A DNA stretch of 58,375 nucleotides, counting the filler, from Sphacelaria rigidula (Eukaryota): assembly GCA_964200075.2 (NCBI GenBank). It is 8 parts of 8 records of this genome, joined end to end, with 100 filler letters (N's around TTAATTAATTAA, not from the genome) between each part and the next. Parts side by side here need not be neighbours in the genome. Positions count along the whole stretch, not along the records: positions 1 to 7,210 come from CAXNAA020015951.1; positions 7,311 to 14,520 come from CAXNAA020015952.1; positions 14,621 to 21,830 come from CAXNAA020015953.1; positions 21,931 to 29,139 come from CAXNAA020015954.1; positions 29,240 to 36,448 come from CAXNAA020015955.1; positions 36,549 to 43,757 come from CAXNAA020015956.1; positions 43,858 to 51,066 come from CAXNAA020015957.1; positions 51,167 to 58,375 come from CAXNAA020015958.1. One strand, written 5' to 3'. The first letter of the stretch is position 1, and the number at the start of each line of letters is the position of its first letter. A program made the translations under genes and the position numbers. Positions 1 through 58,375 of this stretch are shown here, one piece after another. The notes below the pieces were generated by a model. That model did not search any database and was not told where the DNA came from. It worked only from the letters and a program-made list of their open reading frames with translations.

Positions 1-92
1 TCTCTTTCTCGTTTTCCTCTTTGTAATGGCGTTTTTTTTGTGTTTTTTTTTTCCTCTACAAACTACCCCCCCCCCCCCCCCCCCCCTCCCCC

Positions 93-196
93 ACGTAATG
101 AGTGCCGCAATGTTGGAGGTGTCTCTATCAGGAGTAGGAACGGTGTTCTGTCTCGAAAGGGATGCAAACGACTAAGGCAAGCAACAAATGAGTACG
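93..196 (+). mobile_element. C-tract-associated short element, copy 1
   Basis: Shares the core TCTCGAAAGGGATGC...ACGACTAAGGCAAGCAACAAATGAGTACG with the other copies. Flanked on both sides by CCCCCCCTCCCCC (80-92 and 199-211). Confidence 0.75.
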
Positions 197-337
197 CGCC
201 CCCCCTCCCCCGCGCCGCTCGTTTCATCCGTCTTATCTTCTCTTTGCCTCTCCGCCTCTATTTGCCACCTCTTTGGTGCTGTCTTCATTCCTCCCGCCAA
301 ACACCTTCCGTACCCTCGCTCCCTGTCCCTGTTACAG

Positions 338-502
338 GATGACGGCAGCGTGCAGGTAAGCGTCCAAGGCGCGATAGTGTTCGGCTTGGCCGTCGTGTTT
401 TTCGAGCTGTGCACCTCCAAATACATCATGTGGGCACACGCCAAGGTGTTCAGTCGGATGGGAGTCGAGGGGGGCTTGAAGGGTGTCGGCAGGGTGCTGG
501 AG
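338..502 (+). CDS. Internal exon of a multi-exon membrane protein gene (DDGSVQVSVQGAIVFGLAVVFFELCTSKY...GRVLE)
   Basis: Pyrimidine tract plus ACAG acceptor, GAG|GTGAGC donor, 165 nt, phase 0/0, open frame with a hydrophobic helix. Confidence 0.7.
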
Positions 503-1060
503 GTGAGCGCTGTGCGTTCGTGGGTGGACTAGTGCCCTAGTGCTTGCTCGTATTTTTTTATGGGGTGCGATTTGAGCGTGGCGCAACTCCGTCGGGTTCT
601 TGGAGAATAACGGCATGTACATGTACAGTAGGAGAGCAGGAGACCCCCCCCGCTTTCTTGTGTTTTCAGTTATATCTCCCCCCCTTCCTCAGGATGAGTT
701 CGTGGTCTCAAGGGATCAGTCTGTTGTATCTCTATACCTGGTACGGGTCGAATCAGTGCTCTTTCGCCTTGGGATTTATTCTCACGGGTCGAATCAGTGC
801 TCTTTCCCTCTTGCACCGCGTGGACTGTCCACTGAGAAACTCAGCCAAACGGACTTGTTTTTTTCCGCCTCACGTATTTTGTCACGCTTTCAACGATGGA
901 GATCAGATAATACTTCTAAGGCAAAAACATGAAAATAATTGATATATATATATATATATATACATCAAGAGGCCACATTCCATACGAATATATGTATCAC
1001 CTGGAGATTCGCCATTTAATTCGTCATCTATCGTCCTCATGCGGCTCCCGTCCCTTACAG

Positions 1061-1183
1061 CAATTATGGGTGGAGCCGCGGCACTACATGGGCCAGGAAA
1101 CATCAGCGATCAGCGTGAAAGACCTACTCGCTGCCGCTCCCGGAAAGAAGGGACCCACACTTACGGAGTTGACATCTGGGGAG
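1061..1183 (+). CDS. Internal exon of the same gene (QLWVEPRHYMGQETS...LTSGE)
   Basis: TCCCTTACAG acceptor, GAG|GTGTGT donor, 123 nt, phase-compatible with the previous exon. Confidence 0.65.
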
Positions 1184-1599
1184 GTGTGTGTGTGTATGAG
1201 GGAGAGAGAGAGAGGGAGAGAGTTTTGGGGAATAAGAGGAGAAAGGAGAGACGAAGATGGGGAGACACATCCTCGTTTTAATGGCTGGTGATTCTGCTCT
1301 CGGAACACTGTTTCCGGAATGCTTTTTTCGGAAACTTTTTTTTCTTTTTCGAGTTTTATTTATTTTATTCTTTTCCTCTGAGGAAAAATGCAAAATTAAT
1401 TTATTCCCCGATCCAATCAGGGTTCAAACGCGTCCGATGATTCTGATGAGTTAGTTGTCAAACCTGTCATATGCTCTCATATGGGTCATATTGTGAGCCC
1501 CTCTTTCCGAACCTGAAAATGATGATGCCAACGGACAGTGAGAGAGAATCATCCTGTATGACTTGAACACGTTGGATATCGCGCCTTGTCACTTTTTGA

Positions 1600-2070
1600 C
1601 ATCCCGGACAATATGTGGTCAAAAGTTGCGGTAGAAAAAAAATTGTGCTGCGTAAAGTACAGGTCTAATGCAATGATTGTTGTATCAATAGTTGCGATAT
1701 GTGATTTTTTCAAGGGTCGGACAAATAATGATTCGCCTGGGAATTACTTGGTTCTAGTGTAATCGATTCGAATCGTACGAATCAATCCCTAGCCTTTGTT
1801 TTCAGAGTTGCAACCCAGGTACACGCAGCCGAAACACGTGAAATGGCGCAACAGTTGCGTGGGTACCCCTTGGACCAGCGGTCAACTTTTTTTCCCCTTT
1901 CGGGCAATCAGGCCGAAGAAATCGTGGATTTGGTGATTCGTAGTCGTGATAATTCGCCCTAACCGTGATTTTTTTTCTATCGATCAATAGGTGCAACAGG
2001 CCTATACTTAACGCAGTACATTTTTCGTCTACTGCAACTGTTGACCATACAGTATATTGTGCGGGGTGTG
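1600..2070. mobile_element. MITE-like element with CA..TG ends and long imperfect inverted repeats
   Basis: 1600-1690 is inversely similar to 1980-2070 (GACAATATGTGGTCAA...GTGCTGCGTAAAGTACAGGTCT). Confidence 0.55.
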
Positions 2071-2077
2071 AAGCAGT

Positions 2078-2255
2078 CACACTCTGGGCAATATGTGGTC
2101 AATATTTGTAAAAGACAAAAATGTACTGCATATAAAGTATAGGTCTAATGTACTACCTACTGCCGCACTGCAATAGGTGCAATATGCCTATACTTTACTC
2201 AGCACATTCGTTTCTTGCCTATTGCAACTATTGATCATACGTTTTTCAGGGTGTG
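2078..2255. mobile_element. Foldback MITE, CACAC..GTGTG family
   Basis: Left arm resembles 1600-1670 and is imperfectly self-complementary. Confidence 0.55.
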
Positions 2256-2354
2256 CACTTCGTGGAAATTGTACTGTGATGTTCGCTATAATAGCATCAG
2301 CGTCATGTGGTCCGGTACAGAAAAGTGTGTGCTTCGTGTTTCTGTGTTTTTCCC

Positions 2355-2492
2355 CACACTGGATAATGGCAATATAATAAATTGGTACAAAGTGTGCTGC
2401 GTACAATGTCGACTATTGCGTCTATTGCATTAGACAAGATATTCCACAGTGTACGTTTTTGACAGTGTAATCTACTGCCATTGTCCAGTGTG
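2355..2492. mobile_element. About 140-bp palindromic MITE, CACA..TGTG family
   Basis: Termini CACACTGGATAATGGCA and TGCCATTGTCCAGTGTG. Internal similarity to 3605, 37624 and 41741. Confidence 0.6.
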
Positions 2493-2726
2493 TGTGTGTG
2501 TGTGTGCGCGCTTTCATGTTTCGTTGCGTTGGTGTACCCTGCATTTGGTCTAACGTTGTCATCCCCCGGCGGTGGGATTTGTGCACGCAGGGAACTTCGC
2601 GGGCCGAAGTGAACTTCCGTGCCCGCAGCCGGAATTCTGACTCCGCGTCGTCCATACAGTGAGTTAGTTATATGCGCTGTATTTCTCATACCGTTGTGTG
2701 CTTTTTCTACTCTGCTTTTGTTGCAG

Positions 2727-2761
2727 GAATTGTTCAAGTCCCTCTCTTTCCTATGCGTTGA
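2727..2761 (+). CDS. Candidate 35-nt micro-exon (ELFKSLSFLCV)
   Basis: TTTTGTTGCAG acceptor and GA|GTAATC donor. Supplies the phase 0 to phase 2 change needed to join 1183 to 3180. Confidence 0.45.
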
Positions 2762-2790
2762 GTAATCAAGTCCTTGTTGTTGCTGTTGTT

Positions 2791-2796
2791 GATGAT

Positions 2797-2847
<51 letters not shown>
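2791..2847. repeat. (ATG)n microsatellite
   Basis: Direct reading of the sequence. Confidence 0.95.
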
Positions 2848-3179
2848 TCGCTTTTTACGACCCGAAAAAAATACTCTGCAACCAAATATACTTCTTCTCT
2901 TTTTCCCGACAACTTTTCTCGAAGGAAACGGTGTCCGGAATGTTCTCCAGATACAGTTTTTTTTTTTTCCTTTCAAAGGGACCATTGGGAGCGCGTTTGA
3001 TGTACATTTCAGCACATACCTTGGTGCATTGAATTGGCCATGAACATTCCCATTGCGTATTAGCGTGTGTGTGTGTGCGTGCGTATGTTTGTTGTGCCTT
3101 ATTCACCCATCCCTCCCCATCCCTTCCCATCCCCCCTTGATTTATCACGTCGTCTCCCCTCCCTGTCTCATAAAAACAG

Positions 3180-3513
3180 CACGAGCAACAGGGACGGTAA
3201 CGCGAGCTCTCGTGACAACATCGCCGGCAGCAGCAGGAGTGATATGAGCAACGGCAGTCACAACAACAAGAGCAGTAGCAGCAGCACCCGTCGGGAGGAA
3301 AACGGCCGTCAGCTCCCGCAGGAGGACAGCTCGCCGTGTCCTGCAAACGGGCCGGAATGCGACGGGTGCGCGGAGTGCGATGACTTGAGGCTGCCTCCCT
3401 CAGCCGTGAAGAGCTGCGAGATGGGTGGGGATCCCTTCGTGTTCAAGACGGTCAGGCCGCCGCAGTGGATGGTGACCGCTGCTCCTAAACTGTTTAAGGG
3501 AGTGGAGTGGAAG
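3180..3513 (+). CDS. Exon of the same gene (Ser/Asn-rich loop, ...PKLFKGVEWK); may instead run to the stop at 3591
   Basis: AACAG acceptor, open frame of ORF 3067-3591, in-frame AAG|GTGGGT donor. Confidence 0.6.
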
Positions 3514-3604
3514 GTGGGTGGACCATACACGAGATTTCTCCCACCACCGAAACTTCCTGACCCTTTTTTGACCGTCCAGGGGATGTTGTAGCATCTGTTA
3601 GATT

Positions 3605-3747
3605 CACAACCTGGGCAACAGATTACATTTTCGAAAAATGTACTGCGTACAGTATGGGATCAGTTGGTTACTGCAATAGACGCAATAGTCGATACTGTAT
3701 GCATTATACTTTTGACAGCGTAGTCTATTGTCGTTATCCAGGATGTG
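3605..3747. mobile_element. About 140-bp palindromic MITE, CACA..TGTG family
   Basis: Core AATGTACTGCGTACAGTAT...CAATAGACGCAATAGTCGATACTGTATGCA is shared with 2355, 37624 and 41741. Confidence 0.6.
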
Positions 3748-4379
3748 GTTGGATTTCGGCATTGTTATTGGTTGATTGTTCGTGTTTTTTTGTATTTAAG
3801 TTAGTCTGAAGTCTCGGAAAAACACGATGAGGATTTTTTATGTCTTGTAAGGCATAACAGGGACGGTATTGGGACGACGGACCTACGTCTGTGAACACGG
3901 GTTAGAGATATTCGACTAATGTGCGGAAGTAATAGTAATGATGACAATTTCGCTTGGAGAAGTTGACTCTCAGACTCGGGCGTCCCCGTCTGCGGGGGTC
4001 AAAAGTGGTATGAGAGGCGTACAAAACTAATGGGTACTTATACAGCAGGACTGTCGGGTTTGGGTAGTAGTACCCGGCAAATACCCCGGGTATACAAAAC
4101 AAATGATATCCCACCAAACACAGCACCTTGAAATATTGGATCTGCTATATTTTGCAGACCCCCGGTCAAGAGCTGGAAAGTTCGGGAGTAACCTAACCTG
4201 AAAGGCAGGATTTCTTTTGGTAGTAGGGGACACTCTTGACAGTGTCGACCTGCAGATGGTGATGGTTCTTGGTTTTCCCACGATGAAAAAAAAACATGCC
4301 CACCAACATAAACACCGTTCTGTAGGTTGCATAAGATATCGCACTCGCTTGATATCATTTTCGGGAGTAAATAAATGAT

Positions 4380-4950
4380 CACACTAGTGTGATACTGACT
4401 GTGTATGGGGTGTGATATCTTGCGTCATTGGTGTGAAGTGCCGTCCACAGTACCCCGCATGCAGGGGTGTCATCGTAATAGGGTGTGATAATGTCGCCCA
4501 TGGGATGAAGGGCGCTACGAGGATATCCCCGAAGGGACTGTGATGGTAATGAGGTGTGATGGATAGACTTTCCCTCCCAGTGAGTTGAAACACCACTCCA
4601 TAAAAAAGGGACTCTATGAACCATGAAGCCGCAGATGGAGTCTGAAGCACTGTAGTATAGGGCGCGGAGCTCTCTGCAGGGGTGTGTTCTGTATCCCTTC
4701 CATGATATTGTCGGTCTCCGCAGCTGTACCATCGCTTGTGCACGTTGTAACGGTGTGATAATCCGGGGCGCCGTAGATGATACGTGACTCAACCCAGGGG
4801 GTGTGATATCACATGTCACCGTGTGATGAATTGGCGTTTTGTTCGGGATTCAAAAAAAATATAGCACACGGGTGTGGTCTGGTGTACTGTAGTGTAATTT
4901 TTCGAAGGGGGGTATGATATCTTACGAGAGTGTGATATCCTATGCAACCT
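4380..4950. repeat. Degenerate array of GGTGTGATA motifs (subterminal-repeat-like)
   Basis: About ten GTGTGATA/GTGTGATG occurrences at irregular spacing. Confidence 0.45.
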
Positions 4951-5506
4951 ACGGTACTCGGATGGAAATAAAACAACCGAGCAGCGACATCGGAGTAAAC
5001 CATCAAACAATCGCAAAAAAGAGGACATTTTTGTCAAGACATTACCGGTGGTCATGATGTCCTGTGGCTCGGGTGGCTCGGTCGGTCGTCTCGCAAAACC
5101 TTCTGATGGCTGAGCACTTGGGCGTTAGCCGACAATACTGCTCCGGAAAGAGGCGTGCCATCCAAAGAGCATGTGAGAAGCGTTTTCTGAGGTATTGAAA
5201 AGGCAACAAAAATGCCAGATTTGAAACAAGAGCGATTGGAAATACACACACAGTCCTTCCCCCCCATCCCCATCTCACGTCCGCTGATATCACGCTCGTC
5301 TTGTTGTTATGGTTGTGGTTGTGGTTGTGGTTGTATTTTATTGTTGTTGTTTCTGTTCCTGACCTTCTTTTCTTTTTTGTCCGTCCGCTTGTGTGTCTCC
5401 TCGCATGATGATGGTGATGGCGGTGGTTGTCGTGACAATGGCGGTGATTTTGCTCCGAATATATATATATATATATATACATGTGTGTGTATCATACATC
5501 GAGCAG

Positions 5507-5610
5507 ATTGGATCGTACGACTGGTTTGCAGCTCTCCTGAAGATGTGCGTGCTGCAGAGGTGCTACTACACGGCATTCTACTTCTCTTACGGCATTGGCA
5601 GAGCCACAGA
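5507..5610 (+). CDS. Exon IGSYDWFAALLKMCVLQRCYYTAFYFSYGIGRAT (transmembrane)
   Basis: GCAG acceptor, GA|GTGAGT donor, phase 0/2, compatible with the exon at 6570. Confidence 0.6.
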
Positions 5611-6569
5611 GTGAGTCCACTCGATGAGCATCAACATGGCGATATACTTTGCAGTATAGTACCGTCACCCCCGTTCCTTACCCGAGATAAAAGCGCTCAT
5701 CGAGCACTTTCTTCTGAGACTCCAAAAAGCAAGAACAAACACGAACTTCGAACAAGAAACAGAGGAAGAGAAAAGCGAAGAAAACAGATGGGAAAAAAAA
5801 CCTTTCCCCGAGCTGATCTGACTGGTCGCCGTGTGGAAAAACGAGCAAATCAGATTTGCCAACACAGTTAAGAAACTATATGGACACAAGGGGGAGTCGA
5901 ACGACATCCATTCCCAGATGCCCATAGATAATTACGAATATAAACGATGTTTTCAGGAAACCGGCAGGAGCATTTGCAATTATACTTTGGATGTATATAT
6001 GTAGCGGGAAAAACGTGTGTATATATGTAGCGGGAAAAATGAACAAATTCCGCAGTTATTGTGTCATCGCCGTAATTTTGCCGTACCGTGTTTGCTTGTT
6101 TATCGTGTTCCACAGATACAGCAAGGTATGGTTTGATTGTTTCATGCATGTGGTTGTTTTGTGGTCGTGACATCAATATAGTTTTGTGTCGTGCTCTTCG
6201 CGACTGTTGGCTGCTTCAGTACGTTCCGGGACTGCTTGACTGTTTTCATTCGAGCGAGCCGTCGTTTTTTCGTTTCGTTGGTTTTGTTTGGTTTTTTGTT
6301 CACTCCTTTTAATTTACGATCTACTGTACAGTAGACAGTTGTCGTTCGTGTCTTGTTCTTTCTATCTTTTCCCTTTGTTTGTTTGTTTCCTTATATACAT
6401 ATCTATACTGCGTGCGTTTTATGCGTTTTGTATTGTCGATATCCTCATCTCGTCTTTTATTTTTATTTATGTTTTATATTTCATATTTGGTCTCTTTCTC
6501 GTCTTGCTCATGTGTCGTTCCGTCGTCGCTTCGCCTTTTGTTTCTTTTGTTTGTTTTTGTGCCGCTCAG

Positions 6570-6693
6570 ATCTGATGTGGGCGAGGCCATCATGTGGATA
6601 GTTCTCGTTCCTCTTCCATTGCTCATCAGTCTTGCCCCCCTGGCCAAGCGCACACTACCGATCTACACCCAACTGGCATGCCTGCAGGGACAG
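6570..6693 (+). CDS. Exon SDVGEAIMWIVLVPLPLLISLAPLAKRTLPIYTQLACLQGQ (transmembrane)
   Basis: Long pyrimidine tract plus CTCAG acceptor, CAG|GTGAAA donor, phase 2/0. Confidence 0.65.
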
Positions 6694-7040
6694 GTGAAAA
6701 AACGCAAGCATCGATCAATAAATGAAGAAACATGGAGGAGTAGAAAAACACGGAAAAAATGAAAAACAAAAAAAAACATGGAAAAAATAAAAACAAAACA
6801 CGGGAAGTACATGAACACGAAACAAAAATGGAAAACAAAAAACATGGATATTATGCAAGTACGAAAAATTGCAGCGATGACATACGAGTCCACCTCGGTG
6901 ATTCCAAACTCATGGATCGCTTTAACCCTTTGGCGGCGAGAGGTCATGTGTTACTGGGCATCAATTTCATCCGAAAATCGTATGCATGATCCAAGCGGGG
7001 GGATAAGACATGTAGAAGGTTTTCTGTGTTGTATGAAAGA

Positions 7041-7156
7041 AACGTAGTGCGCGCCAAAATTTGGATGTGTCGCTATCATGAGTAGGAAGGGTGCTCCTTC
7101 TCGAAAGATATGCTTGGTCAATGGTCGAACGGCTAAGGCAAGCAACAACGAGCACG
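7041..7156 (+). mobile_element. C-tract-associated short element, copy 2 (long, diverged)
   Basis: Aligns with copy 1 along its whole length and is followed by about 31 C. Confidence 0.75.
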
Positions 7157-7187
<31 letters not shown>

Positions 7188-7210
7188 ACGCCCACAGAAG
7201 CGACACTCAG

Positions 7211-7310
7211 NNNNNNNNNNNNNNNNNNNNNNNNNNNNNNNNNNNNNNNNNNNNTTAATTAATTAANNNNNNNNNNNNNNNNNNNNNNNNNNNNNNNNNN
7301 NNNNNNNNNN
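7211..7310. other. Assembly linker (44 N + TTAATTAATTAA + 44 N); also at 14521, 21831, 29140, 36449, 43758 and 51067
   Basis: Identical 100-bp structure recurring every 7309-7310 bp. TTAATTAATTAA gives stops in all six frames. Confidence 0.97.
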
Positions 7311-7745
7311 AGTGTTCTTTCTCGGTCGTCAGTGCAGTGTGTGGAACACCCCTGCCAGCTATGCCCACGCTACCACTCATACGCTTCGAAAGTGCACTGA
7401 CGGAGATGTCAAAGGTCGTAGCTGCAGCACGGAAGCTAGGACGACCGCTGTGTACCGCTTATACGGCCTGTGCTGCACGTTCTGCTCTCTGCATGCTTAG
7501 CAGCCGATCGACCCAAAAGCTGATTTTGGAGGATGAAACATACCCGCTTACTCGCAGTGCTGTAAGACTACGTAATCGGATGCTTGAGACACATACAATA
7601 GCTCAAACAAAGCGCCGTGGTCTTGTGCACACGCAGAAAAAAACAGAACGGAAAACGGTTAATATTTAGCGGAGATATGAACGATTAAAAAAACTTGTAT
7701 CTTAATTGGCTCTGTATCTTAATTGGTACATTTCCTCTATACTCG

Positions 7746-7957
7746 TAGCTATCGACAACTACTGCTACACGCCATACATATTTGTATCTCGATAACCGAA
7801 ATGTTGGGGTCCTCGATGAAAAACCAATGTCGGGGATTTTCGGCGATCCGATCGGATCGCCTCAATTCTTCCTCAAAGTTGTTTCTTTATCGAGGACCCC
7901 AACATTTCGGTTATCGAAATCCAAATTTGTACGACGTGTAGCAGTTGTCGATAGCTA
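7746..7957. mobile_element. Foldback MITE with about 70-bp inverted repeats and a central palindrome
   Basis: TAGCTATCGACAACT...TCGATAACCGAAATGTTGGGGTCCTCGAT is mirrored at 7889-7957. Central GGCGATCCGATCGGATCGCC. Confidence 0.8.
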
Positions 7958-8084
7958 TCAGTAGGTGAAGGAAGAGAACCATATTTCGAACATTTGCTGT
8001 GGATACGAATGTTTCAATCCTCCGTGTTCTCATCCTCAATGGAAATCTCCATCCTCAACTTCGATGATCGGCTGTTTTCATGGT

Positions 8085-9215
8085 ATTCCTCCCATCCGGC
8101 CGTGGCTTTACTCGACATCCATCTCGCGGAGGTCTCTGCTCTCACTGTTATAGCCTCTTTTACTAGTCTTCCGCATCCCACCATTTACTGCTCTGTTGCA
8201 TACGATCAGTTCCTTTGCTATGACTTTACTCGCTGTGTTCTTGACCAACTGCTCCCATCCCTCTAGGATCTGCGGTCCTGCCCGATTGATTTCCAATCCA
8301 GTATCAACTGTACCTGCGCATTTCAACAGCTCGGAAAAACTCACTGCATTCTTGGCCATCTCACTCTTGCCGTATTTCTCCGATACCATCTAGTTTATCG
8401 GTTCTCCATTCGTACAACTTCCTACCCCGCCTATTTCTTTCAGCTCTCGTCTGTTGGCTTCAGGTTCATGTTCGGCAATGAGCTGTGGTTCCCACGTCCT
8501 CCGCGCGAACATGTACTTTCAATTCTTTACTATTTCCACGCTCTACCACTAATTAGTCAAGAACGGAGCATTCTCTCTGGTCTTTGCGGTTTCTAGTCCG
8601 TGTTCGTTGCGCCTTTTGGCGTTCATGCTCCACCGTGCAGCGTCTTCATCTCGTTTTGCGCAAGTAACGTGAGCATTTCTACCCCATTCGTGTTCTTCCT
8701 ATCTTCCCCGTATCGCCCAGTGATATCATCCGGTTTACCTGCTTTTCCTACCCTTGCATTAAAATCTCCCACTAACATTACTTCTCCTTGCACTTTGCAC
8801 GTTATCTACATCTGCTGCTATATCTCCAAACCTCCGCTGTGTATCGTTTACCCCACTCTTCGATTCTGGGGGCATGCAGATGTTCCCCACGAAGAAGTCC
8901 TTCGTTCCCCGCTCTACTGGTACCCTTATTCATATGCTCTCGTCGAATTTCGTGTCGTCGATCACTTCTATGCTGTCGCACAGGTATTTCCTGACTAACA
9001 ATCCTGCTCCTCCCGCTCACCTGCTGTTGAGCTTCTGTCCCTTCCGCTTTTCTCCCCTCCATGCGTAATCTCCAACTTTGCATCCTACTTTTGCCTCCTC
9101 TTTCTCTCGTGACTCTTGGATTCCTACTATATTTAGGTCGCGTTCACTTACTTGTTGGACCATCTCTATTCTTTTGCGCTTCTCTGCGACGAATCCACAC
9201 ATGTTTCACCATACT
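8085..9215 (-). mobile_element. Degenerate LINE ORF2 fragment (APE endonuclease plus linker)
   Basis: Motifs NMCGF, IVGIQES, GGAGLLV, VMLVGDFNARVGK (about 8745-8785) and NTNGVEML in order, broken by frameshifts and stops. Confidence 0.8.
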
Positions 9216-9583
9216 ATTCTCAAGTTCCTTCCGAATCATTACCTGATTTCGTGTTGTGTAATGTTCTGTCTCCGTCGCTTTTACTTCCCCTTACTTTTCC
9301 TTGCTCAATGGTTCTCCCCGTTTCCGCGTTGGCCTTTGTCTACTTGCTGCGGGCCGCTGCGTCTCCTCCCCTTTCCCTCGTGGGCACTTACACGTTTCTG
9401 CCTCTATTCCCCTCCGTTTAGCGTCGGGAACCAAAGTACATCCCCACCAAGGCGTTGCTCTGCTCTCACATATATGTCCGCAGCTCGTTTTTATTATGAG
9501 ATGAAAGTCTCCAAGCAATTCAAACCTCAGAAATATTATGTGCACCCCTACTGTTGTGTGTGTGTGTGTGTGTTTGTTTTGCC

Positions 9584-9931
9584 GGTCGCCCCGATGGCTC
9601 AGTTGGTAACCTCGTAACCTTTTGATGGTTGACTGGTGGGGTTCAACTCCTGGAGCGATCTAGGAGTTTTTCTCACAACATGCCCAACAATGGAGAGTGT
9701 CTATGTCGTGGGTAGACAAAATTCGACTAAACGGTCGACGAGGGAAAGAGACTGCTGAACCCCTCTCGCGATGGAAAATAAAGGCAAGCACCGCAGAAGG
9801 AAGGTGGGGCACTTGAAACAAACAAAAAAGGAAAAACTCCTGTGTTTACCTTCCTCCTGTGTGACCCCGGCTGGTGCGCCCACATATACCGAAAGGTCCA
9901 GACTGGCGCCCAGAATAGATGGGACGACAAC

Positions 9932-9968
<37 letters not shown>
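9584..9968 (+). mobile_element. tRNA-derived SINE with (CAA)n tail
   Basis: A box TGGCTCAGTTGG (9595), B box GGTTCAACTCC (9640), about 280-bp body, microsatellite tail. A diverged second copy lies at 37385-37623. Confidence 0.75.
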
Positions 9969-9969
<1 letters not shown>

Positions 9970-10089
9970 ACCTCTAACCTCCGAAAATATTTGTACATCC
10001 CTACCGTAGCATCACTCAGCATGACTCACTCACGCGCTGCGAGTAAGTTGCAGAATCAGACGGCGACGCGGCACATTCATGCCCCCGAG

Positions 10090-10172
10090 GCCCCGCGGTG
10101 GTCTACTGATCCGACTGTCACCATTAGGGCGGAAAGAACGTGGATTTGATCCGCGACGCGTTGAGTTTTTTT
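10090..10172 (+). mobile_element. Degenerate tRNA(Asp)-like SINE head
   Basis: CTGTCACCAT...AGAACGTGGATTTGATCC followed by a T run. Similar to 31408-31483 on the minus strand. Confidence 0.45.
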
Positions 10173-10457
10173 TATCAAGTATCTGATGATTTCCACAGTG
10201 GAAAGTGGGAGGACCTGAGCAGACCAAACATGCTCGATTCTGTGTTTGAAAAGAGTCGAGGTTTCGTGCAGAAGCGGATGCGAATTTTCCAGATCTGAAT
10301 TGCAGTCGAAGTATCTTGAAGCCATTTCGGAACAGATGTGATGTGATAGTGTGCGTGAGTCAGCCGAGAGCCTCAGTGTGTAGGAAGCAGCCGAAATACA
10401 AGGGCAAGTGCAAGCACGACTAAGCGGCAGTAGTGGGGTGTGGAGTAAGCCCGAGGT

Positions 10458-12735
10458 GTGTGGGTTACGGGATACGGGCGTCGCGACTATCAGCGAGTTA
10501 CAACATCTCGAATCGCTGCGGTAGCTCGTGCGTCCCGAGTGTTTTCTGAAGGCGTCCATTCGGCTCTGACCAACATGCCGTCGTCAGGAGGAGCTTCAGC
10601 GGGAGCGGGGGGCAATGGTCAAGAGAAGGCCACGGCGCCCGCGTCCGCGCCTGCATCCCAGACGAGGTCGTCTTCCACGAGGTCTGCGGCACACAGCGCG
10701 AACATGCACAGCGGCGACCTTGCGTGGGGGTGGCTCGCCCTCCACGGTGGGATGGTGGTAGGATTGCCGCGGGCTACGATCCAACAGATCGGCACTTTGG
10801 ACAACCAGGTGGGCGACATCACCGAAAATATGGGCCGCATTAGCGACCGCGTGGAGACCATCGCCGACGACCTTGAGGGCACCAAGACGAGCGTGGAGGG
10901 TTCGGGGTCCAAGATGCGTTCGGCTACAGACGAGGTTCGTCAGCTGAGAGGAGTGGTCCAACAGTTAGTTGAATCAGGGGCGAGACCCGTAGCATCCCGC
11001 CCCGAGGATAGTAAATTTTCCCACGCGGCGGTCAGGGGTCCTGGCACAGAGAGGGCTAGGCCGCTCACTACCGTCGCTGGCGATGTTTCCCTCCGGTCAC
11101 CGACCCGTCCAGCGGTGGTATGACCAGGTTCGCCAGAGGTACGCGCTGAGCCGCGCGGGGAATCTGCAGAGGCTGGCTGGCTGGGGTTCACGCACCTCCC
11201 ACATCGGTTCAATGGCAACACAACCCGCGCCCCCCGCTGCTCGACGGGACAACGCCGATCTGCAGACCGCAAACCTTGCCGGTTCGGGATCCGTGGGTGG
11301 AGGCGGGGTCGACCAACGTGCAGCTGTGGGGTGCGCAGCAGCCAGCGGCAAACCAGGCTGCAGCTTGGGCTGAGGTGGAGTAACGGCGAAAATACGAGGT
11401 GCACGGTCGTGTGCAGCTTTGGCAGGACGCCGTGTTACATAAGTGGTGGCCCCTCACCAGCCAACCGCCAGCACGGTCATTTAGTCCACCTGACTTGTAG
11501 GGGGTCTCGGTGCCATGATACAGGTCTCTTCAGAGTTGGCGAGCATGTTCCGCACTCTCTCCTTACTCAACGTTGCAGCAATCATGCCGCGCGGTGCTGC
11601 GGGTCCTTATTCGAGCGACAAGATATCCCCGCGGGACCGTTCGGGTCTGATGGGTGAAGCCTTCGGGCGCTTGCTGGGTGTCGGCCTGGGAGCGCCGTCC
11701 GGTGCAGAAGATGCGATGTGTGCCGGCCGGGCGGAGGCGCTTACGGCGGCCTTTGCGAAGATGACCTCGGAGTTTCGGTCGTACACCAACGCCCACTACG
11801 ATATGATGACACAGCGTGCGTGTACCGATACCACGACCCTCATCATCAGCTCTCTGTCCTCGGCAAGTGGTCTGATGCCTTGGCACAGTGGTCACAGCAG
11901 TTGTTCGCGAACAATCGTTCTCCGCCACCGTCGACCGGCGTTCCCCCTTCTCCGCCTGTTCCCGCCTTTCCTCAGCTACGCTCATTCATCGAGACCAGGG
12001 GCAACGCTATGCGAATGGTGAGATCGAGGTACGTTCACACGTCGGAAGGGAGGGGAAGGGGAAGCGCCACCGCTGGGGGTGGTGCGGGGAGTGGATCGGG
12101 CTCCGGCAACCGGGGTGCAGGGAATTGGGGCACTGCAGCCGGAGGCGGCGGGTACTCGGCGGCCAAGCGAGTGCGGCGGAGTCAGCCGTGCTTCGTTTTT
12201 CTTGACTACGGCCACTGTCGGTGGAGGGACAGATGTCGGTTCAGCCACGACGTGCCACAATCGGGAGGGGATGGTAACTCGAGCGCCGCCACCGGTAACA
12301 GCGGTAGTGGTGCCGGTCGATCCAGTGGGACCCGCACCTCCGACACCGGGGTCCCTGCTCGCGGTACAAGCGGCAGCGGTCGGTCCCAGACCACGAAGGG
12401 GTCGGGACCGCAATTTCGGATGGCGGAAGGTAGCAATGACGACGGGGGAGCTTCTAGTGGGGACGGGGTGTAATGCGTGGGAGGACCGCGTGCCTAGAGG
12501 ACCGAATCGGTATTCTGAACACCCCTATGGTTGGGGTTAGGGCTAGGGTTAGTGTTGGGGTGAGGGTCAGGGGCGTGGTCCCTGCAGGGACCGATCTCGT
12601 TGGTTTGAAAAAACGTCGATCCTGGCATGTTTCGAACTACGGCGCGGTCCCCTAAGCACGCGATCTTCTCGCGCATTACACGGGGGTTCACGCGGTTGCA
12701 AAGGTACGGCGGCGCGTGCAGGAAGGTCGGGCTAG
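10458..12735 (+). pseudogene. Frameshifted intronless ORF with a coiled coil and a CCCH zinc finger; probable retroelement ORF1/gag
   Basis: Heptad-like segment IGTLDNQVGDITENMGRISDRVETIADDLEG, motif CFVFLDYGHCRWRDRCRFSH (C-x8-C-x5-C-x3-H), Gly/Ser-rich tails. No RT or recombinase was seen. Confidence 0.45.
12469..12680. mobile_element. 212-bp TGT..ACA MITE with 5-bp TSD containing telomere-like repeats
   Basis: About 36-bp imperfect TIRs, CGGGG duplicated at 12464-12468 and 12681-12685, internal GGGGTTAGGGCTAGGGTTAGTG. Confidence 0.85.
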
Positions 12736-12953
12736 GGGGACGGGCTTCGCCTTGAGGCGGGGCCAACCCAGGATAGGAGCGTCGGAATGCGCGCATGCCA
12801 GAGTAGGATGGGGTTGGGGGACTTGGCACGCTGCGCTCTGGTACGGCAGCAAGGTGGATGCGATGGTGATATGCTGGTACCTTTGGGACTTGTTTCGGTT
12901 TTGGATGTTCAAAGTCTTGTCGGCGGAGGTGTGAGGGGGGTGGGGGGACTGAT

Positions 12954-12980
12954 GTACTCATGATCTTGCATGCCGTGTTA
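12954..12980 (-). mobile_element. C-tract-associated element, subfamily 2 remnant
   Basis: Reverse complement CACGGCATGCAAGATCATGAGTAC matches 36699-36720 and lies 6 nt from the G tracts at 12935-12947. Confidence 0.6.
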
Positions 12981-14237
12981 AGGCCATGGGCCTCGCATCC
13001 CTGCGAAGTCGTGACGGATCACGCTGGGTTTTCGCCGGACCAGTGATCGGGGTGGGTGTAATGGCATGCGCTGTGTCAAATGGTTTTCGCGTGCTTGCCT
13101 CGCCAGCCCTTCCTCGGGCTGGTGTGCCTGTTTCTCTTTCTGCTTTTTTTGGGGGGGTCTTGATTGGCCCTCACTGAAATTCTCTGGCGCTGAGGTTCCG
13201 GTAGAGTCCGGGTATTACTGGTGTTTTCTGCTGTAATGAAATCAAGCAAGTCGCGTACAAAAGTGCACCCTGACTAGCAACCGCAGTTCGATATAACCGT
13301 ACACGAGTGTATTGGCAAACTTAGCTTTTGGTTGGTTGGTTTATTTCGTTTTTTGTGTGTTTCATTTTGTTCCTTTTTTTCCCTTGTGTGTTCTTCTTGT
13401 TCTTGTTTTCTTCATATTTTTTGTTTCCTTCTTTTGATGTTACTGATGGACGAATCCGGGATCGGTGGGGATGAAGCCGGCTCAGGGGGTACAAAAAGCG
13501 TCAAGGATAAGGAGCAAGACGCGTTCGAGGCGTACCGAAGAAATAAAAGTTACTCCTTCCGAAGATTTCAGACAACAAGAGGGGAACAGAAAAAAAAAGG
13601 CGGATGCAATCGATCACCATGGGGATCACTCTTGTATGCTCCGTCGGTTGATTGTTGCTTGACAAGATGTGGTTATTATTCTGCTTCTCTGCCTCTTCAG
13701 TTGCGTGTCCGTGTGTATGTGCGCACATGTGCGTGTGATCCATGTATGTATGTATCCATATCATACATGTGTGCATGTGCACTGAGGTCGTACGGTGAAT
13801 CAATCACACCTTCTACGAGTTTTGTACAACGGACGGTATGGCATTCTTTTTTGTATTTTGTGTGCGTGTGCTTTTTTGTTTCTGTGATTTTTTCAATCAT
13901 CGCCTTGATAATGATAACATTGGACATTGACCCAAGTGTTGGTGTCGTGGGGTTTTGTTTCGTTTTTTTCGCTCAGGTGATAACCCCACAGCCGCCAAGG
14001 TGGACAGATGGGCAGGACTTGGTAGATAGGTATGTTTACATCAGTTCGAATTAATATCATTTCGGCGAGAAGGATCACTATTCATAGTCAGGTAGGTGTC
14101 CATCAGCTACGGGTGCTCCAAGGAAGGATTGACTTGAAAGTATTTCCAAAACAAAAAACGTCTCAGGGCCGTTTTTTTTTTCATCCAACGAACAACTGCT
14201 TCAGGCTTTCTGCCCTCCCACCCCTCGTCCCTCCTTC

Positions 14238-14299
14238 CTGTCTCGAAAGGGATGCGCGGTCAACGGCCGAACGACAAAGGCAAGCAACAAATGAGTACG
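14238..14299 (+). mobile_element. C-tract-associated short element, copy 3
   Basis: Core motif between C-rich 14213-14237 and the C tract at 14300-14310. Confidence 0.75.
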
Positions 14300-15149
14300 C
14301 CCCCCCTCCCGGGACGTGAACAAAGGTGGCATGAAATCGTTTGGACACTTTCTACGATAGCCCCCCCCCAAAAGTGCATGGTTTTGGGGGGCAAAATCTT
14401 CACAAAAATCGAAATGGGAAAACCCGAGCACAACGAGAAGCAGGAAATTCCCCCGCTCGGGTTCGTTCTAGCTAATGTCGCCAATATAAGTCGCTTCATG
14501 CAGCCTGAACCCGAACATCANNNNNNNNNNNNNNNNNNNNNNNNNNNNNNNNNNNNNNNNNNNNTTAATTAATTAANNNNNNNNNNNNNNNNNNNNNNNN
14601 NNNNNNNNNNNNNNNNNNNNATCAGGGTGCAACCTCTGCACACTACTGTTCGCTGAACAGTAGTTGGCCTGTCGTGCACAGTGCCTACTACCACGAATTA
14701 TTCCAACAACATACACAAAATCTGGATATGGCGTCTTGGGTTTTGAGAGTTATGCTATGAAAAATCTTATGGATGGAGAACCGGTAGTTCGTAATAAAGG
14801 ATCAAAATAAGCTCTTATTTTGCTACTTTACCCTTTTTTTCTTTTTTTCTTCTCCTAGGCCGTTTTTCAGGAGACGTGCAAATTGATCTTCGACCTCATC
14901 TTCGGTTTTCACTTCGTTATTAAAAATTTCGATTTGAAATGTAGCATAGAGAACCACAGAGGTATGCTGAATGAAATATAACAGAAATTGGCCTTCGAAT
15001 TTGTGTTTCAGAGGTTCGGGCGCTGTAGTTGCAAGGTGGTCTTCACCAACTCAAACACTCTGAAATAGTGAGAATAAGAAATAATACCAAACGCACCCAT
15101 GTTCTTGAGTTTATCAAACCCTAGCGAGGTCCCACACCATATTTCCATA

Positions 15150-15259
15150 CACAGGTGGCCACTGGAGTGCCTGCTACCTCAGATTTTGACGTTGCAGACC
15201 TTGCGCAGCGTCTGTAACGTCCAAACTTGAGGTTGCAGGCACTCCAGTGGCCACCCGTG
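15150..15259. mobile_element. 110-bp hairpin element flanked by TA (Tc1/mariner-type MITE candidate)
   Basis: CACAGGTGGCCACTGGAGTGCCTGC and GCAGGCACTCCAGTGGCCACCCGTG arms, with TA on both sides. Confidence 0.65.
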
Positions 15260-15976
15260 TACATAAGCACACAACGTGGGGTGGTAGATGCCCTGAAAAA
15301 TACGGTTTCGAATTGCCACAGACCCGGTACCTAAACGGCCCATGCTCACCCCCACTTTTACGGTTGGCCCCTGGAGGAGCTTCGTATGCACAGTGAATAG
15401 GACATGCATGAAAAAAGCAAAGCCAGACCCAAAGATTTGGTTTACATTTTCATGAGTTACAGGCCATAGTAATTTCTCGGGTCTCATAAAAAAACCCTCA
15501 ATTCATGAATATATATATATATATATGTGTGTATCTTTGGGTCTAGCGTTCATTCGTTTTGTTTTTATGTCCTATTTATTGTGCATGCGAAGTTCCTGCG
15601 GCCAACTCAAAATATTTAGGTGAGGATTGGCCTCTAACCTACAAACCCGCTTTTAGGCTCGCCCAGCTCGTGAGACCATTGGCATCGCATCCCTACAAAG
15701 CCGGGAAGGAGCACGCCGGGTTTTCGCCGGGGGCGGGGGGATGAGGCGCGGGGGGGAGGGGGGGTGACACATGGCGGTATTGGGGTACACATCGACGTGC
15801 GAATAGTCCGTTTTAGAATCGTGTGATATGATGTGACTGCAGGACGTAGCCATGATCTTTGGCAAACGTGACGTTGAATGATGGACATTTTCATGCTCAA
15901 TTAGCGGAGAATTCGCTGCCCCTTGAGGTTGACGTTCTAGGGAGAGCATGTATTTGAATTCGAAAAAAGATAGTGA

Positions 15977-16120
15977 CCCTACCATGGCATGAATTGACAA
16001 GCACGCCTTTTGGGATTGTATGGTATGACCTTAGCTATGTTGATTTAGCCCTACCATGGCATGAATTGACAAGCACGCCTTTTGGGATTGTAGGGTATGA
16101 CCTTAGCTATGTTGATTTAG
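15977..16120. repeat. 72-bp tandem duplication (1 mismatch)
   Basis: 15977-16048 versus 16049-16120. Confidence 0.95.
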
Positions 16121-17299
16121 GGGGCGGCGGAGCGCGTTCAAAATAGCAGCCCCTACGATCACTCTCTCTTCTCATATCGGTGTTTGGCTGCGATTCATCA
16201 GTTTCCCCATTGGAATATCTACAAACCGCGAGAAAGTGAGTCCCAGAGATAAGAGCAGTAGTCGGGCTGCTGTTTTGTCTGGTGTGTTTTTTTTATTAAA
16301 GCTTAGGCCGGTTTCGGTTTGTGTTGTCTTGATGTTCTATAACTGAGCTGTAGATGAAGCTCGGATACAATCAATTGTGTGAAACAAAAACGATTATACT
16401 CTTGTCTGTAATTGCTTGTTGTCTTCTTGTGTGGAAGCAACACGAGAGCGACTGTGGTCAGCCTGCGCTGCTGAGCTGAGTAAACAACGTACGCAGAGGT
16501 CTGAACCTGGAACAATCTTGGTGAATACCATTACAACCTCCCCAAGGTGCTTTTGCTTCTCTCACATCACAGTTGGAGCTCCCGCACTGCCCCTGCTGTA
16601 CTTTGCTTTTAGGTGCGTTGTGTTCAGACTGCCGAGCTGCCGTGTACACTACACCACCACTGTGTGCCTTGCATGCGCGTCTCTTTTGTTTGTTCATCGT
16701 CTAGCCGTCTGTAGTTGTTGCTCTGTCCTCTATCCCTGGCAAGATGAGTTCAAGGGCCTCTGATACACTACACGCTCGCACCCTGCGCCGACTCCGACGC
16801 GAACGTACGCGAGCAATCGCACTTGTCCCCCCACCATCCTCACCTTCTCGTCCCAGCTGCCTATCTGTGGCAACCTCCCCAGTAATGATACCTATCTTCT
16901 CCGTAGCGGATGCGAGTCACCAGATAAAGTCCAATTCATATCGTGACTCTCTTGCCCCATTCCATTTTTTCCCACTTAGCTGCCCGTACATGATCAGCTA
17001 CCAACTCTTTTCTACCACCACCGGCACTGTATCAGCGTGCCTCCTTTCGCTACACCCACCCCGCCGCATGTACCGTCGGCCTTTTATTTTTCAGTAGCTA
17101 ATGTTGACCGTCTCTTGCTGTCTCAAAATATGCTCACCGTGCCACACATTTATTTTGTGCCCAACCTGGGTGTTGACTGTACATCATCCGACCCCACCCT
17201 GTACCATGTATGTGAACCAAACATCCGTGATAACACTACAGTACCACCCTCTTCCCAAGGTCCTGTGTGTGTGAGTTCCATATAGTCTCGGCGGGCGAT

Positions 17300-20200
17300 A
17301 TGTTGCGGACGGCGAGGTACCGTGGTGTGCATACGTGTGTTACTGCTGCACTATCTGAACGAAATCATCTATATTGCATTGCAGGTATGAACACGGCGCG
17401 GATATAGCAGATGTCGGGTGTTCTTCGTGTAACACGAACGAATAGACGTCGGTACAGGACCACTGACCCGACCCGCTGCTACCCCACGCAAAGATCATAT
17501 GTACTGAAGTGTACCACCGTGCATTTTGCTGTCTGGGCTTTGTACGCTGCTGTTGTGCTCCACTACATACGAGTATTACGATTGCGGTTGTATATTTTTT
17601 CACTGTTTGCCTGCACGATAATGCGTCATCGACCCCCGACTCGGCGATTGCCCGCGAACTACGCGGCACTGTACTGAAATTCGCCAGCAGCGCTGGTATT
17701 GCCTCTAGACACACGGTATCCGGTAGTTATATTTGTTTTCTCAGCCTTCACGTGTTCTCAAAGTAGCGCTGAGCGGTTTCACGTTGCTGTTCGCTGCCTC
17801 CGACACGTCTATTCCTTCGTGGAATGCCGGTTTGTCAATGTGCTATTGCGCTAGTGACAGACACTGTATGTCTGTTGACTGTGACACCCTTCGTTTTCTT
17901 GTCTCTTTCTGCTACAAGCTATTCCAACACACACACATAGGTTTGTTATGTGCCTTCGATATATATATATATATATGTATCTTTCCCTTTTGTCTGCACC
18001 TAATTAAAAAGATGATAGACCGCTCCATGTGCGTAGTGCGCGGACCTACATTTCGATCGAAACCTGTCGGCAGTACCCGGCCACTTTGTTTCTTTTATTT
18101 TCGTTCCCTCCGCTTCAGTCCTCAACAACTGTGCTGTCTCCCACGACGAAGCGTAACACTTCTACTTCAAATCCCATTGTCGACCACAGGTCCACAGTCG
18201 GGCCCCAACAACCTTCAACAACAAACCCGCGGCAACATATTTTCTTTCACTCAGCCAGTGCACCTTTAACACTTGACAAAATCCTCGTCGGCCAGCGTGC
18301 GTTCTCGCTTGTGGTGTGGGTACGCTAGCGATGACCGTTGTGTCCTGACGGGTTCCATGACAGCACAGTCCTGTGCAACATTGCATGACTCCCAAATGCG
18401 CAATGACCAACCCTTGCGTTTTCATACTGGATCTGATCACCCAGTTGTATTTCCGAGTGGTAGTAATCAATGCCAGTTGGATCCGATCGCCTCGCGGAAT
18501 CGGCAGTCGTGTAGCGTAGCGCCTACCGCCTTAGAAGCAGGAACATCTTCTGATACGGTAGCTGTTACCCCTACGACAGTTCATCGTAGGATGCGACGTT
18601 TACAGAGACTCCCCAGCCCCGAGAAGGACTCAGGAGTCCAGTCGAACCCGGTAACACACGCGTGCGAAATTCCGCGTGTGCCCGGTCCCCTTTTATTTGG
18701 TGAGCGTATTTGTTCGTGCACTACGCGCGCCAGTGCCGAACCCTTGCTTTCCGTAGCTCAGCGCGTTGGGAAGGAACCCCAAGCGCCAGTGCCGACCAAG
18801 CGCCACGCGTGTAGCCACGAACGGACTGACCTTCCCAACTTCCCAAAATCTCCTGGAACAGCCGGCTCTAGAGTGCGCTATATGCGACACCGGGAGAAGG
18901 CTTTTTCGGATGAAACTGTGAATAAACCTGTAGTTGCCGCTGCATCTGCCCACCAAGAAGGTGCCCGGGTTACGGGCACAGCGGATGAAGACCTTGTCGT
19001 AGAACAAGTCGGTGTTTTCCAGATCCCGAACAGATCAGCACCCCTTCCTGCCGACCCCTCGGAATCTATGTTGAAGAATAAAGTAGCGTTGACAACTGTT
19101 GGGACAGTGAAACCACCACGCCCTGCATGTATGTCTCATGGTCCCGGACAAACCCCGGCTTTGCCGTCCAAATTGCAGTCCGATCAGGACTGTTTCTCCC
19201 CTGCTTCTCATAACTCCAAACGAATATCACAAACATCCACATCCACTTCCTTTCCTAGGCGTCATCCATCTCTGACTGTGTACGAAATCCAACATTCGTC
19301 TACTCCACCACTCGCCATGCAAACCCCTCGTGCCACGACGGCCCTTCGGAAAACACATTCGCTCCGGAGGATCAATCTCGAGTCTATTTTAGTACCATTG
19401 CCCAGCAACACAGGAACGATGTGGCTGCAGTTCACTTGTCGGAATACGGATCCGACTTGGTAAGTGGAACTGCACTCATGGATGACGCCTCCTTCACAAC
19501 CCGAATAGGTATGCATAGTGGAGTGCATGCAACACGCTCTTTGATGGCCGTTGCCCTGCCCGACACTGGCTCGCCACAAACTTTCATCACATCCAGGTGC
19601 TGGCAACACATGATGAACGCTGGAGCAGCAAATAAACATTGCCTTTCTACTGTTCCGCCTCGTGTTTGCGGCGGGTTTGGTGCCTCCACTCCCCTTTGGG
19701 TTGATCAATCAGCATGACCCAGTGTGCAATTGTTCGATGACACGGGTCCCACTGCACGATTAGCTGTGTGGGCACTCATTGTGCCCGATGGTTCCATGTC
19801 GGTTGATGTTCTCTTGGGACGTAATAGCTGGCTGCGTTTTTCCACACATACATACACGACCAACTCACCTGCTTCGAACCGACCACTGACAGGTAGATTT
19901 AAATTGAGACATCACGACGCGGACCCAGGGGCTCAGGCCTATGTCGATGACCCAACACAAACAGGTGATGCTTTTCGACTGTATTATGTTGGAAACCACG
20001 TCGTCTCTCTGTCCCGTGAACCTCAACACATTCATGTGAATCTTGTGAGACGGAACGGATCCCCCGCCCTCACTGGACAGTACTTGGTCGACTTAACCAA
20101 TCCCAACCAAACCCCAGACGGTATTCCCCCCTTTGATCAGACCGATGTATTTGTCCATGAGGGTCGGCAATTCATACCCCTCACGTTCTTTGCATGTCTC

Positions 20201-21830
20201 GATGTCCTCCCTGGTCAGTTGTTGGGTTTTGCTCAAGCGCCCCTCCTACGGGCAGCCTTGTCGAATGTATGTCTGAAGGTGCCACCGCAAACATCATGAG
20301 ACAGCTCGGAGACAAACGGTTCCACTTCGTTCGACAAGACTGACCCCATGGTTGTAGACGAATCGACTGATGCGCCTGACACAAACCCTCCGACTGACTT
20401 ACTTGATACATTATCGCCAGAGCAACGTGTTAGGTTTCAACGATTATGGGATGAAATTCCCCCTCATTTGAGACATATTGCGTTTGATTTTTCTGGTGAG
20501 AGTTGGACACCCACGGTGATTGATCGGTTGCGCTCCATCTTGATACGATACTCTGAACGGTTTTCCAAATCGTCAACAGATTTAGGCCGCTGCAGCACTA
20601 TACCGTTCAAAATCAACATTCCTGATGGTACGACAACTGTCGCTATGCGTCCGTACCGTACAAACCCTCTTCTAGCGGGTAAAATTCGAGTAATTCTAGA
20701 CGAATACTTGTCCGCCGGGTTAATACGGCACTCAACGTCTTCGTGGGCCTCGCCTTTGGTAAGCGTCCGAAAGAAGAATGGTAAGATCCGACTGACCGTC
20801 AATTATCAACGATTGAACGCTGTCACCAAAATCGCACGTCTACCTCTTCCCCGGATAGATAAAATCATCGACTCCCTCGGCGGGGGCAAAGCTTTTTCGA
20901 ACTTCGACATGCAGTCCGGTTACCACCAACTGGTGATGGATCCGCACTCTATCGAGCTGACGGCGTTTTGCACCCAGTCAGGTCTATATGAGTGGCTGGT
21001 CACTCCACAAGGTGCCGCCGGCGCCCAAGGAGCGTTTCAACGTGTGATGTTTCGCGTCATTGATGGACTGTCACAATGCCGCATGTACCTCGACGATGCG
21101 GTGGTTCACGGCAGTACACATGCTGAGCACGTCAAACATTTGGCGTCCTTCTTTGCTCGTTTTGAACAACACAATGAAGCTCGCCCCATCTAAATTCCGC
21201 ATTGGAGCCACGCGCATCGAGTTCCTAGGCCATTGTATCAGCCCTGCCAGTCGTAGCCCCAACCTCGACAAAGTTGCCGCACTTGGAGAGATGCCCATGC
21301 CGCGTGATGTCTCTCAACTGCGCTCTTTACTCGGTGGTTTGAGTTACTACCGCCAATATCTGCCAAATTTAGCCCAAGCTCTAAAGCCCCTCACCACCCT
21401 CCTAAAGAAAGGGGTAAAATTCGTGTTCACGTCGACAATGGAAAACATTGTACAAGAGCAGCTCGACACATTGTCGAAGCCGCCAATTCTGGTTTTTCCC
21501 GACTGGTCAGCTGCTGAAAATGGCTCCTGTCCGTTCCGACTGCACACGACTTCTTCAAGCATTGGGTTTGGCTGCACACTGGAACAGGAACAAGACGATG
21601 CTAGTGGTCGCCCCATTGTATATCTGAGCCAAACCACCTACCCAAACGAACAGAACTGGTCCGTCATGGAACAAGAAGCCGGTGCAATTGTTTGGGGAGT
21701 GCGGCGACTCCGACAATATTTGTATGACCTTCCGTTTGTGATTTATACCGACCATAAGTCTTTGGAAAACCTCGCCAAAATGGCGGAACACAACGCCCGG
21801 GTTCAACGCTGGTTTGAAATCCTGTCTTCC
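17300..21830 (+). mobile_element. Degenerate Ty3/Gypsy retrotransposon, family 1 (cut by the contig end; 5' boundary uncertain)
   Basis: Protease LPDTGS (about 19555), RT RPYR..SSWASP..VNYQRLN..FDMQSGYHQ..PQG..YLDD, RNase H EQEAGAIVWG..YTDHKSL, in PR-RT-RH order. Confidence 0.9.
20348..21830 (+). pseudogene. pol: Gypsy pol: reverse transcriptase and RNase H (frameshift near 21175)
   Basis: ORFs 20348-21193 and 21060-21830 carry the RT and RNase H motifs. Confidence 0.9.
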
Positions 21831-22935
21831 NNNNNNNNNNNNNNNNNNNNNNNNNNNNNNNNNNNNNNNNNNNNTTAATTAATTAANNNNNNNNNNNNNN
21901 NNNNNNNNNNNNNNNNNNNNNNNNNNNNNNTCGATGGAACATTACTCTCGTGGCTCTCAGTCCGGTTTTGGCCCCAAAAGTGCAGACCCTATCGCAGCAT
22001 CACTCACAACACAATTCTGCAGTGTATTTCAGAACCTGAACACGGACTGTATACAGTATGCATTAGCTAGTATGCATCAGCTTTAGAACCTGAACACGGA
22101 CTGTATGCAGTATACATCAGCTTCACTTGTTGCAAAATTAATAGTGTCCAGCTGCTGCTGCTGTACTACTACCGAAGCACACGCCCTCGAGGTGCCACCC
22201 CACGTTTACCGTCATTGCGAACATGACAAGACAAGAACACGAACCGCAGCGGTCGTGGCCGCCACACATCAGCGTTACTGCAGTGAAACGTGTGCCTGAA
22301 CCGACGCCATCACACTTTTGGCGTTTTTCGTTGGCGAAAACTTGGGCATCTTATTTCATGGCAGGGTCCACCGGCTGAGCTGCGTGTTGGGGTGGGCGGT
22401 CGAATTGCATACGCGCTCGTGCACAGTAGAGACAAAATTTTCGAAAAACTGCTCAAAACGTTACCCCATTATATGGAGTACAGAGTACTACACTGAATAC
22501 AACACAGCAGTACTTTTTTCAAAATATGCAGTCGAACAAACAAGGCGCTTCCCACACCCATCATTTTTATGCTGTAGTTGTCGCTGTGCTGTTGTGCATT
22601 TGAACACTCCACGACGAACATGGTGCGATGTGCGCTGGAGAGTGCCTGAACAGTTGTAGTGCTGCATGCGGTGTTCCGATAAGCACAGAAGTGGGTTGAG
22701 ATCAAAGTGCTGTACACTGGCTACTGTCTGTAGACAAGGATGAAACGATGAAACGATCACGTGACGACTGTGCAGCTGTCTGTTACGTCTCCGTCCGTAC
22801 TTTAGCTATAGTCGGGTGCTGGGATCGGGGAAGACACGCAAGGCGGATGCGTGCACGTTGGGGTGAACAAACTGAACCAGCACGAAGCTGCTCTATCCCA
22901 AGCGTGTGATGGCAGGAGCTGTCTGCCTTGATGTC

Positions 22936-23186
22936 TGCAGAGCAGTCCATCTACAGTATCCATGCAACATGCAGATATGCGGCGGATCCTGGATTGATTG
23001 TTTGAAGGATGACTATTGGATGCGTAACATATCGTGTTCGTGAGGAAAGCCCGTGAAGCTTCTTCCGGTTAACGAAGACTGCCGTTTGCATAACTGCTTG
23101 ACGTCTTGAAGTCTCTGGAGCCCGTTACTGGGAATAAGCGTCTGGAGCAGCACTGTAACCTTGTCCTGATGGCAGGCAGGTTCGCA
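22936..23186 (+). repeat. 5' LTR of copy A
   Basis: Direct repeat of 28651-28901 with 19 mismatches by manual count (about 92% identity). TG..CA ends. Confidence 0.9.
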
Positions 23187-23364
23187 ATAAACGTTTATTC
23201 AGGGAACTTGTCGTTTCTGGATTGGGTTTTGGACGTCGCACCCGACTGATTGTAAAAAGTGAGGACGCTCACGTTGAATAGCAGGGGGGGGGAGGAGCGG
23301 CGTAGAGAGAGGCGCAGGCCACACGAATCCAAGGCGACTGCGGTGACAGGAGGCTGTTGGAAGG

Positions 23365-24324
23365 ATGGCAGCGCGAAGGAAAGGGGACACCAGCGAGACG
23401 GTTGATGAGGTGAAGTTTGCAGTAACCGAATTGACCTTGGGTGGATCCTTGAAATTGCCCGAATATGGGCGAGTATTCCGTGAGCAAGCTTCCAGACGCT
23501 TTTACCCAAGGTATCGCCAATATGAGGAGGCAGTAGGGAAAAGTAACCAAGGCCGGTCGGTAAAGTACGCACTCTTGACCATGCAAGAGTTGGTGCCAAA
23601 GCACATCCAGAACTGCGTGTCTGACCCCATCTTTGACGGGTCGCCACTCGACGAAGACGAATTGCAGCAAGGGATTGCACGCCATGCCAAATAAATGCTG
23701 GATCGATATGGAACTTGATCCTTCCGAAGCTGCAGCAGGCGTGAAAAAGGCCCTTGCCGCACGGTATGAACCAACTGCAATGGGTCGAGTAGAAGGGCAA
23801 TGGATTTCATTACAGGAGTACTTTGCGGAAAACGCAGGTGCCGAGTGCGTTTTGCTTGAAACTGACCGTACGTTCAAGGCTGGTCCAGCACACATTATTA
23901 CTAGAGCTATGGTCGCCGGCCTGACCCCACCTAAGTTCAAGAATAAAGTTCAAAATATACTTTATATAAAAAGGGACTGGAAAGAGAGCCCGAAAGTGGT
24001 TTGTGAGGTAGCTCATGACTTTGCGGAAAAATGGAAAACTGTTGAGGAGGCTGACAAACACCGCCGACAGCAACCGCAACTTAGGCAAAAAAGCGGCTCA
24101 CAAGGCTAAAAACAACTGACATCGCATGCCGGCGCCGCGGCTGCGGTCGCCGCAGCAGGTAGTGGCGGCTCAGGTAGTGGCGGTAAGAGCTCGAGAAAGA
24201 CCCACAAACCTAGCCCGAGCTATGCAGGTTGTTTTGAGTGTGGCGATAAGGGCCACTACAAGAAGGAGTGTCACAAGCAGAGCACACCTGCGGCCGCGGT
24301 GAGTGCGTCAGGCGGGCAAGCAAA

Positions 24325-24357
<33 letters not shown>

Positions 24358-24560
24358 GCAGCAGCAGCAGCAACAGCAACAACAGGTCCATGGTCAGCGG
24401 GGGGGCGGTAAAGGTCCTGCTCCCACACGGGCTGTTTTCCCAGAGGATTGAACGAAAGGGGGTGCGAGTAGTGCGGATAGCATGGTGCCGCCCCAGCCTT
24501 CCGCTCCAGCTCCTGCAGCTCAAACCTAACTGGCGGCGGGACCGGCTCAGGAGTTGACGT
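23365..24560 (+). pseudogene. gag: Gypsy gag (disrupted)
   Basis: ORFs 23365-23694 and 23633-24109, plus a CX2CX4HX4C knuckle at about 24229-24270. Confidence 0.8.
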
Positions 24561-27500
24561 CTCAGACAATGCCGGTATGGCGAGGTCTGCACACCGCTGA
24601 GGTTGCAGATTTACAGGCTGAGGGTGTAATAGTTGACCGCAAGCAGCGATGCTGCTGGGCAGATTTGTCCGTTCCAGGTTTCACAGTCAAGAACGTCTGC
24701 CCTGTTACTGCAGTTTTGGACTCGGGGGCTGGCATCACTATCATGTCTGAAAAATGGCAGCCCAGTTACAAGCAGTGTTCCCTGATGTGTCCGTTGTCAC
24801 CAGTATGGCTCGTACACACCCGGTGAAACTAGCTGATGGTAATGTACGGAGTATGCAGTCGAAGACGTGCCTAGTGCGCACCGCTCTGCACACCAGCTGG
24901 GGTCCGGTGGTGTTGGATCCGTGTCACTATGCGGTTATGCCAGATGCCGATGATGTGGTGATCCTCGGGAGCGGTACGCTGGAAGCCTTGGGCATTGACG
25001 TGTACAGTGGCCTGGACGCATGCGCACGCTCAAGACACGCGTTGGTGAGAGGTGTAGATACGCCTGAATTCCGAGAATGTAGGCGTATGAGCATTTCCAT
25101 TGAGGCGTTACAGGATCCAGGTGGACAAGAGGAGCCTGTGGATCCCTCCGTTAAGCGATCGATGTCGCGTGGTCTCGAGATGGAAATGAATCCAGAGGAG
25201 GAACTGGCAGAGCGTCATGTTGCACTGGATCATGCAGTACAGGCGGCCGCAGACAAGGGTATATCAGCGAGCGGCGTTGATAAGCTTCGAGAGGTTGCTG
25301 GGCACCGTGTCAACGCTTTTAGGCGAGCACTGCGCGGTGATCCGCCTGCTCGAGTAGAGCCCTTGAAGGTGAGATTCAAACCCGGGGCTAGGGCAGTCAA
25401 GGCGAGCCCGCGGGTGTATTCCCCTCTAACAGCAACGTGGTTAGCGGGGTGTATGGCAAAGCTGGTGGCGCTTGGGCTACTCTTTCGCAGCTTACAGGCG
25501 GTGTGGGCGAGTGTGGCCATGGCGACGCCGAAGAAGGGCGGTTATCTACTGGTGAGTGATTATCGCGCGGTAGACAAGCAGATTGAGAAGGTTCCGAATG
25601 TTATGCCTAACCACGAAGCGGAGATGATCGACCTGCTGGGCGCTGCGTGTTTTGGCAAGATTGATATCCTGCAGAGGTACTGACAGATGCCGTTGGTGGC
25701 TGATGCACAAGAAATATTCACGATCGCGACTCCCGAAGGTCTGTTTACCCCCACACGGGTGCCGCAAGGGGTGTCGAATGCGACGGGGTACTTCCAGGGC
25801 ATCATGACAGGATTATTGACTGGAATTCAGTGCAAAGTATGGGTGGATGATATTTTGTGGTGGGGTAAAGATGAGGATAATCTTTTGTGTACACTTGACG
25901 ATATTTTGGGCCGTTTGGAGGATGCTGGTCTTTTTGTGGCTGCGCACAAGTGCATGCTCCACGACACATAGATCACGTGGTGCGGAAAGGTCTTTTCAGG
26001 TGGTCAAGTGGCTCATGATCGCGAGAGACTGAGCGGGTTGACCAATCTTAGGCGCTCGCGCACAGCAGGCGAGCTTATGCAGTTCCTGCAGGCGGTAAAC
26101 TGGCTGAGAACGTCCCTGCCGCGTCTGGCGGAGGTGGTGGAGCCACTGCGGGTATTACTGGAGGAACACATGCAGGGGAACGTGCGCCGTACCAAGCGAG
26201 TGGCGTCAAACCGGACAATCGAGGAGTCAGCATGGACGTCGAGGCGTGCTCAGGCGTGGCACGAGGCGCAAGATTTGGTGGCGCATGCCGTCGCTTTGCC
26301 ATATCCCAAGCAGGGGTATGAGGTTCTCATGTGTCCAGACGCATCGTATCTACACTGGGGCAGTTTTATTACGCAGGTGCCCAAGGATGAGCTGAGTAGT
26401 ATATTGGCGGTGGAAGACATGAGCCATGAGCCGATGGGGTTTCTTAGCGGAACGTTTCGTGGAGCGCAGGTTCGGTGGGCTACGGTGGACAAGGAAGGCT
26501 ATGCAATCGTAAGTACTTTTCGTAGGTTGGAGTATCTTCTCTGGGGTGGGGTACATATCTTTACCGATCATCGTAACCTCGCATACATCTTTAACCCCGA
26601 GGCGTGCGTTGCATCCGTGTCTAAGACTGCTGCCCAGAGGCTCGAGCAATGGAAGACTGTGCTCGGGCAGTATGAATTCTCCATCAGGCACATTGCTGGT
26701 GAGCACAACTGCCGGGGAGATTTCTTGTCAAGGTGGGTAAACGTTCCGGTGGTATCTGTACGTGCTGCGGCCGTGTTTGCGAGCGGTCAGCCTGATGAAA
26801 CGCTGCCGTCGAAGGATGCTATTCGTGAGGCCCAATAGCAGGCTCAAGCCGGGTTTGGAGTGATGGATGCTGGAGCCCCTACCTTTGCAGCAGCTGTTGG
26901 GCGAGTTTCAAAAGATGGTGAGGGTTTGTTTCGCGCGCATGTAGCAGGGCGGAATGTGTTGTGGATCCCGCCGCAAGCAAAAGAGCTGCAAACACGCTTG
27001 ATGGTGTGTGCTCACATGAAAGAGGCGGGTCATCGGGGTGTTGTGGCGACACTGCAGCGGCTGCAAGAGTGTTGCTGTTGGTTTCAGGTGGGAGCTCATG
27101 TGACGGGTTTTGTGAGGAAATGCTTGCATTTTGTGGACTCAAAAGCGGGTGAGATGGTTCCGCGACCACTAGGGGAGACAGTGCATGGCACACGGCCCGG
27201 TGAGGTGATACATTTTGATTATCTGTACGTCGGCGAAAGTGGCCCGCTGGGCGAGAGCGGCCTGGATGAAGGCGACGGGTACAAGTACATATTTTTAATC
27301 ATGGATGATCTGTGCAATTTCGCGTGGTTGGAGCCCACCGAGTCTTGTACAGCTGCAGCAACTATGCAGCATCTGCTGGCGTGGTGCAAGGCGTTGGGCC
27401 CGCCGGAGGTCTGGGTTAGTGACACCGCATCGCATTTTACGAACCATGTGATGCGAGCATTGGAGAAGGCGCTGAAGCTGCACAGGAGGTTCGCCGTTCC

Positions 27501-28372
27501 AAACTCGCCGTGGTCAAATGGTACATGTGAAAGGAGGATGCGAGAGGTTGTCCGCACTTTGAAGGCCATGCTGCAAGAAGAGAGGCGTGACGTTCGTGAC
27601 TGGGTGGGACTGGTGCCTGCCGTACAGTGGGCATTGAACACGGCATTCCGCGAGCGCTACGCCAGTACGCCATACCATGTATGTGATGTTTGGACGGGCG
27701 CCGCGTACAAGTTTTTCAACCCTGGCATCGTCGACTGGAGGCGAGTGGCGACTTGATGTGATGGATGAGGACATGCTGCGGGAGAAGGTGGCGTCAGTCG
27801 TCGAGGCGCAGCAAGCGTTGCACAAGGAGGTGGCGCAGCGTGTTGAGAAGACTCGTGAACTGCAACGACGTGTAGCTAGCAATGGACAGTTGTCAAATTT
27901 CATGGTGGGTGACTATGTGTTGGCTGCGGGGGTTAGGCGCTCAGATACAACGCCAAAACTCGTAAGTACGTGGACAGGACCGTGGAGGATCGTGGCAGTG
28001 GAGCATCAGCATGTGTACGAAATTCAGAATATCGTCAACAGCGAGGTGAAGGACGCGCATGTCTCCCGTCTACGGTACTACGCGGACAAGGAGCTGGCGG
28101 TCACTGCGGATCTGAAGGAAGTGTTCCAGTATGCGTTTGTGCAAGGAGAATTCGAGATGGAGGCGATCGTTGACTTGTCCGACGCTCAAGACGGTGATGG
28201 GTTCGTTGTACACGTGGAATGGGTAGGTTTCGGCAAGGATGAGAGCTCGTGGGAGCCTCTGGAAACCATTTTGGAAGGAACCCCGCAGTTCGTACGTTCT
28301 GAATTGCGCAAGTTGCGACTAACAAAGCAGGTACGGGCGCGTTTACTGGCTAAGTATGGGCTCAAGCTCTGA
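24554..28372 (+). pseudogene. pol: Gypsy pol: PR-RT-RH-IN-chromodomain (several stops and frameshifts)
   Basis: AVLDSGAG, DYRAVDK, PQG, WVDD, FTDHRNL, H-x5-H zinc motif, HFDYL/VSDTASHF/NGTCER, WTGPWRI, VEWVGFGKDESSWEP. Confidence 0.92.
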
Positions 28373-28650
28373 TTGAGTGGGTTTCAAGCTGTGATTGGTT
28401 GTTGGCGTAGTTCATGGATTCTACTGTGCAATTTGGTGTACGTTGAGTATACCGCTTGGTTATTGTTTGCCCAGCATGTTGGAGTAGTTCGTGCTGGTGT
28501 GTTAGGATTATACTGGGGGGGCATCGTGATTTGACTTGATGCGGTCTTATAATGCTTGTCTCTTGTTGACATCGTAGGGTACGGTCGGTGTCTACTGTTT
28601 TGTCAAAGTCGCTTTCTACTTCAAGTAGTGCGAAGTTTTGGAGGGTGCTG

Positions 28651-28901
28651 TATAGAGTAGTCCACCTACAGTATCCATGCAACATGTAGATATGCGGTGG
28701 ATCCTGGCTTGATTGTTTGGAGGATGACTACTGGGTGCGTAACATATCGTGTTCGTGAGGACAGCCCGTAAAGCTCCTTCTGGTTAACGAAGACTGCCGT
28801 TTGCATAACTGCTTGACGTCTTGAAGTCTCTGGAGCCCGTGACTGGGAGGAAGCGTCTGGAGCAGCACTGTAACCTTGTCCTGATTGCAGGCAGGTTCAC
28901 A
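28651..28901 (+). repeat. 3' LTR of copy A
   Basis: Direct repeat of 22936-23186, preceded by purine-rich GGAGGG. Confidence 0.9.
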
Positions 28902-29315
28902 TGTCCCATGTAATAGTTCTTCCCCCCATGTCAGACGGGTCCTCGTTTTTTGCCGAGTGTCAATTTTTGAACGCTTGGCCATGATCGCGCTTCGCGTGAA
29001 AAGCGCAATTCTAGCCCAGCGTTTGTAAACCGCCATTCGGCCAGAATCGAGCTCATACGAAATCAGGGGAACAACTATCACATAACAGCCGATTTTATAT
29101 TTTGGGGTTCAAACAAAATATGGGGCTGAAGTGGCATATNNNNNNNNNNNNNNNNNNNNNNNNNNNNNNNNNNNNNNNNNNNNTTAATTAATTAANNNNN
29201 NNNNNNNNNNNNNNNNNNNNNNNNNNNNNNNNNNNNNNNTACGAGGATTTTAATCCTCCGGGTTCTCATCCTCAATGAAAAGCACCATCCTCAACATAGA
29301 TGATTGGCTGTTTGT

Positions 29316-29620
29316 ACCTATTATGACTCATGGCTGCATGAATGGAAGGGGAAATAAATCATGTAGCTGTGGCTCATGGCGTATGAATGGAAGGTGGGGA
29401 ACGTGTACCCATGATTGATGCTGTATGGATGGAAATTTGGAAACTTTTGCCTATGATTCATGCCGCTGGAACGGAAATTAGGAATTATATGTACCTATGA
29501 TTCATAGTGAACGAATAGCAGTTATTAGGAAGCACGTGCCTATGATTCACACCATGCGAATGGAAGATGGAAAATATGTGCCTATGATTCATACCTTACA
29601 AATGCAGGATGGGAAACGTG
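29316..29620. repeat. Degenerate minisatellite, about 42-47 bp unit, about 7 copies
   Basis: Recurrent CCTATGATTCAT...GAATGGAAGATGGAAA. Confidence 0.75.
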
Positions 29621-30890
29621 TACGTTCGTCCGTGTACCGCACGAATCACGAACTGGGAATGTATGCACTTCGCGTAGTGTCGCACGAACCACGAACCCAG
29701 AACGTGTACAAATCAAAACATTTGTACGAATCATCGTATTATGATTGATTCGTACAAATGTTCAATATGAGTCAAATCACAATTTTATTCGTCCGAACCG
29801 TGAAAGCATGTGTATGACGTATCATCCCATGGGGCTCTACCGACTGCGGACCAGGAGCCACAGTTTCCGCCCCCCCCCGCCCGTCGGAGACTGTCGAGAT
29901 TGAGGAAAAACTTTTTCAGGGTAGAAAACTTATTTTTCCTCTTTCTCCCCTACGAGTAGTACACAAAATTGAACAACGTCATCATTGGTGTCAATGTCAA
30001 CAAAAATCTATAATACTTGGTTCCAGTGTCGCCAATAACTACGTGATTTCAGTCTCATCTAAAACCACTTTCGTCGACCCAAACTATAGCGGTTGGATTA
30101 CCGCACTGTACCTCGTGAAATTATGTTATGGCATTCTACATCATCTACTATCGCCATTTTCCCATGGTATCAAAGAGGGTCGGTATATGCAGTATTCACT
30201 TCTGAAAACTGGGGCACCCCGCCCTCCATCAGCCCCATCCATAATAAGGAGCTTTCCTACATTTTGGGGGGGGCTGTGGCTGCTAGCCTGCAGATAGCTG
30301 GTACGGCCTTTTTACAACGTTGAGAGCTTGCGGGGACTTGCGGCCTACGTTCTTTACTACATTGGGCAAAGGGATTGTTGTAGCATGTCCTACATAATGA
30401 ATACGTACTGCTTGAATAAACTCATCACTTGTTCGTCGTGTGCGAGGGGTGCAAGGCATGGAAAATATGGCGTAAACTGTGTTGTACTTCAATTTTTACG
30501 CCAAGAATAAAAGGGATTGGGAAGTCAGATGCGGCCAAACTTCCTTTGTTTCATGTGTGTATAAAAGTCCGCACAACACCACTGCTGTTACTGCTGTCGC
30601 TGCTTACGCCAGGGACACCACCTGTTTCCAAGCGAACTACGCACAGTGTCTGATCTTCAATTTTGTGGCCGTCGAACTCTTTTACTCCGTCCTTTTAGAT
30701 GGACAAGGACACCATCTCTATGACCCATCATGGTTTGTCTGTTGAAGTTATACTGTAACGAATGAGCTGCTACACATTTTCCCATCACACTACAAACCCC
30801 TTCTCTTCCTCGGAACGAGTCCGTGGTCTCACGGAATCAACCCATCTCTCCCCCAGTAGACACGCTTCACATGCACATGCGGCCATTTGG

Positions 30891-31244
30891 CTACCCCCAA
30901 AATTCCTTCACACGAAAATTGACCCCTCTAGAGGGAGAACAGGTTCTGAAATCCCCCTGGAGGCTGAACAGTAAACCCCTTCAGAGGGATTATACGGTAG
31001 CTAGAGGAATAGCGCACCGAATCACTCGGGAGGGAGATGGAGCCCCCCTAGATGGATTATGTGCACTTTGAAGGATCCAACACAACATGAAATCCCTCTA
31101 GAGGTCACTAGTTCCTCTATTTTAGCGGTTTAATCCCTCTGGAGGAGTCAAAATTGACCCCTCCCGAGGGATATAAGATCTCCACGGACAAAATTGACCC
31201 TATGTGGAGGGGTCAATTTCGTGTTAAGGAAATTTTGGAGCTAG
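30891..31244. mobile_element. MITE with about 40-bp imperfect TIRs and internal CCCTCTAGAGG repeats
   Basis: CCAAAATTCCTTCACACGAAAATTGACCCCTC is mirrored by GAGGGGTCAATTTCGTGTTAAGGAAATTTTGG. Confidence 0.7.
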
Positions 31245-31407
31245 ACAAATGGTCGCGTGTGTGGTATCGCACATTGAGTCAGCACTCTCCCGCACCGCGT
31301 CGACACCCAGACAGCTTCAAGCGAACTTTTTTTGGTACTACTCGCGTCCTCATCCTTCCAATGATGCTGTGTAAAGCAGACACACTTCACAGTAAAAATT
31401 CAGTAAA

Positions 31408-31483
31408 CGTCTCGCTTGGGAATCGAACCCACGTTCTGCCCGACTTGATGGTGACAGGCGTGTACCACCAGTTTACTGGGGGC
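31408..31483 (-). mobile_element. tRNA(Asp)-like SINE head or tRNA pseudogene
   Basis: Perfect B box GGTTCGATTCC and Asp-like anticodon arm CGCCTGTCAC, but no intact cloverleaf. Confidence 0.55.
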
Positions 31484-32576
31484 GTTTTCCACGACGTCAC
31501 GGGATATCAAGTCAGCAACTGGTGTGACGCTCAACACTTTCTTCCTTCAATACTAGTATTACGTTGACTCTGTAAATATTCAACATATGTAGCACGATCC
31601 CGGACACAACACACACCACCGACCAAGGACAAGTTTAACAAAGAAAAGATTAGCACGAAATTGGAATGAGATGAGTTGCCAGTCGGAACAAGGGACGATT
31701 TTCACCATGTACAGAGCTTGCACGCAAAACAGCGCACAGGCTAGGCGTTGAACTGGCGGTATATTGGTCAAATAGTCAAATGCTTGGGTTGCTACGCAAT
31801 AGATAGTATGCGGTAATGTGGTGATCCCCATGTCAAGTGCGGTTCTTTTTCTATAGCGGCTCACTATACGTACAGCATATGAAGATAAAACACCATCTTT
31901 TTCACACAAACAGGATTCCAATTTTGTGCGAAGATTGACCTTTTCACAAATATTTCTACACACTGAGTGAACGATGACCGCTGCTCGGTCTCCCTTGATT
32001 CTCTTGCGATTGGAGGATGTTTCAGACACACCTGTCGACGGTGCTGCTCATCTGGTCATACGGCGTTTCTATGGGGATGACGCACGTGTCATATATGGTG
32101 AATGAAAATTCATGCTTCATAAAAGTTGGCGCCATTTAGCAATTAGTTTTGTCGTACTACCAACTGTTTCCGCGAAACGCTTGCAACATGAAAGGAAGAC
32201 ACCGACGGAGTGAGCTATAGCAAAACTTACGTGCGAAAGCCTTTTTGCGGGTGCGATGTCTTGAATTAACGTGAGGTGCAACGGTAGTGTCCCAGATAGC
32301 AACACCCCAGGGGAGGTTTGATAACCACCAAAAACACGTGCTCCCCCCGGTAAATACAACGCCAACGAAAACCAAGGCCCCTTGTATGTTGACAATGCCT
32401 AGGGCTATGAAAAAACGTTCGAGATCCGTGAAAAGTCTTACAGCGTCGAAAGCAAATGGGCTACCACAACGCGAATATTCGTAAAGTTTACAGCACACTG
32501 TTGTAGCGATAAAACTCGACCGCGGAGCGCGGGGCAAAACCGCTCAGGCAAGGTGAAGAGCCTGAATGTGGCGTTT

Positions 32577-34580
32577 CTACGCTGATCCCACAGAGTGTTG
32601 TACATTTTGACGTCGACACCTCTTCTCGAGGCTTCGCCACCAAGAAATAGTTCTACTAGAGTCTCGGTCTTCCAGCAGCCCACTAGAGCCCCCAGCGTTT
32701 TTCTCGGCTACGGAACTTCGCAATTTGCCTCTTTGATCAGGTTGTCTACTGCTCCATCGCCATTCGGGGACACCTTCTGGAAACGAGGCTTCAAGAATTT
32801 CGATGGAGACGTAGTGTAAACAAGGCACTACTAGGGTACACTTGGGACACCGCCCCTCCTTGGCTTGATCACTCATGGGAAGATTGGGCGGTCTGCTCGT
32901 CTCCTCTGTCGCACCAGGCGACGAGTTCGTCCTTCTGTTTTCTCGTGTTGCGGCCTGCCTCAACTCTGCAAGTCTAGCCGCCTCCCTCGGCCTTGTAACG
33001 CGAATAATCCAATTATGCATATCACTCTCTGGAAGATCTGATTCCACTCCACCAGCCTTCATGAGCATCTTCCTAGTTCTTTCGCGTTCGTTCTCCTCTT
33101 TGTCTCTGTACGCACGATCTCTTTCCCAGTCGAGGGCCGCATTGGTCCCACTGGAAGCGGCGATGGCCAGCAGCTCCGCTACTTCAACGAATCCTTTTTC
33201 GAAAGCATATGCACCAGCAACTTTTCCATCAATGTCCATAACTCTCGGATCAGCACCCGCCACCAATAACGCGATGATTACGTTAACGTGACCTTTGGTG
33301 GCTGCTGCCATCATCGCCGTGCGGTCATTACGATTTTGATAATTTGGATCGGCGCCTTCTTCGATGAGCAACCTCACGCCGCTGACCAACCCACGGTACG
33401 CTGCAGATATCAACGCCGTGTGACCAGCATCCGATTCCATGTTCGGTGCCGCGTGTCCATCTTGCAGCACTTTGACCGTCAACAAAGTACTCGATCGCAC
33501 CAACACTAGTTGTACTTCGCTAATGCCGAACAAGCTAGGTTGTGAATTCAGTTGCCGTTTACCGTTTTTCTCCGATGCTACATTCTGCATTGGTTCTCCG
33601 CCCGGTTTTGGTAGCTGTTGGGTGTCGTGCCTTTCATTCGCAGCTGTATCGCTCTCTACCATCGCTCCACACGCGATCGCCTCGAGCATACGACAGGCAG
33701 AGACACGGAGTGTATTCTCGGCCTGCACATCTGCAAATGTGTACACCCCATTTGCGCCAAACGCTCGGGTTTCTTGCAGCCATAATCCAAACATTCTCCA
33801 TCCTGCTTTCATTGCATGATCCCCGGCGGTATATCCTCTATGACATTTTACATCGGCTTTCGCGCCTAGTCTCATTAGACACCTGGCCATAGCCTCGTCG
33901 CGGTGGATTGCCGCGATCGCTACAGGCGTGAGGCCACCAACAAGAGTGCTCCGATGGTTGAGAACACGGTCGGAGTTCATTTCTCCCGCGATTTTATCCC
34001 GGCGAAGGTGATCGACGAGTAACTCGGCGATGTCCATCCGGCCGTGGCGCGCCGCGATACTCATCGCTGTCCAACCAGTGCAGCCTTCAACTCCTATGTC
34101 AGCTCCCTCGTCGATTAGAGCGTGGACCATGGCATAGTCGTCGCGCTTGACAGCCCACATGAGCGGTGTCATTCCTCGTGAGTTGCTCCGATCCACATCG
34201 GCCCCTGCCGCGAGAAGTGCCCGTACCACAGGTACTGAGCGACTCAGGACGGCTGCCATCAGGGGGTACATTCCTCCACGAACCTCGCACGTAGAGTCCG
34301 CACCAGCCTCGACCAAAGACGTCGTGCGGGCGTTATCTTTGGCGACCAGGGCATCGCGAATGCAGACAGATAAATGGCGTCGAGAACAGTCCTTGCGTAT
34401 CGCGGAATCACGCGGAGCAACATCGACGCGCCACTGTTGACGACGCTGGGCCTCGTACACTAGCATTTTCTTCCGGTGAAAGTCCACAACTTTCAGCTGA
34501 AGGAGCCTGCGGCGTTGATCAATGCTGTGCACGGGTCCGGTCACAGGAGGTACGCCCAATCGTGTGCATTCTCGTCGCAC
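32577..34580 (-). CDS. Last exon of an ankyrin-repeat protein gene
   Basis: 667-codon open frame with about 7 ankyrin repeats in two clusters (GMTPLMWA, GWTAMSIAA, GLTPVAIAA, GHTALISAA, DRTAMMAAA). AG acceptor at 34581-34582. Confidence 0.9.
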   Translation of the reverse strand: MRRECTRLGVPPVTGPVHSIDQRRRLLQLKVVDFHRKKMLVYEAQRRQQWRVDVAPRDSAIRKDCSRRHLSVCIRDALVAKDNARTTSLVEAGADSTCEVRGGMYPLMAAVLSRSVPVVRALLAAGADVDRSNSRGMTPLMWAVKRDDYAMVHALIDEGADIGVEGCTGWTAMSIAARHGRMDIAELLVDHLRRDKIAGEMNSDRVLNHRSTLVGGLTPVAIAAIHRDEAMARCLMRLGAKADVKCHRGYTAGDHAMKAGWRMFGLWLQETRAFGANGVYTFADVQAENTLRVSACRMLEAIACGAMVESDTAANERHDTQQLPKPGGEPMQNVASEKNGKRQLNSQPSLFGISEVQLVLVRSSTLLTVKVLQDGHAAPNMESDAGHTALISAAYRGLVSGVRLLIEEGADPNYQNRNDRTAMMAAATKGHVNVIIALLVAGADPRVMDIDGKVAGAYAFEKGFVEVAELLAIAASSGTNAALDWERDRAYRDKEENERERTRKMLMKAGGVESDLPESDMHNWIIRVTRPREAARLAELRQAATRENRRTNSSPGATEETSRPPNLPMSDQAKEGRCPKCTLVVPCLHYVSIEILEASFPEGVPEWRWSSRQPDQRGKLRSSVAEKNAGGSSGLLEDRDSSRTISWWRSLEKRCRRQNVQHSVGSA

Positions 34581-34808
34581 CTTTGTTCAAGATTAAGAGG
34601 GGACGCTTACGACACTTGGGAGTTGTGTGTGTTTGGTCTCGTCAGAGTTCATGCGCTGTTGTCTCGTTCGTTTCCTTGCGATAACCAATACCATGGCGGT
34701 CAACAACTGGACCGTAGAAGAAAATCGATTGAGCTGTTTCTCGGTGGACATGGAGGGCATACTTGTGCACCATAGTACAGAGGACACTCAAGAAGTCTAT
34801 CGTCAAAC

Positions 34809-34976
34809 CTGGATAAGGGCCTCGTACAGCGAAAAGTCCGTTGGTGGCATCCCTAGGACAACCGGATGGGTGTGGTTGCGCCCTTCTGCGACTCGTTTCG
34901 TATTGCAGTGACGCGAGTCCCTGGAGCATGGAATCTCATTGGTGAACGGGGTACCAGTGATGTTCGCGTAGTACAT
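34809..34976 (-). CDS. Exon of the ankyrin gene (MYYANITGTP...YEALIQ)
   Basis: GCAG acceptor after a pyrimidine tract, CAG|GTTTGA donor, 168 nt, phase 0/0, no stops. Confidence 0.65.
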
Positions 34977-35161
34977 CTGCGACGTGGGTCAGAAAAGAAA
35001 ATATGAGATCCCAGATCACGCGTATCCATATGTGTTGAAACCGCGAGCTCACATTTGACTCACGGCCTCCACGAACCGTTTCTGCTTATCAGTACACACC
35101 TCAAATTACCTGTTCCAAGAAACAAATGCACTCAAAACCGCTGGCAGTGCCATGCTTGCAC

Positions 35162-35266
35162 CTGAAGCCCTAACACCCGATCTCGCTGCTGAACCTGTGC
35201 AATCTTCGAAAAGTTTATCGCATTTTCCTGCATTTCCACAAGAGCCTGCAGCTGACGCGTCAACAC
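35162..35266 (-). CDS. Candidate exon of the ankyrin gene (VLTRQLQALVEMQ...VLGLQ)
   Basis: GCAG acceptor, CAG|GTGCAA donor, 105 nt, phase 0/0. Confidence 0.5.
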
Positions 35267-35534
35267 CTGCCTCCCAACACACGAACGAGTGAGAGAAGAC
35301 GATGGTAAACGAAATAGGGAACGGCGCAGTATACGATGTTCACTCTTGGTATGCCCACCAAGCGATCAACACTCGTTCAGCTGCATTCAAGGATATATGG
35401 TAGGTGTACTGTACATGTGTACATGGTCCTCACCGATTTACTCAAGTCTTGATACACACACAGAATATAAGTAATTGCTTGACGTTCGTTCGGTTCATGT
35501 CGTAACATACACCCTATCCGCAACGAAGCTTTAC

Positions 35535-36074
35535 CTTCTTGACCATTTTGTGCAGACCCGTTGGTGTGTATGCCTGGAAGCCCCCGCATTCCGGACGGGC
35601 ATAGAAAGTGGCGAACCGAGAGCCCATGTTGGCTGATATAGGCGTATGACGCCCGAAGGCACACCGCTGCTGGGGGGCAACATTGCCCAACCATTTCTTG
35701 AGTTCTACGAAATCCTGCAGACTCTCATTATGATCTAGCTCGTGCTCCAGATTGTGGCCGTAATTATCCATCAGTGGGCGTGGACAGCCCTTCTTCGAGT
35801 TGCTGTAGGGGCAAATTTGTTCCCCCTTCGGGGTCGTGGGGAACCCCCAAGGTTTCGCTCGATACGCCTTGATATGTAAGAGGCGGATGTCGACGTCTCG
35901 TAGGAGTGCGATGAAACGACGCTTTGCCATAAGATGCGGGGTTCCCTTGTAGCTGCGCCACATCTTGGACACCGTCCTTTGAAACGGCTCCAGTTGGCAT
36001 TCTTCTGATGATTCTGTCTTGGCAGTGTCGTAGTCGCCTAGCGTTGCCTGTTTATAAACTGCGTTGATGCGTGC
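35535..36074 (-). CDS. Exon of the ankyrin gene (ARINAVYKQ...GLHKMVKK)
   Basis: TGTTAG acceptor, AAG|GTAAAG donor, 540 nt open, phase 0/0. Confidence 0.7.
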
Positions 36075-36660
36075 CTAACAGTGGAGTGAGTTTTTCGAGT
36101 AAGACCCAAACGAAAGCGGGGACAAAATCGTGCACGATTCTCGTACCTGCTCATTTACATCCCAAAAGGGAGATGGCTTATACTGCACTGTGCAGTACAT
36201 ATTTCGACGGCACGGGTATTGCGACCTACGGCATCGTGTGTGCAAAATAAAACAATATCAGTACATTTGTACGGTATAGCACAGAACACAAGTACAACGT
36301 AACAAGGCGCTACTGTAATACAGTACCGGCCCGCTAGTAAGAAACGTGTCAGTAAGCAAATCAGCCTCGAATTTCAGACAAACTTAACCCTTAGACCGCG
36401 AGTTTAGTCTTCTGTTGAATCGGTATCAATTTCAAGGGGAAAAAAGTANNNNNNNNNNNNNNNNNNNNNNNNNNNNNNNNNNNNNNNNNNNNTTAATTAA
36501 TTAANNNNNNNNNNNNNNNNNNNNNNNNNNNNNNNNNNNNNNNNNNNNCTCGCTGTGTTTTCAAAAAATATCCACGAGTGCACTCGTTTCGACGAGTAAT
36601 GACTCGTCCGACGTGTGAAAATCATTCACGAGAGCGGTCGAGATTGATTGACCCCGCCCC

Positions 36661-36721
36661 GGTGTTTTGTAGGGATGCGAGATCGATGATCATATAACCA
36701 CGGCATGCAAGATCATGAGTG
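36661..36721 (+). mobile_element. C-tract-associated element, subfamily 2
   Basis: AGGGATGCGAGATCGATGATCATATAACCACGGCATGCAAGATCATGAGT aligns colinearly with the subfamily 1 core. C tracts on both sides. Confidence 0.65.
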
Positions 36722-36741
36722 CCCTACCCCCACTCCCACCC

Positions 36742-36808
36742 ATGCTCCGTCTCGAAAGGGATGCGTGGTCAATGGTCAAATGACTAAGGCAAGCAACAAA
36801 TGAGTACG
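36742..36808 (+). mobile_element. C-tract-associated short element, copy 4, with a 14-bp TSD
   Basis: CCCCACTCCCACCC at 36728-36741 and 36809-36822. Confidence 0.85.
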
Positions 36809-37384
36809 CCCCACTCCCACCCCCTGTGCTATACAGAGCTCGGTTGAGCAATTTTCGTAGTTGGGTATCTTCCTAAATTTTCTTGTGAAGTATTTTCTTC
36901 CTCAGCACTCGAAAGTCCTGGCATCGACCGATATTGGGAAAGGAAGCAGGTGGTGCTCAGGACACAATCCTCACCGTGTCTTGTCAGGGTGATTTGGAGT
37001 AAGGACCTTGTTTATCAGGGGGTGCTATCGACCGTCACTGGTAAAACACACAGACACGGTTTTTCGGCTGTACAGCAGTCACACGAGAACGATTCGGATT
37101 GCTACAATGGAACATGAATACTCTAAAAGGGCCAGAACTTACGGCTGGGTAGTCGCAGGACCCCTGAGGACAGGTCAGCCCGTAGGTCGTTCAATATCGA
37201 GTGCACCGATGACTTGTATTTAGGAATGTGGGGCGGATGACTAGTATCTCCCGATCCTCAAACTATGGGATCCAACGGTCACTTGAATGAGCGGTGGCAC
37301 GCGAAAAAGCAATTGAAATCGCCAACTACAAAATAATTACGAAAATTGCCTGATTCAGCCGGAAACTATCACATGTACACGCTT

Positions 37385-37623
37385 GCATTATGTTTTGTAT
37401 ACTGAACAAAATCTGACGTCATAGTTGACGAGGGGAAGGGGCCGCCGAACCCTACTTGCAATTGAATGGAAAGCAAGCACCGCATTAGGAGGGTGGAGTA
37501 CCAAAACAAAATGGATAGTAAAAACTCGTATGTTGGCCGTTCTCCTGTGCCACCTGGGTTGATGCGTCCGCATATACCGAAAGGTGTAGATTGGCGTTCA
37601 GAATAGATGGTATGACAACACAC
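37385..37623 (+). mobile_element. 5'-truncated diverged copy of the 9584 SINE
   Basis: Shares GCAAGCACCGCA...AAAAACTC...CATATACCGAAAGGT...CAGAATAGATGG...GACAACACA. Confidence 0.7.
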
Positions 37624-37760
37624 CACACCCAGGACACTGAAGTAGGTCACACTGTCAAAAAGTGTACGGCGTACAGTATCGACTGCTGGTCTATTGCCGT
37701 AGACAATAGATACCATACTGTACGCAGTAGACTTTTCGACATCCTGTTGCCAAGGGATTG
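37624..37760. mobile_element. About 140-bp palindromic MITE, CACA..TGTG family
   Basis: ACACTGTCAAAAAGTGTAC.GCGTACAGT is shared with 41761 and, inverted, with 2450 and 3700. Confidence 0.6.
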
Positions 37761-39055
37761 CAACACACACACTATTACTGTACTGCTCGTGTTGGCTGGC
37801 AGCCCTACACCCCGAACCAGGGGCTCTTTCGTTGTCGTCTGTTTGAGCAAGTGACGTGATGATGTTCAGTCTCTTTGGCTGTTCAAAGAGTGTGGATGTA
37901 CCTCGTACTATGCTGTTATGCAAGGACTGTACTGTGGCGGTCCTGCTGTAGTGTGTGTTGCTTAGTGTACAAAACGTCTGTACAGAAATGTACTACAGTG
38001 GGTGGGAATTAGCGGGCCATAACGACCAAAAAAATCCATGCAGGACAGAAAAACAATGCGGAGGGAGAATGAGTGATGAACACGTCATCAGCTGTTCCGA
38101 GCTATTCCGAATAGGACACACGCTTCCTCCCTATTTAACGTGGTTTTAGGATACGAAAACTGTAGCACTTACATCGCGTCCTTCTCGGCACGGGAAGCAA
38201 GCTGGCCCGTGGCACTTGACAGCCCCCCGCACACACAAGAGCTAGTGAATTACTGAATATATCTGCGCAGATCGCCACAGCGGACCCAAAAACCCCCACA
38301 ACAGTACAAACGATATTTTGTTTTTAGTACATTTTGGTTTGGTGCAGCGTTCGTGGAACGCGTCAAGGATATGCATTTGATGGTTTCCTAGTCTGCGTGT
38401 GTGACAATAGCAATCCTCTGCTTAGTTGCCGAGAAATCCGTGTTGGAGGGTTGGCACTTTTGGGTTTGAAACCAACAGCATCTTGGCGGCACTAGCAGTA
38501 TGCCAAGGAAACGTTTCGTGCTGCTGCTTTGGTACGTGGGGGCCACTACTACTACTGCTGCTCGTATTACTGTCTCGTGATGTCCACAAGAGTGGCGAAC
38601 GTGGTGTGGTGGCTCGCGCGTGTGTGTTTCTCGAGTAGTTCAGCAACAAGCGGCAGCAGTACCCTAGTGCAACAACACGGGGCACAATAGCAACAGGAGA
38701 AGTAGAATCGAGCTTTTATCCTCCTCTGGTTGTGCCCCTGTTTACAGATGTACAGTAACGTGAGTCACGGGTTTGTTATGTAAATGTACTCTTTTTATAG
38801 TACATTTTGTATGGGCCAGGTCGCTATTTTGAGGTGATGCGTGTACTGCGATCGATACTGATTGGCTCGTTTAGGTTTCATTCTTATCTAGACAGACATC
38901 CATGCACACTTTCCCGAAATGTAGTTCAAAGCGCGAGGGGGAAAAAGAAGTGCATAAAATCGCCCCTTATTCTCACCCACAACTGTACTGCACTTTGTTA
39001 CCTTCCATGTGGAATCTTACGCCACACTAACCCAGTCCGCCGCAGTGTATTATTA

Positions 39056-40146
39056 CAAGGGTAGGTCGAGTAGAGCATACTCAATACTCAGTATTTTTGA
39101 AGAGTCATACTTTTAGTACTCAACATTTGAGTAGAGTATTTGAGACCATACTCGACCTACTCAAAATTTGAGTAGAGTATTGAGGTCATACTCGAGTGAT
39201 ATTCTATACTCAAGTATCACTGAGAGTGCTTACTCAATATTCGAGTAGAGTATCGGAGGCCGTACACGACCTACTCAAAAATTGAGTGGAGTACCTGAGG
39301 CCGGATCCGATGTGCCGAAAGCCTATAACTTCAACTTCGATGTTCGAGTTCGTACGCAAGATACTGAAACTGGGGTACAGGAAATACCGAGGTTTTCCTA
39401 GAGTTACCCACCCATGATGAGTGTTGATTCAAGGTCAAACTGTCTTGTCAAACCGTGGCCAGTAGAGGCACTCATTTTGATAACACATACTCGATGATGA
39501 TGAGTGGCACTCTGTACTGAAAGTGATATCGAAGGCGTTAAGAGGTATCGAGTATGAACTGCCGTGGGTGGGGGCTGGTGAGATGGGGCGCTGGGGCAAG
39601 TATGTTCGTTCACCCGCACGCTTCTTGATCTTTTTATGGTCATCATTCGCTCGTACTCCTTGTTGGCTGTGATGCAATGCCGCCCATCTATTTGATGGCC
39701 ATCGTTCGCCTATGCATTCAAGATAGTCTGTGAACTGACGTTACGAAGTCGCCGACTGTCAGGGGTACTCTATACTCGGGTATTACTGAGAGTGCTAACT
39801 CAAAATTTGAGTAGAGTATTTGAGGCCGTACTCGACCTACTCAAGCTTTGGGTAGAGTATTGAGGTCATACTCAAGTGATACTCTATACACGAGTATTAC
39901 TGGGAGTTTTTACTCAAAATTTGAGTAGAGTATTTGAGACCATACTCGACCTACTCAAAAATTGAGTAGAGTATTGAGGTGATACTCAAGTGATATTCTG
40001 TACTCAAGTATTACTGAGAGTGCTCACTCAAAAATTGAGTAGAGTATTTGAGGCCGTACTCGACCTACTCAAACGTCGGGTAGAGTAAATACTCGAGTTT
40101 TTTACTCGAGTACTCAAAAGTGAATACTCTACTCGACCTACCCTTG
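39056..40146. mobile_element. Non-autonomous hAT-type transposon
   Basis: TIR CAAGGGTAGGTCGAGTAGAG, 8-bp flanks TATTATTA/TATTATTG, subterminal TACTCAAAATTTGAGTAGAGTA arrays, weak internal relic of a hAT dimerisation domain on the minus strand. Confidence 0.8.
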
Positions 40147-40766
40147 TATTATTGTTGGTGTTCTAGACTGCTTCTTGCAAGAGCATGAGCCCCGGGCTCC
40201 TGTGATGCTCATATGCTTTCCGCACACTATCAACCCTCCAGGAACTCGCGAAAAAGAGTACAAACTCCTGTATGCGAGCTTTCGTCACAGGGAAAACGTC
40301 ACTTGGATTTCGGTGCACGAATCTGTTACATTAGTATATTTGAATTTAGAGTAGTGCACCGTTTTGGGCTATTACAACACTTGCAGAGAAACAATCATAT
40401 ATTTCCCCAAGAAGAAGTCAATTGTAAATCGTCTTTTTTCCATCAACGGTTCCAAAAGCACGTATGATCACAGTGATTTGCACTTCTCGAGCACATCTTA
40501 TCATGCCAATCGCCTCCTCTCACTGAAATAGGATTGCTACGGCGGGCACGATTCTCGTGAGCACTTGCGCCAGATATCTGTAGAAACCATTTATATACCG
40601 CATGCAGGCAGACCCGCCATAGACTCCCTCGCTTTTGCCAAGTAGAGAACAACGCCATTCTTGAAGTAATTTCGCCAGCCTTATCGTCAGCGCACCGCTT
40701 GTCATATCAATGTGCAAAACGGCGAACGTCTCGTCGGCCATTACCAATATTCTTGACATGTGCAAG

Positions 40767-40898
40767 GAAGATGCCTTTGTCACTAGCCGGCTTCACAGCC
40801 TAAGGTCAGGACTGCGAATGGGAGCCGAGGTGGAGCCGGACGGTGGGGGCAGCGACGGTGCGGCTCTGGCCGAAGCCAGGATTGTAGTACACGGACAA
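40767..40898 (+). CDS. Exon of an acylphosphatase-like gene (EDAFVTSRLHSLRSGLRM...AEARIVVHGQ)
   Basis: CAA|GTGAGG donor in phase 0. Joins 42823 to give ARIVVHGQ-STGGYFR, matching the first strand and loop of the acylphosphatase fold. Acceptor position uncertain. Confidence 0.6.
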
Positions 40899-41740
40899 GT
40901 GAGGGAAAGTAGGAGGAGCTTGAATTGTGGTTTTACTTTTCATTTCTTGGGGTTATCAATTTGTTGTTCGTTACGCAATCTTCGTGAACGTTTGTTCAGT
41001 TTGTCCCCGCGAGGAAGTTGCGATTGGCTAGTCAGTCTTTGTGTCAAATGCGCAGGCAACAAAGTTTTCGTGAGGTTGAGATTAGAGGATACGATTGAGA
41101 GTGAAAAGCGCTCAATGAGTGAATGATTCGTTTCAGTTCCGAAATGCCCCTCCACGAGGCCCAATGTGCTTTCTGTAGCTGCTTGCTACAGAGGCTCTTG
41201 ATATCCCTGAGTAGGATATCGACGTGTAGCTGTAAGCACACGCCAGTGGTGGAGGCAAAGAAAGGCACACACGGGAAAAAAATGGCCACGTTTAAGCGAA
41301 TGATCGAAGTAACTCTCCATCTCACGAAAAACGTTGTTAGACTTGGATTTTCGCGAGGCGTCCACCAACCCGACGTTCTCTTTCGTGCCCTACCAACGCG
41401 TACCAAGGTCGTCCTCTCTCATAGTCCTCGCTTTCCTTGAGAGTTCTCGCCCTGCCTGCTGTCGGGGATGGAGGCACGGTTACGGTTGGCGTGCGGCACG
41501 AGAAAAAACTTCTACTTAGCAGTTTTCAGCGATACGAACAGGGTTAAACGACAGCGATGTCGAATATCATCTTCCCATTTTCCCCGAGTTATTTCTTTGT
41601 CTTCGTTTTGTTTGTTCGTTGGTTTGCTCCGGTTTGCTTTGTGTTCAGTCTTCCATTTGTGTGTGTGTCCCACCTTTCTGCTTTTTCTTCACGTTCCTCA
41701 GAGGGAGTCCTTCCGTTTTGTTTGATCTCGGGCGCGTCTG

Positions 41741-41883
41741 CACACGCTAGACTGCCGATTACACTGTCAAAAAGTGTACTGCGTACAGTGTATAGTCTAT
41801 TACAATAGACGCAAAAGTCGATACTGTACGCGGCACACTTATTTATCATGTATTATTCAGTTTCGTTTTTCTTGGGTACGTGT
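41741..41883. mobile_element. About 140-bp palindromic MITE, CACA..TGTG family (intronic)
   Basis: Same core as 3605 and 37624. Confidence 0.55.
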
Positions 41884-41922
41884 ATTATGAGACCACGGCT
41901 GGACCCCTGGGGGGTCAGTTAA

Positions 41923-42051
41923 CCCTTTGGGAACTAGACCTCCAGGGAGTGCTGATTTTTGTGTTGGTGAATCGGCATCATTTTCAAGTCAAAATGATGT
42001 CGATTCACAAAGATTCACAAAACAAGAATCAGCACTTGAGTTCCCAAAGGG
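41923..42051. mobile_element. piggyBac-type MITE (129 bp)
   Basis: TTAA on both sides, perfect 13-bp TIR CCCTTTGGGAACT, nested internal inverted repeats. Confidence 0.9.
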
Positions 42052-42822
42052 TTAAAGTGCGACAATAAATCAGTCAATTATATTGTCCACGGTGTGCACG
42101 TCTGTCATGAGATCACGGCAGGATCCCTGACTGATCAGTTCACGTACGACAGCCGATCACTCAATCAATCGAATGGAGTTTCCTTCGGGACAGTCTCGGT
42201 TTGTTTACCTTGGGCGCGCCCATCTCTCGACCACGGCTAGGTTGGTACATCGCAGCGGATCAGTATATGCGCGACCGTTCATTGATGACTCGATCCTTCG
42301 CGTGCGGTGCCACAATGTGGTGAGGAGCGTACCGCGGGTTTATATGGTGTTAGGCCAGGCAGTAGGACTGGCGGCCGGCCAAAATCGTACAGCCGATCAA
42401 TGGTGGATTGTGTCAGTTTGCCACATGTTCATGCACAGTGTGCACGAGCTGATCCATGCATGTGACTAGAAGACGATTGCGACTCTCGCACGGCTGATTT
42501 GCTGTCCGGCTGGGGTCTTTATTTGCGTTGATTTTATGCAAAGCGTGTGCAGAAAGCAGAGCTGCACGTGCATTTGATCAGAGGGCGGTCACGACGACCG
42601 AAATGGACCCTCTTAGTCTCACACGCGTCGAATAGAATACAGGAATAAAAGTACTCGCAGATGGGCATACAAAAGGAATGTAGAACAATATATCTCCGTA
42701 GGAAAAACAGAGCTATCGACCCTAAACCGTAGCATTTTCGTGTGACCCAGCAGTGGCGTGTCCCGCCCATCACTCATCCTTGCGTCTCTCCTCTCTTCGT
42801 CGCCTTTCCGCGGTACGAACAG

Positions 42823-42985
42823 TCTACCGGCGGGTACTTCCGAGCACACGCTCGAAACGAGGCTCACTTCAATCGCAAGTTGTGTGGGGCGCTGAAGGAG
42901 CTGGGGAACGGGCAAACGGAGATTATTGTTGAGGGCAAGACTAGTGCCATCCGAAGCTTCCTCCGGTGGTGCAAAAAGGGTCCAG
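42823..42985 (+). CDS. Acylphosphatase-like domain exon; may read through to the stop at 43029
   Basis: STGGYFRAHARNEA...GNGQTEIIVEGKTSAIRSFLRWCKKGP matches the acylphosphatase pattern FR..A...DG.VE..AEG....L.W..GP. ACAG acceptor and CAG|GTATGT donor. Confidence 0.75.
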
Positions 42986-43857
42986 GTATGTTGACAATTG
43001 ACCACGTGTACACCGTAGCCACCCTTTGAAACCTTTGAAGCAACAGATCATGCCTCGACCTCTCGGCCATTTTTTTTTTTTTCAGGTTCTGCGCCTCAAA
43101 GCCGATGTTGATGCGCTTTTTTAGGGGAATAAAATGCCTACTCTATTGACCACTGGACACTACGCCTCTTCGATCTTCTTGCACAAAGACTTTACGGAGG
43201 TGGTCGTAGGCCAATTTCCGAGCAAAGCTGACGCCGTGTTGGATTCCCCGTTGATTTTTTATACCCAATACTGACCTGACGTTCGTCAGTTTGTGCGGGC
43301 GAGATCGCCAGTCGTCCACGTCAGCGCAGAGTAACATGAAGAACGAAAAAGGTCGATTGTTGGTGATGAGATTGTAGAACATCATATCGCGGGAGCCCAC
43401 ACCACTGACCCATGACATGTAACCCGTGTCGCACGATATTTTGCGTATGACGACTGCGTTCCTGCGGCAAATCCTGCGAGTCATCATAAGATACGTCGGG
43501 ATTCTCCACAAATTGTTTGCTCGGTAGGTTTGTCGGATAAATATAAACGGCAGTCAACATTTGATTAACCCTTTGGGAACCCTCCCCTCCCATCCCCGGG
43601 CCAGATGCCTCATTATGAGAAGCCCTGACAAATAAGAAAAGATGGATTTAGAGTCGCGAACTATTATACTTGAAATTAGAGAAGTGCACTGTTTCGGTCG
43701 GCTGCATCATCAAGAGCTGGCGAGCGTAAAAACCCACACTACTGTATATGGCCGGCGNNNNNNNNNNNNNNNNNNNNNNNNNNNNNNNNNNNNNNNNNNN
43801 NTTAATTAATTAANNNNNNNNNNNNNNNNNNNNNNNNNNNNNNNNNNNNNNNNNNNN

Positions 43858-46800
43858 TTCGGCCTTGGTTTTCTCGCCCCGTTGAGCGACTCGGATGAAA
43901 TCCCGCACCACCGCTTTATTGATCGAGAAGCGGTCGAGCGATACCGTCATCACCGCCGCGAAAAAGATGTTGAACAGATCAGGGGAGAGTACACAACCTT
44001 GACGGAGGCCCCGGTTGACGTTAAACCACTCCGATGTCTCGCCGCTGTCAAGGCGTACGCATGCCCGCATGTCGTCATGGAATTGGCGGATGATGGAAAT
44101 TACCTTGGCGGGTATCCCGTAGCGTGCTGCAACTTTCCAGAGAAGAGAATGGTCCACTGAATCGTACGCTTTTTTGAGGTTGATGAAGCACATATACAGA
44201 GGAGCATTCTTCTCTCGGGCCAGCTCTTGGAGTCTGCGTACAACGAACATCATGTCGACTATGGAACGGCCAGGTCGGAAACCGCATTGCGCTTCTGGGA
44301 GGATTCCCTTCCATTCGCAGTAGGCACTGAGGCGAAGCGTAACTATCTTGAGCACCACTTTGCCCGCGTGGGACCCGAGAGAAATACCGCGGTAGTTGCC
44401 GCATTCGAACGGGTCCTCTTTCTTGAAGAGCACCTTGATGATAGTATCTTTCCGTTCTTGCGGTACAAGTTCCTAACGCCACACGGTGAGCACGATGTCG
44501 TGGAGGTACTTCAGGATGGCAGAGTCCTCGGTGCGGCCGAGCTTTAATAGTTCGCCACAGATGTCGTCCGTCCCAACGGCCTTACCGTTCGCCAGTCTGC
44601 CCACCGCTTGCTTCACTTCTGCCATCGAGGGCTCCGCCGCGAGCGGTGTGTGCTCTGGCTGCTGTTCGATGAGGTCGATGACGGAGTGATCGATTGTAGG
44701 TGAGGTTGCGTTCAGCAGTATGTCAAACCAGTTCTTCCATCGTTGCAGGATAGCTTGCTTGTCCCACAACAGCTCCCCAGTCGCGCTCCGGATGTAGGTT
44801 GAGTCGCTCTGCTCCTTCCCTTCCAGTTCCAAGGACTTGATATGCTGGTACAGTCCTGCTTGATCCTTCTTGCGAACAAAGTCCGCGGTCCGGACTGTGA
44901 ACTCGAGGACGAAATTCTGCAGCTCAGCATTCTTCACCCGCTTAAACGCCTTGTCCATCACCTTCAGCGCCTTCTCCAGGGCAGTGTCTTCGGGGTTTGC
45001 TCGTTGTTTTTTCCATACACTTTCCCGGATGTCCCAGCCGTTTGGGGGCGGTCCTGAGCTTGAGATGGTTAACTGAAACCTCTCGATGGGGTTTTCTTGG
45101 GTCATGGAGGGAGTGTATCCGCGGCGGTCTGTCGCAGGGCGTTGGCGAAGGTAGACGCCATGTGGTTGACGTCCGTCAATGCGGGGTAATTAGTGGCATT
45201 CGGGAGCTCAACGAGAATGGCCTGTGCAACAGTAGCCCTCCAGTTTCGGTCGGATGCGAGGGCTTGGCGGTCGAAACGCACTCCCCTATCCCCGCCTCTC
45301 GATCGGGGTTGGCGGTTGGGGGCGTTCCGTCCAAGGAGACGGATTGCGGCAGAGACCAGACGATGGTCCGATTTCATCCCGGGGTGCACTGTGACATTTC
45401 GGACGAGTCTGCGATCCTGCTGACGTACGAGAATGTAGTCCAGGCGCCAGTGGTGTTCGACCTTTGGCCCCGGATATGTGTACGCGGTCGAGCTTTCCCC
45501 GCGAATTGGTGTGCGAAAAAAGGTGGTTGTGATGGCCATTTTATTTTCCGCGGCGAATTTTAGAAGGCGTCTACCATTATCGTTCCGGGTGTCTCTGCCA
45601 TACTCTCACGACACCCGAGCGTCGTCCATGCCTCCTACTTCTCTCTTTCCGGTACGAGCATTGACATCCATCATTAGTACTAGGTGCTCGTTGGTGGGCA
45701 CTTCAGCGATGGAACTACCTAGAGTTTCCCAGAACATGGTCTTATCAGAACCTTGTGCTGTCTCAGTAGGAGCATACCCTACAATGAAGGTTGTGGCAAC
45801 TCTATGCCGGAAAGCTACTCGTACCTTCAGGACCCTGGCACTCACGTGTTCGGGAGTGAAGGCATCTGGACCAAGTGTGTTGGTGATAGACTCCTTATTG
45901 GCAAGGCCGACTCCGAGCATTCCCGGTTTCCCCCTGTCTCCATGGCAGTGGCCGCTGCAGTAAACCATGTAGCCCACGGTCGGTGCGTGGGAGGTTGTTC
46001 GTCCATCGCGACGGGTTTCTTGGAGGGCGAAGAAATCCCAGTTGTACTGGGAAGCAAAAAGCAGTAGGTCCTCTGCATGGCCTGAGCCGTTGGAACCTCT
46101 CTCGGCCATGGTGCGTACATTCCACGTGGCCACCACCAGCTCTTTGGATCGAGTCTCCGCCCTTGCGGCAGTACGATACGCGTGAGCCTGACCTTATCGG
46201 CTCGCCGAGCTGGTCTGTCCCTCCTTCTCTTCCTTCGTCTTTCTCTGCCCCTTTCTTTTTTGGTGTCTGATCCAGCGTTCGTGTGCTACAATTATCCGTT
46301 TCCACGCACCCTTCTGCCCACGCTGGTTCATGCCTATCTGTTCCTGCGCAAGGTTCAGCGGACCTCGCGCACGTCGACCTCCACCAAGTCGACCTTTATG
46401 CTTACACGCACGCCGCTGTCTGCTCTCAGAGCTACGGCAACAATGCTTTCGGTGGTGGCGATGAGTAGTCGGATTAGCGGCCCCTTCCGGCAGGGGTAGG
46501 GCGTGTTCCGATATCATCGCCATGTAGCAGCACGTTTACGGTTGGTAAACACCGTACGGTGCAGGGAGGGGCGCTGGCGCAAGGGTATTCAAACCCACCC
46601 CACTGTGGTGCGTAGCAGTTAGATACTGTAGGAGAAGTTAATCTCCGCACAAGTCGAGTGTGCTACTCTTCCAGGGATCTTTGCCTCAGCTGGCCTTGAC
46701 CCGGTGACGGCGGTTCGGGTCTACGACCGGGAAAGGTACCGACTGTATTGCGGGTGATGAACACCGTATGGCTCGCACGAGCAGGGGTACGTGGGATGAG

Positions 46801-46960
46801 AAGTAACCCAGCTACCGCACGGGCGTGGTACGAAGTAGGTTGACAGTAGGTATCACAGATACTCCGTACTATCCAAGTTGCTGAGTCTTTCCGTGGGCCG
46901 CTGCCGTCAGCCAGCCCAACCCGGCCTCAGCGCTCGGGCCGAGGCCGGGGGAAAAGCAGA
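43858..46960 (-). mobile_element. RTE-like LINE (5' region, APE, RT N-terminus; cut by the contig end), degenerate
   Basis: VATWNVRTM, ALQETR, VGYAPT, DVNARTG, LDYILV, SDHRLV, then [26 protein letters not shown] and [10 protein letters not shown]. The 5' boundary is approximate. Confidence 0.9.
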
Positions 46961-47199
46961 CGGTTAGACGGAAAAATATAATCGATTCAACTCATATTCA
47001 TCATTTCAACGAATAAACTATACGATCCGTACATCATTTGTAATTCGTACAGCTTCTTAGCTCGTGCGTGGTGCAGTATATCCCGAAGGTACCCGCTTCA
47101 TACCTTCCATGAATACCGGGGTAAGTAATGGGCACATAGTCAACCCTTCACTGCAAATTTGGATGCGCTGATAGTACATGTCACGCACTTATTATTATC

Positions 47200-48430
47200 A
47201 TGAGTCTGGAACGTCATGTACAACTTGCTTGACCAACGTGTTGGAGATGAGCACCCGTACATTTTTCCTACCTTCGGGCTCATGCGGGACCAACACGTTG
47301 TACAGGTCGAATCTTCACTTCCGATGGGCCATGAACCACGCGTAATTTTTCACAGCTGTGATGCGCGCAAGATGAGTGCGCTGCATATGTGTTATCCACC
47401 CTCTACTCAGCAGGACCAACAGTTTTTACAGTATGACTGCTTGAGCATCATGGCGAGTCGACTCGTATGAATTCTGATTTGTCCTAACCGTGCTTTTTTT
47501 GCCCAGTTTGGGGGGTCAGGCGATCCCGTAACTGTATCATTTCTGTGTCGGTTCTGGTCTCCACGGCGGTAATAAGTCTTCCAATATTCTTGGAAGAAAC
47601 ACAAGTCTTGCAAGGAGCAGACGCTATCGTTGCACAAATCGAGAACTGCTGAAACGTTCTCAGAGGCCGCAGAGTGTTGTGGCTAGCGCAGAATCACCTG
47701 GGTCGGTTTTCGCTCAACGCTTGTACGTCTTGCCAGGCTGATTTGATCATAAGGTTTCACCACATCCTTGCCGGGGTGACTTGGATGCCGATTTCTATAC
47801 AAACCTTGTTCTGCATCGCCATTGTTGTCGCGGAGTTTGCAACACAGATAAGCAGCTGATGTTATGTAGAGGCTGACAGAGCCACTGCAAAAACACCTGC
47901 GGTACATGAGGTAAACGTCTGCTTCCGAGTCGTCCCGTCCAAGAGTTCAACATCGCCGTGGCCCTTTTTGCAAGACATGTACGACCCGTGCATTTTGCAG
48001 GCGCTGTTGAGCAAACGCTGCCCACCCCTACCACATGCGGCCGTTCCAACGCGTACCCACGTGAATTGCGCATGTAATGCTGCATGGCGATCGCTCAGTC
48101 TATCGATGTTGTCTGGCTCTTCACTTTGCACAACGATATCTAGCTGGCTCGTCCTGTCTGACGTACAAACCCTGGGTTTTGTATTTTCATACATGAGTGT
48201 CAGATATCGTTGATAGGGCTTGAGCATGATTTAGTTTCGGTCTTGGGCTTGACATGTTTTTTGCAGTGGTCATCCTGCTATTGTACTAAACTAGCACTTC
48301 ATCCGCCCCCGATCCCTTCTGCAAGTGTGTAAAAAACGTTCCATTCGCTGGAATGATTTTGCGAGTAGCGTTGTGGAAGTTTGGCGTCAGCTTACTCGGA
48401 GCGTCGTCTGCGTTGAATGCAGGCAGCAGC
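47200..48430 (-). pseudogene. Degenerate intronless coding relic, KDZ (Kyakuja-Dileera-Zisupton)-like transposase candidate
   Basis: Ordered relic motifs CKK..TAGVFAV, CNDSVCSL (cf. YDxxCxL), DQNRHRN (cf. DxxHxxxH) and NTYAA..KNYAWFM..RFDLY. Needs several frameshifts. Confidence 0.45.
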
Positions 48431-48659
48431 TGTTTCTCCGTAGAATGTGCCGTAATAGCAACTTCACTTTTCTGCAAAGCGTTTCAACTCACTTCCACCT
48501 GTGGCTGACGGGATATTTTCTGTCGTCTTGATATTTGTGCTACCGTCAGCAGTTAGGTTTCAAGGAAGCACAACACGAAGGAGCCAGGTCGATCTAGCTC
48601 GAAAGTGCGCATCAAGGACGACTACTCCAATCCGCCATCTCACCGTTTACAAGGGCTAC

Positions 48660-50495
48660 ATGGCTGAGTTCTGCACCGAGCACCCCAGGGCGGGAGTAAT
48701 GAATGTGGTGCACAAACCGTGCGGCGACGAGGGCTGCTCGAAGAAGCCGTCGTACGGTGAAGTGGGAAGCAAGAAGGCTGAGTTCTGCTCCAAGCATGCA
48801 AGGGCGGGAATGGTGAATGTGGTGAACAAGAAGTGCGGCCACGACGACTGTTCCACGAATCCGTCGTATGGTGCAGCGGGAAGCAAGAAGGTGGAGTCCT
48901 GCTCCAAGCATGCCGGGGCGGGCATGGTAAATGTAGTGCACAAGAAGTGCGACTACGACGGCTGCTTAAAGCAGCCGTCGTATGGTGCAGCGGCAAGCAA
49001 GAAGGCGGAATTCTGCTCCAGGCATGCCGGGGCGGAAATGGTAAATGTGGTGAACAAGAAATGCAGCTACGAGAGCTGCTCCACGAAGCCGTCGTATGGC
49101 ACAGCTGGAAGCAAGAAAGCGGAGTTCTGCTCCAAGCATGCCAGGCCGGAAATGGTGGATGTGGTGAGCAAGAAGTGCGGCTACGAGGGCTGCTCCACGC
49201 AGCCGTCGTATGGCGCTGCGGGGAGCAAGAAGGCCGAGTTTTGCTCTCGGCATGCCAGGGCGGGAATGGTGAATGTGGTGGTCAAGAAGTGCGGCTACGA
49301 GGGCTGCTCAACTAAGCCGTCGTATGGCGCAGCGGGAAGCAAGAAGGCGGAGTTCTGCTCCAAGCATGCGAGGTCGGGAATGGTTCATGTGGTGGTCAAG
49401 AAGTGCGGCTACGAGGGCTGTTCCACGAAGCCGTCGTATGGCACAGCGGGAAGCAAGAAGGCGGAGTTCTGCTCCAAGCATGCGAGGTCGGCAATGGTTC
49501 ATGTGGTGGTCAAGAAGTGCGGCTACGAGGGCTGTTCCACGAAGCCGTCGACCGGTGTAGCGGGAAGCAAGAAGGCGGAGTTCTGCTTCAGGCATTCCAG
49601 GGCGGGAATGGTGGATGTGGTAAACAAGAAGTGCGGCGACGAGGGCTGCTCCGCGTATCCGTCGGATGGTGTTGTAAGCAAGGAGGTGGAACTCCGCTTC
49701 AAGCGTGCCAGGGTGGGAATGGTTAATCTGGTCAGCAAGAAGTGCGGCTACGAGGGCTGCTCAACGAAGCTAGTGTTTGGTGCAGTGGGAAGCATGACGG
49801 CGGAGTTCTGCTCCACGAATCCTAGGACGGGAAGAGTGAACAAGGAGAGCAAGAGTTGCGGTGAAGAGGGGTGGTTCAAACTGGCTGTCCGTAAGAAGCA
49901 CACCGTTGATGAGGCAAAGGTCGGCCGACAAGATACCTCTGCACACAGGACAGCTGCGGTGTCCGACATCGTGAAGCTGCACACTGGGGAGGGCACCCCC
50001 GTCCGTAGCCCATCGAATAGTGGTGGAGGAACCGTTGTTGATGTGAGAGGAACAAAACGCAAGCGCGCAGGATTCTCGGGTTCTGGGACAAACAACGGTG
50101 TTGGTGCTCGCCGGAGTGCGTTCGCCGGTCCCAGGTCGGGTACAAGAACAGGACACCCAGCTTCAAGGCCTGGTGGGATATCGTCTGAGGCGAGGGCAGA
50201 AGGAGTGATGAAGGTAGAGCTGGCGGTCCCTTCTACTACACACAGTGGCGACAGGATTATGGAGGGTCGCGGGCGGGCTGGCCGTTCGAATGGTCGGACC
50301 ATTGAAGGTCATTGTAGCGCCATTGAGGTTGGCGGTGGTGGTGTAAGTTCGGGGCGGCTCTGTGGTTCGCCGGCTACGGTACGTAAACGCCTGGGCACGT
50401 TTCATGTGTACTTTGAAGAGGTAGAGGAGGATTCGGACGTGAAGTTGGAGCTAGGAGTGCCTAATCCTTCTCCTCGAGCGTACGATACATTGTAG
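48660..50495 (+). CDS. EsV-1-7 cysteine-rich repeat protein (frame open from 48501; first in-frame ATG at 48660)
   Basis: About ten 38-aa repeats KKCGYEGCSTKPSYGAAGSKKAEFCSKHARAGMVNVV (C-x4-C-x16-C-x2-H), then a low-complexity tail with KRKR. Confidence 0.88.
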   Translation: MAEFCTEHPRAGVMNVVHKPCGDEGCSKKPSYGEVGSKKAEFCSKHARAGMVNVVNKKCGHDDCSTNPSYGAAGSKKVESCSKHAGAGMVNVVHKKCDYDGCLKQPSYGAAASKKAEFCSRHAGAEMVNVVNKKCSYESCSTKPSYGTAGSKKAEFCSKHARPEMVDVVSKKCGYEGCSTQPSYGAAGSKKAEFCSRHARAGMVNVVVKKCGYEGCSTKPSYGAAGSKKAEFCSKHARSGMVHVVVKKCGYEGCSTKPSYGTAGSKKAEFCSKHARSAMVHVVVKKCGYEGCSTKPSTGVAGSKKAEFCFRHSRAGMVDVVNKKCGDEGCSAYPSDGVVSKEVELRFKRARVGMVNLVSKKCGYEGCSTKLVFGAVGSMTAEFCSTNPRTGRVNKESKSCGEEGWFKLAVRKKHTVDEAKVGRQDTSAHRTAAVSDIVKLHTGEGTPVRSPSNSGGGTVVDVRGTKRKRAGFSGSGTNNGVGARRSAFAGPRSGTRTGHPASRPGGISSEARAEGVMKVELAVPSTTHSGDRIMEGRGRAGRSNGRTIEGHCSAIEVGGGGVSSGRLCGSPATVRKRLGTFHVYFEEVEEDSDVKLELGVPNPSPRAYDTL

Positions 50496-50934
50496 ATGTC
50501 GCAATTCCTTGTACCGATCTCGTTACTCAGATTACCCAGGGTGTGTGTTTGCGTGTCCTCGTATATCCTCAGCGGAATCAAACGGCACGTGGTCGACATG
50601 GGTTGTTGATATCCCAGCGCCACGTTCCATCTGTTTTCGTCGAGGCGCCGTAATCATACTTGCGTTGATCGCGTGCTTAAGTGGAAGTCTGTCAAGGACT
50701 GGCCATTAGTACATATTACTATGCAGTATTTTCACGCACATGGAATATGCTCGACCTCGCAGGGCGGGCGCCGTACTGGCGAAAACAAGTTCACTTGTGA
50801 CAGGGGTGGGTATCGAACTCGGACTTGAAGACCCACTTTTATGGCAAGCACGAATCTCGTTTTTTTCAAGATCGGGGGGGCAAAATGTCGGGGAACGCAT
50901 TTCATGGACAAGGATTTGGACCACATCGGGGCCG

Positions 50935-51032
50935 AAAAAATCGGGGAGTCACGATCTCTGAACGGGTTTTGCCGATTTTTCGAAAAACTCGGGGGAAAAC
51001 CGTTCAGAGATCGTGACTCCGCCGATTTTTTT
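50935..51032. repeat. About 100-bp imperfect palindrome
   Basis: AAAAAATCGGGGAGTCACGATCTCTGAACGG and CCGTTCAGAGATCGTGACTCCGCCGATTTTTT arms, centred on TTTTTCGAAAAA. Confidence 0.85.
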
Positions 51033-51166
51033 GAGGTGACGTACGTGCATTGACCTACACTCCCAGNNNNNNNNNNNNNNNNNNNNNNNNNNNNNNNNNN
51101 NNNNNNNNNNTTAATTAATTAANNNNNNNNNNNNNNNNNNNNNNNNNNNNNNNNNNNNNNNNNNNN

Positions 51167-52500
51167 GGGGCTATCTCGGCAGCAGCCGACGCTCGTCGTC
51201 GCCGTCAGAATTGTGATCGCTAACAGCATCACGAGCTTGCAGCTCGCTCTGCGTGCCCGCTTCACGCGGGTCACACGCCCCTGTTGTTTCGATCATGCAA
51301 GGCATGTCCACAGCTACGCGCTGCTCCGGCGACAATTCCGCCAACCCGGCATCCACCTGTCCTCCAAGCAGATACGCCTGCGAACCATCTGAACGATATC
51401 CCACCATGTCACTGGCGCAGATAGATTCACCATGAGCACGGCAAGCTCCTTGCTCACCCTGCTCGTTCGCAATACGGGGATGAAACCCCCTGCAGCTTCG
51501 AGCATGCAAGGAGTATCTCCAGCTATGCGCTGGTCTGGCGGCAACAAGCAACTGGGACCTACGCCCACCAGTACTTGCTCATTGGCCCATGTAGGCCTCG
51601 CCCTCTCAACATCGCCAACAGCAGCAGCATTATCACCCATACTTGCGACAGCTATCACCTCCTGCTCAGCGCAATCCTGAACGGCAATAGCGGTAGCTGA
51701 GCTGCCTGCAGTCCGCTCGAGCTGCGTGGCATGTTCGCCCTCTCCAACAGTAATACCAGCAGTACCCCATCCAATGCTTACCGTGGTACTGTCGGCGGGC
51801 GCTCTCTCATGCATACCCGCATTGACAGACACTTTCTGAGCCTCCTTCCCGCTCTGCACAGTGGAAACAGCAGCCCTGTATCGTTGCTTAAGACGCGCCC
51901 TACCGACTGCACGTTCGGCGGGTGGGTGCACTATCGTGCCTACCCCCTCGGGCAGAGACGTACTTCTCGGCTTTCACAGTGCAAGCAGCTGCCCTGTACC
52001 ATTGTTTCAGACGCGCAGCACCTACTGCACGTTCGGCGAGTGCACTGCCGTGCCTGTCCCCTCCGGCAGACACATGCCTCTCGGCTGTCACAGTGCAACC
52101 AGCTGCCCTGCATCGTTGTTTCAATCGTGAACCACGTACTGCATGTTCGGCGGGTGCATTGTCGTGCCTGTCCCCTCGGGCAGGCACATGCCGTGTGACA
52201 GATGCGCGTTTCGCACTGCGATGCACCCCACCGGACGAGGCATTATTGCGCAACGCAAAAAGTAGCTGCTCGTTCTCAACATCATTAGCATGTTTCGAGA
52301 ACGTGTCACGCAGACATTTCGCAATATGTTTCGGCATTAGGTCAGCAACTGCTGCCACCTCAAAGAGATTTGTTCACCGCGCGTTCACCTGATCGACACC
52401 TCGCACATATTACTCGTATTTGCGTAAGAGCTCGGTCGATTTCTCGCTCGAAAAACTGCGGCCCTAGTACGGCATCTCCAGCGCCAGTACAGGAACAACA
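51167..52500 (-). pseudogene. Divergent gag-related relic with about 114-bp internal tandem repeats
   Basis: VADLMPKHIAKCLRDTF..ENEQLLFALRNNA aligns with copy A gag MQELVPKHIQNCVSDPIF..DEDELQQGIARHA. Three repeats at about 51855-52190. Confidence 0.55.
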
Positions 52501-53552
52501 CGACCACCGACGATGACATATTCCTGCACCTTGTACATTCCGGTCAGCAGTACAGCACTCCACACCCCTTTTTTTGCAAAACGAAGTCGCCTCCAACTCA
52601 CAGAAACAAAAACTCTCTCCTTACACCAAGACGCACTGCACCACCTTACAGTAGTGGGCGGTCTAACTATTTATTCTGTGGCGCTTTGTGATTTTTTCGT
52701 AATTGGCCATTTTCTTGGGCATTTTTCGCTGGCCACCGCTTATCACATCGGAGATCTCGAGATATGTGTATGCGCTCCACATACCAAGAAGAAAAATCGT
52801 CTGTACTCAATATTGAGTGACTTACGGGCTGAACGGTCATCGGGGGTCCTGCCATGTTTCAACCCAGATTCTTCCTCATCTGTATTTTTGGTCGATCGAG
52901 CCCGTCCTGATCATTTTTCTCAAGAAATGTACAGTTTCATTTTTTTTTAATTCCTGTCTACTCATTGCACTAGGGCCGGAAAACTGATTCACGGTCAATA
53001 ACACCCTCCTGATGAACGGGGTATTTACTCGTCTAGCCCGATAACACCGACATACACTAACTTGGGCACTGTGTTTCGAGGATGATCTGTTGTGTTGTAT
53101 CAAAATCCACCGACGCTAGCAATCTCGATTTCTATCGAAAAGTAGTACGCGAGAAAACCCCCAGAACACCCCTTAATAGTTAGACCGCCCAGTACTGTAC
53201 ACCACCTTAGAACGACGACCACACACACCCCTTCCTCACGCACGTCTCACCACGTGTTCGAAGTCCTTAGACTCCTCTCTCTGACCGTACCTGGCCAAGC
53301 GTGGAACACGCAACCCTCGCTGGCTCCACCAGGCAGTAATTGCGCCGCTTGTTTTGGAACGCTCACGGGCTCGCCANNNNNNNNNNCTCAGAACCTCCTC
53401 GGCTCTACTTCTCCAACTCCTCGCGACGTTAACATGCCTTGAGCTGGTCTTGCTTGCTGCAAACTGATCAGGCCTGCAGAATTCCCTATCCTGAAGTGTC
53501 AGCTGCTTTTCAGCGGACCTGCCGCCATCCAGCGGACATAATGAACATTTAT

Positions 53553-53820
53553 TACAGGCCTCTGTCACTCAAGATCAGATCGCCATGTGAACTCCTCCTA
53601 TTACGGGCACATGGAGCTTTAGTTATTCATGTATGAACCCTCAGCATAGTACAGGAGAACAGGACTATAGCCTCTCTCCACCAGAGTGGCAAAATCAAAC
53701 GTACAAAAAATGTCCCGAAGCTTATGTAACAATGATGACAAGAGTCTACATATCACGCCCGCAACTCCACCTACACAATGTTTCCCCAACCTGAGGTAAC
53801 AGTGGTAGCTAGAGTCTACA
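53553..53820 (-). repeat. Candidate LTR of a third related element that truncates copy B
   Basis: Starts TGTAGAC exactly where copy B integrase homology stops, is 268 bp long, and is followed by the degenerate palindrome ATAAATGTTCATT. Confidence 0.5.
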
Positions 53821-56800
53821 GCCAATGAACAAATAATCAAAATGCATCATCTCACCGGGCCGTGTGCCATGCACTGTCTTCCCCAGTGGCCGCGGGACCG
53901 TCTTACCCGCTTTGGAGTCCACACAATGCAAGCATTTCCTCACAAAATCTGTCATATGAGCTTCCATCTGAAACCAACAGCAATACTCTCGCAGCCGCTG
54001 CAGTGTTGCCACAACACCCCGTGCCTGTTCCCTTCATATAAGCACACACCATCAACCGTGTGTGCAGCTATTTTGCTTGCGGCGGGATCTAGAACACACT
54101 CCGCCCTGCTACGTGCACGCGAAATAAACTCTCAGCGTCTTCCGAAATTCGCCCAACAGCTGCTGCGAAAGTAGGGGCTCCAGCAACCATCACTCCGAAC
54201 CCGGCTTGAGCCTGCTCTTGGACCTCACGAATAGCGTCCTTCGACGGCAGCGTTTCATCGGGCTGACCGCTCGCAAACACGGCCGCAGCACGCACAGACA
54301 CCGCCGGAACGTTTACCCACCTTGACAGTAAACCTCCCCAGCAATCACGCTCACCAGCAATGCGCCTGATGGAGTAATCGTACTGCACGAGCACAGCCTT
54401 CCATTGCTCGAGCCTCTGGGCAGTAGTCTGAGACACGGACGCACGCCTCGGGGTTAAAAATGTATGCTACGTTACGATGATCGGTGAAGATATGTACCCC
54501 ACCCCATAGAAGATACTCCAACCTACGGTAAGTACTTACGATTGCATAGCCTTCCTTATCCACCGTAGTCCACCGAACCTGCGCTCCACGAAAAGTTCCG
54601 CTGAGAAACCCCATCGGCTTATGGCTGATGTCTTCCACCGCCAATATACCACCCAGCTCATCCTCCGGCACCTGCGTAAAAAGGCTTCCCCAGTGTAGAT
54701 CCGATGCGTCTGGAAACATGAGCATCTCATACCCTTGCTTGGGATATGACAAAGCGACATCATGCGCGACGAAATCTTGCGCCTCGTGCCACGCCTGAGC
54801 ACGCCTGGACGTACATGCCGACTCCCCGATTGTCCGGTTTGACGCCACTCGCTTGGTACGGCGCGCGTTCCCTGTATGTGTCCCTCCAGAAATACACGCA
54901 GCGGCTCCACCACCTCCGTCAAATGCGGCGGGGATGTTCTCAGCCAGTTTACCGCCTGCAGGAACTACATAAGCTCGCCTGCTGTGCGCGGGCGCCGAAG
55001 ATTGGCCAGCCCGCTCAGTCTCTCGCGGTCATGAGCCACTTGACCACCTGAAAAGACCTTCCCGCACCACGTGATCTGTGTCGTAGAACATACACTTGTG
55101 CGCAGCCGCAAAAAGACCAGCATCCTCCAAACGGCCTAAAATCTCGTCTAGTGTACACAATAGATCATCCTCATCTTCACCCCACCGCAAGATATCATCC
55201 ACCCATACTTTGCACTGAAGTCCGGTCAATAATCCGGTCATGATGCCTTGAAAATACCCCGTCGCATTTAACATCCCTTGCGACACCCGTGTGGGGGTAA
55301 ACAGACCTTCGGGAGTCGCGATCTTGAATATTTCTTGTGCATCAGCCGCCAACGGCATCTGCTGGTAACCCTGCAGCATATCAATCTTGCCAAACACGCA
55401 GCGCCTAGCGGGTCGATCACCTCCGCCCCGTGGTTAGGCATAACATTCGGAACCTTCCCAATCTGCTTGTTTACCGCGTGATAATCACTCATCAGTCGAT
55501 AACCGCCCTTCTTAAGCGTCGCCATGGCCGCGCTCGCCCACACTGCCTGTAAGCTGCGAAATATGAGCCCAAGCGCCACCAGCGTCGCCATATACCCTGC
55601 TAACCACGCAGCCTTTACAGGGAAATGAATACACCCGCGGGCTCGCCTTGACTGCTCTAGGCCCAAGTGTGAGTCTCACCCTCAATGGCTCTACACGAGC
55701 GGGCGGATCACCGCGCAGTGCTCGTCGAAAAGCGTTGACACCTCGCCCAACAACCTCTCGAAGCTCATCAACGCTGCTCGCCGACATCCCTCGTCCGCAG
55801 CCGCTTGTACTGCATGATCCAATGCAACACGACGCTCTGCCAGCTCCTCCTCTGGAGTCATGTTCATCTCGGGACCACGCGACATCAATCGCTCAACGGA
55901 GAGATCCACACGCTCCTCTTGTCCACCTGGATCCTGTCACGCCTCAATCGCAATGCTCACACGCCTACATTCTCGGAATTCAGGCGTATCTACACCTCTC
56001 ACTAACGCATGTCTTGAGGGTGCGAATGCGTCCAGCCCACTGTACACGTCAATGCCCATGGCCTCCAGCCTACCGCTCCCGATGATCACCACATTATCGG
56101 CACCTGGCATGACCGCATAATGACACGGATCCAACACCACCGGCCCCCAGCTGGTGTGCAGAGCGGTGCGAACTAGGCACGTCTTTGACTGCATATTCCG
56201 TATATTACCATCAGCTAGTTTCACCGAGTGTGCACGAGCCATGCTCGTGACGACTGGCACATCAGGGAACACTGCTTGCAACTGGGTCGCCACTTTTTCA
56301 GACATGATAGTGATGCCAGCCCCCAAATCCAAAACGGCAGTAACAGGCAAATGTTCTTGGCTGCAGAACCAGGAACGGACAAGTCTGCCCGTCAGCATCG
56401 CTGCTTGCGGTCAACTTCCACACCCTCAGCCTGTAAATCTGCAACCTCAGCGTTGTGCAGACCCCGCCATATCGTCATTGTCTGAGACGTCCACTCCTCA
56501 GCCGGTCCCGCCGACAGTTGGGGTTGAACTGCAGGAGCTGGAGCGGAAGGCTGGGGCGGCACCATGCTATCCGCGCTGCTAGCACCCCCTTGCGCTCCGT
56601 CTCGAAAGGGATGCGTGGTCAATTGTTAAACGACTAAGGCAAGCAACAAATGAGTACGCCCCCCCCCCTCCCACTGACCATGGACCTGTTGCGGCTGCTG
56701 TTGCTGCTGCGGCGGCGGCGACGACTAGGCTTGCCCACCTGACGCACTCACCGCGGCCGCAGGTGTGTGCTCTGATTGTTACAGTCCTTCTTACAGTGGC

Positions 56801-58120
56801 TTTGATCGCCACACTCGAAACAACCTGCGTAGCTCGGACCAGGTTTGTGGGGCTTTCTCGAGCTCTTTCCGCCACTACCCGCTGCGGCGGCCGCAGTCGC
56901 TGCACCGGTATGCGATGTCAGGTTTTTCGAGCCTTGTGAGCCGCTTTTTTGCCTAAGTTGTGGTTGCTGGCGGCGGTGTTTGTCAACCTCCTCAACAGTC
57001 TTCCATTTTCCCGCCAAGTCATGAGCTACCTCATAAACCACTCTCGGGCTCTCTTTCCAGTCCCTTTTCATATAGAGTATATTTTGAACTTTATTCTTGA
57101 ACTCAGGTGGGGTCAGGCCGGCGACCATAGCTCTGGTGATAATGTGTGCTGGACCAGCCTTGGACGTAATGTCAGATTCAAGGGAAACGCACTCCGCACC
57201 TGTATTTTCCGCAAAGTACTCCTGTAATGAACTAACTCCATTGCCCTTCCACTCGACCCATTGCAGTTGGTTCAGACCGTGCGGTAAACGCAAAGAACTT
57301 TTTCACGCCTGCTGCAGCTTCGGAAAGATCAATTTCCATGTCGATCCAGCATTTCGCGTGGCGTGCAATCCCTTGCTGCAATTCGTCTTCGTCGAGTAGC
57401 AACACGTCAAAGATGGTGTCAGACACGCAGTTCTGGATGTGCTTGGGCACCAACTTTTGCATGTTCAACAGTGTGCACTTAACCGACCAGCCTTTGTTAC
57501 TTTTCTCCACTGCCTCCTCATATTCTCGATACCGTAGGTAAAAGCGTCTGGAGGCTTGTTCACTGATTACTCGCCCATATTCGGGCACTTTCAACGATTC
57601 ACCCAAAGTCAATCCGGTTACTGCAAACTTCACCTCATCAACCGTCTCGCTGGTGCCCCCTTCCCTTCGCGCTGCTATCCTTCCGACAGCCTCCTGTCAC
57701 CACAGTCGCCTTGGATTCGTGTGTCCTGCGCCTCTCTCTCCGCCGCTTTCTCCCTCCCTGTTATTCAACGTAAGCGTCCTCACGTTCTACAAACGGTCGG
57801 GTGCGACTTCAAAAACCTAATCCAGAAACGGTAAGTTTCCTCAATAAACGTTTATTGTGAACCTGTCTGGAATCAGAACAAGGTTACAGTGCTGCTCCAG
57901 AGGCTTCCTTCCTGTCACGGGCTCCAGAGACGTCAAAACTCAAGCAGTTATACAAACAACAGTCTTTGTTAACCAGAAGTGAGCCTTCTTTGCTCCCCTC
58001 ACAAACACAATAAGCTACGCATTTCAAAATCATCCTCCAAACCGTTGTCACACGATCCAAACTGATATCTATATGCTACCGTACTCCTCATGCTAGAGGT
58101 GCTATTGTACTTTCTCTACA
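53821..58120 (-). mobile_element. Ty3/Gypsy copy B (same family as A): 5' LTR, gag, PR, RT, RH and integrase N-terminus
   Basis: Colinear with copy A from its LTR to about 27232. Carries CFECGDQSHCKKDC, WVDD, FTDHRN and CLHC. 5' LTR at 57856-58120. Confidence 0.93.
56594..56658 (+). mobile_element. C-tract-associated short element, copy 5, inside the gag of copy B
   Basis: Core motif followed by a C tract at 56659-56672. Absent from the equivalent site of copy A. Confidence 0.85.
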
Positions 58121-58305
58121 CATCAAAATCCCTGATGGCACTTCATCTCTTGCTATGCGTCCGTACCGTACGAGCCCCCCTTGGGCGGATAAGATCCAAG
58201 TAATTCTCGATGATTACTTATTCGTCGGTTTAATTCGGCACTCGACGTCTCCGTGGGCCTCGCCTTTAGTAGTCGTCCGCAAGTAGAGTTGCAAAATCAG
58301 ACTGG
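58121..58305 (+). mobile_element. Fragment of Gypsy family 1 RT
   Basis: IKIPDGTSSLAMRPYRT..IRHSTSPWASPLVVVRK is homologous to 20612-20795. Confidence 0.85.
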
Positions 58306-58375
58306 AGCAATGCTACGGTAGGGGTGCACTTTTTTCGCGAAATTTTGTCTGGTTCAGAGGCTCCTAACGATTCTA

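What the first reader, a model, noticed from the sequence alone, without database searches (positions are those of the whole stretch)
66..56672. Candidate poly-C-tract-targeting retroposition system: 7 copies in 4 independent contigs
Seen: one non-coding motif (consensus GGTGCTCCGTCTCGAAAGGGATGCGTGGTCAATGGTCAAACGACTAAGGCAAGCAACAAATGAGTACG) occurs at 93-196, 7041-7156, 14238-14299, 36742-36808 and 56594-56658. A diverged subfamily occurs at 36661-36721 and 12954-12980 (minus). Every copy has the same right end at or within a few nt of a C tract, a variable left end (27-116 bp retained), no poly-A tail and no TIRs. Two copies show 13-14 bp duplications of the C-rich target. Established: a fixed 3' end, 5' truncation and variable TSDs typify target-primed reverse transcription, and some LINEs and Penelope-like elements target simple repeats. 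Inference: these are very short footprints of an abundant retroelement or RNA-templated repair process that recognises C/G tracts (potential G-quadruplex sites). The autonomous partner is not in this window.
Basis: partly seen in the sequence, partly recalled or inferred. Interest (0 to 1): 0.85.

Follow-up and report, generated by a model that had tools for sequence, protein, structure and literature searches.

The report
Truncated LINE tails ending in C-tracts
The repeated motif is the last stretch of a jumping gene (a LINE retrotransposon of a probable brown alga) that ends in a run of Cs and tends to land in C-runs, a kind of element already catalogued in the brown alga Ectocarpus, so it is real but ordinary.

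Summary
The repeat is real: 5 main-family and 3 diverged copies in 5 of the window's 8 pieces. It is not a non-coding motif. In two metagenome contigs found with a 23-nt piece of it, the motif is the end of an intact single ORF (1426 and 1253 aa). The 1426-aa ORF carries an APE-type endonuclease and a reverse transcriptase. The stop codon lies inside the motif, followed by 5 nt and a C-run. The window copies are therefore 5'-truncated 3' ends of a LINE, and a 1.35-kb piece of the LINE body lies at 8047-9421(-). Two copies have 13- and 14-bp C-rich target duplications. Contigs of four public runs show the whole LINE, C-runs beyond the 3' end, a discrete 66-nt class and tandem arrays. A 2025 Ectocarpus transposon catalogue lists RTE-X LINEs with '(C)n 3'' ends and 'C-rich' TSDs. 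The nearest named proteins are from Ectocarpus, at 47-66% identity. Verdict: a new member of a known kind.

The parts
66..92 (+). C21-T-C5 tract upstream of copy 1. Its last 13 nt (80-92) are the left copy of the target-site duplication.
93..196 (+). Copy c1: the LINE 3' end (LINE positions 4881-4997 of L002 read in sense), with a 13-nt internal deletion. It encodes aa 1391-1414 of the ORF at 71% identity.
197..211 (+). CG followed by CCCCCCCTCCCCC: the tail and the right copy of the 13-bp duplication.
6999..7156 (+). Copy c2, the longest (158 nt, LINE positions 4837-4997). The upstream flank is not C-rich.
7157..7187 (+). C31 tail of copy c2.
8047..9421 (-). Degraded body fragment of the same LINE family (endonuclease region, aa 167-623). 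It is 76% identical to L002 in nucleotides over 1349 nt and has frameshifts.
12954..13050 (-). Diverged-subfamily copy d2. nhmmer covers 12954-13016. A shared left extension with the copy at 15668-15725 was read by eye. It is followed by a C6AC6 tract.
14240..14299 (+). Copy c3 (60 nt, LINE positions 4938-4997), followed by C7TC3.
14310..14369 (+). A 34-nt internal LINE piece (positions 4729-4762, 91% identical), then 17 unrelated nt and C9, directly behind the tail of c3.
15668..15725 (-). Eighth, diverged copy (nhmmer E 5e-5 over 15668-15705). It is preceded by C-rich tracts and has no C tract after it.
36661..36722 (+). Diverged-subfamily copy d1. Its C-rich tail (36723-36742) was the target of copy c4.
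36743..36808 (+). Copy c4 (66 nt, LINE positions 4932-4997), flanked by the 14-bp duplication CCCCACTCCCACCC (36728-36741 and 36809-36822).
56594..56658 (+). Copy c5 (65 nt, LINE positions 4933-4997), inserted in an LTR retrotransposon. The tail C10TC3 lies at 56659-56672.

Best explanation
The motif is the 3' terminus of a single-ORF, APE-endonuclease plus reverse-transcriptase LINE of a probable brown alga. That terminus is the last ~20 codons of the ORF, the stop codon TGA, a 5-nt 3' UTR (GTACG) and a (C)n tail. The window copies are 5'-truncated products of target-primed reverse transcription. In features the family matches the RTE-X LINEs curated in Ectocarpus, which have a single EN-RT ORF, a (C)n 3' end and C-rich TSDs.

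Inferred mechanism: the RNA ends in a C run. The endonuclease nicks the G-rich strand of a C/G tract, and the freed G run anneals to the RNA's C tail and primes cDNA synthesis. Insertions are therefore biased to C tracts, including the tails of earlier copies. This would yield C-rich duplications, tail growth by slippage and head-to-tail arrays. Reverse transcription often ends early, with a hot spot 66 nt from the 3' end.

Shown: ORF anatomy, fixed 3' end, C tails, two TSDs, abundance, the 66-nt class and the arrays.
Inferred: nick specificity, annealing of tail to target, slippage, and the clade name.
For: - A metagenome scan with a 23-nt piece of the motif gave 3 loci. In L002 a 1426-aa ORF, and in L001 a 1253-aa ORF, run through the motif and stop at its TGA.
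- The L002 ORF has Exo_endo_phos (E 6.7e-13, aa 235-461) and RVT_1 (E 1.1e-30, aa 807-1056).
- All 5 main-family window copies align to the 3' end of L002 at 82-96% nucleotide identity, and in frame to aa 1391-1426.
- 3 of 3 loci carry C tracts right after GAGTACG.
- Contigs laid on L002 from 4 runs at 80% likeness numbered 165,746, 81,380, 7,281 and 130,775, and all 30 bins were covered.
- Loose ends beyond the tail (place 104) are G runs on the antisense strand in 1794, 816, 117 and 1571 contigs.
- Loose ends at place 179, which is 66 nt from the 3' end, are G runs in 404, 324, 62 and 365 contigs.
- Joints from 178-182 back to 104-108 show tandem units of 72-79 nt.
- TSDs of 13 and 14 bp with T or A interruptions flank c1 and c4.
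- The paralogous LTR-retrotransposon site of c5 carries a C7 tract.
- PMC12477816, Supplementary file 1 (read) says: RTEX-1_Ec32 'single EN-RT ORF; (C)n 3'', TSD 'C-rich'; RTEX-2_Ec32 '(C)n termini/TSD'; RTEX-N1 'can be present in tandem', with a 60-bp 3' end shared with RTEX-1 and RTEX-2.
- One Ectocarpus protein (P0004, 66% identical) ends in ...NGAPSRKGRVANGQMTTASNK, like the peptide the motif encodes.
Against: - Membership of the RTE-X clade was not tested by phylogeny or by alignment to the published consensus sequences, because the FASTA supplements are not readable here. The nearest named Ectocarpus proteins are only 47-66% identical.
- Only 2 of 8 window copies have a clear TSD.
- Copy c2 has no C-rich upstream flank, so targeting of C tracts is not obligatory.
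- The one available 'empty' site is a paralogue that carries 47 unrelated nt in place of the element, so it is not a clean empty site.
- No full-length copy with both ends was seen.
- The depth gradient is a per-contig figure, which the tool says cannot rank parts of a gene.
- RNA structure of the 3' module is not significant (z -0.14 to -1.02; no compensatory pairs).
Confidence: 0.85

Rival explanations
1. The short copies are not random truncations. They are a discrete 66-nt non-autonomous mini-retroposon (the RT-recognition module plus a C tail) with its own defined RNA 5' end. The LINE copies it in trans, and it propagates within C tracts as tandem arrays.
For: - 3 of 5 main-family window copies start at LINE positions 4932-4938.
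- Loose ends at exactly this place, followed by G runs, occur in 404, 324, 62 and 365 contigs of 4 runs, and joints give 72-79-nt tandem units.
- In Ectocarpus the non-autonomous RTEX-N1 shares just a 60-bp 3' end with the LINEs.
- The unit's ends GUGCUC and GAGUAC can pair (L001 fold).
Against: - Longer copies (117 and 158 nt) and a 1.35-kb fragment also exist, so truncation at other places does occur.
- A truncation hot spot, or repeated insertion into tails, would give the same picture.
- The fold is not significant.
- No RNA evidence was obtained.
Confidence: 0.2
2. The C tract is only the element's own homopolymer tail, as poly-A is for L1. On this reading there is no preference for C tracts as targets.
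For: Copy c2 has C31 downstream but a flank with 25% C upstream. 3 of 3 metagenome copies end in C8-C10 or a C-rich tract. The Ectocarpus table lists '(C)n 3''.
Against: The 13- and 14-bp duplications contain T or A interruptions in the same order on both sides, so C-rich target DNA was duplicated. The paralogous site of c5 has C7. Upstream flanks of the 66-nt class are long C runs. The curators also list TSDs as 'C-rich'.
Confidence: 0.12
3. The C tract is purely a pre-existing genomic target, and the element has no tail of its own.
For: In c4 the TSD abuts the last element base with no extra Cs between. C-rich flanks lie on both sides of c1, c3 and c4.
Against: Copy c2 has C31 on one side only. 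At the c5 site the tract is 4 nt longer than in the paralogue. Every one of the 3 independent metagenome copies carries the tract.
Confidence: 0.1
4. The RNA is the opposite strand. On this reading the motif is the fixed 5' (cap) end of a small RNA, the Cs are non-templated additions by a reverse transcriptase at the cap, or the copies are filler from RNA-templated break repair.
For: A fixed end next to a homopolymer, with the other end variable, would fit in the abstract (sequence only).
Against: The sense strand is fixed by two intact EN-RT ORFs that end inside the motif. No Rfam family matches on either strand (0 matches). Tracts of 21-31 C are far longer than cap-end additions (the usual length of such additions is from recall).
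Confidence: 0.02

Closest known systems
RTE-X LINEs of Ectocarpus (RTEX-1_Ec32, RTEX-2_Ec32; PMC12477816, Supplementary file 1 read, passages of the main text)
   Same: Single EN-RT ORF. (C)n 3' terminus. C-rich TSDs. Very high copy number with frequent 5' truncation. An Ectocarpus protein shares the C-terminal peptide encoded by the motif.
   Different: The nearest named Ectocarpus proteins are only 47-66% identical, so this is a different family in another alga. Identity to the published consensus sequences and the clade position could not be tested.
Non-autonomous RTEX-N1/N2_Ec32. RTEX-N1 is probably the 'Sower' repeat of the 2010 Ectocarpus genome paper. That equation is my inference from the equal size: 2.48 Mb against ~2.5 Mb.
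   Same: They share only the 60-100-bp 3' end with the LINE. They have C-rich TSDs and can stand in tandem. The diverged copies d1, d2 and 15668-15725(-) have 33 and 36 nt between GGGATGCG and TGA, against 35 in the main family (read). They are therefore probably not coding and may be of this sort.
   Different: RTEX-N1 and N2 have heads of 607 and 188 bp. The window's short copies are bare LINE 3' ends of 60-66 nt without a foreign head.
L1 and Alu with a poly-A tail and a T-rich nick site (textbook knowledge, recalled)
   Same: The logic is the same: a homopolymer RNA tail anneals to the complementary run freed by the APE-type nick, which gives a target bias, TSDs, 5' truncation and tail-length variation.
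   Different: The homopolymer is C, not A, so it cannot come from polyadenylation. The 3' UTR is only 5 nt.
Simple-repeat-targeting LINEs (recalled from reviews, not read here). RTE (CAA)n and CRE (CA)n of Ectocarpus are listed.
   Same: The 3' tail is made of the same simple repeat as the target.
   Different: Here the repeat is a mononucleotide C run. I found no other paper describing that (search: 35 papers held at least 3 of the 4 terms, 12 were listed, and none concerned a C-tailed LINE by title or abstract).

Membership tests
APE-type non-LTR retrotransposon (LINE) | ORF with an apurinic-like endonuclease N-terminal to a reverse transcriptase | tested here: met
   L002 ORF: Exo_endo_phos at aa 235-461 and RVT_1 at aa 807-1056. 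The window fragment 8047-9421(-) covers aa 167-623.
APE-type non-LTR retrotransposon (LINE) | Copies share the 3' end and are truncated at the 5' end | tested here: met
   5 of 5 main-family window copies end at LINE position 4997 and start at 4837-4938. Loose ends in 4 runs agree.
APE-type non-LTR retrotransposon (LINE) | Target-site duplications of variable length | tested here: inconclusive
   2 of 8 copies have clear TSDs of 13 and 14 bp, and 6 of 8 have none.
RTE-X clade as curated in Ectocarpus | Single EN-RT ORF, no ORF1 | tested here: inconclusive
   There is one long ORF in L002 and one in L001. Both contigs lack the element's 5' end, so an upstream ORF cannot be excluded.
RTE-X clade as curated in Ectocarpus | (C)n 3' terminus | tested here: met
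   3 of 3 loci and 7 of 8 window copies. G-run loose ends beyond the tail in 4 runs.
RTE-X clade as curated in Ectocarpus | C-rich TSD | tested here: met
   c1 CCCCCCCTCCCCC and c4 CCCCACTCCCACCC.
RTE-X clade as curated in Ectocarpus | RT groups with RTE-X reference elements in a phylogeny, or the element aligns to the RTEX_Ec32 consensus | not testable with these tools
   No reference LINE sequences are held, and the paper's FASTA libraries cannot be read. There is only indirect support: Ectocarpus proteins at 47-66% identity, one of which has the same C-terminal peptide.
SINE | Head derived from tRNA, 5S or 7SL with a Pol III promoter | tested here: not met
   0 Rfam matches in the window at gathering thresholds. 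The copies are collinear with the LINE ORF end.
   The endonuclease is Exo_endo_phos (APE type). No other endonuclease family was reported at E up to 0.01.

The most novel reading that the evidence does not exclude
The 66-nt unit is a self-sufficient minimal retroposon: the last 20 codons, the stop codon, 5 nt and a C tail. On this reading it has a discrete RNA 5' end at the base of a terminal stem (GUGCUC/GAGUAC), is copied in trans by the LINE, and seeds its own next target with its C tail, so it builds tandem arrays at C/G tracts. That would make it among the smallest LINE-dependent mobile units known, and a generator of long C/G homopolymers (potential i-motif or G-quadruplex sites) in brown-algal genomes.
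Probability: 0.2. Interest if true: 0.55.

Novelty: new member of a known kind. Interest (0 to 1): 0.25.

Why it matters
The finding turns an apparently new 'poly-C-targeting system' into an annotatable LINE family. The short C-flanked motifs scattered through this genome should be masked as LINE 3' ends. About 2% of the contigs of each of four runs carry pieces at least 80% like this LINE. The C-tailed, C-tract-seeking habit of these brown-algal LINEs has so far been recorded, as far as my searches show, only in a supplementary table. It may explain many long C/G homopolymers and short tandem arrays in these genomes. The discrete 66-nt class could help define the minimal RNA module that this reverse transcriptase recognises.

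Tried and rejected
- No whole genome is held for the window, so no genome-wide BLAST was possible.
- The search of earlier findings by sequence, by place and by words returned nothing.
- Rfam at gathering thresholds gave 0 matches.
- A viral-contig scan with the 23-nt motif gave 0 matches.
- The 2010 Ectocarpus genome paper is not held. 'Sower' is known to me only from one sentence in PMC3145265, so its identity with RTEX-N1 is an inference from size.
- Pfam on 23 further window ORFs found no LINE RT. The RT at 20300-21830 is followed by RT_RNaseH, so it belongs to an LTR element.
- A consensus RNA fold of 6 copies gave -4.33 kcal/mol with 0 compensatory pairs. Single folds had z -0.14 to -1.02. 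No support for a structured RNA.
- No RNA holder is listed among the runs. X4 and X7-X9 are only guessed to be RNA. X4 contigs look like those of the DNA runs, so nothing can be said about expression.
- The depth gradient towards the 3' end (X1: 8.4M and 6.4M in the two 3'-most bins against 0.007-1.9M beyond position 685) is per-contig depth, so I do not use it as proof of truncation.
- No 5' junction or full-length TSD was found in L001-L003.
- The literature search for poly-C-tailed LINEs listed 12 of the 35 papers that held at least 3 of its 4 terms, and none was relevant by title or abstract.
- The opposite-strand and cap-addition ideas, and the idea of a Penelope-like element, were considered and dropped because of the ORF orientation and the APE domain.
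Full report
**The window.** The 58,375 bases are eight pieces of about 7.2 kb joined by N44-TTAATTAATTAA-N44 spacers. No whole genome is held. One ORF carries nine EsV-1-7 cysteine-rich motifs. That domain is described as having proliferated in brown algae (passage of PMC12477816). The runs that hold the DNA are labelled one coded organism and 'algae metagenome'. I therefore take the source to be a brown alga or a close relative. The species was not determined.

**The observation.** The repeat is real.
- A 28-nt core of the motif, with up to 3 mismatches, is found 3 times against 0.00 expected.
- The repeat finder groups 4 copies of 83 nt and 5 copies of 45 nt.
- An nhmmer profile built from the copies finds seven at E 1e-13 to 1e-21 and an eighth, diverged one at 15668-15705(-) with E 5e-5.
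- All share the right end ...ATGAGTACG or a variant, and all but the eighth, diverged copy are followed within 0-5 nt by a C-rich tract. The tracts reach C21 and C31.
There are 13 bp around copy 1 (2 of 500 shuffles reach it) and 14 bp around copy 4 (0 of 500). Both have T or A interruptions in the same order on each side.
- The other six copies have no clear duplication.

**What it is.** A scan of metagenome contigs with a 23-nt piece of the motif returned three loci.
- In L002 a 1426-aa ORF, and in L001 a 1253-aa ORF, run on the motif's sense strand straight through the motif. They stop at the TGA inside it...AAC AAA TGA, then GTACG, then C8-C10.
- L003 shows the same end, with a C-rich tract.
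- The L002 ORF has an APE-type endonuclease (Exo_endo_phos, aa 235-461, E 6.7e-13) and a reverse transcriptase (RVT_1, aa 807-1056, E 1.1e-30).
- The 'non-coding motif' is therefore the last ~20 codons of a LINE's EN-RT ORF, its stop codon, a 5-nt 3' UTR and a (C)n tail.

**How the window copies map to the LINE.**
- By blastn to L002 read in sense, the copies cover LINE positions 4881-, 4837-, 4938-, 4932- and 4933- up to the common end at 4997. Identity is 82-96%.
- tblastn aligns them in frame to aa 1391-1426.
- Copy 2 thus starts at 6999, not 7041.
- A degraded 1.35-kb piece of the same family lies at 8047-9421(-). It covers the endonuclease region and is 76% identical in nucleotides. So the autonomous partner is partly in the window.

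**The diverged copies.** Copies d1, d2 and the one at 15668-15725(-) keep the core GGGATGCG...ATGAGT and the C-rich tail. The spacing between the core and the TGA is 36 and 33 nt, against 35 in the main family (read). They are therefore probably not under coding constraint. They may come from a second lineage or from a non-autonomous derivative.

**Genome-wide view.** Contigs of four runs were laid on the whole of L002 at 80% likeness.
- The numbers laid were 165,746 of 7,725,350 contigs (X1), 81,380 of 4,333,584 (X3), 7,281 of 359,577 (X4) and 130,775 of 5,464,531 (X6). That is about 2% in each run.
- All 30 bins were covered, so the full LINE exists in the organism.
- Beyond the tail (place 104), loose ends have a consensus of G runs on the antisense strand in 1794, 816, 117 and 1571 contigs. 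The C tail is therefore general and often longer than 10.
- At place 179, exactly 66 nt from the 3' end, 404, 324, 62 and 365 contigs go on with long G runs. This is a discrete class of 66-nt copies preceded by C tracts, and it matches window copies 3, 4 and 5.
- Joints from 178-182 back to 104-108 (8 rows listed; 6 to 29 contigs each in X1) show head-to-tail arrays of the 66-nt unit plus its C tract.
- The loose end at place 212 has a consistent non-homopolymer consensus. I read it as a subfamily difference, like L001 against L002.
- Depth rises towards the 3' end, but the tool warns that contig depth cannot rank parts of a gene, so I give it no weight.

**Tail or target?** Both, as far as the evidence goes.
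- For a tail of the element's own: 3 of 3 metagenome copies carry it. Copy 2 has C31 downstream with an upstream flank of only 25% C. At copy 5 the tract is 4 nt longer than in the paralogous retrotransposon copy.
- For a C-rich target: there are two interrupted duplications. The paralogous site of copy 5 has C7. However, it also has 47 unrelated nt where the element sits, so it is either a target deletion or a second event, not a clean empty site. Copy 4 sits in the tail of the older copy d1. The 66-nt class has C runs upstream.
- The simplest mechanism is inferred, by analogy with L1's poly-A tail and T-rich nick site (textbook knowledge). A C-tailed RNA anneals to the G run released by the nick. 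This biases insertion to C/G tracts and to earlier tails, and so explains the arrays.

**Comparison with what is known.** The 2025 Ectocarpus transposon paper (PMC12477816) was read as follows: passages of the main text and part 1 of Supplementary file 1.
- RTEX-1_Ec32 is listed as 'single EN-RT ORF; (C)n 3'' with TSD 'C-rich'.
- RTEX-2_Ec32 is listed as '(C)n termini/TSD'.
- The non-autonomous RTEX-N1 and N2 share only a 60-100-bp 3' end with them, have C-rich TSDs and 'can be present in tandem'.
- RTE-X families make up 16,418 copies and 3.41% of that genome.
- In the same table, RTE ends in (CAA)n, CRE in (CA)n and Chlamys in (A)n.
- RTEX elements are also reported in Saccharina (passages of PMC4421812).
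- The L002 ORF (aa 760-1426) finds unnamed proteins at 80% and 73% identity. It finds named Ectocarpus sp. proteins at 59%, 66% (68% coverage) and 47%.
- One of these Ectocarpus proteins ends in the same peptide as the motif encodes. More distant relatives (40-43% identity) keep ...GCVVNG... a few residues before the stop.

By its features this is an RTE-X-like LINE family of another brown alga. The clade name itself rests on the literature match, not on a tree, because no reference sequences could be read.

**Rivals.**
- The opposite-strand and cap-addition idea and the RNA-templated repair idea fall with the ORF orientation and the lack of any Rfam match.
- Penelope-like and RLE elements fall with the APE domain.
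- The SINE reading fails, because the copies are collinear with the ORF end.
- The open question is whether the 66-nt class is a truncation hot spot or a discrete mini-retroposon. Its ends can pair (GUGCUC/GAGUAC), but the folds are not significant, and no RNA data could be had.

**Verdict.** The repeat is a real and abundant family, correctly sensed as a retroposition footprint. It is ordinary in kind: 5'-truncated 3' ends of a C-tailed LINE, already catalogued in Ectocarpus. It is a new member of a known kind, with interest about 0.25.

Noticed in passing
window 7211-7310, 14521-14620, 21831-21930, 29140-29239, 36449-36548, 43758-43857, 51067-51166: N44-TTAATTAATTAA-N44 spacers. The window is eight separate ~7.2-kb pieces, so distances between pieces mean nothing.
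   Followed up: yes
window 22939-28901 (+) and 53821-57939 (-): Two ~90% identical copies of a Gypsy-type LTR retrotransposon. The first has RT_RNaseH and integrase ORFs at 25972-27753 and 248-nt direct repeats at 22939-23186 and 28654-28901 (93% identical). Copy c5 is inserted in the second.
   Followed up: partly
window 24330-24400 (-) against 56590-56672 (+): At the place where c5 sits, the paralogous retrotransposon copy has 47 unrelated nt followed by C7. This is either a target deletion on insertion or a second, different event at the same C tract.
   Followed up: partly
window 14310-14369: Directly behind the tail of c3 lies a 34-nt internal LINE piece (LINE positions 4729-4762, 91% identical), then 17 unrelated nt and C9. 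It may be a template-switch or deletion product.
   Followed up: no
window 43960-44643 (-): An RT fragment of a different LINE family, 35% identical to aa 733-956 of the L002 ORF. It is cut by the start of the piece.
   Followed up: no
window 20300-21830 (+) and 58122-58304: A second LTR-type RT plus RNase H, cut by the end of the piece. A 79% identical 183-nt stretch lies near the window's end.
   Followed up: no
window 48459-50492 (+); also 51845-52156 and 39117-40087: A long ORF made of 114-nt tandem units encoding nine EsV-1-7 cysteine-rich motifs (E 1.9e-135). Other 114-nt periodic repeats lie elsewhere in the window.
   Followed up: no
window ~7790-7930: A palindromic, MITE-like element with ~27-nt inverted ends (GATAACCGAAATGTTGGGGTCCTCGAT and its complement), next to the LINE body fragment (read by eye).
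   Followed up: no
window 2359-2465, 3605-3711, 37629-37734, 41741-41840: Another interspersed repeat family of about 100 nt, with four copies in two pieces (D11 and D17). It is unclassified.
   Followed up: no
window 32580-34586 (-): A 667-aa ankyrin-repeat ORF (Ank_2, E 2e-57).
   Followed up: no
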